Part shown: piece after piece, positions 1 to 64,000 of the stretch | How the letters are laid out: each line of letters starts with the position of its first letter | Numbering within the stretch: position 1 is the first letter of the stretch | Origin: Curvularia clavata | Taxonomy: Eukaryota | Assembly: GCA_023920165.1 (NCBI GenBank) | Contig: CP089275.1 | Span: forward strand, 5,208,001 to 5,272,000 | Direction of reading: 5' to 3' | Length of the DNA: 64,000 nt | Translations under genes and position numbers: made by a program | The notes under the pieces: model-generated | Database searches by the model: none | Seen by the model: the letters and a program-made list of their open reading frames with translations, nothing else | Told to the model about the DNA's origin: nothing

Positions 1-490
1 GGGGATAATTCCGTCAATACAGCCTACCCACGCTACATCAGATATGGGCTATGCAGAGAGCAGACTCGGGCTGCAACGGACAAAAGACGAAGCGTATCGC
101 ATGCGTTCACTTTTACCGCTTCGTCTGGTCTTGGGAAGCGATTTTCCAGTCGAGCCCCCAAGCATACTCGAGGGTATATACGCAGCCATGACGCGACGTA
201 GCCCACGAACAGGTCTGGACCAAAACGGTGGTAAAGATGGCTGGTATCCTGAAGAGACTTTGAGCTTTGACCAAGCTTTGGAGGGCTTTACTTTAAACCC
301 TGCATACGCTGCATTTCTTGAAAAGGAAGCTGGTAAAATAGAGGTGGGAATGTTTGCGGACTGGGTTGTTTTCGATGAAGAGTTGGAGACTATGGACGTT
401 GAGGCACTACGTAAAGCGACAGTAAGAGAAACGTGGGTTGCTGGCAAACGGGTTTATCAAAGGCCTGAAGGCGGAGATATTGCTCGATAG
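1..490 (+). CDS. Amidohydrolase 3 (YtcJ-like) family protein, 3' part (5' end outside window)
   Basis: Open frame from base 2: SIQPTHATSD, LGSDFPVE, FTLNPAYAAFLE, GKIEVGMFADWVV, TWVAGKRVY; stop at 490. Confidence 0.85.
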   Translation, partial: GIIPSIQPTHATSDMGYAESRLGLQRTKDEAYRMRSLLPLRLVLGSDFPVEPPSILEGIYAAMTRRSPRTGLDQNGGKDGWYPEETLSFDQALEGFTLNPAYAAFLEKEAGKIEVGMFADWVVFDEELETMDVEALRKATVRETWVAGKRVYQRPEGGDIAR

Positions 491-917
491 AGTCTCCTTG
501 AGTATCACGCCTGGAATGGCGTCCTTAAGCCGCATGAATTCATCACGTTCTTTGGCGGTTCTGGCAGCTTTGCTGAAGCCATTCGATTCAAAATGTCTTA
601 GACTCATATTAGAAGCATCAAAAGATTCTTCGTTTGCTTCCTTATCAGGCTTCGAGTCACACAGTCCTTGCGTTTGTCACAGTGCACAAAACCCTTGCAT
701 ATCTCTCGCATTGAGCATAGGTCCCGCGCCGTTTGCTGCCTTTTCCTAGTGCAGTCTAAACATCCATTACGGTGCTTATAGCCAACCAGGTACTGCGTAA
801 TACTCCTCCACCATCCACACCTACAACCTGTGCCTCACGCGGAGAAGACTCCAACTTGTCATCGTCCACACGCCACAATCCCCCGTACGGGTGCCTGATC
901 TTCGATAGTAGGACATA

Positions 918-2191
918 ATGTCTTCAGTAAGTGACGTATTCGTAGTCTCATTATTAACCCGGCACAAAATATTAACAAACGATACTACTAGACACTAGAC
1001 ATGGCGATCACCAAACAAACTTCAAACACGGACCTACCTGAGGCAACTACCCTTGCCGAGGCTCTAGAAGTGATGTCTTTGACGACGCCGAGTACTCGTT
1101 CATCCGCGCACCAGCTCTTCTCTGAAATCAGAGATATCTACACAACGCTAACTGAGCTATCGTCACTGGCTCCATCAGAAACAGTCAACACCCTTTTGAC
1201 GCGCCTTGTCAACCTGTGTGTGGCTCCTTATAGCACCGAGTTCACGACTTACTTCTTCAAGATCCAGGGTGCGGAAGAGCTGTGCGAGAGGCTACGCTCG
1301 ATATGCTCGACAGCTGAGAGTGAACTGGAAAAGTACTATGTGGAACAAATGTTGGGTAAGTAAACTTCTCCCTTCCCTCTGATTTTCTACCGTTTGCCTC
1401 TTGGTCCCGACAAACAGGGAAGCCGATAATAGAGCAGCACATTAACTTTGACCCAGAAAACCTTAGAGAAAACCCTTCTTCCCGCGGTTTTCTCGAGATT
1501 TACCCTTACTTGGAGAACTACTGGTACCAAACCCAGCTAGAAGCTTCCATCATGAAGCCCTTTTGTGTGAGCTTTCCACCCCTTTCCATAGCCTTCATTG
1601 GCTCGGGCCCTTTACCCCTGACATCTCTCTTCTTCACGCACCACTTCCCCGACGTCAAAATCTACAACATCGACGGCGACGGCGACGCCATCGACCTCAG
1701 CGCCGATCTTTGCCGTCGAATGGACATGAGAGATCGCATGGTCTTTGTCCAAGAGGATGCGAACAACCCATCCACCGGAGCTGATTGGATGAAATCCGAG
1801 ATCGTCTTCTTAGCCGCATTGGTTGGAACCGATACGAAGTCTAAACTGGACATTCTCCGCAACTTGGCGCCGAAGCTGCGGCCAGGATGTCTGATTATTG
1901 CCAGGAGTGCTCGAGGCATGAGGAATGTGCTGTATCCGGTAAGTTGTGCGCTGTTTTTCAGATCTGCAGATGCGAGAGACAAGTTGATGCTGGAGTACTT
2001 GTAGCCGCCTCAGTGATGCACCTACCTAGGATCGAAAAGACAATTCATATTTAATTTGACTAACCAGTGGAAAATAGGTCCTTGAACTTTCAGAAGACTT
2101 TGAGGCAGCTGGGCTCCAGATCATGGCCGAGGTGCATCCGTGGACGGAGGTTGTGAATTCCTCTGTCGTGTTTCGTGTGAAGCATAGGTAA
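918..2191 (+). CDS. Nicotianamine synthase-like protein (spliced)
   Basis: NAS motifs YPYLENY..QLE, FIGSGPLPLTS, VFLAALVG, RSARGMRNVLYP, VHPWTEVVNS. Inferred introns ~927-991, 1356-1456, 1939-2078; stop TAA 2189-2191. Alternative start at 1001. Confidence 0.85.
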
Positions 2192-3717
2192 GAGCAGGAA
2201 AGTAATTTGCGTGGAGTTGCTTAATTGTGACTCAGGAGACGTGCTTGGACATTTCTTGCTGGATGAACTCAATCGTGTGGGCGTTGTCAAATGAGAGACG
2301 GCAGTCGGGACGGACCATGGTATGTGATATTATAGGGACAACGGAATGATAGCACAAATTGCAAATGTACACCAGTAGTGTACCTAAGATGCATCATGGG
2401 TTTCAAGCCGCTTATAACGTGACAACTGAAGTAGCTTTTTGCCTATACGAATATGTTACTAAGACAACTACAGATACTCCAGTATCGATTGATGCAAAGA
2501 GTTCTAGTACCAGGCTTTATATTTGCCATAGCACCACCAAATTTATCAGGCTCTTTGGAGTTGGAAATGTTGGATCGAATAAGCTTGTTAAAGCCAGTAT
2601 CACCATATCGCCTATGCCCGGTCAAGCTGTTAGACATCTAAGTTCTCGGCTGCTATTTTCCTAAGAACATATTTCAAGTTCCATTGCGGAAATAGCCCAT
2701 TTGTGCCAGAGCCTTCTTCCCCTGGCCAGATACAAGCATCTGCGGTAGCCTCTCCAATGCTAGGTCGCTTAGCGAGTATATCAAGACCACTAGACTGCTG
2801 CTGGGGAGCAAACGACCCAAGGGAAAAGAAACCCCTCAGTCTCGGTGACGTCATTCAAAGGCTGGATGTGGTTGCCTATGATCATGCGGTGGCAGCAAAC
2901 GCTGCGAGCCACAAGGCAGAAATCACGTGCACCGTTGTAGCCGCTCTACTTCCGCTACTTTCACCGCTACTATTTTCTTGGCTTGGACCTATATATACCT
3001 GACTTCTCCCACCGACCCAACAACCTCTTTGCTCTTCAATCAACCACAAGCCACCAGCCAAATCCCTATATATACTTGGCTCCATCGGCCCAGCACTTAT
3101 ATACTTGGCTTTCTTCATTAGCTCAACGCCTACACCTCTTGTATATCTTTCTGTCAAGCCCCCAACCGCATCACCGCCGGTACTTTTACGAAAAATACAA
3201 TGGTATATTTCACATCCGATTTACCAAAGGATATGTTTTAGGGTTGCAGTGGACAAAGCTGCAAGGCCACTAGCCATCTGGCCCGGCACCCCACACCATG
3301 AACAAACAACCGGAATATAGTTGTGAAATTATCCAAAATTTCACATCGCGCGATAACATTGAATTAAGAGCAATCATGCAGGGCCATGCCCTGCGCTTCG
3401 GCAAGAACGCGAAGGGGGTAGAAGTAGTCTTAATATTCATACAAGGTGTGACGGAGAGTAGGCCTGGACCTGGAGAACGCTACAAATAGATCTCCCGAGA
3501 CTGGATCCAGGTTGGTGCAAAATGGAGAGACAGCATTAACGACTGCCTATCTCTATCGAGGGGGCTCTCGGCACGGGTTCAGCCCGTTGGCAACCTCCTC
3601 CTAGATCCGGAGGAAGGAAGCTTAACAAAACCCTTTTCGGACTCCTCTAGGCCTTCCTTACCCTTAGCGTTTCGTCTAAGATTTACGGCAACAGCGTCAT
3701 TCAGCTCGCTCAGAAAC

Positions 3718-5366
3718 ATGGCATCTAAAACCTTACAGAGATGATAATCAAGAGCATGATCGAAGCAGGGCTGTACGACGCCCTCAACAACGATACCTGC
3801 ACCCTTGAAGGCTTGTCCAACGCATCCAACTTGAGAATCGATAATACACGTGGAAATAGGAAGATTGGTGTTTACACAAGATACATCAAGTCTGGCTCAA
3901 GCAAATACAATTGGGAAGCAAACAAGTGGTCAGTGCTAACTAGATCGGGTTTTCTTGGTTACTAACCCAAGTTCCTAGATATATCTACGTCGGTCAGACA
4001 TTATGCAACGAGCTCAAGACCACCCAAACACCGCTACGAGCTTCTCTGCGTTTATCAGAGCGTCAACAAGCTCACGCATATTTGCTCTATGCATCTTTCA
4101 CGAGATAACCCCTCCAGTATTGTACTATCTAACTAAACAAGCGTTCATATATCTACTCCGAACGTATCAGACTGACCTTTTCGGTATAATGACCGCGGCA
4201 CAACCAAACACAAAACTCTCCATTCAGGAAGCAGCCATATCTATCTCTAGTCTAGCTCGCAGCGTATTTCAGTCTACGGGCTAGAAGCCATTCAGCGAGC
4301 GCAATAACTCTACACGTTTTAAGGGGGGCTAATGCGTAATGTCCACTAGAAGGATCCCGCGAGAAAGTGGACAAATTGCTATGGACACGAACAGACTTCT
4401 AATTCAAGGACTTTCGGACAGGCGATTCGTACGCCCTGGCAGAGTTTCAGCGCAGCAAGCGGAAGCGTGTGCATTACACAAAACCACAGTCGGGCGGTTC
4501 ACTTTACACGGTATAAAAACCTCAAACAAGGATGTCAGTTACGCCATCACTGACTCGTTGAAAGATAACAACCCCGACGGTGTTATATATCATATTCAGG
4601 ATATATGTGCACATAGTTTTCGAGTTCCGCCTGGATAGAAGGCCCCATCCGAAGTCTTAGGCCCGGCTTCTATTAAGTAGTGGGGCCTTTTGAAAATTCA
4701 ACCCAGGCAAACTCGTTTGCTGTACGTTACGAGTAGGAACATTCTTATGCATCTGGAACTTGGCGATTCCACTATGTACAGATAGCGGATAACCCAACAT
4801 TTTTGGATACCAGGATTCCTGGTTCTCTTCGACAGTATGCTCTTGCTATGGGGATGGTCATGCGATTCTTTGGTCACTCACAAAAGAGTGTACCTGAATG
4901 GGTGATGCGCCTGATCGCAGATGCCCGAGTTTTGCAAGTACACTATGATTATATGGTGCGTTCTATCTGCCTCAAGCTACAAGAGAAGCTTGAGCTAAAG
5001 TCCTTCAAGCGGCGATGTGCTGAAGTCCTAAAGTCCATGTTGGCAAAACATGGTCTGGGCATAAAATTCGAAGACGTGAATCTGGCCAAGACGCCTAGAA
5101 GAACAGACAGGGAGAGATGCGACCTATGCCAGCTGCTCTTCAATATCCGCTCATATCAAGGATTCAGTAGAGGCTGCAAGAGGAAGGGAAAGAGGTGCTC
5201 GAACTGAACCAAATGGAATCTACCTTCTTGCACTTGGACACCAAACGTCCCAAGCAAGTCGACAATCTGGAAGGCTGTGTGCGAAAAGCGCAAAATAACA
5301 CCAAAAGAGACGCACATGTACAGTCACATTGAGAACGTGCTTTTCACGCTTCCCAAGTTCGATTAA
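3718..5366 (+). pseudogene. Degenerate GIY-YIG nuclease-like gene with C-terminal Cys cluster (may extend upstream to ~2700)
   Basis: IGVY (~3864) and, after an intron at 3929-3978, YIYVGQT (3980-4000); then frameshifted MQRAQDH; GANA*CPLE near 4325-4351; C-terminal CDLC..CKR..CSN*..C. Several in-frame stops and frameshifts. Confidence 0.55.
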
Positions 5367-5577
5367 GTGTAAACGAAAGCCATCCAGAACGGGTTACTGC
5401 ATATACAAACAGAAGAATTAATGAACAAAAGCGAAGATGAAGATGTAGGAGATGCTCATGTAGTTGAGGTGGCATACGATGTCATGGAAACCGAGCTGCA
5501 TGTATCCAGAAATGAGGTCATTTCTTCATGAATGTTTCTTCTAATTACAATACTACTCTCTGCCATATCCATCATCT

Positions 5578-8544
5578 TCAAAACGAGGTGTTTTGTATTG
5601 GAAAACCATCTAAATCACTGCCTCCTCCCCACTCTTTTCCCATGGCCCAAGAGTCCTCTGCATCTCCCAACGGCATGAAATCCAGGTTTGTACCTCCTTC
5701 GTTCATGCGCCCGCCACCGAGAGCAGCACTGCTTATAACGTCCTCGAACGCACTCAGCTCAGGGAAATGCGCATTCGCGAGCTGCGATATGGCGTCTTGA
5801 GATTCATAGTCCGTGTTCATCCATGCGCCAGGATGGCGCGCCTGTGATGATGAAGATGCTGCGGCCGAGTGTGTGGAGAGCGTGTGCGAGAGGTCAGGGA
5901 CCCAGGCGTTGGGCTCAGAACGAGGTGTGACGATGATATAGCCATCTGTCTGGCTTTGATCGTCGAAGCGAGGTGGTAATGGCGTCGGAGTTTGAATGGA
6001 GAGACCATGTTGCATCGACGTCCCCTGTCCATGATCTTTCGATAGGCTTAGCGTAGTACCCGTGGTACTTGAACTCATAGTTCGTGTTTTGCGAGCTCCG
6101 CCAGTCCCAGCGCGCGGTCTGGCAGTACTGCTAGAACTCATCTGCCGTTTCTTGGCCCACTGTTGAGTGCCATCGTTCATGTCGCTGTCCATATCGATTG
6201 TGCTCCCTCTACGTGCAGGGACAATACTGGACTGAGGCCTGTAGATATTGAAAGACGTGGAAGAGACTGGGTCGGGGCCGCCGCGTAGTTCCACCATTAC
6301 CGCGCGGAGGACGGTCGACATGCGCTCAGCGGGCTGATAAGTATATGCCATATCTGACAGAGCGGCTGCGAGACATTCAAGATATTGCATGTTGTTTGCG
6401 CGGGAGACGGGATCCTTGATGAAGGCTAAGGCTGCGACGAGAGCAGTCGCTGCGGTGCCCTGAGTTTCTACGTTAGCACTATCATGTGTAGTTTAGGTTT
6501 ATGAAAATGTACGCACAGCATGCTGTATACCCGTGACAAAAATTTGCTTGGTGTCAAATCGTTGTCGATGCTGCCAGTATATCCTCGCCACCCTGATTGC
6601 ATGTTTTGTACAAACTGTTCTACTTAATGCTGAAAAATGATCATCAGGTCCATTTTCATTGTTAACCTGGTCCTCATACATAGCAAACGGGCGATGCAGT
6701 AAGATGAGGCTGGAGTGATATTGCTGGTGAAGCAGGAAGAAACTGAATGGGGCTGTTGCGATATTGTTCGGCGTCCATTGAAGTTGTTCTGGCAATTTAG
6801 TATACCATCTACTGAACTCACGATCTAGCGCTGCCATGCGCATGTACTGATTGCGGTCTACTGCAGAGTGTACATCTGAAGAAACTGCCTGAGAAGAATG
6901 GGGATCCATGTTTTCTGTTATCTTGCCGGCGAGTTCCATTAGGTCCAACAGGGCTTCGTAGATCATAGTTTCCATGCTCTTCTCGGGGCCAGCGGGTCGG
7001 CATGTACCAAGGCGTTCAAATTGTTTAGTTAGATGATATATTTCCAGGTCTGCTGACTTCATGGATGTTGGGCGGCCAAGGAAGAGCGCCCAGTACTTGT
7101 CGTAGATGACACAGGCCCAGAGAGTCATCTGTCGAATCTCAACCTCGCGTTGCGGAAGGCCTGAAAGGCGGGTATCGAGGTGGAGACTAAAGGCCAATGC
7201 TGTTAGTAAATAAGGACCAAGCATACGTGTCAAAGATCGCAGGACATACCCGATGTCAAATGCAAGCCTCACAGCCATTCCGGCGTACATCCAGCCCACG
7301 TTATCACGGCCTACACCGCATTCCAGGTCTCCTAATAAGAGCAATGCGATCACACTCGTTATCCCACCTGGCCTCTCCAGCTCATGATCAAGCATGTACT
7401 TGGCCTCGCGATGCAGAGAGCTTTCCATGCCCGGCATACTAATTCTCTTGATGTCTGGTCTCTCCTTGTTGGCGAAGCGGAATCCCATAGCTAGAACACA
7501 CACATGTAGGAAGCCGGAGTAAAATTGTGTACGACCCATCTCACGATCCTCGTTAAAGGCTTCTTGATGCAGTACGTGAAGCACGGGGTTGTAGAACTGC
7601 CAGAAGAGATTCATCAAGTAGTCGTACGTTTCCAATGGAAGAGAGCGTATGATTCTGTCTGCTCGCCGGGCTTGTTCGTTTGATTCTTGGGCTATGTTTG
7701 AAGGACTCAGAGATTCTGAGTGCACATGACAGTTTGTTGTTGGACCAAAGTAGCGAAGACGTCCATTCAGCTGGTCAAAGGATAGATGGCCACGTGTAGA
7801 GAGTAGTCGATTGACCATGCCGTCTTTCTTTGGCGGAGGTAGCATGGAGGGTGAGCCTACGCTATCTGCATCACCAGTCGATACATAAGGGCTGTTGGTG
7901 TTGAAGTCATGCTGCTCAAACTCTGGATAGTCATCCCGGAGACTGCCTTGGCTTCCTGGACTAGAGTGTTCTTGTTGTATTGTCTTATGCTCCACATTCT
8001 TCTGGTTTGGGGAGGCCGGTTCTTCCTCATTGTTCGGGGCACTGTGCCGTGTTTTGGGCGGATGATTTGCTGGGGGAATTTCCTCGCCTCGCTCCTTTAG
8101 CATAGCCTCTAGCAGAGCTACACGGTCGGTGAGAGAGCACATATATGCTCTTGAGATGGGCCTGCGTAGTTGTGAGCTGTCGCCGCACTCGTCTGACACC
8201 ACACACAAACCTTCTTCGCTCATCGTCGTTCTTGATGATACACTCTACACCAGCTCGTTTGCATTGTGTGCACTCCTTCTCTCCTGGAGGCACCACGCAC
8301 TATAATCTTGTCAGAAAACGCTTCTTGTGTACAAAGACGATGACCATACCCGAATTCGGCGATCTCGGCAAGAAGCACAGGCGATGGACGCCCTGTGGCG
8401 CGGCTTGGTGGACTTCTCCTTTGATGGGACCTTTTCAGGAGTGCTTTGATCGAGCTTGCTGTCCCTTTTTGACTTTGTTTCCTGTGATTCGGATTGCTGC
8501 TTGTTCACGTTGGTTGTATTGGACGATTTAGTTTCTCCAGCCAT
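5578..8544 (-). CDS. Zn(II)2Cys6 transcription factor with fungal-specific TF (Fungal_trans) domain
   Basis: Spliced ACASCRDRRIRCVVPPGEKECTQCKRAGVEC binuclear cluster; GWMYAGMAVRLAFDIG, WACVIYDKYWALFLGRP; several introns. Confidence 0.92.
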
Positions 8545-9945
8545 TACTATCCTTGAGCTTGACCTTAATCTTGTATGCGTTGGATAGTTACTGCAGATCA
8601 GTTTGTAATGGGAATGGTAAGCTTAATGTGAAATGCGACGACTGTCATGGGAAGAATAGGCAGGGCCCACCACGATGGCACACCTCCAGACTAAATCCAA
8701 AATCCGGCCTTTTTCGAAGAACCCAGGTCAAGGCTAGCCCGAAACCTAACCGCCGAGCTGGGGGAGCAGCCCGCCTCCGCCATCTGAAGGCGGGGCCCCG
8801 CAGTTCGACTATACGGACACACGGAGCAGCTTTGCTTGACTAGCTATAGAAGGCGTTCGCGATAAGGAATGCCAGGCCTGTCGTGAAATGACATGCAGCT
8901 AACGACATTCAGTTTCGGCACCACATGCACGTACCGATCCGAGAATGTCGTGGAACAAAGCCAACTGCCAGGCGACCCTGTTTTTGCTGAATGTGGAGAA
9001 TTTCCTTCTCGCAAGACCTTATCTAGCGGGGTCTGTTTTGCAACCTTTCCGTCCTTCGACCATTGAGTTGCACACGCAAGCGATCATTTCTGCCAATCCC
9101 GGAATACTGACGTCGAGGCGCAGCCAGCGAAATATGGCCAAGAGACTGGCAACGCGCGATCGTTTCGAGGCAAGAGTCCCGGGACTTGTGGTGCGTGTGA
9201 CGCGCATTCAGTCCTGGGACCTAGGGTGGTTCTGTCGTCAAGCTTCTTCCAATGACAGCTCACTTCTTCAGTAGCGTTGCGTCTTTGTGGTAGTGCCCCA
9301 GAAATTGCGAGTCGTGTTGAACAATAAGGAGGGTTCATTCTGAGTCAAAAGCATGTCAAGATGAGGGGGAGGGATTTTATGATTGGGCGACGGGTTTTCA
9401 GCTAGTAATCATCGCAACTCCATATGCGTAGAGGCTAGGAAGTCAGCATCCGCAGTCATGCAGGTCCTTCAGGCCAGCCATCATCTCGATGGATGGATGT
9501 GCATTTGGACATGCTTTGCGCACTGAAGCGAGGTGGGCTAGACGGAGCCGTTTCTTTTCGGTTTCGCGTTAAGCCGATCGACTGTGCTAGAGGCCAAAGC
9601 TCTACCATGTCCCGTTGATGGAACTAAGAGAAGGAGAGAAAAAGAAAAGACATTGGTGAAACACCAAAGTTCGTACAGTAGACTGAAGAAGACATTACGC
9701 TAACCTTGCCTCCTGACATCCCTTCATACGTGTAATATACAGCCATTCTCTTCAACAACCTGTAAAACGGAAATATGAAAACAAACTCACCTACAGAAAT
9801 GATACGTAACTGTGACAACTGCCGCTACTTTTAAACGTAAAGTCGTAAGTACTATGAACATACTAAACAAATAACTGGGACGACTACAGCCATATTCAAG
9901 TAGGTCGCTACTCTCTGGTTCCACTAAAAGAGCAATTATTCGACC

Positions 9946-11946
9946 CTAATCCACATCCCACTCATGGTCCCAGTTCCGAATATACGGACTTAGTCCATGC
10001 AGATCTCTGGAAGCTGTCGCTTTGACATCACCATTTCCCAGGTACGCGAATCGGTTCTTATACCTGTAAACATAGTCGTAGTCTTCCCAGCGTGGTGTCT
10101 TGATGGTTTTGAGGAAATGGATTGTCTATGTGTTCGCGTCAGTGATTGCAAATGCAATGCGGGGTAATACGGGGGGATGTGCTACGCTAACACGGGAATG
10201 GAACGGATCCTCGTCAGCCAAAAGAGAGCAACTTACCGCACCAGGCCACAGGTAGATTCTGCCTGTTGTCGACCCATTCTTGAACCAGCTACGACACTCT
10301 TCCTGCCAGACAGTTGTTTTGTGGAACTCATCAAAATGTGCGTAAATTTCGTCCAGTGCTTCTTGCTTGACACTCATCGCCTTGATACCCTCGCATTGCA
10401 TTTTTTTCATGCACTTGATGCTGTATTCGATTGTTGTCTCTATGCTTGGCAAAAGAGTGCCGTTGCTCCACGTTGCACCTGGTCCGACGATGGTGTAATA
10501 ATTGGGGAATCGCGGTGCTGAGACACCCATGTAGAGATTAGGGCCGTTCGTCCAGTCTTCCTTGATAGAGACATTCGAACCATTCCGTACGGTGAATGCA
10601 GGCTGGAAAGCAACCTGGAAGCCGGTGGCACATACGATGGCATCTAGTTTGTGGATCTTGCCGTCGACCGTCTTGATGCCTTCTGGAACTATGCGTTCGA
10701 TGCCATCGAAAACTGGAGTTACATTGTCCTGTGTCAATGCTTCTAAGAAACCGTCTCCTGGAGAGATGCGTCGACAGCCAACAGACCATTTGGGGATTAT
10801 GAATTCCTTCAGTTTCTCATGACCTGGACCCATGCGTCGGTGCATCTCCTTAGTGATGACATCCTTGAATTGGTTTTGCAGCTCCGAGTTTTGCTGATAC
10901 ATACCAAACAAGCTATTAATCTCCGCCTCGATCTTCTTACGAAACTCCAGGTGGTACTCTGGGTCTTCCTTGAACCTTTTGATATCGGCTTCGGTGAATG
11001 TGTACTGTCGCTGACCTGGGTCGATATCTTGACCCTTTTGCAGGTTGTCGGTGAGAGCACCAGCGCCAAATGGTGGGGATATCCATGTTGGACTTCGCAT
11101 GTAAACTTCTAGCTGTAGAAGTAAAGAGGTCGAGTCAGCATTGGTCCCATATACAAAGAAAGCATCAGAACGCACCTTCTTTACTATTTTTTGAAGTGAA
11201 GGCACGATTTGGACACTCGTCGAGCCTAGTCCTATGACGGCGGCGGTGATGTTGTTGAAGTCTACGCTGTGATCCCAACACGCTGAATGGAGAAGCGGGC
11301 CTTTGAAGTCATGAAGCCCCTCAATATCGGGCCATTTCCAGTTGTTTAGAATACCTGAATTCAGTCAGATCTGCTCGATTGGCGATATTAGTGGAAGCTT
11401 ACCTGATCCATTAACCAATACATGTGCCCAGTCCTTTCTCATTGAGCCAGTTTTTGGGTTCCTGATTGTGAGACTGTAGCATCCATCGTCGTCATTCCAA
11501 TTTGCTTCCTCAACCTTGCTATTAAGCTGCATGTACTTTTTGCTCCCGTGCCTCTCAGCAAAGTCTTCAAAGTAGCCCTGGATCTCTTTCCCTGAGGCGA
11601 AAAACGTCGACCAGTCGGGCTTGGGGTCCCATGTGAAATTGTAATCGTGCGAAGGTATATCGCAAGCAACCCCAGGATATGTATTTTCATACCAAGTTCC
11701 GCCAAATTGGGGATTCTTGTCATACAGCGTGAGTTCCCACGACCCTTGCTCCAGCATCTTCTCCATCTTGTACGCTAAACAAAGACCAGAGGCCCCTGCA
11801 CCTATGCATGCTACCCTCAGTTTTGAAGGTCTCGAGTGATATTGATTTAGAATTTTGTATGGGCCATCAACATGTGATGGCGGGTAGTCGTAGTCTTGAC
11901 CTTGGTCATTGACATGCAGTCCGTTCGGCATTCTTGCATCCCCCAT
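9946..11946 (-). CDS. Baeyer-Villiger / flavin-containing monooxygenase 1
   Basis: GAGASG Rossmann motif, GGTWYENTYPGVACD, BVMO fingerprint FKGPLLHSACW, GCRR, ATGF; last exon 10125-9946 ends WDHEWDVD*. Confidence 0.92.
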
Positions 11947-13411
11947 TGCGGCAAGTGGACGACGCAGATTGGAAGACCTAGATCTGATTCAATAGGTTTT
12001 GCTTCGTTCGTGTAACCCTCTTTGCAGTGTTTGATGGAATAGTATGAGCGCGATTGAGAAAGACGAGAGTGCAGCCTTGCGAATGATTAAGTTCAAAAGA
12101 CAACAGACTATCAGCACAGAAATAGGGCTAAGAGGTTGCGTTATTTTGAAGGAGCCATTAGTCACTCTCCAATGTTTAACCGCCCCTCGGGTGACTTCAT
12201 ACACTATACAACCTCCATGCTTATCTGGTTGGATTTCGGTTGGTGAACGCTACGCGGGTCACTTTAGGCGCCATTTTCGGAAAAAGAGTTATGCTTTGAT
12301 TCATAGCCTTTGGCTACGCTTATTTCATGAACACTCGCCGTTTAGCCGGGGTGCTAGCGGCCGCATAGAAAGTTGACAGTCAGGGTGTGCGACTGCTGAG
12401 GGGTTGCGGAAGAAGTTACGCGGGATGGGTTCCGCCACAAACTACGTACGTAAGCACATGTGAGTAGGCCGGCATGAGATTCTTGCTGGTCGTCATTTCC
12501 AGCAGCCGTCCAACTGTCTTAATCATATGCTTCTCTTAGTTAATTTTCTATCTACGATGACAATATATTCATCTAAAAAAGATCGACGGCTTCCTGGCGC
12601 GCGATATCCAAGCCTTTGGAACTTGAGTCTAGCGAGGTTGTTCAGAGGCTACGTACAATTTTTGATTCTTTTTCAGAAACATCTGCAAGACGATTCCAGC
12701 GGATTTGCATAGCCTTGAAGGTCGCACAATGTTTCCTTTTAATGCCGTGACAAATGCAAACTTTAACCCTGGGGCTTCCTGTCCTTCATAACTGTCGCAA
12801 AACCTCTCCAGCCGACTTGGGCTTGAATATGCGATATATTGAAGGCGCGGTTCCATATCTTCGGTAACGCTCCCTGTACATTCACGACTAGCTTCACATC
12901 CAATAGAGCAAGATACACTCGCCTGCACAATCGGTTTCCGGTATCAAACTCCGCACCTTTTTTTCACAAAAGGGGATCAGCATCGCTTAGCGGTACTTGG
13001 GTATACTTTGTACACATAAGATCAACTCGAGGCGCCTAGCTCTTACTAGTGTCTGCAATATAATACTCCTCAACCGCTGGAAAGCTCACAAGGTCTATGT
13101 CGACGAGGGTTGGCCATCCTCCTTGCTAGAGTCATCTAGGTGTTCGTCTCTTCAGTTTGATGTATTGCAAAATCGCCTTCGGATAATCCCACATGTCAGC
13201 CTTGCGGCGCCACACTGTGGGCTGTGCAACCGCCCACCCTTTGAATTAGCGTACAGCATCTCAGCTGTTCTTGGCCTGAGCGCCGCACTACTCCTAACAA
13301 CCACTCACTTGTGGTCATACCTAGTTTCATAATCCCTCTCAATATCCAAGTAGGGGCTATTGCATCAAGCTTTACTACGCTCTGCCGCTTTCCTGCTTAG
13401 ATTGGACCACC

Positions 13412-16400
13412 ATGTCTGATGTTGTAGCAAACGCTTCACGGCTGAAGCCCGAAATTCGCCTGGCTCAAGCTGTTTCGCAGTTCGAAGCTGACTTGTCAAA
13501 CGAGAACAAAACCGCCTTCCGCACCCTTAAATCGCAATCGCGCAATTCTCCCCCAGATCTGGGCGATGTGATGCGCCTCACAGCTGAGATGGACCGCCAG
13601 ATATCGAAAAAAGCTGGCAGCCGTTGCTTCGGTCCCCGTTTCACTAACTTCCTACAGGGAGTTCAGCAATTCGCTGCGCTTGGGGATGTCATAGTTGGAG
13701 GCTCACAGAACATAATCGCATGCGGCGTCTGGACGCTGGTGCGTATGTCTTTACTCGTCAGTGCCTTGTATTTTGGTGCTTTTATCCACTAATACATCTA
13801 TAGGCAATCGTAAGCTTCTCATCTTACGTTGAGAAATTATCTACTCTTTTCATGGACATTGGTCGCTCAGCCCCACGTTACCAAACGATGGCCCTTCTTT
13901 ATCCACAATCAAAGAGTCTGCAGTCACAGCTTTGTGAATATTTTATCGTAGTAGTTGGTCTTTGCCGTCATCTATTCGCCTTCACAGAGAAGCATACCTT
14001 TCGGCAATTCACGTCTGCTTTGAATGATTCGGATTTGAAGACTTTCCAATCTGACCTCCATCGTTGGGCCAGTTCAATAAAGGAGGAGATAGCCTTGACT
14101 GAAGCTCAAGAGAACTCTCGATTCAGGTCTCTATCCAGCAAATTTTCGAAATCCACGGCCCACCAGCAAAAGCTAGCCGCAAATCTACGAGTGCTCGATT
14201 TTTGCTCACAGTACGACTATGAGACACCGTGGAAACAGACCCGGAAAATCGGAAATTCATCCCTATTCGCGTCGCTTGCCGAATATCAGGAGTGGAAAGA
14301 CTACGCTGGTTCTTGTACGCTTCTGTATACAGGCAAATTGGGATCGGGAAAATCTGTTTTGCTAGCGAATATCGTGGACGACCTTAATATCTGCGCTAGA
14401 AGTAATATGGTTGCAGTGGCATATTTCTTTTGCAGGTACGATACCCCCAAGAGTTTAAGGGCGCGGACAATTCTCGGTTCCCTGGCGCGACAATTGCTGC
14501 GCACTATACCAGACCTTTCTGTGGTGGTAGAAGCGTGCGAAGAGACCTGTTTGACCGAGAGTACCGAAAGAATACTCAAATTAATCTGTCATGGCTTTCC
14601 GTCAGGCTACGAAGCGTACTTCATCCTCGATGGACTAGACGAATGCGAAACTGCAGAGAGAGAAGCAGTAGTTCAAGGACTGGAAAAGATCCAACAGTTG
14701 CTCAAATTTCGACTTTTGATCTCATTTCGACTGGAGCCGAACAATGGATTAGATGCGTTCACTAAGCGACTTGCAATCACCCGGGTTGCCTCGATTCCGG
14801 AGGACAACCCGGACATTGAAGCATTTATTGAAGCAGAGCTAGGACGTTGCCTAGAAAGCCAAAAGCTGGTTATAGGAGACCCGACATTGGTACTAGACAT
14901 TCAGGATGCTCTCGTAAAAGGATCGCAAGGAATGTTCCTTTGGGTGGTCCTCCAGATCCAGTCTCTTTGTGAGATGAGAACAGATGAGGCCATCCGGGAT
15001 GCTCTTGCAGACCTACCTAAAGACCTCTCAGAGACCTTCTCCCGGATCCTGCACAAATCAGGAGAATCAGGACAGTCTTACCAGGTACGAATACTGCAAC
15101 TTGTTGTAGCAGCCTCTCGCCCCCTATCTGCGAATGAGTTGCGAGAAGCTCTTAGTGTAGTTCCTGGAGACACTGTATGGACGCCCTCGAGACTCCTAAA
15201 TGACGTGCATTCGGCGCTGGCCTGCTGTGGATGCCTCCTCACTCTCGACGAAGAAGAGACTACCGTTCGTTTTATACACCACAGCGTCGAGCAATTCCTC
15301 CTTCACAGGTCTCACGACTTGAACAAGATGGCATTTACAGCGGAAATGGCGTAGAGGACAATGGCAGATATTATTGTCACTTATCTCAGCTATGGTGTTT
15401 TCGGAACCGAGCTTTCTAAGATGATGGTGCCTCCAGTTAGGATACAGTCAGCACCATCTAGTGTTATTCGTGCTACTATCGGGTCTTCAAGCACCGTCCA
15501 AAATGTTGCTCTGAAACTCTTAAGGTCAAGAAAGCGGCCTGATTTCGATATCAGCAAGACCCTTGCAGAAGCGCGTAAACCCTTTCAATCGAAAACGGAA
15601 GAACAACTATGCTTCTATTCATACGCGAGAGCGCATTGGCTAGACCACATGTTTTATATATCGGGGCAGTTGGGGACCATGCACGGTCTTTCGGTGAGAT
15701 TAATCAACCGGTGGATACCTCAATCAAATTTGATAGCCAAGGATTGGACAGTTTTCGCTTGGGCCACTGATAATGGTAATAAGGACATTGTTAGGCTTCT
15801 AATTGAATTAGGCAGGGTAAACTCCAACTGGAAGGATCAAGAAGGACGGACGCCGCTCTGGTGGGCCGCAAGGAGCGGACACGAGGCAGTAGTCAAGCTA
15901 TTGCTTGACACAGGCAAGGTTGAAGTTGACGTGAAGGATCAAGAAGAACGGACGCCGCTCTGTTTGGCAGCAAGTAACGGACACGAGGCAGTAGTCAAGC
16001 TATTGCTTGATACAGGCAAGGTTGACGTCGACGTAAAGGATCGAGGATGGACGCCACTCTGGTGGGCCGCAAGGAACGGACACGAGGCAGTAGTCAAGCT
16101 ATTGCTTGAAACAGGCAAAGTTGAAGTTGACGTGAAGGATCAAGAAGGACGGACGCCGCTCTGTTTAGCAGCAAGTAACGGACACGAGGCAGTAGTCAAG
16201 CTATTACTTGAAACAGACAAGGTTGAAGTCGACGTGAAGGATCAAGAAGGACGGACGCCGCTCTGGTGGGCGGCATGGAACGGATACGAGGCAGTAGTCA
16301 AGCTATTGCTTGACACAGGCAAGGTTGATGTCGACGTAGAGGACAAGGAAGGAGGGACGCCGCTCTGGTGGGCCGTAATGAACGGATACGAGGCAGTAGT

Positions 16401-16449
16401 CAAGCTGCTCGAAGTGCCTCCTCCATTCGTTGAAAGACCTGCTAGTTAG
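13412..16449 (+). pseudogene. NACHT-ankyrin NLR-like gene with an in-frame TAG at 15352-15354
   Basis: Helical N-terminal domain, intron ~13757-13803, Walker A GKLGSGKS, Walker B FILDGLDE, GMFLWV; the same frame resumes after GCG-TAG-AGG-ACA-ATG into ankyrin repeats. Confidence 0.8.
15830..16411 (+). repeat. Six near-identical tandem ankyrin-coding units (~102 bp)
   Basis: ACGCC(G/A)CTC (TPL) recurs at 15850, 15952, 16051, 16153, 16255, 16357; spacing 102/99/102/102/102. Confidence 0.95.
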
Positions 16450-17339
16450 TATATGTATTGAATGGCAACTAGTATTGGTATTATAGATAAGAAGAGTATA
16501 GATATAAAAGCTCGGCTAAGTGTGTAATAAATCTAAGGCATACGAGCATCTTTATCAACGTAGTTTACTATTGTATGCATATTTGTTCTCTCTTTTTCAT
16601 AGAAGGCTGGTGATAACTATGAGTATTCTACCTAGGCAATTTGCCACTGCGAAGCAGGGAAGGCGGTCGACCCGCACCGGCACAGACCTTTTGCGCTTTC
16701 TAGAGATAGAAAACAGTAGGAGCTAGGCGCGCAGTGTAGATATCGGGAGCCGATTCTGCAAGCGAGTGTATCAGTGAGAGGCGATAGGGCGTGCAAAACG
16801 GCAATGATTCTGCTCGCCCACTTCGGCAACTTCAGCGAATGGTTCTAATTTGCGGACGCTACCGCGCGCAAGCCGTTCGTTCTCCACATTAGTCTGGCCG
16901 GAGGTGGGTCAAGCTCGGGCGCCGCTACTATGATGCTGACTCGTCGACCAATACAAGGGTCCAGGAAGCCCCACGAGCTCAACCCGCCATGCGATGAAGC
17001 GCTTCGCTGTCCTTTGCATGTCGCCGCCCTCAAATTATCCCAGAAGACAAAGGACACACAGCACGTTTTGTTGTGTTAGAGAAGGAGAATCAAGCGATAC
17101 TTCACGGTAGACGATGCATCCCAAGACCCAGGACCGGCTGCCGAGACGGCTCGAGAGAACTATCAGGTCACTTTGCTCCACTATCACCACCGTTGACGGC
17201 CCCCACCTTCCGTCTTAGCATCCAGAGTACCGAACTAAGACGAGACTTTCCTGGCGCTGTAATCCGAAATCTCTCAGATAAAGTCGGTACCGCCTTCTTC
17301 CTTGGACTTGCGCAAGTTAATCGCATCCACCCCACAGCA

Positions 17340-18650
17340 ATGTCCAAATCTGCGCTCGTATTTGGTGCTTCTGGCGTAACAGGTCTGTGAAGGCACTGCC
17401 TAGATCTCGCAGAAATACTAACATGCACATTACGATACAGGATGGGCCTTTGTCAATGAAATACTCACCGACTATCCCGCAAAGGGTGTTTGGAAGCGTG
17501 TCCACGCACTCTCCAACCGCCCTATCACCTTATCTCAGGCACAATGGCCAGAAGATCCCCGTTTAAACATGGTCCCGGGTATCGACTTGCTCGCCCATAG
17601 CCAAGAAAGCCTCGAGAAAGAGATGAGTCAAAGGATTCCTGATATCGCCGACGTGACACATGTATACTATGTCGCATACAAAGCAGGCTTGGATGTAAAG
17701 AAAGAGATGGATGAAGCGCTTGAAATGTTCTCAAAGGCTGTGGAAGCTGTTGATAAGCTCTGCCCGGCTTTGGAGTTCATCGTATTACAGATTGGAACTA
17801 AGATATGTTCGTCTTCACCTTCAATTACTTTATGTGGCATAAACTTACTATAGTAGATGGCGTCCACCTTCTCGCCGTCCTCCCATGGTACGATGAAGCT
17901 GCAGCACCTGGTACTACGGCACCTTCTCTCCCTCCAGCTCCACGATCCGAGTCCGAACCGCGCATACCAAGCCCGTTTGCTGAAATGTTGTTCTACCACT
18001 CGCAAATAGACTTCATTACCGAATACGCCAAAGACAAGAGCTGGAGCTTCATTGAGACTCGGCCTGACATAATTGTCGGCTTTGTACCAAATCAAAATTT
18101 CTACTCACTGGGTACATCCTTGGGAATTTTCCTAAGTCTGTGGAAAGAGGTCCACGGAGAAGGGGCCAAATGCCCATTTCCTGGTACAGCCAAAACCTGG
18201 AAAGCTTTGAGTAGTGACAGCAGCAGCGACATGATTGCACGCCAAACGATACATCTCACTCTTTCCCCCTCTACCCCCAAGGGCGCTGCCTACAATGTCT
18301 CAGATTCCAAAACGCCGCAAAATTGGGAAACAAAGTGGCCAGTCGTCTGTTCCTACTTCAACCTCGAGGCCACAGAGCCCCTTTCCGAACCCTTCGACAT
18401 GCGCAAATTCATCAATGATAACATGGACACGTGGTTGGCTATGGAGAAGAAATACGGGCTGCAGAGCGGACATGCTGATGGTGGTCGAGGAATGCAGATA
18501 TCTGAGCATTTGCTAATGACAAGGTTCGATTTTGACAGGCAGCTGGATATGACTAAGTTGTATAGCACGGGGTTCACAGAAGAGAGAGGACCGAAAGAGA
18601 CATGGTGGAAGGTATTTGATAGAATGCGCAAGGCGAAAATCATTCCCTGA
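17340..18650 (+). CDS. PRISE-like (progesterone 5-beta-reductase/iridoid synthase; SirQ-like) extended SDR
   Basis: ALVFGASGVTGW, VTHVYYVAY, LQIGTKIYG (across intron ~17807-17857), FYHSQ, TRPDIIVGFVP, C-terminal MRKAKIIP. Confidence 0.82.
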
Positions 18651-18869
18651 ATGCCGTGGTAGCAAGACAAAAAAGGAAGCTTGACACTTTCAAGACTTTT
18701 GCGGCGCATGTTTCGAGCATAAAAGCAGGTAGCGAAGAGTCGGATTTCTGAGCAAGTTATCCGAGGATACAATTTCCTACTCTTCCCATCAAAAACTCCC
18801 AGTGGATCTTGGAAAATTCTTAAATTCTCCCAGACATTAGAGCGTGCATATCTTACTATCCCCACTAAC

Positions 18870-20458
18870 TTAGAACGTCATGTTAATCATGATAGTTTTC
18901 GGTTCCGTGAATGCCCTGAGCGCATGGATACCGCACTCCCTACCCAGCCCACTCTCCTTGCTTCCTCCAAATGGCGTGTTCATGAACATCAAGCTCACGC
19001 AGTTAATACCTACCATGCCACTATCAAACTCACTCGCCACTCGCAACGCCCTGTTGATATCTGTTGTAAACACGCCCGCCATGAGTCCGAAATTGGTGTT
19101 GTTAGACAGCGCCATAACCTCCTCTTCCGTCTTAAACGACTTGACGACTGAAACGGGGCCAAAGATCTCTTCGCAATGGAGCTCGGACTTGGGATCTACA
19201 TCTGTAAAGACGGTAGGCTCAATGTAGTATCCCGATGTGCCGACGCGTTTACCGCCCACGGCGAGGGTACCATGACCATTTTGCTGACCACGCTCGATGA
19301 AGCCTTGGACACGGTTGAACTGCGCTTGGTCGACGAGAGGGCCGATGTTCGTTGCCGTCTCATCTGGATCACCGATTTCCTTCACCTTCTCTTTCATGGC
19401 CGCTTTATACTTCTCAAGGAAAGCGTCATAGATGCCCTCTTGGACGTAGACACGACTGGCAGCGAAGCATACCTGTCCCGTATTGGCTGTGATGGCATCG
19501 GCTGTCCATTTCACTGCATTATCTAGATTTGCATCGTCAAAGACGACGGCAGGAGACTTGCCACCGAGCTCAAGAGTGACACGTTTCAGATTTGATTTCG
19601 CAGCCATTTCTTGGATCTTCTTGCCAGTAGAAATAGAGCCAGTGAAACTGACTTTGCGGATGCGCATGTGGCTTGCGATGAGAGCACCTGTGCTTCCGTC
19701 TCCGGAAAGGACTTGGAAGACACCGGGAGGAAAGCCGGCTTCCTTGATGAGGGTTCCGAGAGCGAGAGCCGAGAAAGGTGTCTTTTCAGACGGCTTGAGT
19801 ATGAAGCAGTTTCCTGTTGCGAGAGCTGGTGCGGCTTTCAACCCCATTGTTCCCATTGGGCCATTCCAGGGTACTATGCCAGCCACCGTGCCTAATGGCT
19901 CGTTGCTATATTGTTGTTAGTCTATGGGAGTCGTTTAGTTACCGGGAGATTAGGAGGTTCATCATACCGCACGATCTTGAGAAAGCCATCTTCTTGGGGC
20001 CATGACTCACCACCAAACTTATCGATGAAGCCAGCATTGTACCTAAATGCCTATTGCAAGTCAGAATTCGATCTAGAACCTAAGAAAAGCAAGACTGGAA
20101 AACAACACACCTCGGCACATAGCCCGACCTCGAAGGCGCCAAACGCTGCTGGCGCACCCAAAGACACTCTCGACAATTGTGCAAGCTCATTTGCGTTTTT
20201 GTCAACCAGTTCCGCGAATCGATTCATAATGCCCCGCCGCTGCGCGGAGCTCATCTTTTTCCATGCGGGAAATGCCTTCTCTGCAGCATCTACAGCGGCA
20301 TCGACATCTTGTTCGCCCGCTAATGGCACGTCGTCCGCGATGAGTTCACCATTCTTGGGGTTGTATAATGTAAGCTTCTTGGGTGATTTAGATTCTACGT
20401 ATTCGTTGTTGATGAAAAGCTGCTTGGGAAGGTTTTTGATTGAATACTGAAACGTCAT
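18870..20458 (-). CDS. NAD(P)+-dependent aldehyde dehydrogenase
   Basis: IVPWN, KPSEKTP, FTGS, TLELGGKS, GQVCFA (catalytic Cys), EEIFGPV, PFGGSKESG; two introns ~19909-20108. Confidence 0.95.
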
Positions 20459-21293
20459 ATTGGGCGAGCCACTGTCGGAAGCGAGTTATGTGAAGGACAA
20501 AGTGTTTCAGGGAAGAGCATATTAGCACAATTTATCGGCTTTGGATGTGGATCCCCCATTTTTGAATCGGGATATAGGATATGTACGAGTAGCCTTACCT
20601 ACATGCAAATGTAGTTAGTCTCACTCCTGTCAGCATAAAGCCTACCGATGGCCAGTCACAGCCGAGTAAACACATCGTAATGGTGTGTGACACGGCGTGT
20701 GGAGATGCGCCCTTGGTAACGACATGACGGGTGAAAAGTCGTTCCGGATGATGTGAGACGTTCCCGCGGTTTGTTTTCCGCTGTCGTAGCGACATGAAAT
20801 CACGAGTCATCTCCTCCACCTTCCCCGCACGTTACCGTGTCATGTTACAAGCACCATGCATGAGACTGATACATGCCGAAGCCGCTGAATAAATGAATCG
20901 AACCAATCGTAGAGTCATGCTTAGGCTTCGAGTTGAGAAAGTTCGGGGTTAGAAAGCAACTGTGTCAGTTAGTTTGGGTAGCACAAAGGACATTAACTGC
21001 CCATGACTTGAGAGTAGCTGAGTGCAACAAATCGCCGACGCGGCTTGAAAATGGGCATTTTTGGGCTTCACAGTGCTATTGAAATGGAAGCGGAAGAGAG
21101 TTTCCTCACAGCGATGCGGAGAAAGAATCCAAACTACAAAGATATCTTGGTGATTTTCCAAGAACTTATAGCAGACCGACCTCTCTCCGTATTTTGAAGA
21201 TACTGGCAGGATTGCAATTTTGAGACTATTCAGATATCTCAAGACTTTTATGTCAGTGTTCACAGCTTATTCCAAGATAATAAATTTCTGAGA

Positions 21294-22187
21294 ATGCCTC
21301 GCAAAGTCGCGTTGATTACTGGAGGCGGCTCCGGAATCGGCCTGGCAGTCGCAAAGACTTTGTCACAACGCTCTAGTATCGATTGGACTGTTCACATAGT
21401 CGATTTGAATAAAGAAGCAGGCACAAAAGCAACGTGTGGTCTTCAGAACGCTCATTTTCATCAAGCCGATGTCGGGGACTATTCTTCTCTTGCTTCCACC
21501 TTCGAGGCAGCCTACAACGATGCCGGACGCTTAGATTTTGTTTTCGCAAATGCCGGCATTGTAGAGAGGGATAACTTCTACGCCAAGCATGATTTGAGTG
21601 GCCCACCGCCTCCGCCTCCAAACCAGTTGAGCATCGATCTCAACTACAAAGCCGTGGTCGACACGTCATATCTTGCATTGCATTATTTTCGCAAGGGAAA
21701 GGCGAAACAAGAAAATGAGGAATTGGACCCCGTTTTGGTCATGACGTCCTCGTGTGGAGGCCTGTATCCGAGCGAATTCTGTCCTATGTATAGTGGAAGC
21801 AAGGCTGCTGTTATCCATTTCAATCGCGCAATCACCGTGGCATATCATCACGAAGGCATTCGAACATTTGCCGTATGCCCTGGCATGATCCGAACCGCAT
21901 TGCTGTCTCAAGAGGAATGGCAGTCCTTCGCCCCTGAGCATTTCACTCCAGTGGAGACAGTTTCAGATACTGTCGTGAAATTGGTTGAAGGTGGGGAAAT
22001 GAAAGATGCAAAAGGTGTAACGAAAAGCAAGTATGAGAACTGGGGGTTGACTGTTGAAGTTAACGGGCGGAACTTTTACTTCAGAACTGGCCCGGAGTTC
22101 TGTGACGATGATATGAAGAATATGATGGCAAATACTAGCATGGCCAAGCAGTTGGCAAGGATCGAGGGAGCTTCCAATGGAGCTTAA
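21294..22187 (+). CDS. Short-chain dehydrogenase/reductase (15-hydroxyprostaglandin dehydrogenase-like)
   Basis: TGGGSGIG, acidic residue in IVDLN (NAD preference), FANAG, YSGSK, VCPG; intronless. Confidence 0.9.
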   Translation: MPRKVALITGGGSGIGLAVAKTLSQRSSIDWTVHIVDLNKEAGTKATCGLQNAHFHQADVGDYSSLASTFEAAYNDAGRLDFVFANAGIVERDNFYAKHDLSGPPPPPPNQLSIDLNYKAVVDTSYLALHYFRKGKAKQENEELDPVLVMTSSCGGLYPSEFCPMYSGSKAAVIHFNRAITVAYHHEGIRTFAVCPGMIRTALLSQEEWQSFAPEHFTPVETVSDTVVKLVEGGEMKDAKGVTKSKYENWGLTVEVNGRNFYFRTGPEFCDDDMKNMMANTSMAKQLARIEGASNGA

Positions 22188-22224
22188 GTGGTAGACAGGT
22201 GCGCCTGAATTTGATTTGAACTTT

Positions 22225-23171
22225 CTATATCTTTGAATGCCGCCCGCTTGCAAGTCTCATCCCACCGTCTACAGCAATATCTTCGCCATTGATGTACGCT
22301 GCTGCAGGACTACATAAGAACACCATGACGCCGGCGATGTCGGAGGGTTCTCCAAGTCGCTTCCTGGGGTTGCTCTGCTCTAACTCTTCCTGTCCCCCTA
22401 ATATATCAATGAGGCCATTAGCAAGTTTGGAAGGAAAGAAGCCAGGTGCAACAGTGTTTGTAGTAATGTTCCTGGGTCCAAGCTCAACAGCTAATTGTCG
22501 CGACAGATGGTGTGCGGCTGCCTTAGAAACGCTATACATGATCGTTCCGTGCTCGCCAACATGAGGTACTGTCGTCCCAGCGGTGGAAGATACAATGATT
22601 ATACGAGAAGGGGAAATGCGAGTACCAGCGCGCTCGAGAAGAGGTGTGAAGCTGATTTCTATTAGTAGTCGCATCGCGGTTTTCGCTTGTCAATGCACAT
22701 ACAGTCTCGCAAGATTGAACACGCCACGGACATTCAAGTCTAAAACCTTCTGGCTCGACCAATCTGGTGTTGGATCGAATGGACCACCCCAAGTGGCTCC
22801 AGCGTTACATACAAGGATATCTAACTTGTCATCGGTCTCCTGCACTTTCTTCACTAATCTTTCGATATCCTTTGTATCTGCGACATTGGCGGCGATACCG
22901 ACCGCAGTACCAGATACAGGCAATTTGTTGAGCGTTTCGACCGCTTGGTCGATACCTTGCTCTCCTTCATTTTTGCGTGCAGAGATAAAAACTTTTTTTG
23001 CGCCTGCGAGGAGGAAGGCAGTCGCCGCATGTAGTCCGAGTCCCCGGGAGCCTAATAAATTGAATTAAATTTACTCTTGGTTGTGATCTATCAATGAGTC
23101 TCACCTCCTGTTACCAAAGCGACCTTGCCGTCGAGCCTGAACATGCGGTCAAAGTCTTTCAATTCGGACAT
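22225..23171 (-). CDS. Short-chain dehydrogenase/reductase (RhlG/3-oxoacyl reductase-like) with PTS1-like C-terminus SKI
   Basis: MSELKDFDRMFRLDGKVALVTGG/SRGLG (spliced), CNAGATWG, YSVSK, APGFFPSK, VDGG; ends RHSKI*. Confidence 0.9.
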
Positions 23172-23274
23172 TGTAATCCTCCCTTAGCCTAAGCAAATCT
23201 AGAGAAGATGACGAAGATAAAACCAGCGGCGTCCCATCTCTAGGAGCAAGATGCCTAGCGAAAATAGGCTGCAT

Positions 23275-23310
23275 CCGAGGAGCTCGGTATATGGAGTATG
23301 ATACCCTCGG
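23275..23310. promoter_or_regulatory. Two FarA/FarB (CTF1)-type CCTCGG elements in the SDR / acyl-CoA ligase divergent promoter
   Basis: CCGAGG at 23275-23280 and CCTCGG at 23305-23310 in a ~350-bp intergenic region between two PTS1-bearing genes. Confidence 0.5.
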
Positions 23311-23517
23311 GAACACGCAGCGGTCTGTGCACTTCCGGGGTTCCCGCATATCGTCTATCGTGGGGTTGCTACCTATTGCAGCCAAACAATACCCACTCAA
23401 TTCAACGTTAGTTCTCCAATACGCATACTGAGTCTTTGGTACTAGATTGTTGCTTTACAAGATTCCAATCAGCCCTCCCAACCAGTTCACTTGACTGAGA
23501 GTTCGCATCCACCAAAC

Positions 23518-25319
23518 ATGCCTTTCTCGTCCCCTTTCCCCGCATTGAACATCCCAAAATGCAACCTGATGGATTATCTTTTTCCACCAGGAAAGACACC
23601 ATCTAATATTCCGATTTGGATTGATTCAAAAAATACAGAACGATACCTGACGTCACAATCGTTACTGCAATGGACAAAGAGATTGGCGCTGGGCTTAGAT
23701 CGTATGGGTAGCAAGCCGGGAAGTGTGGTATTAATCTTTACTCCCAACCACGTCTTTGTTCCAGTCGCATACCTTGGGGTGGTGGGATCCAAGCGTATAT
23801 TCAGTGGCTGTAATCCAGCGTACACGCTCTCAGGTATGTATTTGCTGGCAGACATACAACGTGACACGCTAACAGTCTCAAGAAATGGTGCATCAGGTTA
23901 CGAACACTGAAGCCCAGATCATACTTGCACATCCCAGTCTCATAAAAGTTGCAGTGGCGGCAGCGAAGGGCGCCGGTTTACCAGAAGGTAGAGTCTTTCT
24001 TTTCTCCGACGAGCCGTGTGCTCCAGCCGAAGGCTGCAAAGACTGGAGAGAATTTCTTCCTTCACCAGCCGAAGCAAAGCACTACGAGTTTCCAAGGTTA
24101 TCGGAATATGAAGCAACTACAACAACAGCAACAGTTAACTATTCTTCGGGTACTACTGGACTGCCAAAGGGTGTCGAGGTGAGCCATTATAACTTGATTG
24201 CGAATGTGGAGCAAACAATCTTCGTCCGGTACGCGAAAAAGCCTTGGAATGCCGATACACGACCTGAGGAGAGATGGGTTTCCTTCTTACCTTTGTATCA
24301 CGCCTATGGTCAGCTCTATACCATGTCCATTGCGCAAAAGCTCCAGATCCCATGTTACATCATGCAGAAGTTTGAGTACACCGAGTTTCTGCGGGTTATC
24401 CAAGACCACAAGATAACACACCTACAAGTTGCGCCTCCCATTATGGTCATGTTGAGTAAGAGGCCGGAAACTGCAAAATATGATCTCAGCAGCGTCACGG
24501 ATATCTTGTGCGGTGCAGCGCCGCTATCGAAAGAGCTTCAGAATGAGATAACTAGGAAACTAGGGTGCGAGATCATCCAGGGCTGGGGTATGACTGAGGT
24601 CACTTGTGGTGGCTTGCTTGTGCCTGGAGGCACAGTGGATGAGTAAGAATGACTTCGAAGACATTTTGATCGCGACTAACAACCGGTAGTTCAGGTAGTG
24701 CGGGCCAATTGCAGCCAAACTGCGAAAGCAAACTTCTTGATGATGATGGCAAAGAAGTACCAGAAGGTGAGCCAGGTGAGCTCTATATTCGTGGACCAAA
24801 CGTCTTTTTGCGGTACTGGCGCAACCCTGAAGCAACAAAAGAATCCTTGTCGCCCGATGGTTGGTTGAAGACTGGTGACATTGCCATTGTGAAGAATGGA
24901 TGGTTCTGGATCGTGGATCGTAAAAAGGTAACGACAACCCCCAAAAAGCATCAATACAAGTGCTAACACGTTTACAGGAACTTATTAAAGTAAATGCGTT
25001 GCAGGTCGCACCTGCGGAGCTTGAGGCTGTGCTACTTCAGTTTGATCCCATTGCAGATGCAGCCGCAGTAGGCATCACTATTGATGGACAAGAATGGCCC
25101 CGCGCTTATGTGGCACTCAAAGAAGAATACAAGGGCAAGACGACCGCGGAAGATATTCACAAACACATGAAAATGAAGGTCGCGAAGCACAAGCAACTGG
25201 TGGGTGGCATTGTATTCGTAGATGAAGTGCCGAAGTTGCCATCGGGGAAGATTGTGAGAAAACTTGTTAAGCAATGGGCTCAGAGAGACGCAGAAAAGAT
25301 GAGCAAAGCCAGGCTATAG
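23518..25319 (+). CDS. 4-coumarate-CoA ligase-like acyl-CoA synthetase with PTS1 (ARL)
   Basis: YSSGTTGLPKG, LPLYHAYG, QGWGMTE, WLKTGD, DRKKELIK, PKLPSGK; three introns; ends KARL*. Confidence 0.93.
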
Positions 25320-25594
25320 TTCCTTCGTGGTTATCAATTACTTCCTGTAGCCGACTCCTCTATAAGGTCAATTCAATATCTTGTTTTGCTCTCATGCCAG
25401 AAGCGTACGACATGAGGTGAAAGAGAAGTCTAAGAAAGGCCCGGAATAAAACAATTGTTGAATGGAAACAAAACCGGACCTGCTTTTATAAGACATAACG
25501 ATATTCTGCTCAATATAACTAGAGACTAAGGCTTTGGGCTCAGCAATCGTCCCAACGCATGCTTCTATGTATAATTGCCGACCTTCGTTAGCAT

Positions 25595-26754
25595 TCAAAA
25601 CACGACAACTTGTCTCTTTTCCGCCTTGCCATTCTTCATATCTTCTATCATCTCCGGCAAGTCTTCCAATTTGCGATACTCGACTTCAGGCTGAATGCTA
25701 TGCTTTCCCGTAAATTCGACCGCTTTCTTCATCCTCTGTGGGATACTTGTACTCTCAGCCTTAATTCGGTACCGACCCGTTGTCAAATCAAATGCAGTGA
25801 TAAAATCGAAGCCTTTAGACGCGATTCCAACTACCATGAGCAAACCCCCTGTGCGTAGCAGGTCAGGTGCGCCAGCGTACGCCACGTTTGAACCAGAATA
25901 CACGGCGGCTGCATGGCATCCCTTACCGTCAGTGAGTTTCTTAATGTCTTCGATGTAGTTTGGATCCGTCTTGGAGTTGAAGGTCGCATCCGCGCCGAGT
26001 TTTCTGGCCATTGAAAGTTGAGAGTCGTTTATGTCGAGAGCGATGGTTTTGATGCCCATCTATTACAATCAGATCAATATCCTGCATCTTGCTCTCGCTA
26101 AAAGAATGTAAAAGAAGGAAATTTACAAGATTAGGAGACAAGAACATACCGCTTTGGAATACTGGATAGCATATTGACCCAGTCCCCCACAACCCACAAC
26201 TGCCAACCACATACCTGGTTCTAGCTCACACCCGTCCACACTATGAAACGCAGTAATGCCAGCGCAGAAAAGCGGCGCTGCCCTTTCCATATCGAGAGTC
26301 TCTGGAATCTTGACCGCACTCATCCAGTCTACAACTGCATACTCAGCGAAGAAACCGTCCGATACGAACCCTTGCAACTTCTGGTTCCCCGTCTCGCAGC
26401 GCAAATTATGCACTTGGCAGCCGGAACAGGTGTAACAGCACCCAGTGAAGTAGTTGAAGCCGATTGCATCGCCGATTGCGAATCCATGACCTGAAGCCTC
26501 CGAGCCAAAAGATTCAATATGTCCGACACCTTCGTGGCCAAGGGTTACGGTGTAGTCTGGGCGCAGGCTCATCCCAAGATCGGAATGGCATAACGATGCA
26601 GAGTGAATCTTGACCAAGAACTGATATGGTGCTGGTGTTGGTTTGGGTACATCATTGATGACAACCTTTTGTTTTTTGCTGAAATGTATGTGAGCAACCG
26701 CAGGACTAGTTTGGGTAAGTGATGAACTCACGGATCCCACTGGCCAGCCTTCAT
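25595..26754 (-). CDS. Zinc-dependent medium-chain alcohol dehydrogenase
   Basis: MKAGQWDP first exon; LCHSD, LGHEG, structural Zn CYTCSGC..C, APLFCAG, GCGGLG; two introns. Confidence 0.92.
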
Positions 26755-27013
26755 GTTTACGGTCTGCTTGCCAGTGTTTTGATGGCCGGATGCAACCTGT
26801 TTCTAGTGCTGATATGATGTATCTTCTTGATGCTCACGTATAAGTAAGAAGGTTATGTTCTTTAGTAGACACAACTAACGAACACAGTCGCCAATCAGGA
26901 GAGGGCATATGAACGATACTGCGAGTCATCTCTGCACTTCGGCACGCCACTCACTGACATTGATATGCATAGCCTGACCAAGCGGAAAGACAAGCCCGAT
27001 ATGACCGCTTATT

Positions 27014-27060
27014 GGGGGGTTGGCCGGGCGTGCGGGGAAGGTAGGAAGCGGGGTGTGGGG
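27014..27060 (+). promoter_or_regulatory. G-run cluster with three CreA-type SYGGRG sites upstream of the alcohol dehydrogenase
   Basis: GCGGGG 27032-27037, GCGGGG 27048-27053, GTGGGG 27055-27060; five G-runs in 47 bp. Confidence 0.45.
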
Positions 27061-27287
27061 TACAAATATCATATTCATGTTACAGTTTCTGGTCAAACTA
27101 TACTTGGCGATAGGCGAGCAATACTCTATACGAGGACTAGTAGCGCATTCTCCAGATCCTTGATGTATACACCTGAATACGAACGCACTCTTTTTAATAA
27201 GCTAAACTCCATTAGTTATGCATGGAAGTAAACACATAGCATAGAAACATTTGCATCCATGCTGCTGTCAATCAAAAGGACTAGCAC

Positions 27288-28406
27288 CTAAGATAGTATG
27301 AAATCCAACCCATTTGCCATCTTCTCGAAGAATTCCTTCCTTGGCTGGTCTAACTTCGATGACGGCCAACCCATAAAGAAGTGTGGATAGCCTTCGAACA
27401 TGTCAAACCGATTGGATACACTGCAACCCGATCAGCAAATTAGTTGAAAAGAAAGGCAACAAGCTTACCCTGCTTCATCGAGCTTCTCCTTCATGAGTAA
27501 AGCATCATCTCTAAGGGTATCGTGGCTTGCCGCGACCATATATACCCGTTTCAAGTCTTTAGTTCTTGGATGCAAAAGTGGCGAGGCGTAATGATCGGTT
27601 GGCGACGCACCGAAGGCATCTGATAGGGAGTCAGTATGCCAAAATCCTGCAAACAAGCTGTCAACCTACCCCAAAAAGCTCGCATTGCTCCTGCCGTGTT
27701 GAGCGTATTCTGGTCGTGTTCCTCCATCGCAGTATATCTGGCCTTCATCTCGTCTGGTACCGCATCCGGATGCACCGTTGGTGGCATAATGCTGAGAATG
27801 CCCACAACTTGGTCACCGAGCCCCTCATCTATAGCCCTCAGCGCGGTTCCAAATGCAATGTGCCCACCGGCAGAGACGCCTGAAGTTATGAATCTGCTTC
27901 CAGCGGTTTTCAGTCGCTGGGAATTATTCAAGGCCCATTTCAAAGCCTCGTAGCATTCGTTCATCAATCCCGGATGCGCGTTTTGGGGTGCAAGTCCGTA
28001 TTCAACGGAGATGACCACAATGTTGCCAGCTTTTGAAATGGCTCTGCTGAAACCGTCGTCCGCATTGATATCACCCATAGCCCAGCCTCCACCATGATAG
28101 TACATGCACACTGGCCTGTCGCCATTGTAGTCAACAGGAGTGTATATACGGACTTTGGTTCCTTTGTCCGTTGTCGTATCTTCTGTTTCAACAGAAGAGT
28201 CAGGCGCTGGGAGGTCGTATTTGGATACCAGCAATTCACCAATATGCGCGAATTGTTGGAGCATGTTTGAGACGGGCGGTGTTAGAGCCATGCGCCCTCC
28301 CCATTCCTCTTCGAACTACATACGTTCGTTACTATAGGTTGTACTTTTTGGTACTCTCTATACGAACCTCTAGCCATGGCTTCGCAAGCTCGTTGTTTGT
28401 CATCAT
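27288..28406 (-). CDS. Alpha/beta-hydrolase, HSL-family esterase/lactonase
   Basis: HGGGW oxyanion motif, GVSAGG nucleophile elbow, HDTLRDD, GYPHFF; three introns; start MMTNNELAKPWLE. Confidence 0.9.
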
Positions 28407-28837
28407 TCACCGATGTTGATTGTTCTGATATAGTGCAACTGGTAGATCATCATGACCCTTCTTTACAAAATGCAATGAACCTGCTCCGCACGCCGAATGC
28501 CATTAGCGTCACTACCACGTACGTGCGTAGTACAACTTTTCCCCGCTGCGACGTGTAAGGAGTAGGTTGGACTCCACCCCCGCTCTTCTTCTCCACGCGT
28601 AACTAACTCCGACATTTGCGGCCCGATTTCAACCCCCCAAAACAAGCCTCGGCTCTAGATCATGCACACCGCTAGCGCATCTTCCGACCCGTGTGCTATG
28701 TGTAGGAGTAACGAGTCATGAGCAGTATCTTCCTCCATGGCTTCCGATTCATGTGGTCTAACAGCATCTACCCACATGTTTTGCAGCGTATGCTTGTGTC
28801 GTAAACCACACTCAGATCCCTTTCAAACACCCCAACC

Positions 28838-30263
28838 ATGGACATAGACGTAAATAGCCACCCAGCGTTCTCTCGCATACCACCATGGGTGAAAGCCAAG
28901 CTGCGCCCTATCGCAATTTCCAAGATACACCAAGTCTACGAATGGGTTGAGAACGAATGCATACCGGCGGAGCGCATATACAAAGCCCAGCTCAAAGGAA
29001 GCGAGACGAGATGGAACACACCAGCCATAATCCATGAACTACGGAAAAAGGCCAAAGCTCAAGGGCTATGGAATTTGTTTCTTCCCAACCACTTCGTCGA
29101 GAGTCCTGGTTTGACGAACCTGGAATATTCGTGTTGTGCAGAGATAATGGGGAGAGTATATTGGGCAGCACAGGTGAATCAACCCTTCTGAACTTCCAGT
29201 CGCCATCTTGAAAGTGCGATATTGATGCAACAAATAGACCATGAACTGCCACGCCCCAGAAACGGGGAACATTGAACTCCTGGCAAAATACTGTACACAG
29301 TCGCAGAAGGAAAGATGGCTTTATCCCTTGATGAACGGCGACATGTCCTCCGCATACAGCATGACCGAGCCTAACGTCGCGTCTTCCGATGCGACTCAAG
29401 TTGGCATCAAAATGGAAATTACGGATAAAGAAGTCATCATCAACGGCCGCAAGCTCTACGGCAACTGCCAGTACAATCCCGAGATGCAACTGTTCATACT
29501 AATGGGGTGCTCTGACCCGACGAACCCGAACCCCTGGAACAGACACACAACGCTTGTGGTGCCAGCCAACAGTCCTGGGCTTCGGCAAATCAGAAACCTG
29601 AGTATAATGGGGTACGACTGGGCGCCTGAGGGACACGGGGAATATGTCTACGAGAACGTGCGCGTGCCGATTGAAAACATCATTCTGGGACCAGGTCGCG
29701 CGTTTGAAATCGCTCAAGGGAGACTGGGACCTGGTCGCATACATCATTGCATGCGGCTAATCGGGCAGGCAGAGCGCGCATTCGAACTCGCGCTTGTGCG
29801 GTGCATGGAGCCGAGGAAGAAGCCACGAGGCAAGTTCATCGGCGAGTTTGATAGCAACATCGAGAGAATTGCTGATATGCGCATGACAATCGATGCAATG
29901 CGACTTGTTGTTCTGAATGCGGCCGATACTATGGATTTGCAGGGTAACAAGGCTGGTAAATATGCGATTGCGCAGAGTAAAATCATGGTACCGAATGCGC
30001 TGCTCAAAGTAATCGATGAAGCCATGCAAATGTATGGCGGCCAGGGATTGACTCAGCATACGCCTTTGCCTGAGATATGGACGTATGCGCGTTTTGTGAG
30101 GGTGGCGGATGGACCTGACTCCGCACATAGACACCAGGTCGGGCGTGATCAGATGAAGACGGCGCAGGGATTCAGGGATAAGGCAAAGGGGTATACGGAG
30201 AGGTACAGAGAATTGTGCAAGAAGTGGGGATTGGAGCCGGAAGAATTCGAGGGAATATTGTAG
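28838..30263 (+). CDS. Acyl-CoA dehydrogenase, ACAD10/ACAD11 (LvaC)-like
   Basis: GLWNLFLP, GLTNLEY, NCHAPETGN, MTEPNVASSDA, AFEIAQGRLGPGRIHHCMR, RVADGPD; one intron ~29173-29237. Confidence 0.9.
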
Positions 30264-30497
30264 CAAATATTTCTTCTAGACCACATCCACTTGAACGGCC
30301 ACATAGATGCTGTGCACGTTACGTGAGGAGAGATACAGAAGGCGTTAAAGCGATGCAATAATACATTAACTAATTCTCTTACATTCATCAAAAGGAAAAA
30401 AAGGGTATCATATCCAACCTACAGAATGCTAGCTCATGTTGGTATCATCTAAGGAGCATACATGGCCCAAATTCATTATTCATAATGCAACCGATGG

Positions 30498-32423
30498 TTA
30501 TCCAAAGCTTAAATTGTCGTCATCGTCAAAAAAGGCTGCCGCGTCTTGTGTCGACATGAGAAAGTCACTAAACGAGGTATTTCTCGCTTTAAAAGACGCT
30601 GTTTCTAGAGAGAAGCTTGTGCGAGGAGTAGCTATACACGGTCTCTTCGTGGGCGGTGCGTGAACCCGGGGTGGTGCTACGGTAGCTTTCCGTTTTGCCT
30701 GAGGTTCAAACATTGATTTCGGTAGCTGTGAGGGCCTCAGCTTGGAAAGTTCAATCTCAAGTCCGGTCGCAAAAGGACCTGGGTTTTTACATTTGCCAGC
30801 TATCTTCTTAGTAGAAGACAGTGGCCTGCTGCTATTTGCAACTATAGATGAGCGTGCTGGTATGTTCGCTGAGGTTCCTTGCGTTTGTCGAGAGGCCAAC
30901 TTCTCCGGGATTGGTGTTGACGATTTCTTCGGCGTGACAATCGCTGGATGTGAGTTTGTCTGACCACTGGCAGTGTCATCGGGATCATCGTCCAGATCAT
31001 CAAGGGAGAAGTCTAGGTCTTGGGTACAAATCGGAGGTAGGTCATCATTCGTGGAAGTTGCTCCCAAAATACTGATGGTTTCGGAGATTTGGGGTTTTGC
31101 ATCGCAGTAGATTTCGCGCGAAATTTGTGTACTGCTTTCAAAGAAGTCGTCCCAACAATCGCTGGCGAGTGAAGATATGGGTTGCAGTCTTTTTCCAGCA
31201 GATGCGGTGTTCAAAGTAACAGGCGAGCCGCAATTCGATGCCGGGAGTCCGGGAAGCTTGAATCCTGGGTATACGGTTGCTGGAGACTTTGTCTGCGGAA
31301 CTGGTGGTACCGGCTTTCTAAGTGATACTGTAGGTGGCATTCGGCTTTGCGTAGATGACGACGGTTGGACTTGTATAAGATCAAGTGCTATACAGATCGG
31401 GAACTGCGTCCGTTCATATGGGTGCTGGTTTCTATACTTGGCCTGAAACGGCACTCGGCGAAGAGTTGTCTGAGTGCCCCTGAGCGGCCCATCTAGGATC
31501 AGACATTCCAACTGATCATTTTCTAGTCGCAAAATCTGAAGATGATGGTTTTTTGATAGTCTGTTGCTTGTGTTCAAATCCTTGAGGAGAGTGACAACAC
31601 AGCCAACTTTTATACGCAGGCGGTGGGGTGGTAGCCCGACAGGATTGAGTTTGTGCAACAACCCTACAGCAGGATTCCATTCCAGAATCGTCGACGAGGC
31701 ATCTTGGGATAGCAGCTCTATTATAGGCCCAGGCAGTTTGTCTAGTGCCGCCTCAACTGACTTGTTTATGGGTCCGTGAGTGCGGGTAAACTCGAGGTTT
31801 TCTCTGGCAAGATCGGATTTTGGCGGGTTTGGTGGAAGAGGCTGAGCCAGTGGAGTATAGGAGGTGGGTGCTGGTTGCGGTCGTGGATTCGGAACACACT
31901 CTTCAGCTGTTTTCAACACCATCATGTCGTGAATCTCTAACAGAGACTCATCGTCAACGTCATCGTCCACCCAATCTTCCGGAGAGGCTTTCTGCTCGGT
32001 GTTGTCATTGTTATCATTGTTATACGGTTCGCTCTCAATAGCGGCGATTGTCTCTTCCAGAAGTCTATCCAACTCTGTTTCTTTGTTTCGTTTCTCTTCA
32101 TCCTTTTTCTTCTTGATCCCCAAAAACGCCTCCATCCCGTTTTTGAGTTGTGCCTGGGTATGGCTGTATCCAATCAGCTGTGTGGCCAGTCCGACCCCCA
32201 GTTGCTTCCTTGCTGCAGCCTCCTTCGTTTCTTTTTCTTTGCGCCTCTTGGCTGCAGCTTTACGCCGCTCCTCAGCCTCCCGTGCCTGGGCGGCGCGCTG
32301 GTTCAACTCGAGTTCTCGCGCCAACTGCTTCCGCTGACGCTCACTGACAAGTCCCCCATTTTTCTTATACTGTTTTTTGAGTTCCGTCGATGTTTGCGCG
32401 ATTCTGTGCGGCGTTGGCGCCAT
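30498..32423 (-). CDS. Hypothetical protein: charged coiled-coil N-terminus, isolated Pif1/Helitron helicase 2B-like domain, S/P/T-rich C-terminus
   Basis: Long intronless ORF; segment GLPPHRLRIKVG..LLKDLN..ILDG..RTQFPI at ~31690-31385; no Walker motifs seen. Confidence 0.75.
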   Translation of the reverse strand: MAPTPHRIAQTSTELKKQYKKNGGLVSERQRKQLARELELNQRAAQAREAEERRKAAAKRRKEKETKEAAARKQLGVGLATQLIGYSHTQAQLKNGMEAFLGIKKKKDEEKRNKETELDRLLEETIAAIESEPYNNDNNDNTEQKASPEDWVDDDVDDESLLEIHDMMVLKTAEECVPNPRPQPAPTSYTPLAQPLPPNPPKSDLARENLEFTRTHGPINKSVEAALDKLPGPIIELLSQDASSTILEWNPAVGLLHKLNPVGLPPHRLRIKVGCVVTLLKDLNTSNRLSKNHHLQILRLENDQLECLILDGPLRGTQTTLRRVPFQAKYRNQHPYERTQFPICIALDLIQVQPSSSTQSRMPPTVSLRKPVPPVPQTKSPATVYPGFKLPGLPASNCGSPVTLNTASAGKRLQPISSLASDCWDDFFESSTQISREIYCDAKPQISETISILGATSTNDDLPPICTQDLDFSLDDLDDDPDDTASGQTNSHPAIVTPKKSSTPIPEKLASRQTQGTSANIPARSSIVANSSRPLSSTKKIAGKCKNPGPFATGLEIELSKLRPSQLPKSMFEPQAKRKATVAPPRVHAPPTKRPCIATPRTSFSLETASFKARNTSFSDFLMSTQDAAAFFDDDDNLSFG

Positions 32424-33108
32424 GGTGGTTGTACATGACGTGGATGAGGCGGGGGTGTGGGATCCTGGAAAGTGGCGACGCATGTTTTGCATAGCCACGC
32501 TAGAGACGCGAAGTCACGTGCTCGCACACTAGTCTTTGTGTTTACTGTCGCCTACATCCAAGTGTCGGCTCACAGAGCTGGCCACCCTCGCCGACTCGTC
32601 AAATGTCTCCAGCTCAACAGGTTACCGAGACCGAAGCCGGTGGAGCGGTTTCCTGACACGGTGCTGACACCGTTAAGCGCCATTGCGGTACCACTTCGGA
32701 GCATGGTTGATACAGCCACCTTCGATTGATCCTGTCCATCACATACTTGCACACATACACTTCCGCTGCGATGATTTTGGTCCGTATGCGTTGGGCGGAC
32801 AAACAGTACACATGTTGCATATTCAACTCGATCAGGCGGCCGTTTGTGGGGAAAAGCACAGCCGGCTCTCCATAGAACACACTTACCCCGCACACAAGCC
32901 GCGCTTGTAGTATATTGGTATCACTCGATTAGGTGAAGGTGCATACATCCAAAGAAATCCTTATATCGTGACTTACGTGATGCCATTTCTAGCTTTTGGG
33001 CGCGATTCATAGTGAAGAAAGTCAGTGATGCTGATTGCATGTATTCCTGCTGAGATATAATCCTTCAACGAAAGCGCATGGCAGACCACTCATACCAATA
33101 ACACCACA

Positions 33109-33960
33109 ATGTCGTTCGCGTTAAAGGGAGTTGCATATATCACTGGCGCGAGTTCAGGTAAGCTAGGAGGTCGTATCACTTATACTGATAATGCTCACAA
33201 CTAACGTTACACAGGTATCGGACAGCACACTGCTTATGCTCTTGCAAGGCAGGGCGTACGCTCACTCGCTTTAGTCGACCGGAACCCATTATCGATGACA
33301 ATAAGCGAATTAAAGAAGATATCGCCTGAGATTTCTATCAAGACATTTGAGCTAGATGTTACCGACGAAAAGGCAGTTGATGATAGTATAGAAAAGACGG
33401 CCAAAGAGTTCGGAAGACTGGACTACGCAGTCAACAATGCGGGAATTGGTGGTATGATCAAAACATCGGACCAAATACCAAAGACCGATTTCGAGAAGAT
33501 TATAGCTGTTAATACAACAGCAGTCTGGCAATGTCAGCGTGCCCAGATTCGACAAATGCTGAGACAGGAAAAATTATCAGACTCGTATCGCTCCTCCCGT
33601 GGATCCATCGTCAATGTTGCCTCCATGTATGGTGTGGTTGCACCGCCGCCCAATGTTCCAGCTACTGCATACGCTACAAGCAAACATGCCGTTGTTGGCC
33701 TTACTAAATCCGATGCGCTTGCATTCGCCCACAAAGGCATCAGGATTAATTCTATTTCTCCTGGTTATGTGTTGACGCCATTGGTCGCGGAAACGATGTC
33801 CGAAGGTGACATGATGGAGAAGGAGAGAATGAAAATTCCAGTTCATCGCTATTCGGAGATGGAAGAGATCGCCGACTGCATAGCATTCTTGCATTCGAAT
33901 GCGGCTAGTTACATGATTGGGGCGAACTTGGTTGCAGATGGCGGATACACAATCACATAG
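33109..33960 (+). CDS. Short-chain dehydrogenase/reductase
   Basis: ITGASS/GIG across intron ~33158-33214, NNAG, YATSK, ISPG, ADGG. Confidence 0.92.
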
Positions 33961-34554
33961 AATGTGGCACAAATGTAGTCATAGACCTTTTAGGATGTGC
34001 ATATTACATCGTTCTTTGCATACACATGCCCCCTGATTTCTGCGCCGATAATGTCTTCTAAAGTCGGGATCATCCCAGACGGAAGTATTGTCTTGGTCCC
34101 AAATGTTTAACCCCACGTTATTCGGGAAATAAAACTCGACGTCACACTCCGGCAAATGTTTAAGACAAGTTGTTTAGAATTCACATGACTCGCCAGCTGG
34201 CTACTGATCTGACCCGGAGGGGCCATTTTTAGGCTGTGTCATGAATCTCTGACCGCGGAAATCGTTTACCACTACTATCGCTGCAAGGGGTCCCTTACAT
34301 GTTCTTCAATATGAGTGGCTAGCACAGTCCGTTACCCCGAATTTGTACATGTCACCAGCATTTCTTCGATTGACTAATCTGACTCATTAATCTTACACAG
34401 TCAATATAAACTGACTCGAATCAAACAGGAAGGTAAGAAGTTTAAGATGCTAAGGCGTAAAAAACGACCTTAAGAAGATGTCCGCCCCTGATCACACTGT
34501 TGGCCACCTCATTTCTCTTTGAATCTCTTTGCATATTTTCATATTGTTCATACG

Positions 34555-36505
34555 ATGGCAGACGGATTCGTGGTTCCATCACAAGCAAACCCACAAGGTG
34601 ACGCTCGACACTGGCTAGAAAGGCCCATTCATGCAGAGCGCCATGTTCGTATCATTTGCGTCGGTGCAGGCGCCTCGGGTCTTCTCATGGCATACAAACT
34701 CCAGAGACATTTCTCCAACTACACTCTTCAAATTTACGAAAAGAATGCTGAGGTGTCTGGCACTTGGTTTGAAAACCGATATCCGGGGTAAGTGGAGGCC
34801 AAGATGCTAAATGCGGGGGATGATACGAGTCTAGCCTCGCTATCAGACTTTACCGACCCTGCCACATCAATACGCCACAATTACTAATTAATTTGCAGAT
34901 GCGCGTGCGATGTTCCTTCCCATAACTATACCTGGTCGTTTGAGCCGAAGCTCGACTGGTCGGCTGTCTACGCTAGTTCCAAAGAGATATTCGCATACTT
35001 CAATAACTTTGCGCGAAAGTACGATCTGCATCAATATGTCAAGACTCGACACCAAGTCATCGGTGCAGAGTGGGACAAGCAAAAGGGCGGTTACCATGTA
35101 AAGGTCAAAGACCTGGAGACTGGTCAGAGCACGGAGGACCATTGTGACATTTTGATAAACGCTTCTGGTATTCTTAATAATTGGCAATGGCCCGCCATAC
35201 CTGGTCTGGACAAATACAAAGGTACATTACTACACACGGCGAACTGGAATGACAACATCGACCTGGCCGGTCGCAATGTTGGTCTTATTGGAAATGGGTC
35301 AGTGCTCTTCCCTCTTAATTCTCAGTGTATACTAACACCGACTTAGTTCTTCTGGTATCCAAGTTCTTCCCGCAATCCAACCATACGTACAGAAAGTAAC
35401 TACCTTCATCCGCGAACCAACATGGGTCTCTCCTGTTCAAGGTCTAGAGCAACACGTCTTTTCCGAAAACGAAAAGCAAACTTTCGCTATGGAGCCTGGT
35501 GCACTGCTCCAATATCGCAAGGACATTGAGCGAGGTCTTAACGGCCAATTCAGCACGTTCCTGAAAAACACCACCACCAACATCGAAACTGAAGCCTACT
35601 TCCGCCAGCAAATGTCCGAAAAACTGAAAAACCCATATCTCGAACAGCGTCTGGTCCCGAATTGGCGTGTCGGCTGTAGAAGGCTAACGCCCGGTGTGGG
35701 TTACCTCGAAGCCCTTGGCAAGCCAAACGTACAGACAGTATATGGCGAGATCAACGAGATCACTGAGCGCGGTTGTCTCTGTGATGACGGGAATGAATAC
35801 CCCGTCGATGTACTCATCTGCGCTACAGGCTTCAACACATCTTTCAAGCCGCGCTTCCCTGTGATTAACTCGTCTGGAGCCAACCTCCAGGATGCCTGGG
35901 CCAAAGAACCCCGCTCCTACTTTGGCCTTGCCGCTCCCGACTTCCCTAACTACCTCATTTTCCTCGGTCCCAACTGTCCCATCGGCAACGGACCTGTGCT
36001 CAGTGGTATTGAAGCTCAGGCTGATTACATGTGCAAACTCATCGACCGCTTCCAAACGCACAATATTTCTTCTTTCGCGCCTAAGACAGAAGCTGTAGAC
36101 GATTTCATCGCGTTCAAGGACGCTTTCATGAAGAAAACCGTGTGGGACGAGCCTTGTCGGTCGTGGTACAAGGGTCTTGGCCCTGATGGTCCTGTCACCG
36201 CTCTTTGGCCTGGCTCAACGCTGCACTATATCGAGGCATTGATGGAGTTGAGACTAGAAGACTGGGATGTGAAGTACAACGGTAATCGTTTCAATTGGCT
36301 TGGTAATGGATACTCGCAGACAGAGGTAGATCCGACGTCTGATTGGGCGTTCTACATAAGAGACGAAGATGATGACGAGCCGATTTCGCGATTGAAGAAG
36401 CTGCGAATCATCAATAAGAGTGGAACGATGAAGCCTAGTGCTGGGGTCAGTTTTACGGGAGTACCAGTGGAGGTCGATGACGCAGCACCAGAGGCGAAGT
36501 TATGA
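34555..36505 (+). CDS. Baeyer-Villiger / flavin-containing monooxygenase 2 with PTS1 (AKL)
   Basis: GAGASG, GTWFENRYPG/CACD, fingerprint YKGTLLHTANW, GNG/SSG, GCRR, ATGF; two introns; ends EAKL*. Confidence 0.93.
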
Positions 36506-38188
36506 GTTTTACATCCCAAAGCTACGACCTGAAGTGTTTTTGCTTTTTTGTAATTTTATGGTGTCTCTAATGAATGTATGGGTTGAAAATGTCTCCAAAA
36601 TTCAAGATGGCTTTAAGGTTACGTTGACCTCCGTTTTAAAAGATTGCTTTGTGCATGTTGAGATCTATCGAATGCAAATACATCAATTTTTCCTGCAAGG
36701 TAAGTAACCAGGTTCAGACAAAGTAATTTATTGTCGTTGCGAACTCGGTTTGGATTTTCGATGACCATCGATGACTCTGCAGTATTTTCAAGAAGAATTA
36801 TTTATAAGCAAGCTCGCGGATAAGATGCTGAAATTGCATCAATTCCTGAGTCAATGTCGAGTCCAAAAACTTAGATGCAAGAACTTTGCCATGCTGGATA
36901 TATAAAGGCTTTAATTTGGGATCCCAATAAGGAGGAAAAGATAGCTCGATTCTCGAAAAACTCATGTGACAAGTAATCAAATAGAGCTAGAGGTATTTTT
37001 GTAAGAAGTCCAACGCCATCCAGGTACAGCTATCCAAAACGGATTTGCATAGTTAAGATTAAGTGACGAACATATGAAATTCTTCGATATACCAGTGTTT
37101 TTTTGTTGATGAGAATGCGCGAAAGATACATTGTAGATGGCGATAAGGATGAAAGCATGCTCAGGTATGGCGCAACTGAACGCCTGTGGAACCACATTCT
37201 AGGCAACCGATTCTCTCGGCACTCAAAGAATATCACAAACCAGTTGAGATAAAAAAAGATGAAGCACTAAAAGGCGCGAGACTCTGTCTGTGCTGCGTCA
37301 GGACATGCGCTAGGTAAACGTCGGCTCCCCAAAGGGCCCACGTATGAAACATCCCCATATTTGCCGCTATCCCCGTAATGCTAGCCTAAGTTTAAAGTTG
37401 CACGATTGCTATCTGAGGAAAGCATAGTAACACGTCTGAAATCAAGGATTTAGATGATAAGTGTTACTCATGAGTTTTGAAAATGTGGTTTTTGAGCGAA
37501 GAACAATAGAACAAGGCGGGAGCTTCAAGCATTCATAAACTACAAATAGACATAATCATTACTGAGACCATTGAGAATCTCATAAGTCGGAGGAGATCTC
37601 TATGCCACAGCAGGAAAGGCTGTTTCGAGATGTGGTATTTGTATACCAAATTTCCCCGGTTCCTGGGGAGTTCCCTGAGAACTTAGCCTTTTAACTAGAG
37701 AAAATGACTGTTAATAGGTAAAAGATCCTAAAACAGGTTTCCTAGTCTCCACACACTCTCCACTTTGGACACAGGAGCCGGTCGCTACTTGTTTCGCCAA
37801 CTGCTATTTTCATCCGAGATAAGCGAAGGAAACCTTGATACCGATTATAGTACGAGTAACACTACACGGATGCTGAAATGATAGTGAAAGCAAAGTTTCG
37901 AACGGCATTCAGTGTCAGAATTGTAAGAAATGCGTCCTGACTCTTTCTTAGCGTTTTGAACAGCCCGTTACAATCTTATGGAGGCGTTTAGCGGCTCCGC
38001 AGCTGCAAGGTGAAATAGTCTGGATATGTACACCAGTACTATATATATTGCTACTTGCGCCCCCAAAGGCAATTCATATCCAGCAACAGCAACTTCCGTT
38101 TCATTCAAACTTCAATCCTTAACAACTGCCATCTGTTTCCACTGCTGGCCAGCTCTTCAAGACGCTACAAATCAAAGGAACAATCAAT

Positions 38189-38664
38189 ATGCCCACTTCT
38201 CAGATCTCCACCTCCCTCGCCGGCGTTGACGCTGCTGTCGTCATCAAGTCTCTCCACAACCACGATCTCATGATCAAGACACTAAACCCAGCTCTGATCA
38301 GCTACGCCTTTGAGTCCGGCGACAAGAACAGCTCTGCAGTCTATACTGTCACAGACAAGAAGCCTATCGGCCAAGTACGCTATGCAATACCATCACGCAT
38401 TCATCCAGTACTCTTTCTAATATCCTTCAGACTACTTTCAAACTGACCATCACCAACTTGTCAGACGGTGTTGACACACTCGTTAATGCCAACCCACCCG
38501 TTGGCACACTTGCTATTAAGAGCAAGTGGCGCGTCATGGATGGCAAGTTGAGCGAGGAAATCGAGATCGATGGCAATTTCATGATCAAGAAAGTCGCAAA
38601 GGGTAATGTTGAGAAGACGCACCCAGGGCAGCACATGAAGCTCATTGAGGCTGCTCGATCTTAG
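38189..38664 (+). CDS. Small conserved-looking fungal hypothetical protein (~140 aa)
   Basis: Two exons joined by GTACGC...CAG intron ~38375-38430; LHNHDLMIKTLNP, NLSDGVDTLVNANPPVG; TATA-like sequence at ~38040. Confidence 0.65.
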
Positions 38665-38983
38665 GTGCAACTGTATTTCGGTTGCCATTTGGCTTTGTTT
38701 AGTGTGCATTGCAGATAGAGTGCTGAATACCTTCACAATCAAACGTTTTCTTTTCAAATGCCTGCACAAGGTTTATTAAGACATGATAATAATGCGTTGT
38801 CTATCCGTGAAATGTATCGACTTCACTGTGACTCACAGCCACAAATCAAAATGCTCAAAGTCTCATCAAATCATGGATTTGAATTATGATATTTTAGTTC
38901 TTTTTGGCTTTGAAGTATGCCATATACCATTATAACAATAACAAGTTTGATACGTAGATAGAAAAGGAAAAGAACAAAACTCC

Positions 38984-40138
38984 TTAACACTTTCGGAATG
39001 CCAGAGGAAGCTTGTCTACCCGTTCTCGCATAACCTGAGCTGCATTTCTTAGCTCGGTTGTTGAATTGCGTCGCAACTCCGCATTTTTCGAGGCCATAGT
39101 TTCCAAGAAACCAGATCTGCATGCTAAAGTCGCAGCATGCAAATGATCCATTACCGATGTCGCGCTGTTAGCGGCCACCTCCATTCGGCCGCCGAGATCC
39201 GCTGCGATTCTCAAAGAGCTCATAGCGATTTCGGTAAATGTCCCAATGATACATATTGGGTTATCTGCGTCCCGCAGTTGAGACGTCCCTACTGGTATGG
39301 GCCCTTGCGGTAGTCGTCTGGCAGCGTTATCGCTTAGCTTCGTGAACTCCCTCAGTGATGGGACAGCTGACTGTTCAGCGGATCCGCGCAGAACCAGAGT
39401 TGAGATATTGCTCATTAACTCTCGCACGAGATTTTCGAAAGCTCCTTCGAGGCTGGAAGTGCTATCGACAAGTCGAAGTGTTGCTTCTAATTCGCCTGCA
39501 AAGCGAAGTGCTCGAGCCTCACCAATACCCAGATCAGTCAAGTGCGCACTTAAGACCTTTTGAAAACTGCTATTCATTGCAATCTTGATCCTGGCGTCAC
39601 GCCATGGGCATTTGTTTTGTTCCCAGGCAGCTTCGATCCCAGGGACGAGGTTTTTGCAGAGATTTCGTGTGGATTCCAGAACGAAGCCGTTTCCCAAGAT
39701 ACTCTTCAGAACTCTATTCTGGAGAGTTTCCAGATCAATCATTGGTTTGCCTGTGACTTTGGGGAGATTTACCAGCGATCGGCAGATGTCCCCAGCAATG
39801 GCGGAGTTGTTGGTTTCATGGCCATGAGTGACATCAATTGAATCAGATGGAGTGACAAGAAGGGAAGCTAGATACGAACCTGCCTCCCCACCATTCACAT
39901 CCTGGCCGACTGGACGTAGTCCGTGATCTCGATCTTCTCTAGCCTTCAGCTCAACTACGATGCTTTGAGATGTTAGCCAGACAGCAGGAGTAGCGCCGAG
40001 GTCGCCTTCGAGAAGGGTGTTGAAGTCGATGTCCCACTCAAAATTACCGTTTAGTGGACGAGAAAAACCACCATCGACTTTGCTCAAGAGAACAAACAGA
40101 AATGAAGCGAGAGGGACGAGGCAATTTATTCTTGCCAT
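38984..40138 (-). CDS. Hypothetical protein, possible signal peptide
   Basis: Intronless ~385-aa ORF starting MARINCLVPLASFLFVLLSKVDG; no recognised domain. Confidence 0.5.
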   Translation of the reverse strand: MARINCLVPLASFLFVLLSKVDGGFSRPLNGNFEWDIDFNTLLEGDLGATPAVWLTSQSIVVELKAREDRDHGLRPVGQDVNGGEAGSYLASLLVTPSDSIDVTHGHETNNSAIAGDICRSLVNLPKVTGKPMIDLETLQNRVLKSILGNGFVLESTRNLCKNLVPGIEAAWEQNKCPWRDARIKIAMNSSFQKVLSAHLTDLGIGEARALRFAGELEATLRLVDSTSSLEGAFENLVRELMSNISTLVLRGSAEQSAVPSLREFTKLSDNAARRLPQGPIPVGTSQLRDADNPICIIGTFTEIAMSSLRIAADLGGRMEVAANSATSVMDHLHAATLACRSGFLETMASKNAELRRNSTTELRNAAQVMRERVDKLPLAFRKC

Positions 40139-41504
40139 TTTGAATGAAGAAGCGTTGCATGAAGTTGTGATTAAGATTTCGAAGAAACATAGATTCATAT
40201 AATAGACTCCTCAGCTGGGTGTGGTTGTAATCTTTCCGACTTTGATCAGTTGTGGTTGGTCAACCAAGTACAACTACGAATGAGGACGTAAGGTCTTCAA
40301 CAGAACCAAACATGAAGTTGTGCGAATCCTAATTGGGGCATGTCCTGTGCAGAGAATGGCTCGACCAGCTGTGAATGAGGCAAAGTGTTTCCCATGGCAC
40401 ACGTAATAACGGGATCACCAATCAGTGCGCAAGGTTATAAAAAGATGACAATTCCAATCACCGTGGCAAGACATGATCATATTTGCTTTTGTACACATTG
40501 GTGTTGAATGAACCCTCATACAGGACGGCACAGTGACACCACCAGAACACAAAACACAACAAATCTTGTTTGAAAGGTTTGCGTATCTCTAGTGATAGAG
40601 GAGAGAGGGGCAAAACTGCTGTTTCCCACTATCTACCGCTGAATGTAGATGCAGGCATTATGACCACGGTTGCAGCTGTTAATTGGAAAATAAAACGATT
40701 AAATCATTGTTGTCTTGAAAGAAAGTGATCGGTATGACCCACTGCAGTCAGTTGATCCTGCTGCAGACAGCATGTTTGGGTGGTGCATAATACTTGGCAG
40801 TTTGATAGTCGCGTCATTGCCCACAACGAGCTTCATACGGTTTTTGTATTGATTGTCTTTAGCCGGACCGAACATAAAATCTATGAGGCGTCAGCACAAT
40901 CAAGTTGGACAATATCGCGCAGGAGCTCTGAGGGAGAGTAAAGCGAAGGATCTCCAGATATACATAGCTAAGCTTAGCTGTGTCTGGCAAAATTCGTGGC
41001 TCTGTCGATCTGTTGTGCAACCATGTCGCTTGTTGATGAGTGGCAGTTAAAGACACACATCGGGTTGATGAAGCCGCCAGTTTTAACCGTTATTTTGTGC
41101 ATCTGTTGAGTTGGCCGAGCGGGGAAATCACTCCACGCGGCGGAGCGGAGAGGTCACGGTGCCCATTAAGTGCTGGGGTGGGTGCAAAAGGATTGCTTGG
41201 CTTGCAGCTACATCAGGTCTGCGCGCAATTGACCCTGATGTCGGCAATTCATTCACTATGGCCCTACACTTTTTTCTGTCGCATTTTGTTTAATGCGGTT
41301 CTTCATCGCCAAAGAGTATATGCACAAGAGCCTAGGAAATTATCTTTTGAAATATTAAAAAGCTCGCAGGAGACGGGTTCGAATAGATAACTATGCACAG
41401 TGTGATAATCCAAGAGAGTTACTTGACTGAAGAAAGGGCAATGTCTTGTTCTCCATATTCCGATAGCTTCTCTTGGTACCAATCATACTCCTTACCTAGC
41501 TTGA

Positions 41505-42659
41505 TCATGCTTGCGCACGGGGTGTGGGGTTTGGACAAAATGCACAAGTATCTGGATACCCTGCATATGGACTTCCTGGGTTCGGTACGCCACCGTGAGA
41601 TGTCCAGTAGTTGACCGGAGACGGCTTCTGCACCGCCAGAGGGTTAACACCCACATCGATAGTCGCATACAGACCGTCCTTGATTTCGTTGCCAATAAGC
41701 GAGACCTGCATGAGTGGCACGTCACCGCCTTGCAAAGACCAGTTGAAAATTCCATCTTGGCTGTTAGTCATGAGGGGTTGCTCGTTGAGGTTATATGGAG
41801 CATATGCCTCAACCTCATTCCGAAGTTGATCCTCAAAGAAGAATTGACCGACATGTGAGATGCTACCTCCTGCGATCGTATTGTTCGGAAGCAGTTCAGC
41901 ATTGTGATGAACGATGGCTGAAACCATTAGCATTTGAATATAGGAAGTGGTGGCGGCAGATCTTACTGTGAAGGTGGTTTGTACGGCCTTCATAGTGTCC
42001 TGGAATGATGGTGATGAAAGATGCGGTTCCGTTAGGACCAGTTGGTTGCACACCACGAAGGGCATTTGAATTAAGATCGGAAGATCCATCACCATTGGTG
42101 CGGGCCTGCACACCGCCATAAACACCAGTAGAGTTGGATCCCCATAGCTCAACGTAAGCGTTGGGAACGGGTTTACACGTCGAAACATCGATCAGGTTGA
42201 CATCCACGTGCGTAATAACACCCTCCTGGCCGGAAAGGATGTCCTCTCGGATAAGCTCGCCCGCAACCCCTTGAAATATGTTAGCAGATATGTCTTGTTA
42301 TCTTGACCTCCCATAAACTTACAATAAGGGCCCTCAGTCAGCTCAACATCCAGCGTGCATGCTGCTCTCTTGCCATAATGCTTTTCTACCTCCTCGACAT
42401 TACGACGGACCAGCTCGCCCCTCTTCGCAAAGCCAGCCTCGACGCGAAGCTCATGAAGTCTTTCCTCACGCCTCTGATGCTGTTCTCTAACCCATCCGGC
42501 ATCAACAAGATCTCGCTTGCATTCTTGCACGCTCCTACGGTTAGGGTGGTTAAGGTGGTCTATTCTCCTTTTGATTTCCCTATTGGTATTGCCACCGGGG
42601 TGCGCAACTACGTTGGACGTAAGGAGGACAGCAACAAATGCTTGAATAAGGTGAACCAT
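41505..42659 (-). CDS. Secreted intradiol ring-cleavage dioxygenase-like protein
   Basis: Signal peptide MVHLIQAFVAVLLTSNVVAHP; TEGPY, ELWGSNSTGVY, LRGVQPT, PGHYEGRTNHLH, HVGQFFF; two introns. Confidence 0.85.
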
Positions 42660-45430
42660 AATGAATGGAAGTGTTCGTAAATGAGAGGAGTGTGGTAGCC
42701 TTTCCTTGCGCCATGTGCTTGGGCTACTTATACTACATACGTCTAATCCTCGCAGAATGCGGCTTCAATAAAGCCGTTTGTTAGCACATGTGTGCATCCG
42801 GCATGCTCGTACGCCGGATGCATCTCCTTTTGTCCTTACTCTCCAATCGCTGCTCAGAATATGCAAGGCATAGTGTAACGCTGATCAAGATTAACAGCGG
42901 CAGTTGTCCCCCGAGTACAGGCCCCACATATATATTGGCGCTCATCTAACACATGGCCTTGGGAGTGGAGAAGTATACAGGGCAGTGCATGGTCGGGCAC
43001 AGCTTCAGGATTCAGGAGTGTGCTTTACATCGCATGATATATCATTGTACATTAACCGGAAGTATCTGGTTGGCAATCGGTAGGTGGAGGAATTCTTTTG
43101 TTTTCAAGGATGGAAGTGGACTTCTCGCTGCCAAATGCGAATGCCGAGATATCCATGTATCCGTGCAGACGCTTTTTAGTACTGTCGTCGTCGATGTCGT
43201 TAAGTCCTGGGTCTGATGTTTCTCACTTATGGCAGATTGGTTGTGTCTAGCCCTTTCCAACCCAGCAAGACGAAGAGGAGAAGTGTAAGGTGATCAAGAC
43301 CATGAAAGCTTAAATACTGTCAAGTAATGAGAAATCCACAAGCAATGTAAGATCGAATTCGGGGAATCTTCCGACTCAGCATTAGCACTGTCAATGTTCG
43401 AGATCTTATAATGATGCCGCTGTGGTCGCCGAGGATTTCGGGAGATGCAACTCAATTATTTAGCTAGTCGCGAGACAGAACAGTATTCTTCAGCTGTCGC
43501 TACCCTGCTAATTTGACCAAGTTTTAAATGAGCCGAAAACTGAAATCTTTATCGGTAAGACAAGGACTGAAATCTGAAGAGTGGAGGGTATCGAAGGGCA
43601 CAAATACTTGTAGACAGTGTCATATTATTTACGCCAGAGCGCTTGAGAATAGCGCACAACCATCACAGATGTCCTACAATATACAAGCACGTGTGTATTT
43701 ATACGCTGGTAGGCGTAAAAAGTGTGGGAAGCTGGTTTATGACGCTACTAGATAAGAGAACTTTGCTGAAGTCATTGTACGTTTTCATGCTAATAGTATT
43801 CCATGTTTCCACACCACAGTTCAGGCTTGAGCATTTGGAAGAGGGATCCTGGTTTTGGTGAGTCCATCAACAATAATTCCCGGGTATTTAATCCGACGAA
43901 TCAATAACTAAGGTTCACTAGAGAGGTAAGTTAGAACTAGTGTTAGGATTAGATTTGGTGGATTTGATCTAGTGCCGAGACCCTCCAGAACTTATTCGAG
44001 ACAAGCAAATAGCAACGTAATGTGGTTGCCTTTTACCGTTGAGTCAATAATGAAAGGGTGAAAGTAATTGAGGTGTACACACCTATGAAGGATTGCTTTG
44101 TGCTACGTACCTCCTGCGTATTTCGTTCTTCCACCTTACCACTCTGAGCCCCACATAGGCAGATACCCCTTGCATCTGTACTTTTTCCCTAAGCGTTCGC
44201 TACCAAACTAAGAAAACTCAATGTCGGAAAAGTGGCTTGATTGAGAAATTACTGCATCTCTGCATCTTGTGGAGGTAGGAAACATGTGAGAAATGTAGCT
44301 CTGGCAGTGTTTTATCCCAACGAAAATAGAACTGTAAATTTCTTAAACAATGGTCATTGTAAACGCGCAAGATTCTAGAAGTGGAGGCCTCCTTTCCAAG
44401 TGATATAGAAACCATGCAATTCTGTCCTTGCGAAACTACTTCAAGGCCATTGGTGTTGGCGCTGCCACTTGATTTTGCTTTCTCCACGGCTGATAGCGCT
44501 CTCTTGTTCAGCTGCCTGGGTTCAAATATGAGAACCGAAGCGATATTTCGCTTTTGGAAGTCGATCGCACTTTCATGAGCTCCCGCTAGTCCTCGCGTAT
44601 CGTTCCGGTTAGATGAAGGCTTTGAACGGTCTGCCAAAGGACAAAGCAACTAAGGAATGGCCTGGTGAAGCACGCCAATTGTGTCGCATATACCACCAAA
44701 GGCGTGTGAAAATATTATGAGTCGAGCTTCAATTCGTCATCCGACAGCAGTCATTTCGTCGAGTACTGTGGCCAGCTTAGTCTACCGCTGGCTTGCTCAG
44801 GTCGCGTTCAGAGTTGGCTGCTCAGTAAATATTGCCTATGACGCAGTCGCACACCCCATAGGTAAGAAAAAAAATAAACAGCGCCACATCCAGCTTTTAC
44901 AAAAGAATATATGGCGTACAAAAGCATCTACAAAGAAAGGGTGATGAGGCTTGTCCTCCTTGACTAGGCGGAGTAGTCTGTTCCTGATTCGCTGCTTGCT
45001 TAAAGCTAGCCGTTCCTTCGTCGCTGACTGAAACAGCGACATCCAACCACTGAAACGCGCAACGCCAGGACAGCCCCGACACCAGCGTCTTATATTGTTT
45101 TATCCGCCATGTCGAACATTGGTGATGTCGCTATGCAGTCAAGCGGCGCCCTGTAAGCAGCATCTGGCCAATAGCCACGCCATCAACAATCCCAGCGATC
45201 CCGGCATTTTTTGACGCTCTTCGGTGGTGTCGGCGCCTTCATGCTCATGAGCGCAGTGGCAGCAGTGGAGGGCATTGGGTGTGTGATCATTGCAAACAAC
45301 TGACGAAACGTTGCTTCTTTCCTGAAACCTCGCAATATGTAATGAAGGCTGTGGATTCCAGCTCTTTTCCCTTTCACTGTTCCTCTCTTTGCCTTTTCTT
45401 CCCCTTCCGTTCTTTAGATCGCTTAGCACC

Positions 45431-46495
45431 ATGGATACATCTGTCAGGTATCAAACTGTCCCGAATATGGACTATGCGAGGTATCTCGATAGCACCAGGT
45501 CTTCTCACCACATCGGCCACAAGGCAAACTTGTCGGGTGCAACCATGCTGGACTTGCTCAGCGGTCCCGAGGGTTCCCTTGCCGCTGCCTATCAAACGTC
45601 AAACTCGCGCCCTCATTCCTCCAAATCAAGGCGACCTTCATATGCATCATCAACTACGACCCAATTGCGGCAAACCAATCGCACACTGGTGGAAATAGTT
45701 CAGAGCGCTCAATCCGAGCTTGCCATCCAGAGACAAGCTATGCTCGACATGCAGTCGCGAATCCTCCAACTCGAATCCGCCCTGTACAACAACAACACTG
45801 GCTCTGTGCCGCGGATAATTGACGCCACCAAACGCTCAAAGTCTCAGATCAAACCTTCCCAAAGTATGCCCCTCAAGATTGAACAACGTAGGGATACAAC
45901 AACCCGGTCAAAACCAACCAAACTTGACCGAGCTCCCAGCATGCCTGAGTTCTGGGAATCCCCCAGTCGCTTCTCCGGTTTCAATTTCAATTTCGACCTG
46001 CTCGAAACAGTCCCAAAGAATCAGCCTGTTCCCCAACAACCCCATCAAGCGCCAGAAGTATACAAGCCATTACCATTACAGCCGACTTCCACCACAACAC
46101 TGCCCAAGAACGTGACCCTAGAGAATGGTCAGACATCTACAAGGATGAGCCGTGACGACATCATGGATCGAACAAGCATGTACCACGAAGCCGTCAGCGA
46201 CATCAAAGAGCACGTCATTGAATATGAAAAAGTAAAAGTTCCTTTCCCACCGCTGCTACACTCGCCGCCCAAAAGTTCACGTAGTAAAGTGGCTCCAACC
46301 ACGCACGATGGAGACGACGAGTTAACAGCGTTGCCCCAAATGCCAACTACCAGCTTTCCAGAGGCGCAGCGAAGCGTTTCTCGAAACCGCAAGGGCATCA
46401 AAAGCATGCTTATCTACAGAACGTTTTCTAAGAGCTTTAAGTCGGATTGCACACATACTTTTGATCGGCGGTCGAGTCACTATGCACAGGTGTAG
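45431..46495 (+). CDS. Hypothetical protein with a coiled coil and low-complexity S/P/T regions
   Basis: ~354-aa ORF from ATG 45431; heptad segment LVEIVQSAQSELAIQRQAMLDMQSRILQLE. Confidence 0.65.
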   Translation: MDTSVRYQTVPNMDYARYLDSTRSSHHIGHKANLSGATMLDLLSGPEGSLAAAYQTSNSRPHSSKSRRPSYASSTTTQLRQTNRTLVEIVQSAQSELAIQRQAMLDMQSRILQLESALYNNNTGSVPRIIDATKRSKSQIKPSQSMPLKIEQRRDTTTRSKPTKLDRAPSMPEFWESPSRFSGFNFNFDLLETVPKNQPVPQQPHQAPEVYKPLPLQPTSTTTLPKNVTLENGQTSTRMSRDDIMDRTSMYHEAVSDIKEHVIEYEKVKVPFPPLLHSPPKSSRSKVAPTTHDGDDELTALPQMPTTSFPEAQRSVSRNRKGIKSMLIYRTFSKSFKSDCTHTFDRRSSHYAQV

Positions 46496-46983
46496 TGATC
46501 GTACACATACGATTTTGGGGACTTGATGGAAAGGGAAAGATGAGATGACTGATTCAATTCACATGAACCCAAAGCCTTTTTGAGCTCCGTACAGGCTTCA
46601 TGGCTTCACGTACTGTATTTTACGACATTTTTTCCTTTGTTCAAGCATATTTTTCTAAGCGGGCGGAAACCTTGTGTCAAGAATTTCATCGGTTTAGGGT
46701 AGGGGAGGGATAGGGAAGAGCAGCAGGACTGCGCGCTGGATCGTGCTCGCCAGTTCATGAGGTGCAAACATGAACCAATGGCCAATTGCACCTGCATGGT
46801 CCGTTTTATGAATCAAGTTACAAATGTTTTATTTCATTTGTATTTATACCATGAGAGTTGAAGGAGAGGAGTACAATACAGACATACTGCAAAGCCAATC
46901 GCGTGGCTGCATCAAGTAGAACAAGGAGTAGTTCCCTCCCTAAGAATGCAAGTAGTTATGTACAAATGTGGCATCTCATTCCT

Positions 46984-48060
46984 CTACTTCCTCCTGTTTT
47001 GCTGCATTCCCAGAATCTGGACCATGCGGATAAAGATGTTGATGAAGTCAAGCTCAAGCGAGATAGCCTCATTGACAGGGTCCTTGGGAATCAAGCCGCG
47101 CTCAGCCATGCGCGCGTGGTGGAGCACCTTCTGCACGTCGTACAAAGTGAACCCACCAAAAACGGCAAGACCACCGTATAGCCAGATGTTCTCAGTGAAC
47201 ATCAAGGTGCGGGCAGCGGTAGCAGGGACAACCATTGGGGCGAGACCTGACAGCGCAACGATAGCGACACCAGCAAGGAGAGGGCCACCGAGATACATGT
47301 ATTTGTCCGTCTTTGCTGTGGCGCCAACGAAGGCGAGTGAGCCCATCATACCAGCAGTGTAAAGTCCGGCGCGAGCGAGGATGGCGGGGTGCATGAAGAA
47401 GAGGGGCGACAGAAGGAGAGCTTGAGTGCCGTTGAAAGCGGACCAGAGGGCGTATTTTTGGATGTAGCTAATATAAGTCAGTATTTCCATCGCGACAGCT
47501 GCAATTGCAGGGAAAACTCACTTGTTAGGGTTTGTTGCCATTGTGCCGTACATGGTTCCAATGCTACCGACAAGTCCAACACCAAGCACCAGCCATGGGT
47601 TTGCGCTCATGAGCCTGAAGCTCCAGCCATTCATGTGCAGGGCGCGAGCAGCGATACCAATCATTCCAACACCAAGACCAGTATGCAAGAATGTGTCGTT
47701 GAGGTACTCGCGCTCGAATGGCGGCATACCGCCATCTTCCCGGGTCTCGCGGTTGAAGATGAGGTTGATGCCTAGCAGTGTTGCGCCGAAGATGCCAGCG
47801 CCGTACAGCAGACGCTGTCGCAAGTCGCCTTGCGCCACTGGGTTGTATGCAGCTTGCTGGTAGCCTCTTCGGAAGGCTTGCTGGAACTTAGATACATTTT
47901 GCGACGTTGAAACCGTGGGCTTTGCAGGACGGAAAAAGTGCGCCTGTTGCTTAAGTGGCGTGTTGTGCAAAGCGCGTATCGAGAGGGTTTGAGGGGATTT
48001 GTGTGTTGCTTGTCGCAATGTCGCTGAAATAGCGAATGGTCTCCGTAGGAGCGACGCCAT
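46984..48060 (-). CDS. Bax inhibitor-1 family, GHITM/MICS1-like mitochondrial inner-membrane protein
   Basis: Arg/Ser-rich presequence, NRETREDGG, multiple TM helices, LYGGLAVFGGFTLYDVQK, DPVNEAISLELDFINIFIR; one intron. Confidence 0.9.
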
Positions 48061-49391
48061 GATGTGTGTATGCTTTCAGCAGTGTTGGTCGTGCTACTGC
48101 GAGCGGCGGATGCGATGATATACTAGGCGGATATTGATGACGTTTTGCTGGTGGAAGGCGCGAGAAATGCCAAGCCCGTCTTAACTCCGTGGGAACACTC
48201 AGGCTGCCTCTGCCCCTCCTCTTCGCCACATGGGACACGGAAAAGTATCACGATGAGAAAGAACAGCGGACTAAAGTAAGCTCCGATAACCTAAGCAGGT
48301 ACTTCTCATAATCACATAGATCGTACCCTGTCTTGGCTACCTGCTTCACGTTGTGTGCTATTTACAATTTGTTGCGAACATTCCAGCGTCTCCAGATAGA
48401 TTGACTGGATCCTCCGAGCTACCCAAATACTCATTTATTATCGAAAGGCTACGCTCATTCGGCATCGATACGGGTGGGAAATGAGTCATTGTCTACCTGC
48501 GTTGCATCATATGTCAGATCTGCTTCTTATGAACGTCGAATTTCAGAGATGTGACGACCATATTTGCAATATAATGATGGAATGTATGAAGCAGATGAAT
48601 TGGTACTAACATGGTTGCTCCCAGTGGTCTCGATCTAGCATCGCGATAACGCTTTCTCTCCAGCCTACGATTCGAAGAGACTTCACTATCAAATACACCG
48701 CATGAATTCTCATCCACTCGGACCAGACCAATCAATGCTTTTACACTACTGTTTGTTGGATTTCAAACACGAAGAAAATTGTTTACCATATCAAATTGTG
48801 ATCAGCAGGAACCCTTTGGAGAGGTGGTCTCAGATCAGCCCATCTCTGAACATGACATCGACGTAATTGCGCTGCGCGTTGTCCCAGACACTGTCTCTGA
48901 ACGCAATGAATATCTTGTCGACTTTTATTGATTATGTCTTTTGAGTTCCGGGTTTGAAACCGCGGACGCTATGTATCATTTGTAAGGTGGGCATGCAAGG
49001 TTGGTATTTTCAGGTATTTTCTTCGACCCCAGTTTCTATCTCAGTAACGAAGATCGGAATAAGCCCATTTCTGTTTCATTTATCTCTCCTTCTCCATCCT
49101 TCAGTGCTATTCTTAATCGCCTTTGGTTTAGATCCTACAGCATATCAAAGGTACCTGTATAGCTGCTTTCATTGAATTGTGCCGGTCTGGCCCATCTCTT
49201 TGCCGGAACACACTACAATTACTAGTATTTTGGCGAAAACTTCCGTGTGTTCCGCGAGCCGATATATTCGAGAGGGTAGCTACAATAATCCAGCAATCAG
49301 TGAAAAGTTTGCCTTTTATGCAGTTCTATGCAACTCTATAACTGATAATTGCCACCTTTGTCCCATCAAAGGTACAAGTATCGCTTAAGCA

Positions 49392-50147
49392 ATGTCTGCG
49401 ATCACCAAAACTCTTATCAAACTCTCTGATATGTCCGCACCATTCCCTCCCGGGTTTCATACCATTCCGGGCTCAGCTACAGGTTCAGTCTCTACATCTC
49501 CCGGATTTACACCTCCGAGCCAAGGTTCTCAATTCCGAAATTACAATGAAGTCATGCAAGCACTAGCTACACGTCCCATGTTCTACGACTACCATCCACC
49601 CGATGAAGATTGTACGGTCCCTAGAAGCCAGCTGGCTAGGGACGGCTACATCCGCCAGCTCTACGATTCCTTCATTGATACAAATTCATGTATCGACTGC
49701 GAAAACACTGCCGCTTTCGTCAACCGTTGGCAGGGCATCGCAACCCATACCTCACAATATACACCTCAAGACATCGAAGTATGTTGTCACAAACTCCTCG
49801 AAATCGCCATCGATCTACACACGGGAGGCCCGAGAAGTCTTATGATTTTCGACGATGGGAAACTTGAGCAGGTGTATAAGCATCGAAAGATGACGTTCGC
49901 GCAGAGAATCAATAGCGTGTGTGAGTTATTGAGACTGAGCAAAGCTAGATGCCAGGCACTGATGAGATTTGATGGATTGGAGATGGCGGTCGCGACAGCG
50001 CCACTGATGGCGAAGCAGGCGAGGATGAACTCTACACTAAATCAGAAGAGGCAGCGAGCCATTTCGCAAGCCAGGGCTTTAAGAGACGGAGAAGAGGCTG
50101 AGGGATACAACGATGAGAGTGAGGTAGAGTGGAGAGTTGAGGATTAG
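49392..50147 (+). CDS. Hypothetical protein, paralogue of 50832-51998 (5' end uncertain)
   Basis: Shares D.T.PR..YIRQL, F..RW, LHT.GP, RIN...ELL..SK..C with the next gene. Confidence 0.7.
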   Translation: MSAITKTLIKLSDMSAPFPPGFHTIPGSATGSVSTSPGFTPPSQGSQFRNYNEVMQALATRPMFYDYHPPDEDCTVPRSQLARDGYIRQLYDSFIDTNSCIDCENTAAFVNRWQGIATHTSQYTPQDIEVCCHKLLEIAIDLHTGGPRSLMIFDDGKLEQVYKHRKMTFAQRINSVCELLRLSKARCQALMRFDGLEMAVATAPLMAKQARMNSTLNQKRQRAISQARALRDGEEAEGYNDESEVEWRVED

Positions 50148-50831
50148 CAAAGTCGCGTTTGGTTCGCACGTATGCATATGTTTTTTATAACGAGTCCAGT
50201 TTTTTGGGAAGAATAGAGCTACGTTACAGCAATTGCATCACGTACATTTGTTATGAATATTGCTGTGTAAACAGAGGGCTTGATCAGACTGCCCTCCTGG
50301 CTAGATGTCTTCGCTTCAACCTTATGCCTTTCAAAGTTTAAGTCGAGAAATCGCAGTATTTAGCGGTAATTGCTTCTTGGTTTCTTATTCTGGTTGTTTT
50401 TCTGGAAGTTCAAGTACTAGCAAGATACCTTGTCGCATGATAGTCTGAACCGGATTTCTTTGTTCAAGGTTTCGCCGACTAGAGAACTATGTTTTCTTAA
50501 CCAACATGGTCGCAAGCCTAGTGCTCCTTATAGCTGTAAGAGGCACTGCGCTATTTTACTCCTTGACTCCATTTCTTTCCCAAGTATTCCGGAAGTCTCA
50601 AGGAAAATGATGCACTCAACCAGATTCACCATATGTTTGCTGCAGCGATCGCATGTTTCTGAAGTGAGACATGATGTCTCACTCACTGCCTTTATTCACT
50701 GCCTATCTCCATTGTATCCTAACTTTCCTATCTGTATCACGAGGTTCGCGCATTCTGAATGGTACAGGTTTTATCTAACAACTCAACCCAGATAGTTACG
50801 CTTACGACTCAACTAGCAGAACCTGCACACC

Positions 50832-51998
50832 ATGTTCCACTCTAGATTCGGGGACTTGTACGAAGTGCAGATGTCTGCGCCGAACGACGAGGAGCCATGT
50901 ATATACAACGATCGGAATCCGTTTCAGTCTCAGCTTGAGACTCCGCAGTGGGGTTTTGTAGGATCTGAGGAGTGGGGCTGCAATTCTTTATCTACATTCT
51001 CTGGATATGGTCAACCGTTTGAGATGGGAGCACATGGCAGCGATACGTATCATACACAGTACCAAGCGTTGGAACCGCGCTATGTTTGGGAGGATTCCTT
51101 CGGCCACAGACAAGAAAAGGAGGTGGATGAATGGATGGATGTGGTATCGCCCAAAGACTGGTGGAATTATGTTGATGTCGACAGTGTTGGTATGTATGGA
51201 AGTGATAGCCAGGGCGAGAGTGACACCGCTGCAAGCCGATCCACACACCATGTGTATGAGGGTTCGCAATCACAGCTCCAAGAAGACATGTTAGCAGTAC
51301 CGATAACTCTCTTCCAGCGACACATCGATTACACGCCTGGATCTGCGACAGCAAATGAAGACTTGGGTAAGCAATCTGAAAATACCAGGGCATCAGAACG
51401 GGCTAGTATACCCCGGTACACATCGTTCAGGGAAGCCAAGGACGCCATCTCACCCAAATACTGGCGTTGTCCTGCTGACGACCCTACTATCCCAAGGACA
51501 GATGCCGACCGTCAGCGCTACATCCGGCAACTCCTTTCTGCAATCAACAACGTCGAAGACACCATTGGTGTCCACGGCCATAGCTTCAAGAAGCGATGGT
51601 ACGATCCCAGTAAGGGACATTCAAGATACTACACGCCACTTGTAAAAGAAGCGCTGTGCTGGCTTATTCTCTTCCAGGCCGAGAGCTTACACACCGATGG
51701 TCCCAGCGAAACCTTCACCTCCTTTGACCCCAACTTTTGGACGGCTGCGAAGCGGACGTGCCGATGGAGCTTTTCGAATCGCATAAATATGATTGCCGAG
51801 TTGCTCGCGACGTCAAAGAGCAAGTGTGATGCGTTGCTTGGAGGTGGTAGTTTGCAGCTTGTAGTGGCGAACCCAGGGCAGAGGCTGCGTGCAACAAAGG
51901 CAGATGTGAAGCAGAATGAGAAGAGAAAAGAGCTTTTGGAAACGGTCAATGGCAAGGAGAGACTGAACAAGAAGGCTAGGGTTGAAGAAAGAGAGTGA
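50832..51998 (+). CDS. Hypothetical protein, paralogue of 49392-50147 (5' end uncertain)
   Basis: Same ~180-aa domain in its C-terminal half; basic tail RLNKKAR. Confidence 0.7.
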   Translation: MFHSRFGDLYEVQMSAPNDEEPCIYNDRNPFQSQLETPQWGFVGSEEWGCNSLSTFSGYGQPFEMGAHGSDTYHTQYQALEPRYVWEDSFGHRQEKEVDEWMDVVSPKDWWNYVDVDSVGMYGSDSQGESDTAASRSTHHVYEGSQSQLQEDMLAVPITLFQRHIDYTPGSATANEDLGKQSENTRASERASIPRYTSFREAKDAISPKYWRCPADDPTIPRTDADRQRYIRQLLSAINNVEDTIGVHGHSFKKRWYDPSKGHSRYYTPLVKEALCWLILFQAESLHTDGPSETFTSFDPNFWTAAKRTCRWSFSNRINMIAELLATSKSKCDALLGGGSLQLVVANPGQRLRATKADVKQNEKRKELLETVNGKERLNKKARVEERE

Positions 51999-54271
51999 TA
52001 CAGTGATCGTATGTTTCGTTGTACTTGGGGGCAGCCGGTGAATGGTCAGAGTTAGTCAAAGATGATTCCTAGATGGCGAGACATTATTATCCATAAAGCG
52101 TGAATTTCTCCAAACATTCCACATTTTGGACCATGCAAATTTGACAATCGTATGCTTATTCCTCTTCGGCCGTGTCTTCCGAGCTTCTCCTTGAACAAGA
52201 TGTGCCAAGGCCGGAGTCGGATGAACTTCCCTGTCTTAACGGACATCGGGTCATGCTGACGTTCTCTAATAATTGATCATGGACATTACTGACCATGGCA
52301 GAGCACTGTACTCCGGGTATTGCTAGAGCTTAATTCGATCAAACTACGGCGCGACCTCTATAGCTGACTGAACAGATATCGCCCAGAAGAAGTGATATCG
52401 GAACGCTTTCGGATAGTATCTGTCGGGTCGCAGCCGCATAGCCGTGCAGAATCGCGGCCGCGGTCAAGAGTGGTCGCCACGGTTTACAAGACAGGAGAAT
52501 ATGCAGGGCAAAGAATTATCGGGTACTTTCGCAGACCATGTGATTGGTTACGGTTTCAAAATGCATACGCGGAGTGCTCGCCGCCTCCGTGTACCCACTA
52601 CGCCTAGAGTCTTGGAACTATAGGTTAGTTTGTTATCAGCCAAAGCTAGGATTAGGTTTCGACCATGGCAAACGTGCCAATAGATTCATCTCTTTCTAGT
52701 AAACATGTGTTTACCACTGTTCCGGTGAAGCCCTAGGGTCGGGATTGCTGGTATTCCTGGTTGACATTGTTTCCAACTGCCGGGCAATCCTGTTTGTACA
52801 CAGGATGTTTTGCCCCCAGGAATCTGTATGAACGTTGAAACGCGATCTCACCACGTGCAATTCAGACCCACTGGGGTTTGCTTCCAGTCATTTCCATAGC
52901 AAGGCACTCAATGCCGGGATCGGATAACCGTTCAAAGAGGACACTCAGCAGACCAAGATGAGAAGTCTTAGAACGGCCCCACGAGTAAGAGTACTGGGAT
53001 CGGCGTTTGACTTTGGGCTTGTGATGGCGCAAAGGATTCTGCATGACGGTGGGCGCCTTACCTCGTCCAAACATTATCGCCGCTGCCGTCATGTATCAGC
53101 GACGCGATTCCTTTTCTGTCTCTCAGCGCGCACAAATTATCCCTGGCGTTTTTGCGCACAAGGGACAGCCGCATCAGACCATAACCCGCTCACCTTTACA
53201 GCCAAGAGTCTTTGCTTCCCCACCCCGTGCGCACCGAAACGTGGAGACTCCAATGTCCGCAAACCGCTCCGCTGGACTCTCAGCCAGGTAGTTCAGATTG
53301 CCTGCCAGACAGAAAATCCCCAGCTCCCAGGATCTGGCTAGGCCCATACACACTGCCGATATCAAGGACGCGTGGTGACATAGAGGTTGCACAGTCCCTA
53401 GTCGGGCAAATCCCCGAGCGAACGATGGCCGTCGAAAGAAGCCCACTCAAGAATGCTCGGCTGACGACGATGCATCTTGGCTGTCGCATGCGCCGCTCCC
53501 CATCTTGGCCTTGACGGAGGTGGTGAAAGCGTCGGCGCGCTCGCGGCGGCACGGCTTGACTGCGGGGTTGCTTGCCAAGTTTTGTGGCTGCCACCGGCTG
53601 CTTCACTGGCCTGAAAGCTTCTTTGGAAGAAGGTGTCCCACCAAGCTTCCGCGGCGCCTATAGAGCTTGGTTAGACATAAGCAACTATGCTGTCGGCATA
53701 ACCGTGTGTTGTGGTGCAGTGCTCCAAAGCGGTCGTGCTTACCGCTGTCGCACAAAGTTACCAGCGTGTGGGAAACGCAGGAAAAAGGACCCCATGGGGA
53801 AAAAAGACAACGGCGTCTGCTCTGGAAAGGATCAACACACCCACCCGCCCACTTCTTTTTCTCCGCGCTTTGGAAGGTTTTCGCGTGTCCGATTTGATCC
53901 CGGGTCTTTTTCTGAGTCCTCACTCGCGCTCTCCTTCACTAGTTCGGCCCACAGCGATGCTTAGCGTGATATGGCGTCCTTGGCAGCCTCGACGCGGTTA
54001 CATTCACTGTGCATCTCCCAACAACCATTGCAGCGCCCATCTTGGCATATCTTGGCCTGTATCAAGAGCCAGCGGCTGACCGACCAGGGCCTTGATAGCA
54101 CCGTTTACGAGGCAAACGACCCTGTCGGAGGAAACAAAACGTATATATATTCCAGTTCCCCATGCCCGATGATGAGTCCAGCATCTCGATCGGACTTGTG
54201 CCTCGTTCCACAAGGCAATCGTCTTCTCCTCTTCATTGCCTTCAAGCCTATTTTCAAGTCTCACAGGCACC

Positions 54272-55924
54272 ATGGCCAGCACCAATCGCCCTGCTGACCC
54301 ATTGGCTAAGGGAATTATCCCAACCGCCAAGCAAAGTCTGAAGGACCTCTTTACCTGGGACCAGCGTGTGGTTGTTCGTAATGAATATGGAGAGGAGCAC
54401 TGTGAGTGGCAGAAGCCAGAGCCGCTCAAGAATCCCATCAGCCTTTTCGCCCAGCTTGGCGTGAAGGACTGGCTGTACTTTCTGGTTGGATTCTTCGCCT
54501 GGACAGCTGATGCTTTCGACTTCCACGCCCTGTCTATCCAGACCACCAAGCTTGCCAAATACTACGACACGACCAACACTGCCATTACCACTGCCATTAC
54601 ACTGACGTTGCTCCTCCGCTCTGTCGGTGCTGCCATGTTCGGTGTAGCTGGAGACAAGTTTGGTCGAAAATGGCCCATGGTTCTCAACATGATTATTCTT
54701 GGTCTACTTCAAGTCGCTACCATCTACGCCGGTACTTTCCAGCAGTTTTTGGCCGTCCGTAGTTTGTTCGGACTCTTCATGGGAGGTGTCTACGGAAACG
54801 CAATTTCCATGGCCCTTGAGAATTGCCCGTAAGTTCAGAAAACACCACCTGCACATATTTCATCACTAACTTTCTCAGGACAAATGCCCGTGGTCTCATG
54901 AGCGGTATCTTGCAACAAGGTTACTCGTTCGGTTATGTTCTTGCGGCCTGTGCCAACTTGGGTGTCGGTGGCGCAACGAACACCTGGAAGACTGTTTTCT
55001 GGGTTGGAGCTGGCTTTTCTATTGCTGTTGGCCTGATCCGTGTACTCTTCCCTGAGTCGAAGCAGTTCCTTGAAGCGAAGCGATCTGGAACCAAGAAGGC
55101 GTCAGGTGCTTTCTGGGCAGAGACCAAGCTCATGCTTCGCCAAGAGTGGAAGATGTGCGTTTACTGCATCATCCTTATGACTTGGGTATGTTTGGCTTCT
55201 GATCTCAAAGTGCGCGGAATATTTACTAACGTCCACACAGTTCAACTATTACTCTCACACTAGCCAGGACAGCTACACTACTTTCATGAAGGAGCAGAAG
55301 CATCTTAGCCCCGCTGGCGCTACTCGTGCTTCCATTCTCATGAAGACTGGTGCTTGCGTCGGAGGTACCATCCTTGGATACACTTCCCAATGGTTCGGTC
55401 GTCGCCGAATGATCGTCTGCGCTGCCTTGATCTCCGCATGCCTCATTCCAGCTTGGATCCTTCCCACCACTGAAAGGGGTCTCTCAGCATCTGGCTTCAT
55501 GATCCAGTTCTTCGTGCAGGGTGCTTGGGGTGTCATTCCCATCCACCTAAGCGAGCTTTCGCCACCTGCATTCCGTTCTTCCTTTGTCGGTATCACCTAC
55601 CAACTTGGAAACATGATCTCCTCGCCTTCTGCTCAGATCGTCAATGCTGTTGCTGAAGCTACACTCATCAAGACCGCCAAGGGCGAGCTCTCTCCCGCCT
55701 ATGGACCCGTCATGGGTGTTGCTACTGCCATCATCGCCCTCGGTATCGCAGTCACTACCGCTCTTGGACCTGAGAAGAAGGGCCGTCACTTCGAGGAGGC
55801 TGGCCCTATCGGTGCAAACCTGGAGCCTGCAAAGGATATCGAGACTGGTAGCATGCACAGCGAGAAGAATGGTGCCAAGGCCGTGGAGGTGGTTGAGAAC
55901 TCCGAGAAGACTGAGAAGGTGTAA
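54272..55924 (+). CDS. JEN1: MFS carboxylate:H+ symporter, JEN1-like
   Basis: WTADAFDF, LLLRSVGA, DKFGRK, RGLMSGILQQGY, family signature NYYSHTSQD, QGAWGVIPIHLSEL; two introns. Confidence 0.88.
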
Positions 55925-57039
55925 AAATGGTCCGTATATAATGAGTTAACGACTGTTTGGTACATGATAGGTCACTGCGACCAATGAGATGATACATATG
56001 AAGCAATGCTATGACTTGATGATCCCACTGCCTTCCTTCCCACGCACTCCGTAACCGTTCATGACTGGCCTAGATACACCTCCCCCATTTTCCTTGCATA
56101 AAAATATCTGCTTGTGCAACTGTCATCTGCCAAGAGTCAGCTTCGTTCCATTTCCCCATCTTATCCTTGGAAATGTCTTTGCTCCCACTGTACCCCCACT
56201 ATTTTGCGCCATGGGCTGGTCCAGAGCCGCATTCCATCCACATCTGCAACGTGGTCGATACCAAGATCGCCAAGATGTGCGCTACCTTCTTTGTGGCTAC
56301 TTCTTTTAGAAGAAAAAGAAAAACTGTTTCATCGTAGCCGGGGAGGTTGGGGTAGCGTGCTGATAAGAGTGGGGGTATTACCGGAGCTGCATTAGGTATG
56401 CCGGAGATGTATCACGTGGCGGAACTACATAGACCTGCCTTTTGTAGTATGAGATGCGTACATAGTGTACATGTTTTACGCCTTGAGGGCTTAATTGAAC
56501 ACCTCTTCCCCTCTTTGATACCGATTTCAAAGTAAGTCGGAGTTCGCTGGAGGTTATCACGTGATGACGGATTGGATGGGGGCCAAAACAGTCCGCGTAT
56601 CACCTTGTCTTTCCTCATTACCATGCCACACATATGCATTTCACCGATGTATTAGTTACACACCAGCTTTGCGGCGTGAAGAAAAGCTCGAAGGGACTTT
56701 GCTTTCATTTGTAAATGTACCATCGTCTGTCGTATAATTCGTCTGTTTAACGATGTGCTCATTCACCTTTTGATGAACCAAGATGTAGACCAAAATGGAG
56801 AGCGCGCCCACAAGAGGAGGGCGACACTTCTTAGCACCCTGCATTTCGTAGGATCAGTCACCTGCAGAAGGCGAAACGCTACCCCTGAGAAGCGCAGAAG
56901 AACTGAGCCTTGTCGACATACGACCTTCACCACCTGCACTTGCTCTTTGGGATCTCTTTGGATACGCGTCAATTTGACGTATGTATTCTTTTTCGACGAT
57001 TACTATCTCCTCACTCACTCACGTGTACCTTTATTGAGC

Positions 57040-60000
57040 ATGGAAGGCGCAGGCCTCGCCATCGGTGTACTTGCGCTTGCCAGTATCTTCAATGATTGCA
57101 AGGACCTTCTAGCATGTTTCCTCGCAGCAAAGTCGATGGGCGATGACTATGATGACTTGGTATTAATGTTCGACTACCAAAGAATGTTTCTAGAGGATTG
57201 GGCTAAGAGAGTGTGCCTTTTCGACCAACAAAACTATGACAAACGCCTTGAAGACCCTCGCGTTGGCGTTCCTGTCGCCCGAAGTCTTCGTCGTATTCAC
57301 AAGCTGCTACAAGATGGCGCGGAGCTCCAGAAACGATATGGTCTCAAACCAGCCAAAGATCGATCCACGTCCCGCTTCCGTGAAATATCGCGAAAGCTTC
57401 GGTCTGTCCACGGTGTACAACAACTTCAACTAGACCAGCACGTGAGATACAGGCAACCGACGACCCAGAATAACAAGAACGGCAATTCTGTTGTTCAGAA
57501 AATCACATGGATAATCAAAGACAAGGAGCGGTTCGAAGCACTTCTGAAGAGCCTGACAGCCCTGATCAAATGTATTAACGACGCTATACCTGATTTAAAT
57601 ATCGTTGCTGCCAACACCTTGTCGCAAAATGACGAAGAGCAACTACATTCTGTCAATGTGCTGAAAACCATCGAGACCCTCGACCCGGAGTGTATCAAAC
57701 GCGTTCTCGACAGGCTCTGGTTTCGCTTCATTGATGATAGGAAAAACAATATCGAAGATGCACACTCCGAAACGTTCGAGTGGGCAATTCGTGCTCCCGC
57801 GCCCAACACTAAGTGGGATGATTTACGCCAGTGGCTACGCTCGGGAAGCGACATATACTGGATCTCTGGTAAACCAGGTAGCGGAAAGTCCACGTTGATG
57901 AAACACCTTTTTGGTCATCCAGAGGTCGCAGAACTGCTGGGAGAATGGGCAGGAAATCAGAAACTGACCATGGCCTCTTTTTTTCTGTGGAACGTTGGAA
58001 CTTCCGAGCAGAATACACAACATGGTTTAGCGCGCGGCCTTTTGTACCATGTCCTCGAAAAAAACCAGTCCCTTGTTCCAGTTGTCCTTCCGGATATGTG
58101 GCGAGAGGCGAAAAACGGCAGTATGAATATTAAGCCTCCTTCAAGCGCCGAGCTTGATCAGGCTTTCCAGCAATTTGGCAAACAATCCACCGAGGGAGCC
58201 TTCGCTTTCTTCATCGATGGCATCGACGAGTTCAAAGGTGACCCCCGAGAGGGGATATCTTTCATACAGGAGCTTGCCGCTAGTGCACGCGTAAAAGTAC
58301 TGCTCTCAAGCAGAGAGATCGAGGCATGCGACAAAGCTTTCAGCATGAAACCTAAAATGCGATTACAAAATCTCACGGAAAAAGACATTGAACGATATGT
58401 CAATAGCACCATTCGACATCATCTCAGCCTCCCCAACACCAGTCGACTCAGCGAAAGAGATATCCGTGAATTGGTTATGCGCATACAAGAAAAGGCTAAA
58501 GGCGTCTTTCTTTGGGTTGTCCTTGCTTGTCGAACGCTACGAGACCGTTTTGATGTCTGTGATAAGGCGAGGGAACTTCAAGAAGCCATCAATGAGCTAC
58601 CACCGCAGCTCGAGGATCTGTTCCGTAGCATACTTGAGAGTGTACCGCGAGCCTATCAGCAGGACGCTGCCAAACTTCTCCAAATTTGCTACTTCCACGC
58701 CTTAAAAGCGACCCACTACGAGCGATTTGTATCTGCTTTCTCATTAGCTTGGGCTTATGAAAAGGACATGTCGTTAGATAAGATGCAAGATTTCACTAGG
58801 TTTTCGTTTGATGAGAAAAAGCAAAAATGTATAACGTTCGAAACTCAAGTGCGCAGCCGATGTAGAGGCTTATTAGAAGTACACAATTCCTTGTCGGACG
58901 GTCATTGGTGGGTCGCCAAAGATCCACATGATCATTACAGGTTCATCGACTATACACCTCATGTCGAATTCATGCACAGAACAGTCTTCGAATTCCTTGG
59001 TAGCCCAGCTGCTCTAGAAATGGATTGTTTGAGAATCCGCGACAAAGAATTCGATCCGGTTGCCACCTTGGCATATATATACGCTTACAGAATGTACGAC
59101 AGCGACTGGCCTCTTATAACGGGCGATGAATGTGTGATAGATGAATTCACTCCTTTGCATTTGGTTTCTCGATACTCGCCGTCGAATCTGCCTCGGGTTC
59201 TTGATAGATTCGTCCTAGCACTCATGCAGCCACGGGACTTGTACACGCCAGGGACAGCAGCGCAGAACAATCCCTACTTGCCAGTTTGTCTTGCTGGCAC
59301 CTCCGATGACAAGCTAGAGTCATTCTTTGGCTATTCTACATACGAGCTATCGAGGGAACATGCTGCCTTACTATTAGCGGTAGAGCTCAATTTTCCCAGC
59401 TTTGTTGAAGATTTCGATATTGAAGAGTTTAATCAAGTACAGAAATCCCAACATCCGGTTGCAACTGAGAGGCGCAATCTGTTATTTCATGCCATTGAAC
59501 ATCCAATGTTAAATTCGATGGGCTACTATTACGAGTCCGGGTACTTTTCACCGGAGATGATAGAAATACTCCTTGATTCAGGATGCGATCCGAACCAAGT
59601 CATCGTGAGGCAAGAGTGCGAAAACGAAAAGTGGGATCAGATCACAACGCCATGGCATACTTGGCTTTCGTGGATAAGGCGCTATAGCTATACTTTCCGA
59701 AGACTTGACACCATTCCAGAGGTCTCTTTCATTACAGCGAAGATGTTGGAAGCCGGCGCAGATCTTTATCCCAAGATATCCACTTCCCACGGCGATTTAC
59801 GAGTCTACTTACTCGAAGAGATGATAGATTGGGTGAAGGCGGCTCAAGAGACAGAGTCAAAACAAATCTACCTTGATATAATGGTATCCTTTGTGATGAT
59901 TATCACGGCAATCACTTCAAGCATGAGGGAGAGTCCTATAATCATCGAGCATGATGGTCAAAACGGGCTTAAAGAACGCTGTCTTCAGGTTGTAGAATTC

Positions 60001-60141
60001 TACGAAAGGAATTTCGAATTAACTCGTCCAAATGTCCTTGAGAATCAAATATTCATGAAGAAAGACGACGAAAGCAGGGATGGAAAGGAAGAAGAAGAGA
60101 GGGCCGAGAATAGCGTAGAAGACGAGCAAAGATCATCCTAG
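57040..60141 (+). CDS. HeLo (prion-inhibition)-NACHT NLR-like protein
   Basis: N-terminal MEGAGLAIGVLALASIFNDC..WAKRVCL..LQKRYG..KITWIIKDKERF; Walker A GKPGSGKST; Walker B FFIDGIDE; KGVFLWV; SRCRGLLEV; FMHRTV; intronless. Confidence 0.88.
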   Translation: MEGAGLAIGVLALASIFNDCKDLLACFLAAKSMGDDYDDLVLMFDYQRMFLEDWAKRVCLFDQQNYDKRLEDPRVGVPVARSLRRIHKLLQDGAELQKRYGLKPAKDRSTSRFREISRKLRSVHGVQQLQLDQHVRYRQPTTQNNKNGNSVVQKITWIIKDKERFEALLKSLTALIKCINDAIPDLNIVAANTLSQNDEEQLHSVNVLKTIETLDPECIKRVLDRLWFRFIDDRKNNIEDAHSETFEWAIRAPAPNTKWDDLRQWLRSGSDIYWISGKPGSGKSTLMKHLFGHPEVAELLGEWAGNQKLTMASFFLWNVGTSEQNTQHGLARGLLYHVLEKNQSLVPVVLPDMWREAKNGSMNIKPPSSAELDQAFQQFGKQSTEGAFAFFIDGIDEFKGDPREGISFIQELAASARVKVLLSSREIEACDKAFSMKPKMRLQNLTEKDIERYVNSTIRHHLSLPNTSRLSERDIRELVMRIQEKAKGVFLWVVLACRTLRDRFDVCDKARELQEAINELPPQLEDLFRSILESVPRAYQQDAAKLLQICYFHALKATHYERFVSAFSLAWAYEKDMSLDKMQDFTRFSFDEKKQKCITFETQVRSRCRGLLEVHNSLSDGHWWVAKDPHDHYRFIDYTPHVEFMHRTVFEFLGSPAALEMDCLRIRDKEFDPVATLAYIYAYRMYDSDWPLITGDECVIDEFTPLHLVSRYSPSNLPRVLDRFVLALMQPRDLYTPGTAAQNNPYLPVCLAGTSDDKLESFFGYSTYELSREHAALLLAVELNFPSFVEDFDIEEFNQVQKSQHPVATERRNLLFHAIEHPMLNSMGYYYESGYFSPEMIEILLDSGCDPNQVIVRQECENEKWDQITTPWHTWLSWIRRYSYTFRRLDTIPEVSFITAKMLEAGADLYPKISTSHGDLRVYLLEEMIDWVKAAQETESKQIYLDIMVSFVMIITAITSSMRESPIIIEHDGQNGLKERCLQVVEFYERNFELTRPNVLENQIFMKKDDESRDGKEEEERAENSVEDEQRSS

Positions 60142-61546
60142 ATAGAAATGGTACCATTATGTGACAATGGCTCATGATACAATGCTTGTACTGTTCTTAT
60201 ATATCAGGCTCTACAGAGTACAATGATAACGATGTGAGCCTCAGTCTTTGCAGTAATTTGTGAGTCGAGTTTTGGCGGATTAATTGAGCCATTGAGCGAG
60301 CCACATCCTGTGAGCAATACCTAGTCAGCAGTCAATACTGCAAAGCGATCATGACCAAGTGGACGGAAGACATTAGACCATTTGATGCGAGGTGATATCC
60401 TTTCCATCGTAGTGCATTCCCATCATATAACAACCCATCCAAACACCCTTGTTGTGTCTCATCGTCTAGCGCTCTAGATACACTCAAATAACGCGACAGT
60501 ACCGCAATGAAACCATACCATCACTTCACACACTCACAATCTTTTATCTTGTTCTTCTGTGTCTCTAATTTACTCCATTCTACTATCTAAACAAGCAGTA
60601 TCCCCCATTGCCTCGCCCACACCTCTCACAAAACACCCAGCAGTATTTATCGAAGATAGCCAACGCAAACCCCCCAGCACCACCACCGAAATGCCTCAGT
60701 TAATTCTTATAAACAAGATATCCAACACATTGCCCGTTTCCCAAGTCTCCTGCGCCCCCAAGGCAAAAAATCAGCTATATCAAGCAACCTCTCCTATACG
60801 GAAAAAGCACAAAAAACGTTACAAGAGCCAAAACAGCCAAACACTAAAACCGCGACGAACTGCCCCTCTGCCACATGTTCCGACGGGATGGAAACTGCCA
60901 CGGAACAAAAGCGAGTGCTGTCATTTGGAAGGATTTCAAGAAGAAGGATGGTTGTTCATTCGTCAATTGCCTTGCTCACGACTCGATATGTGCATTCTCT
61001 CTATTTTAAAAGTTGAAGCAAACATACCGAGCACTAGATGATGAACGCAACTAAATGCCCAAGTGTTACCACACGAATATCATATCATATCCTCATCGCG
61101 CATGTAATACATTAATAATGAGCGGTAGGAAGAGAACACGGCAGAGCGAGATAACAACAAAGATACTATACAAACACCAACGTCGTATAGTACAACAAGT
61201 ACGAGTACAAAGTGGTACGTACAGTGTACACTTGTACACATTTGTCGGCATCAAACATCAAACGCAAAACATATCGCCATCCTAAAAATTCCCCATCTAT
61301 GCCCCAGGCCCCATGTACCTGTACCGTCTTGCGTCGTTCTCCTGGCCAAAAAAAGAGAGAAGAAAGAAAGAAAGCCGTGGTATATAAACGAGGCGAAACA
61401 TAGCCAAACAAGCTATTTAGCTATTGTTTGAAAAGGAAAAGAAAAAAAAGATCAAACATCAACAAGAGAACACGTTTCTTTCGCTTCGCATCGCTTCACG
61501 CTTCACTTTCGTAAACAACGCACAAGAAAAGAAAAAAAAAGAAGAT

Positions 61547-64000
61547 CTAACTTTTCCCCATCGAATCCCTCCACCTTCCATCACTCACACAGACAAAATT
61601 AACATTGCGGCCTCTATTCCTCACACTCTGCACTCCGCCCGCTTCAAGCCACCGACCCAGATTTTTGCACTGACTGACATCGAAGCGTTCGAGGTCGCGG
61701 CAGCCCTCTACGACAGCCTCGACGCCCGTGCCGGTAACACGCACACAGCCGCGCACAGACAAGTTGCGGAGCTCGAGGAGGTGCAGCGAGATGCAGCGAA
61801 GAGAGGTGTCTGAGACGGCGGAGCCGCAAAAGGCAAGGTTGAGGTGTGTCAGGGAAGGAAGGCCGAGGGCAAGGACTTCGGTAGCTGTGTCGGAGAGGGC
61901 GCAGCAAAAAGACTGTTGTGACGTTAGTTGATTTTATTTTTGTTGGCCGGTGAAACCCTGTGTGTATGTAGACTTGATGATTTTTTTGAGGGTGTGTTGA
62001 TCGGAAAAGGAAAGGAGAGAGAAAAAGAGAGCTAAGGGTTCAAACTTACCAGGTCTAGTTGCTTTAGCCCCTTGGCTGCATTGGTGAGATACACAATCGC
62101 ATTGTCGGTCAGATATGTGCAGTCGGCGAGACACAGCTTGGTGAGCCTGGGGAAAGGGTAAACGCTCCAGTGTTGGAAGCCTACGTCTGTGATGGTGGTG
62201 CAACGCGTGAGGTCGATACTTTCGATGCGGTTGGCTGCATGAACGGCAATGTGTGCCATGCTCCGATCGGTGATGTGCTTGCAGTAACTCAACGTTAACC
62301 GTCTGAGCTTTGGGCAGCCTACCACTGTGCCGGGTGGTAGTGGCTGAGGTGGTTGACTGTTGGCGCCTTTTCCTTGCCGGCGTCCGTTCATTTGAGCCTG
62401 CTGTTGGGCGTGGGCCATGGCCATTTGAGGAGGCATGTCGGGTACTATCCAGCCTATTACTCGGGCAAGGAGGTTGTCTCCCACCTTTCTGCAGTTGCTG
62501 AGGTCCACCTCTTCCAGGCCCTTGGCTTTCTGTACCATCTCCAGCACAGCAGGTCCGGTGATATCCCAAACACTCTTCATACGCCATATTCTGACACCTG
62601 GGGCACAGGTCTTTGCTAACTCGCCAAAGCCCTCATCTGTGACATGAAAGCAGTTACTGATGTTGACGGATCGTGGCCGGCTGCCTACAAACGGACATAT
62701 TATGTCGACAAGTGCCCTATCTGTGACTTTGCGGTTATATTTGGTAAGATCGAGATCATGAAGAATGTCGGGAGATTCTGATATGATTTTGCTCCAATGC
62801 GAAGAAATGATGCGAAGTTTCATCAGCTCGTGAATGTCTAGATTTGACAAGATTTTGACCAATATGGAATCTGGTAATCTGCCTCTTGTGAATATGCTTG
62901 GTTTCGTGATGAGGCGCGGGCGCTTGAAGTCGAATGGAACTTCTGGAGGAGTGGATGTATGTTTTGCTATAGTAAAAGACGGTGACGGCGAGAGCGGCGA
63001 TCCGTTGGGTGACGGAGTTCTTGGAAACTCAGTTTTGCTCGGACTCGTGGGTGCTTCTGGCACTGATCCAGGTGGTGGTGGGGCCAGTGATCCTCTGCGC
63101 GATCGTGATCTGACGTTGTCCAGGTCAACGTTTAGGAAAGGATCGGGATCAAATGGTTCCATCATCTTCTCGTCTCTCCGGATAGGAGCCACAGGGGTGT
63201 CGACAGCCATTGTTCCGTTGAAAGTAACGGTTGGCACACTCTTTTTTCTTCGTGGCGTTCTGGGTACTGTGGGGTCTGCTATGGCCAAGTCGTTGATGTT
63301 TGGTGTGCTATGCGCATCTGGCATGAGCACATCCTCGTCTTTGGCAGTCTGTAAGCGCTCTTTGGCGACAGACTCGACCTGCCGCCGTACGTCGGGAGTG
63401 CACTTTTCCCACAACTGGTTCAGGGTATCCCCGGTAATCATCAAGCATTCGACAGCGGATATGGAACGGACCGTGGCCGTGCGGCGCGGCGCGAGTGAGA
63501 GGCTGACAACCTCACCAAAGTACTGGCCAGCTTTCAACCGCGCCTTGACTTCTTGGAAGTTGTGCTCGCCCGCAGCAATTGACTTTCTTCGTCCCATTGT
63601 GGGCGAGGTGTAGCCGTTCGGTTCGGGCGCATTGGTGCTAATGACCTCGACTTCGCCTTTGACGATGAAAAAAACATCCCGACCTTGGGTACCCTGTTTT
63701 ATTATGTCTGTGAAAGGATCGAATGAGCATGGTTGGGCTCGCATGCCAATGAAGTGTAGAATGTCATCTGGCAGCTCGGAGAAGAGGGGCAGCTCTTTGA
63801 GTAGAGGCCTGACATGGAGGCTGTCACTTCCAAAAGCGCTATGGGCAATGGCTTCTGCAAGACCTGGGCTAGGTGATTTTCGCTTCTTGAAGGCATTGAC
63901 TTCGCCATCACGCAAAACACCGCTCTCTGCCATGACCACGTCGCCGTCTTCACGATCACGCTTGCCCGTTATTTGGCGCATGGGCGTTGGGCGCTTGGCA
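61547..64000 (-). CDS. Cyclic-nucleotide-binding / F-box / leucine-rich-repeat protein (5' end outside window)
   Basis: cNMP motif FFIVKGEVEV..GQYFGEV..RRTATV; F-box LPDSILVKILSNL; Cys-containing LRRs; intron ~61921-62049; stop 61547. Confidence 0.9.

Follow-up and report, generated by a model that had tools for sequence, protein, structure and literature searches.

A conserved fungal gene cluster with a probable role in ketone catabolism

Do the transcription factor and the 11 enzymes encoded at positions 5578-36505 of the 64-kb stretch of DNA analysed here (the window) form a functional unit, and what would such a unit do? We place a probability of about 0.6 on a catabolic cluster that converts a ketone, by way of an ester or lactone and then an acid, into an acyl-CoA in this Curvularia-like Pleosporales fungus. 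If this reading is true, ketone-bearing compounds would be degraded and their pieces fed into fat-burning metabolism.

Gene content and expression of the interval

A Pfam scan of 184 stop-to-stop ORFs (106 + 78), each 90 aa or longer, from the entire window, in which weak matches were also inspected, located 12 enzyme and regulator genes in an interval whose limits, 5578 and 36505, are the stop codons of the regulator and of the second Baeyer-Villiger monooxygenase (BVMO), respectively. Besides a Zn2Cys6 transcription factor (TF), they encode two BVMO-like proteins, a progesterone 5beta-reductase/iridoid synthase-like extended short-chain dehydrogenase/reductase (PRISE), three further SDRs, a Zn-dependent alcohol dehydrogenase (Zn-ADH), an aldehyde dehydrogenase (ALDH), a family-IV esterase, an acyl-CoA ligase and an acyl-CoA dehydrogenase-fold protein (ACAD). 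All 12 genes named in the preliminary description were recovered by the scan and the gene models, and its claim that the window lacks a PKS, NRPS or terpene synthase agrees with the Pfam matches of the 184 ORFs, which include no ketosynthase, condensation or terpene-synthase family. Of the mostly divergent pairing that it described, three pairs are seen, ALDH/SDR1, SDR2/ligase and esterase/ACAD, so that the description holds for six of the 11 enzymes. No transporter, hydratase or thiolase lies within the cluster.

Spliced transcript contigs from three runs in two studies cover PRISE, ALDH, the ligase, the esterase, ACAD, SDR3 and BVMO2, and all 14 introns taken from them resolve to GT..AG; these contigs establish transcription and splicing but cannot rank expression. 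Two genes on which the preliminary description was silent also lie inside the interval: an NLR (NACHT plus ankyrin; 13325-16446, plus strand) with an in-frame TAG at 15352-15354, and a mostly disordered 664-aa ORF (32492-30498, minus strand), which is expressed and covered by an unspliced transcript contig. Both are unrelated to the cluster enzymes and interrupt the cluster, the NLR separating BVMO1 from PRISE.

Linkage of the gene set in other fungi

The TF, a Zn2Cys6/Fungal_trans protein of about 900-940 aa (5578-8544, minus strand; PF04082, E 2.9e-18), has its closest match in Curvularia clavata at 97% identity. An intron interrupts its zinc-cluster motif between CX2CX6C and X8CX2CX6C, and an additional in-frame intron in the Fungal_trans domain is seen against the Alternaria orthologue. 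BVMO1, a type I BVMO of 592 aa (9946-11946, minus strand), was modelled by tblastn with a 593-aa Setomelanomma homologue and contains three in-frame introns (11355-11402, 11109-11171 and 10126-10236); its relatives across fungi are 63-81% identical. Several of these relatives carry the database name 'sterigmatocystin biosynthesis monooxygenase stcW', which is a name only.

A metagenome contig of 17,293 nt (17.3 kb) from another fungus, probably of the same order as the source of the window, carries nine of the 11 enzymes and no other recognisable gene. Amino-acid identity to the window proteins ranges from 93% (ACAD) down to 40-56% (SDR1), the best conserved proteins being ACAD and SDR2 (89%). 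The genes lie in the blocks [ADH-EST-ACAD], [PRISE-ALDH-SDR1-SDR2-LIG] and [BVMO1], whose order and orientation differ from those in the window, and all three divergent pairs are maintained. SDR3 and BVMO2 are missing only because the contig ends before them, and both are candidate members of the conserved unit.

In named genomes, linkage was read from NCBI locus tags or accessions that follow one another, using same-assembly pairs among the matches listed, and taxonomy was checked. Among these matches, the TF adjoins BVMO1 in seven of nine same-assembly comparisons: Curvularia clavata, Setomelanomma holmii, Periconia macrospinosa, Coniosporium apollinis, Saxophila tyrrhenica, Vermiconidia calcicola and the Eurotiomycete Polytolypa hystricis. 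The two genes are separated by a distance of eight genes in Exophiala bonariae, and in Oleoguttula they share a prefix but are not adjacent (LTR95_011266 and LTR95_005246), the TF-like match there being only 53% identical and perhaps a paralogue. Among the matches listed, PRISE lies at most eight genes from the TF in all six comparisons and at most six genes from BVMO1 in all four, and accession spacing in Melanomma and Periconia is consistent with the gene order of the metagenome contig. A cluster of about ten genes is conserved across Pezizomycotina, in many distantly related moulds, with linkage retained over three classes. The preliminary description had named the scattering of orthologues in related genomes as evidence against a cluster; for the nine testable enzymes and the TF, we found them linked instead. 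The content of the metagenome contig and the TF-BVMO1 adjacency bear out its proposal of an enzyme cluster that has no backbone gene and is linked to a Zn2Cys6 regulator.

These data bear directly on whether the grouping is a matter of chance or of ordinary microsynteny among common oxidoreductase genes without shared function, a reading already disfavoured and the most improbable of those weighed here. All of the families concerned are large and well represented among fungi, the metagenome contig is probably from the same order, and promoter motif enrichment is not significant. Candidate cis-elements, ATGACTCG and CCACCTTCCCCGCACG, lie in the ALDH/SDR1 divergent promoter (20803-20828), where an 18-mer is collinear with the metagenome contig; further copies of the 8-mer occur at 26922-26929, 28712-28719 and 34185-34192 and of the second element at 27032-27041, but an 8-mer common to four of nine cluster promoters was equalled in 80 of 200 shuffles. 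Against this, the gene set holds together in the metagenome contig despite changed block order and orientation, that contig lacks the NLR which here separates BVMO1 from PRISE, and TF-BVMO1 adjacency recurs in a Eurotiomycete and in the Mycosphaerellales. The grouping is therefore not chance, because the gene set is conserved together in other fungi.

It is likewise very improbable that the genes form a biosynthetic or tailoring island acting on a metabolite whose backbone enzyme is encoded at another locus. Although BVMOs, SDRs and esterases are frequent fungal tailoring enzymes and the stcW names, as names, point in this direction, no PKS, NRPS or terpene synthase occurs across the 64-kb window or the metagenome contig, and the identity of BVMO1 relatives together with linkage over three classes is unlike the pattern of lineage-restricted secondary-metabolite clusters. 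The peroxisomal-type ligase terminus and the ACAD, described below, suggest degradation.

A proposed route from ketone to acyl-CoA

The core whose linkage could be tested comprises the Zn2Cys6 regulator, BVMO1, PRISE, ALDH, SDR1, SDR2, the acyl-CoA ligase, Zn-ADH, the esterase and the ACAD11-type protein. From these genes we infer each reaction of the catabolic route, the order of reactions, the genes that the regulator targets and the substrate. First, an SDR would oxidise a secondary alcohol and/or PRISE would saturate an enone, yielding a saturated ketone. SDR1 (21294-22187, plus strand; PF00106, E 3e-30) is a classical SDR of 297 aa whose nearest solved structure is 15-hydroxyprostaglandin dehydrogenase; SDR3 (33109-33960, plus strand; PF13561, E 1e-52) has 264 aa and an intron placed by spliced contigs. 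PRISE (400 aa; 17340-18650, plus strand; PF22917, E 1e-90 and 4e-45), with introns placed by spliced transcript contigs, is a putative enone C=C reductase.

Second, a BVMO would insert oxygen to give an ester from a chain ketone or a lactone from a ring ketone. BVMO1 carries both canonical BVMO consensus motifs, whereas BVMO2 (596 aa; 34555-36505, plus strand; PF13450, PF00743; modelled from transcript contigs) has variant fingerprints that deviate from both, ends in -AKL (PTS1) and is only 52-62% identical to its nearest 50%-cluster representatives. Fold and motifs match the structurally solved type I BVMOs (PAMO, CHMO, OTEMO, steroid monooxygenase and Aspergillus flavus 5J7X), PAMO, CHMO and OTEMO being the PDB relatives of BVMO1 and BVMO2 matching PDB BVMOs at E 1e-28, but the similarity is too distant for a substrate class to be transferred.

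The BVMO matches include steroid monooxygenase, and the solved relatives of PRISE are progesterone 5beta-reductases, which raises the possibility of steroid or pregnane-type side-chain cleavage: PRISE would be a steroid enone reductase, and a BVMO, the esterase and an SDR of hydroxysteroid type would split off a methyl-ketone side chain, the fragments then being oxidised. A fungal pregnane side-chain cleavage containing a BVMO has been published, as excerpted from PMC5943271. We nevertheless regard this reading as improbable: the match of PRISE to the steroid reductases is weak (E 1e-10), the PRISE family is described as promiscuous on 1,4-enones in the portion of PMC11643720 at hand, steroid monooxygenase is not the best BVMO match, and side-chain cleavage would leave the ligase and the ACAD11-type enzyme without a role.

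Third, in the ketone-to-acyl-CoA route, the ester or lactone would be hydrolysed by the esterase/lactonase (322 aa; 27288-28406, minus strand; PF07859, E 3e-30), which belongs to the hormone-sensitive-lipase family (Abhydrolase_3) and has HGGG, GVSAG and DTLRD motifs, family IV esterases as PDB relatives and introns placed by spliced contigs. Zn-ADH (about 25595-26833, minus strand, with a short first exon and start codon unplaced; PF08240, PF00107), related to ADH1-type and secondary ADHs of known structure, and ALDH (488 aa; 18870-20458, minus strand; PF00171, E 5.6e-130; modelled from spliced contigs), with ELGGK and GQVC motifs, would convert the released alcohol to an acid. The ligase of the 4CL/luciferase class (551 aa; 23518-25319, plus strand; PF00501, PF13193; spliced contigs) ends in -ARL, which is PTS1-like, its orthologue on the metagenome contig ending in -AKL, and would form the CoA ester in the peroxisome. 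PDB searches with the BVMOs, PRISE, esterase, ligase, Zn-ADH, SDR1 and SDR3 returned closest structures that fail to narrow the substrate.

The last step would fall to the ACAD (453 aa; 28838-30263, plus strand). The preliminary description, which listed it as an ACAD, needs correcting as to type: the protein matches ACAD11 and 4hr3 at E 1e-72 to 1e-81 and MCAD at only 1e-24, and it keeps all four signature residues of enzymes that eliminate phosphate from 4-phosphoacyl-CoA, as these residues are given in the excerpted PMC12440821. By sequence it is an ACAD10/11/LvaC-type protein without a kinase domain, not a generic beta-oxidation dehydrogenase. It would remove a 4-position oxygen function that blocks beta-oxidation, giving 2-enoyl-CoA, perhaps after action on a 4-oxo or 4-hydroxy group by SDR2, a FabG-like protein (22225-23171, minus strand; PF13561 and PF00106 over two exons).

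This assignment opens a further reading, unlikely but the weightiest of the alternatives, in which the cluster resembles the lva pathway for hydroxy and oxo acids and lactones rather than opening ketone rings. The substrates would be lactones or 4-/5-/6-hydroxy or oxo fatty acids (plant or fungal oxylipins, hydroxy fatty acids, lactone volatiles, levulinate-type acids); the esterase would hydrolyse, the ligase activate and the SDRs set the redox level, and the ACAD11/LvaC-type enzyme would lead into beta-oxidation, with BVMO and PRISE serving side branches only. As far as the available text on this chemistry and the lva genes goes (PMC12440821, PMC11342911), the ACAD shares a catalytic Asp and an Arg/His/Arg helix with the Pseudomonas putida lva system and with mammalian ACAD10/ACAD11 of 4-hydroxy acid catabolism, and it is accompanied by a CoA ligase and an SDR, as LvaC is by LvaE and LvaD. 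Moreover, conservation is highest for ACAD and SDR2, the spread over many lifestyles favours a common lipid-like substrate, and ACAD11-like genes are required for growth on ricinoleic acid in Rhodotorula toruloides, whose mutants fail to grow on it (PMC5922974, in part). However, Pfam-type scans found no LvaA/APH-type kinase in the window or the metagenome contig, so that LvaC-type chemistry would here be without its usual partner; the window adds BVMO, esterase, ADH, ALDH and PRISE, and the Zn-ADH and ALDH pair would be superfluous for a plain lva route. BVMO1 also shows the closest linkage to the regulator, which argues that the Baeyer-Villiger step is central.

The enzyme classes match the ketone, Baeyer-Villiger, hydrolase, ADH-ALDH and CoA sequence first proposed, but a cyclic substrate is only one candidate, a chain methyl ketone or enone fitting the cluster equally well.

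Relation to known pathways

Contrary to the preliminary description, which knew of no described fungal cluster of such composition, a precedent of the general kind exists in the terpene-induced cluster of Grosmannia clavigera (PMC3680317, PMC8120277, PMC4368105). According to the excerpted descriptions, by which the two are likened, it spans about 30 genes without a backbone enzyme, includes BVMOs listed as peroxisomal (CMQ_6956, CMQ_7007), an acyl-CoA ligase (CMQ_6959) induced 1107-fold on monoterpenes, dehydrogenases and beta-oxidation-type genes, and serves growth on cyclic plant ketone precursors. No Grosmannia protein is among the best 120 matches for BVMO1, PRISE or TF, and that cluster is reported, in the text available, to be missing in the related Ophiostoma piceae, whereas the one in the window is widely conserved. 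The pathway logic also matches the carveol/dihydrocarvone route of Rhodococcus erythropolis DCL14, outlined in part in PMC4097962, with the same sequence of enzyme types: alcohol dehydrogenase, carvone (enone) reductase, BVMO, epsilon-lactone hydrolase, hydroxy-acid oxidation, CoA activation and beta-oxidation. That route is, however, bacterial, and the likeness is one of enzyme types. Its carvone reductase is not known to be a PRISE enzyme.

The Acinetobacter cyclohexanol genes chnA-E encode an SDR, BVMO, hydrolase, ADH and ALDH, classes that match those in the window, to which the window adds PRISE, the ligase, the ACAD11-type enzyme and the Zn2Cys6 regulator. For cyclohexanone monooxygenases, the match is confined to the C-terminal halves of BVMO1 and BVMO2 (E 1e-22 to 1e-28). 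Among 11 fungi fed apocarotenoids, Curvularia lunata was the only one to yield a Baeyer-Villiger product, as stated in the excerpt of PMC6337586.

Gene content and gene models

The window has a G+C content of about 48% throughout, and its reading frames are split by short introns in the manner of filamentous ascomycetes. A Pfam scan of all 184 stop-to-stop open reading frames (ORFs) of at least 90 amino acids in the window (106 + 78, plus weak matches) recovered each of the 12 genes that the preliminary description had placed at 5578-36505, all of them within 31 kb and with the Zn2Cys6 regulator (8544-5578, minus strand) adjacent to BVMO1 (11946-9946, minus strand). It also bore out the reported lack of a PKS, NRPS or terpene synthase, as ketosynthase, NRPS condensation and terpene synthase families were absent from the Pfam matches across the whole 64 kb.

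Two further genes lie in this interval. An NLR with an NPHP3_N/NACHT domain and at least five ankyrin repeats (13325-16446, plus strand) is located between BVMO1 and PRISE. Its frame is broken by a TAG at 15352-15354 around which no plausible intron can be placed, so that the gene is either a pseudogene or split in two, and it is missing at the corresponding place in L001, a 17,293-nt metagenome contig of another fungus bearing a related cluster. The second gene, a 664-aa ORF (32492-30498, minus strand) that is expressed and unspliced, encodes a low-complexity, mostly disordered product that the Atlas groups into a family of 73 hypothetical proteins from Ascomycota, and lies between the conserved core on one side and SDR3 and BVMO2 on the other. 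This ORF was considered as a pathway enzyme and rejected, given its disorder, its lack of any enzyme family and a weak Pif1 2B-like stretch without a helicase core.

On the left, the cluster is flanked by the C-terminal end of an amidohydrolase (2-487, plus strand) beside a two-exon nicotianamine synthase-like gene (992-2001, plus strand). The right flank holds an intradiol dioxygenase-like gene (41508-42764, minus strand), a Bax-inhibitor-1 family gene (46987-48075, minus strand), an MFS sugar-type transporter (54176-55921, plus strand), a second NLR whose one 1153-aa ORF combines HeLo prion-inhibition/propagation, NACHT and DUF7791 domains (56680-60138, plus strand) and a cNMP-binding F-box protein (62035-63999, minus strand), together with ORFs of 250-400 aa without a Pfam family (38987-40210, minus strand; 45326-46492, 49389-50144 and 50817-51995, plus strand).

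Introns were taken from public transcriptome-like assemblies whose source is a closely related strain; most of their pieces are 95-99% alike to the window. Four runs were mapped to window positions 16900-36800 and gave at least 15 joints; 14 of the 15 joints listed are short introns with ends GT..AG or CT..AC, from runs X8, X12 and X16 (two studies), and exact GT..AG boundaries were found for all 14. With these introns, complete ORFs were obtained for PRISE (400 aa), ALDH (488), the ligase (551), the esterase (322), ACAD (453), SDR3 (264) and BVMO2 (596). BVMO1 was modelled at 592 aa with three in-frame introns on the basis of a 593-aa homologue, the starts of SDR1 and SDR2 were placed, and the ADH model lacks its first exon. 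In the regulator, an intron splits the zinc-cluster motif, which explains why Pfam matched only the Fungal_trans domain; another in-frame intron is seen by comparison with the Alternaria orthologue.

Conservation of the regulator and nine enzymes

L001 was the single relative returned by a scan of metagenome contigs with a PRISE exon as the query, and it was compared with all window ORFs and scanned with Pfam (24 ORFs of at least 100 aa). It holds nine of the 11 window enzymes and no other recognisable genes, in the order ACAD(-), esterase(+), ADH(+), PRISE(+), ALDH(-), SDR1(+), SDR2(-), ligase(+) and BVMO1(+, truncated at the contig end). Since the contig ends, the comparison speaks to the nine enzymes and not to the regulator, SDR3 or BVMO2. 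Identities to the window are 93% for ACAD, 89% for SDR2, 88% for ALDH, 85% for BVMO1, 68-73% for ADH, 69-71% for PRISE, about 70% for the ligase, 63% for the esterase and 40-56% for SDR1. Relative to the window, L001 has the ADH-esterase-ACAD block turned round and placed at the opposite end of the PRISE-to-ligase block, and BVMO1 follows the ligase in L001 whereas it precedes PRISE in the window; all three divergent pairs (ALDH/SDR1, SDR2/ligase and esterase/ACAD) are nevertheless preserved. Retention of the same content despite such rearrangement is what would be expected of a selected cluster and not of passive synteny.

Linkage in named genomes was read from the NCBI locus tags and accession numbers of the matches to BVMO1, PRISE and the regulator, the top match of the last being from Curvularia clavata itself (97% identity). 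Where matches to both the regulator and BVMO1 came from one assembly, their identifiers were consecutive in seven of nine comparisons: C. clavata, Setomelanomma holmii, Periconia macrospinosa, Coniosporium apollinis, Saxophila tyrrhenica (Mycosphaerellales), Vermiconidia calcicola and Polytolypa hystricis (Onygenales, Eurotiomycetes). The two genes are 8 genes apart in Exophiala bonariae, and in Oleoguttula CCFEE 5521 the matches fall on separate short contigs, where the regulator-like protein, just 53% identical, is possibly a paralogue. The distance from PRISE to the regulator is at most 8 genes in all six comparable assemblies (consecutive in Paraconiothyrium brasiliense and one Exserohilum assembly; also Coniothyrium glycines, Neocucurbitaria cava, Parastagonospora nodorum and Periconia) and that from PRISE to BVMO1 at most 6 genes in all four (Paraphaeosphaeria minitans, Bipolaris sorokiniana, Melanomma pulvis-pyrius and Periconia). 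A spacing of 5 in Melanomma and of 6 in Periconia, where the regulator comes next, matches the L001 order PRISE-ALDH-SDR1-SDR2-ligase-BVMO1. Weaker signs of linkage are matches to the regulator, BVMO1 and PRISE on equally long contigs in seven species, including an 86.6-kb Periconia scaffold, and matches to the regulator and BVMO1 on equally long contigs in the Leotiomycetes Cadophora (29.5 kb) and Calycina marina (54.1 kb).

Alternaria proteins of 901-903 aa in the 90% cluster of BVMO1 were considered as fusions of the regulator with a BVMO. They proved to be plain orthologues of the regulator (80% identity, no match to BVMO1) and were therefore left out of the adjacency evidence; a chimeric gene model bridging the two adjacent genes may be present in the protein collection.

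Scattering of the orthologues among related genomes, which the preliminary description had named as grounds for abandoning the cluster, is not what we found for the regulator and nine enzymes, given the content of L001 and the identifiers in named genomes. The linkage of this core, which leaves aside SDR3 and BVMO2, is conserved beyond background synteny, and a unit of about ten genes has stayed linked in at least two classes, Dothideomycetes and Eurotiomycetes, with weaker evidence for Leotiomycetes. Among the fungi that carry it are major pathogens of cereals (Bipolaris, Pyrenophora, Parastagonospora, Exserohilum) as well as rock-inhabiting fungi and black yeasts.

Enzyme assignments and a proposed catabolic route

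The closest structural relatives of ACAD are ACAD11 of human and mouse, along with a mycobacterial protein related to them (E 1e-72 to 1e-81, as against 1e-24 for a medium-chain ACAD). Its segments GRLGPGRIHHCMR and ADGPD align with mouse ACAD11, and it keeps the catalytic Asp that replaces the usual Glu and is an Asn in the inactive mutant entry 8v3v, as well as the Arg626/His634/Arg637 helix. PMC12440821 describes this helix and Asp as uniquely common to ACAD10, ACAD11 and bacterial LvaC, and ACAD is assigned to that subfamily. As presented in portions of PMC12440821 and PMC11342911, these enzymes do not carry out a simple dehydrogenation but eliminate phosphate from a 4-phosphoacyl-CoA to yield a 2-enoyl-CoA, after a kinase has acted, either as a fused domain or as LvaA. 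No such partner (APH-like domain, LvaA or any kinase family) was present among the 184 window ORFs or the 24 L001 ORFs. Beta-oxidation of ricinoleic acid arrives at 4-hydroxyacyl-CoA. ACAD11-like mutants of Rhodotorula toruloides fail on ricinoleic acid, according to an excerpt of PMC5922974.

The two BVMO-like proteins differ in how closely they follow the type I consensus. Type I BVMOs carry a Rossmann GxGxxG motif, the long motif [AG]GxWxxxx[FY]P[GM]xxxD and the fingerprint FxGxxxHxxxW[PD]. All three are present in BVMO1 (GAGASG, GGTWYENTYPGVACD and FKGPLLHSACWD), which matches PAMO and CHMO in the PDB (E 4.5e-28). BVMO2 (34555-36505, plus strand) has the Rossmann motifs and matches BVMOs in the PDB at E 1.9e-28; its long motif begins with S instead of A/G, outside the strict pattern, and its fingerprint reads YKGTLLHTANWN, with F changed to Y and P/D to N. 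Its closest cluster representatives in an exhaustive protein search, from Colletotrichum cereale and Diplodia seriata, are 52-62% identical. Both proteins are distant from the solved type I BVMOs (PAMO, CHMO, OTEMO and steroid monooxygenase; E about 1e-28, with the C-terminal half making up most of the match) and no substrate class can therefore be transferred; at this level of likeness, lactone-forming and ester-forming BVMOs are not separable by sequence.

PRISE enzymes have catalytic Lys and Tyr motifs, seen here as GTKIYG and FYHSQID; with PF22917 scores of 305 and 155 bits, where the cut-off is 27, the gene product is assigned to the PRISE family as a putative enone reductase. Beside this strong Pfam score, its likeness to plant progesterone 5beta-reductases in the PDB reaches E 1e-10. 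Its relatives fall into two groups, one of about 400 aa with 69-79% identity in Pleosporaceae and one of 388-391 aa with about 60% identity elsewhere, and in some species (Dendryphion nanum, Paraphoma chrysanthemicola) two copies occur, on separate scaffolds. A paper on VEP1/PRISE evolution found the family to be patchy in fungi.

Among the other enzymes, ALDH and the ligase, like PRISE, have their usual motifs. Family IV esterases are recognised by an HGGG oxyanion motif, a GxSxG nucleophile, an acid and a His. The esterase (PF07859, E 3e-30) has HGGG, GVSAG and DTLRD (DxxRD), its PDB relatives are family IV esterases, and it is classed by these motifs as a family IV (HSL-type) enzyme in which lactonase and esterase are not distinguishable. 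PDB searches placed the ligase with 4-coumarate-CoA ligase and luciferase, the ADH with yeast and Bacillus ADH and with secondary ADHs, SDR1 closest to 15-hydroxyprostaglandin dehydrogenase and SDR3 among classical SDRs; for these four and the esterase, the solved relatives indicate the enzyme class and not the substrate. The PTS1 consensus is a C-terminal [SAC][KRH][LM]. The ligase ends in -ARL (-AKL in its L001 orthologue) and BVMO2 in -AKL, and both are predicted to carry peroxisomal PTS1 signals; the ends of the seven other modelled enzymes are not PTS1-like.

The conserved set most likely reads as a catabolic funnel. In such a route, an SDR and PRISE would turn a secondary alcohol or enone into a saturated ketone, from which a BVMO would make an ester or lactone. 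The esterase would split this to an alcohol and an acid, or to a hydroxy acid, and the Zn-ADH and ALDH would take the alcohol to the acid. The PTS1-bearing ligase would then form an acyl-CoA in the peroxisome, to be led into beta-oxidation by the ACAD11-type enzyme, with SDR2 possibly acting in an LvaD-like 4-oxo/4-hydroxy step. This logic is shared with the bacterial chn pathway, on which the preliminary description had modelled its cyclic alcohol/ketone ring-opening scheme. An epsilon-lactone would yield a 6-hydroxy acid and, after one round of beta-oxidation, a 4-hydroxyacyl-CoA, which would account for an LvaC-type enzyme in a ring-opening cluster. The carveol route of Rhodococcus erythropolis DCL14, as outlined in sections of PMC4097962, follows the same logic from carveol dehydrogenase and carvone reductase through a BVMO and an epsilon-lactone hydrolase to oxidation, CoA activation and beta-oxidation.

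A chain methyl-enone fits as well, by way of enone reduction, Baeyer-Villiger conversion to the acetate of a primary alcohol, hydrolysis and the action of ADH and ALDH. Such a Baeyer-Villiger-derived acetate was formed from an ionone-type compound by Curvularia lunata alone among 11 fungi, as stated in an extract of PMC6337586, a result that shows the activity to be present in the genus and not that the cluster encodes it. That the unit is spread so widely, with plant pathogens and saprobes as well as rock fungi and black yeasts among its carriers, favours a common substrate class over a host-specific compound.

More speculatively, and with a probability that we put at roughly one in five, the unit could be an ancient peroxisomal route, common to the Pezizomycotina and governed by one conserved Zn2Cys6 regulator, that couples Baeyer-Villiger ketone cleavage to the removal of a 4-oxygen function by LvaC/ACAD11-type chemistry. 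Its substrates would be widespread signal and volatile ketones of plants or microbes. Examples would be apocarotenoid enones (ionones), jasmonate-type cyclopentanones and mid-chain wax ketones. The cluster would then be a fungal means of consuming the signalling compounds of hosts or neighbours, and ACAD11-type chemistry would either draw on a kinase encoded at another locus or need none.

Catabolic clusters built around a BVMO are familiar from bacteria, whereas for fungi the literature holds, to our knowledge, very few that centre on a Baeyer-Villiger step. The preliminary description knew of no fungal cluster of this composition, a statement that needs qualifying because one of the same general kind exists in Grosmannia clavigera: a terpene-responsive cluster of about 30 genes, with two BVMOs that are required on limonene and an acyl-CoA ligase whose induction on monoterpenes is 1107-fold, as reported in parts of PMC3680317, PMC8120277 and PMC4368105. 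A passage of PMC8120277 adds that the only characterised fungal terpenoid-detoxification enzymes come from one species. Grosmannia proteins were absent from the best 120 matches each for BVMO1, PRISE and the regulator. For the unit of regulator, BVMO, PRISE and ACAD11-type enzyme, our full-text literature search found no functional description. The cluster is a good, testable target and no surprise in principle. Its regulator and pathway module offer a tractable way to learn which ketone, lactone or hydroxy acid these fungi consume, its co-evolved BVMO, esterase and enone-reductase set is of interest for biocatalysis, and it gives a standalone fungal ACAD11/LvaC-type enzyme a first genomic setting.

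Transcript contigs and promoter words

Eight genes lie under transcript contigs in the same runs, which give no expression levels; SDR1 is without contig cover and cover of the ADH is low, which likewise says nothing on expression. An 8-mer common to four of nine promoters was reached in 80 of 200 shuffles and is not significant. All four window occurrences of ATGACTCG are in cluster promoters, and CCTTCCCCGC-like words recur. The window-wide counts of the promoter words are not above those of shuffled sequences, being reached by 18 and 28 of 100. Two words, ATGACTCG and (CC)ACCTTCCCCGC, the latter with a GCGGGG core that resembles a CreA-type site, are neighbours in the ALDH/SDR1 promoter of the window and of L001 alike; sites are at 20803-20828, 26922-26929, 27032-27041, 28712-28719 and 34185-34192 in the window and at 2367-2374, 2431-2440, 4142-4149 and 9838-9847 in L001. 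Words collinear between the window and L001 comprise an 18-mer in the ALDH/SDR1 promoter, a 10-mer in that of esterase/ACAD and an 11-mer before PRISE; some 10-mer was also found in 13-47 of 100 shuffles. The promoter words, with the candidate elements CCACCTTCCCCGC and CGAGTCATG, are kept as leads only, slightly strengthened by the collinear conservation in L001.

Follow-up and report, generated by a model that had tools for sequence, protein, structure and literature searches.

The 64 kb window (the whole stretch of DNA that was analysed) carries a Zn2Cys6 transcription factor gene (5578..8544, minus strand; Pfam Fungal_trans), the zinc cluster of which aligns with those of Ppr1, Leu3 and Gal4, together with a series of genes for metabolic enzymes. 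These comprise BVMO1, a Baeyer-Villiger-type monooxygenase (9950..11946, minus strand, 3′ end approximate; main exon 76–88% identical across 6 loci), a PRISE-family ene-reductase (17340..18650, plus), an aldehyde dehydrogenase (ALDH; 18870..20458, minus), the 15-hydroxyprostaglandin-dehydrogenase-like SDR1 (21294..22187, plus, by Pfam and homologues), the divergent SDR2 (minus) and acyl-CoA ligase 4CL (plus; together 22225..25319), which both have PTS1-like C-termini, a zinc alcohol dehydrogenase (ADH; 25595..26752, minus), an esterase of the alpha/beta hydrolase type (27300..28410, minus), an acyl-CoA dehydrogenase (ACAD; 28838..30263, plus), SDR3 (33109..33960, plus) and BVMO2 (34555..36505, plus), again with a PTS1-like C-terminus. 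Pfam agrees with the gene labels given in the preliminary description of this DNA; for BVMO2 the large exon has no Pfam match and an earlier exon was matched. RNA contigs of four runs, aligned over 26700–34600 for splicing and gene order, include spliced transcripts of the esterase, ACAD and SDR3 genes, and a contig about 81% identical preserves the order ADH–esterase–ACAD.

The linkage SDR1–SDR2–4CL–BVMO1–transcription factor was found in 6 distinct loci, these being all the distinct loci of sufficient length for the transcription factor gene to be placed, with ALDH adjoining in 6, and the homologues in Bipolaris, Pyrenophora and Alternaria are near-consecutive in accession. This is a gene cluster conserved across species. 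SDR3, BVMO2 and ACAD were missing from the 11 loci examined, and neither SDR3 nor BVMO2 was present within 10 kb of SDR1, although most of these loci are too short to tell.

Judged from the enzyme families, the products most likely degrade a plant-derived cyclic or unsaturated ketone. Oxidation by an SDR would be followed by reduction by PRISE, Baeyer-Villiger oxygen insertion, ester hydrolysis and oxidation by ADH and ALDH, and then by CoA activation and peroxisomal beta-oxidation. No description of the cluster, nor of a PRISE and BVMO combination, was found in the literature searched. The original work on Grosmannia clavigera is said to describe a similar enzyme set. In the passages of a review that deal with monoterpene utilisation by that fungus (PMC8120277), two BVMOs are listed as peroxisomal; the likeness is to plant terpenoid breakdown with BVMOs as there described, and the same passages mention no PRISE, EthD or promoter motif.

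The word CGA(G/T)TCAT had been put forward as a promoter motif shared across the cluster genes. A scan of the full window recovered all eight exact copies reported, at 20220 (within the ALDH coding sequence), 20803, 26922, 28712, 28745 and 33003 on the plus strand and at 20893 and 34185 as the reverse complement, and these are the whole count in 64 kb. At 12297, 16936, 20911, 34241 and 34411 the reported one-mismatch copies were confirmed as well. The whole-genome rate of the exact word is 1622 in 32.36 Mb, or 1 per 20 kb, instead of the 1 per 16 kb expected in the preliminary description. The nine intergenic regions (7.2 kb) hold 7 exact copies against 0.36 expected (nominal p 1e-7), making it the top-ranked word; however, the best comparable word equalled it in 36 of 400 Markov simulations (20 if at least 5 regions were required), and a cruder shuffle gave an equally good word in 14 of 40 cases. 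Because the word was picked post hoc, its enrichment within the window alone is borderline (p 0.05–0.09). The nominal enrichment is seen in cluster intergenic DNA but not across the genome (1622 copies versus 1718–1795 expected, and not higher outside ORFs).

It is conservation in orthologous Pleosporales clusters, not the window counts, that establishes the word as evidently a real cis-element, common to several cluster promoters as first proposed. Of 7 orthologous ALDH/SDR1 promoters, 6 contain the exact word, where chance would give about 0.06 copies in each, and variants are aligned upstream of BVMO1 and the Zn2Cys6 gene. This count leaves out L005 (3 differences from L004), L008 and L009 (<300 bp upstream) and L010 (partial sequence, with no exact copy), as well as intragenic exact matches (L001:7508, L004:8888, L007:11891, L008:471 and L011:17920). 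The ALDH/SDR1 promoters have few 10-mers in common (1–16 of 826), and their copies change place and strand, often to new positions: the main copy (20803..20810, plus) has homologous copies in L001, L002, L006 and L007, and relocated copies occur in L001, L003, L004 and L011. The exact and one-mismatch copies at 20893 and 20911 (20893..20918) do form the reported inverted pair with a 10-bp spacer, but the pairing is not kept: in L001 and L002 a AGAGTCAT copy lies at a distance similar to that of 20893 and the inverted pair is lost. Only 165 of 19274 control words matched the 6/7 performance, and among those 165, CGA(G/T)TCAT alone recurs five times in four other promoters of the window, against 0.43 expected (p 8.5e-5, or 0.014 when multiplied by 165). 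The word is not in the top 25 cross-gene words of the orthologues.

Upstream of the Zn2Cys6 gene lies the related site CGAGTCG (9308..9314, plus), with five invariant aligned columns in 7/7 promoters, and 33 bp from it a partner, TGAGTCA (9341..9347, plus), located by scan and spacing analysis; the conservation of the 9308 site had been overlooked. The variant upstream of BVMO1 (12297..12304, plus) aligns with TGAGTCG in L003, L004 and L011 and is not kept at that column in L001, L007 and L009. The PRISE site (16936..16943, minus) is CGAGTCAG, and PRISE promoters have TGACTCG in 3/3 cases at positions that are not clearly homologous.

Taken together, the sites describe an AP-1-like pseudo-palindrome, YGA-N-TCR, with a single centre base and with ATGA(C/A)TCG as the best form; the footprint tolerates all bases at the centre and either C or T at each end. 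TGACTCG itself is present 6 times in window promoters and 9 times in orthologues. The Gcn4/CpcA/AP-1 consensus, TGA(C/G)TCA, is likewise a pseudo-palindrome of seven bases around one centre base, and five TGAGTCA sites (among them 9341, 34380 and two in ADH orthologue promoters) are included in the 65 YGA-N-TCR sites, as they would be if CpcA/Cpc1 (the Gcn4 orthologue) or another AP-1-like bZIP bound imperfect TGASTCA sites. That explanation is decidedly improbable. TGAGTCA is at chance level (5 versus 4.3 expected), whereas CGAKTCA forms account for 25 of the 65 (8.3 expected), indicating that the C is kept by selection; TGASTCA occurs in 0/8 of the ALDH/SDR1 promoters counted and is not enriched, C is preferred over T at one end, and an A/T centre is tolerated. 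A Bas1/Myb-type reader of GAGTCA was rejected, as the centre base varies.

The reverse complement of the YGA-N-TCR consensus form is CATGACTCG, the EMSA-defined site of the Magnaporthe oryzae bZIP protein BIP1 (MGG_08118; PMC10833574), and the same word, CATGACTCG / TGACTCG, is given in a further report (bioRxiv 10.64898/2026.09.11.750954). Four BIP1-bound probes contain CGAGTCAT twice, CGAGTCAG and CGAGTCAA (PMC10833574), and all three forms occur among the sites of the cluster and its orthologues. The full BIP1 9-mer is found at 28712 and 34184 in the window and once in the orthologues; genome-wide, the 9-mer is not enriched (259 versus 277–324 expected). The T-centre form CGATTCAT makes up half of the exact copies, and the published BIP1 probes are without a T-centre form (PMC10833574). 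At a single aligned position the A/T-centre variant TGAATCG, which those probes lack, and the C/G form replace one another.

The remaining copies lie further along the window, upstream of other genes. That of ADH (26922..26929, plus) is exact in 0/3 orthologues; the esterase/ACAD intergenic region has two exact copies 33 bp apart (28712..28752, plus), the first being the full 9-mer; SDR3 has a single exact copy 106 bp upstream (33003..33010, plus), in a region that also serves an intervening gene; and the BVMO2 promoter (34184..34423) holds the 9-mer at 34184, the variant at 34241, and a pair at 34380 and 34412, 32 bp apart, overlapped by a site at 34417. These copies could be chance occurrences, the element being real only at the ALDH/SDR1, transcription factor and BVMO1 promoters and the cluster not extending further. 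The corrected p of only 0.05–0.09, the ADH orthologues, the absence of SDR3, BVMO2 and ACAD from the 11 loci and the lone copy in the shared SDR3 region fit such a view, which is nevertheless unlikely: the five exact copies outside ALDH/SDR1 (0.43 expected) are of a word nominated by its footprint and are significant at 0.014 after multiplication by 165, a 32–33 bp pair is present in both the esterase/ACAD and BVMO2 promoters, and the order ADH–esterase–ACAD is preserved. As proposed, the word may plausibly link SDR3 and BVMO2 with the cluster. The claim that it is shared across the cluster holds for several promoters but not cluster-wide, since the promoters of SDR2/4CL (0/8), EthD (0/3) and MFS (0/3) are without it and none of the 3 ADH orthologues has an exact copy.

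Close pairs of sites (within 150 bp) have a preferred spacing, a feature the first reading had overlooked. Six of 22 are spaced 31–33 bp (p 5e-5 when every 3-bp range of spacings is allowed for), and the orthologues alone have 3 such pairs (p 0.0015). One-mismatch partners at 31–33 bp number 11 versus 5.6, with several other offsets equally common. Genome-wide there are 113 pairs at 31–33 bp, 3 of them in the cluster, compared with 87 for a reversed control and some 72 predicted by the sample rate, an excess too small to interpret. The genome-wide close-pair scan gave 15 matches at 14 loci, 2 of them in the cluster and the other 12 in or beside unrelated genes (about 10 expected by chance). 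A degenerate partner site also lies 33 bp from 20803, together with two CreA-like SYGGRG sites (20814..20843, plus), and the same module is found in L001, L002 and L006.

Two genes of this genome encode a BIP basic region, one without DUF3425 (C4:3210888-3211199) and one with it (C7:2299863-2300258). They are 57% and 47% identical over the bZIP to the BIP1-like protein P0541, and in a tree the C4 gene clusters, with moderate support (85/74), with Sordariomycete proteins bearing the peptides implied by BIP1 primers. Assignment to the BIP1/BIP2 clade is indirect, being made via P0541 and the primer peptides and not BIP1 itself. The C7 gene resembles BIP2 (MGG_08587), which the S4 Table lists as a bZIP with IPR021833/DUF3425, the entry giving no function or site. 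The BIP2-like gene, chosen by family membership and not by presence of the word, has four TGAMTCG sites in 1.5 kb upstream, where 0.27 would be expected; two of the four are separated by 32 bp, TGAATCG pairing there with the C/G form. The four sites suggest self- or cross-regulation. Upstream of the BIP1-like gene, about 5 kb of sequence holds a single weak site.

The paired sites ahead of the BIP2-like gene can also be read as an ATG followed 33 nt later by an in-frame TGA, and an ACAD RNA contig starts at 28609 and spans 28712 and 28745, while another spans 34054–34345, so that the copies might act in RNA as start and stop codons of 5′ leaders instead of as DNA sites. This is extremely improbable, given that the sites are on both strands relative to the genes, many lack an ATG or lie 300–800 bp upstream, and the ACAD contig of a second run begins only at 28830.

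Two binders had been suggested for the word, the cluster Zn2Cys6 factor or a bZIP protein; the second now has a named match and two family members in the genome, and the first is less supported. If the Zn2Cys6 factor recognised the word, either as one extended half-site (CGA for CGG) or as a pair, it could regulate its own gene via 9308, where the site is conserved in 7/7 alignments. The word is concentrated in the cluster without genome-wide excess, as in a pathway-specific regulon; all 93 of 93 parseable homologues carry Arg at the second Lys of the Ppr1/Gal4 recognition pair, so specificity could differ; and homologues of the factor and of SDR1 are on equal-sized contigs in 20 of the 22 named species common to both lists (by eye). 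Ppr1 and Gal4 read two triplets at 6–11 bp spacing. The linker and coil geometry of the cluster factor is like theirs, whereas YGA-N-TCR is a 7-bp pseudo-palindrome whose ends swap C and T and which, with one centre base, does not contain two CGG-like triplets at fixed spacing. Among genes linked to the factor, the word is present for the factor itself, ALDH/SDR1, PRISE and partly BVMO1, and absent from EthD, MFS and the most constant neighbours, SDR2/4CL. With the word matching a proven bZIP site and suitable CGG elements conserved within the same promoters, binding by the Zn2Cys6 factor is rather doubtful, and the word appears to fit a BIP1-type bZIP site better.

The CGG elements, overlooked in the preliminary description, are at least as conserved as the word, with CGGAAAA kept in 7/8, 6/7 and 3/4 promoters of three sets. 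The inverted repeat CGG-N8-CCG at 20766..20781 is the most conserved block of its promoter (perfect in 6/9 examined) and is the best candidate for a Zn2Cys6 dimer site; a CGG-N10-CCG element lies upstream of ADH (26983..26998), its CGGAAAR half being kept in 4/4. No single dyad shared between genes emerged from a gapped-dyad search of all promoters. It is more likely that the cluster factor uses these elements. Exact matches to the FarA/FarB (CCTCGG), CreA (SYGGRG) and XlnR/AraR (CGGNTAAW) consensus sequences are conserved in cluster promoters, separate from the word and assigned by consensus only. They include a BVMO1 promoter block of CGGTTAAA and the FarA-like CCGAGG (12175..12190, minus; 7/7 and 6/7), and an invariant CCTCGG at 23305 in the SDR2/4CL promoter, which is without the word.

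The BIP1 system offers further parallels. As here, its sites are in the bidirectional promoter of a cluster, and BC2, the Zn-finger transcription factor gene of the ACE1 cluster, depends on BIP1, as do Magnaporthe genes for an ALDH, an SDR and two alpha/beta hydrolases, enzymes like those of the present cluster. In contrast, the ACE1 cluster is biosynthetic, while the present one is catabolic and conserved across Pleosporales; BIP1 did not bind BC2 promoter probes, whereas the transcription factor gene here has a conserved site upstream; and the pair in the ORF3/RAP2 probe is spaced 12 bp, compared with 31–33 bp. A PnAda1 preprint reports no bZIP motif among PnAda1 targets, and the word is not mentioned in a preprint on motif learning in fungi. 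Rice blast infection requires BIP1, which in Magnaporthe is appressorium-specific.

On balance, a BIP1/BIP2-family bZIP probably activates this conserved, partly peroxisomal ketone- or enone-degrading cluster. A dimer would bind the word, here a predicted site, at ALDH/SDR1, PRISE, BVMO1, esterase/ACAD, BVMO2 and the Zn2Cys6 gene, and two dimers may sit three helical turns apart on the same face of the DNA. An Asp at the position of Pap1's Asn in the basic region may allow C in place of the T of AP-1 sites. The bZIP would be one input of several, beside CreA-like elements (glucose repression), FarA-like elements (peroxisomal genes) and the CGG elements, probably read by the Zn2Cys6 factor. A point against the BIP reading is that the cluster is also retained in fungi that are not known as leaf pathogens, unlike the appressorium-specific BIP1. 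Much more tentatively, the DUF3425-bearing BIP2-like bZIP, alone or with the BIP1-like factor, might be a self-regulating switch that acts on YGA-N-TCR sites paired at a distance of three helical turns and turns on peroxisomal degradation of plant ketones or enones across Pleosporales.

Among the papers found, the BIP1 site is so far published only for Magnaporthe, where the paralogue BIP2 is unstudied. A footprint across several Pleosporales families would broaden the consensus for BIP factors and supply both a rule of spacing and a target cluster in a second fungal class, the cluster itself looking as if built to consume a plant ketone under three or four separable regulatory inputs. If the BIP2-like switch is true, it would add a cooperative site grammar absent from the published BIP papers found, a first function for the cluster, and an older metabolic or detoxifying role of the BIP clade beside its appressorium biology.

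The window corresponds to positions 5208001–5272000 of contig C2 in a 32.4-Mb fungal genome (G000). Its proteins most resemble those of Pleosporaceae, and the best hit points to the genus Curvularia. The preliminary description had put forward CGA(G/T)TCAT as a promoter motif shared by a gene cluster, and a motif scan of the window bore out the positions of all eight exact and five one-mismatch copies (12297, 16936, 20911, 34241 and 34411); the gene labels also hold by Pfam. The exact word occurs once per 20 kb across G000 and shows no genome-wide enrichment there, and nine intergenic regions (7.2 kb) carry seven copies (0.36 expected). Because the word was picked after looking, its enrichment was set against that of the top word among all comparable ones in simulated promoters. 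The top word equalled the observed enrichment in 36 of 400 simulations, or 20 of 400 if five regions were required, and in a cruder shuffle 14 of 40 did as well. By itself, the window evidence is borderline.

Scanning metagenomes with SDR1 as query yielded 11 loci, which similarity assigns to Alternaria-like, Pyrenophora-like, Phaeosphaeriaceae-like and Massarineae-like fungi. One block in these loci holds ALDH/SDR1, SDR2/acyl-CoA ligase (4CL), BVMO1 and the Zn2Cys6 gene, and ADH, PRISE or esterase lie near it in three distinct loci. The order ADH-esterase-ACAD is kept on one contig that is about 81% identical, and accession numbers that nearly follow one another in Bipolaris, Pyrenophora and Alternaria are consistent with linkage. 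No orthologues of ACAD, SDR3 or BVMO2 were found in the 11 loci. Relative to the orthologues, the transcription factor (TF) gene and BVMO1 are moved and inverted in the window, and a NACHT-ankyrin gene absent from the orthologous loci (13412–16449) lies between BVMO1 and PRISE, with an in-frame stop (15352–15354) separating its NACHT and ankyrin parts. The window also contains a HeLo-NACHT (NLR-like) gene (56680–60141) and a two-exon nicotianamine-synthase-like gene (PF03059; 992–2004). In the orthologous clusters, genes for an EthD-domain protein and for a TRI12-like MFS transporter lie near ADH and PRISE (L003:2686-5616, L004:2156-5295, L011:1-2300; Pfam calls on L003 and L004); the window's cluster showed neither of them.

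Conservation in orthologous promoters, proposed earlier as a check on the motif, was found: with L005 (a near-duplicate) and L008–L010 (partial) left out, the exact word is present in six of seven ALDH/SDR1 promoters, and CGAKTCAK in all seven. These promoters have few 10-mers in common (1–16 of 826) and several copies of the word have been relocated or strand-flipped, a sign that selection acts on the word itself. Control words were as well kept in 165 of 19274 cases, all others coming from three blocks. Of those 165, only the exact word has five further copies spread over four other window promoters (0.43 expected, p = 8.5e-5), and this is independent support because the orthologue data were unavailable when the word was first noticed.

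Upstream of the TF gene, an A-Y-GA-N-TC-R column block (window 9308) is aligned in 7/7 promoters; the site upstream of BVMO1 (12297) aligns with TGAGTCG in 3/6 orthologues, and all three PRISE promoters carry TGACTCG. The consensus from these sites is therefore YGA-N-TCR. Its 65 sites include 25 of CGAKTCA (8.3 expected) and five of TGAGTCA, which is at chance (4.3 expected). The exact word was found in none of eight SDR2/4CL, three EthD, three MFS or three ADH orthologue promoters (two of the last carry TGAGTCAT elsewhere), and it falls outside the 25 top-ranked cross-gene words of the orthologues. Judged from these sequence comparisons, the motif is real.

Pairs of YGA-N-TCR sites no more than 150 bp apart favour one spacing, with 6 of 22 at 31–33 bp, in five promoter kinds (p = 5e-5, allowing for any 3-bp interval). 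The window holds three of them (9308/9341, 28712/28745 and 34380/34412) and the orthologues supply the other three (p = 0.0015 on their own). Spacing of three helical turns would place two dimers on one face of the DNA. In the ALDH/SDR1 module, degenerate partners are kept at 33 bp, with CreA-like sites between; as a class, one-mismatch partners at 31–33 bp do not clearly stand out (11 vs 5.6). The whole genome has 113 site pairs 31–33 bp apart against 87 in a reversed control, three of them within this cluster.

The word had been attributed either to the cluster Zn2Cys6 factor (gene at 5578–8544) or to a bZIP factor. In favour of the Zn2Cys6 factor, a site lies before the TF gene, which suggests autoregulation; the exact word is concentrated in the cluster, and Arg occupies the recognition position in all 93 TF homologues. 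However, the TF domain aligns with Ppr1, Leu3 and Gal4 and has a similar linker; Ppr1/Gal4-type geometry reads triplets 6–11 bp apart, and CGG elements suiting it are conserved in the cluster promoters, making the Zn2Cys6 factor an unlikely reader of the word. A 16–22 bp block (20766–20781) with CGG-N8-CCG at 20767 shows the highest conservation within the ALDH/SDR1 promoter and is a good candidate for the Zn2Cys6 site; its CGGAAAA half is kept in 7/8 ALDH/SDR1, 6/7 BVMO1 and 3/4 ADH promoters. The closest paralogue of the TF (27% identity; locus L031, G000:C4:86000-95900) adjoins a flavin monooxygenase, an SDR and an MFS transporter, and the L031 promoters hold no exact copies.

The bZIP attribution stood up better, as the word matches a published site and G000 has genes of the family concerned; the motif is most likely a site for a BIP1/BIP2-family bZIP. 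The C4 (3210888–3211199) and C7 (2299863–2300258) bZIPs of G000 have Asp at the position of a conserved Asn in Pap1. In the Gcn4 structure it is the corresponding Asn that recognises the outer T; Asp in its place would favour C. The Magnaporthe bZIP BIP1 is described as binding TGACTC, with CATGACTCG as the extended form, and one ACE1-cluster gene as losing its expression when the sites are mutated (Lambou et al. 2024, PMC10833574). The four BIP1-bound probes in that paper (CGAGTCAT twice, CGAGTCAG and CGAGTCAA) contain the forms present in the cluster promoters here, and a preprint (10.64898/2026.09.11.750954) gives TGACTCG in 10–16% of Bip1-activated genes. BIP1 and BIP2 clades are described as Pezizomycotina-wide, with the BIP1 bZIP domain missed by Pfam; BIP2 has DUF3425 (PMC10833574). 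A DUF3425 search of G000 found the C7 gene (BIP2-like), which as query gave the C4 paralogue, lacking DUF3425. The C4 gene is kept across Dothideomycetes, and its relatives include proteins of Sordariomycetes whose start and zipper peptides are those that the BIP1 primers imply; bZIP identity to one of these is 57% for C4 and 47% for C7, and C4 groups with them in a tree (support 85/74). Four TGAMTCG lie in the 1.5 kb upstream of the C7 gene (0.27 expected); one is part of the full 9-mer, and another, TGAATCG, is 32 bp away from that one. Almost no sites lie upstream of the C4 gene, and only one of ten other bZIP upstream regions (317–800 bp each) has a site, a single one. Elsewhere, two exact CGAGTCAT copies 42 bp apart (L018:4945-4994; G000:C5:1453344) precede another Zn2Cys6 gene by about 700 bp, with a Gfo/Idh/MocA oxidoreductase close by.

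Other conserved promoter elements include SYGGRG (CreA consensus), CCTCGG (FarA/B consensus) in 8/8 SDR2/4CL promoters, and CGGTTAAA (XlnR/AraR-like consensus; 12175–12190), invariant in 7/7 BVMO1 promoters and adjoining a FarA-like site. The TF gene is preceded in 7/7 loci by a conserved GGGCCCC(A/G)C block that has CreA-like halves (8782–8800), and two similar blocks precede the BIP2-like gene (L080 upstream region). The SDR2 and 4CL products end in PTS1-like tripeptides. For SDR2 (22228–22236) this is SKI, against SKL in 8/8 orthologues, so the peroxisomal signal may be weaker in this fungus.

The enzyme families would form a chain from secondary alcohol or enone through ketone, ester or lactone, hydroxy acid and acid to CoA thioester; so predicted, it follows the logic of cyclic-ketone and monoterpene breakdown. 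In Grosmannia, two BVMOs are described as serving in limonene handling (PMC8120277). RNA contigs show spliced transcripts of esterase, ACAD and SDR3. The possible motif link of SDR3 and BVMO2 to the cluster draws on this genome only; BVMO2, which has five sites and one pair, makes a stronger case than SDR3 with its one exact site. The intervening gene (30498–32423) is transcribed, has no motif link and gave only a weak Pif1 2B-domain match (E = 2e-4); a similar stretch occurs on another contig of the same RNA runs. No account of the cluster was found in the openly accessible literature. The word itself is already known; what is new is that a catabolic cluster of another fungal class conserves it, with the wider consensus, as well as the 31–33 bp pairing and the sites upstream of the BIP2-like gene.
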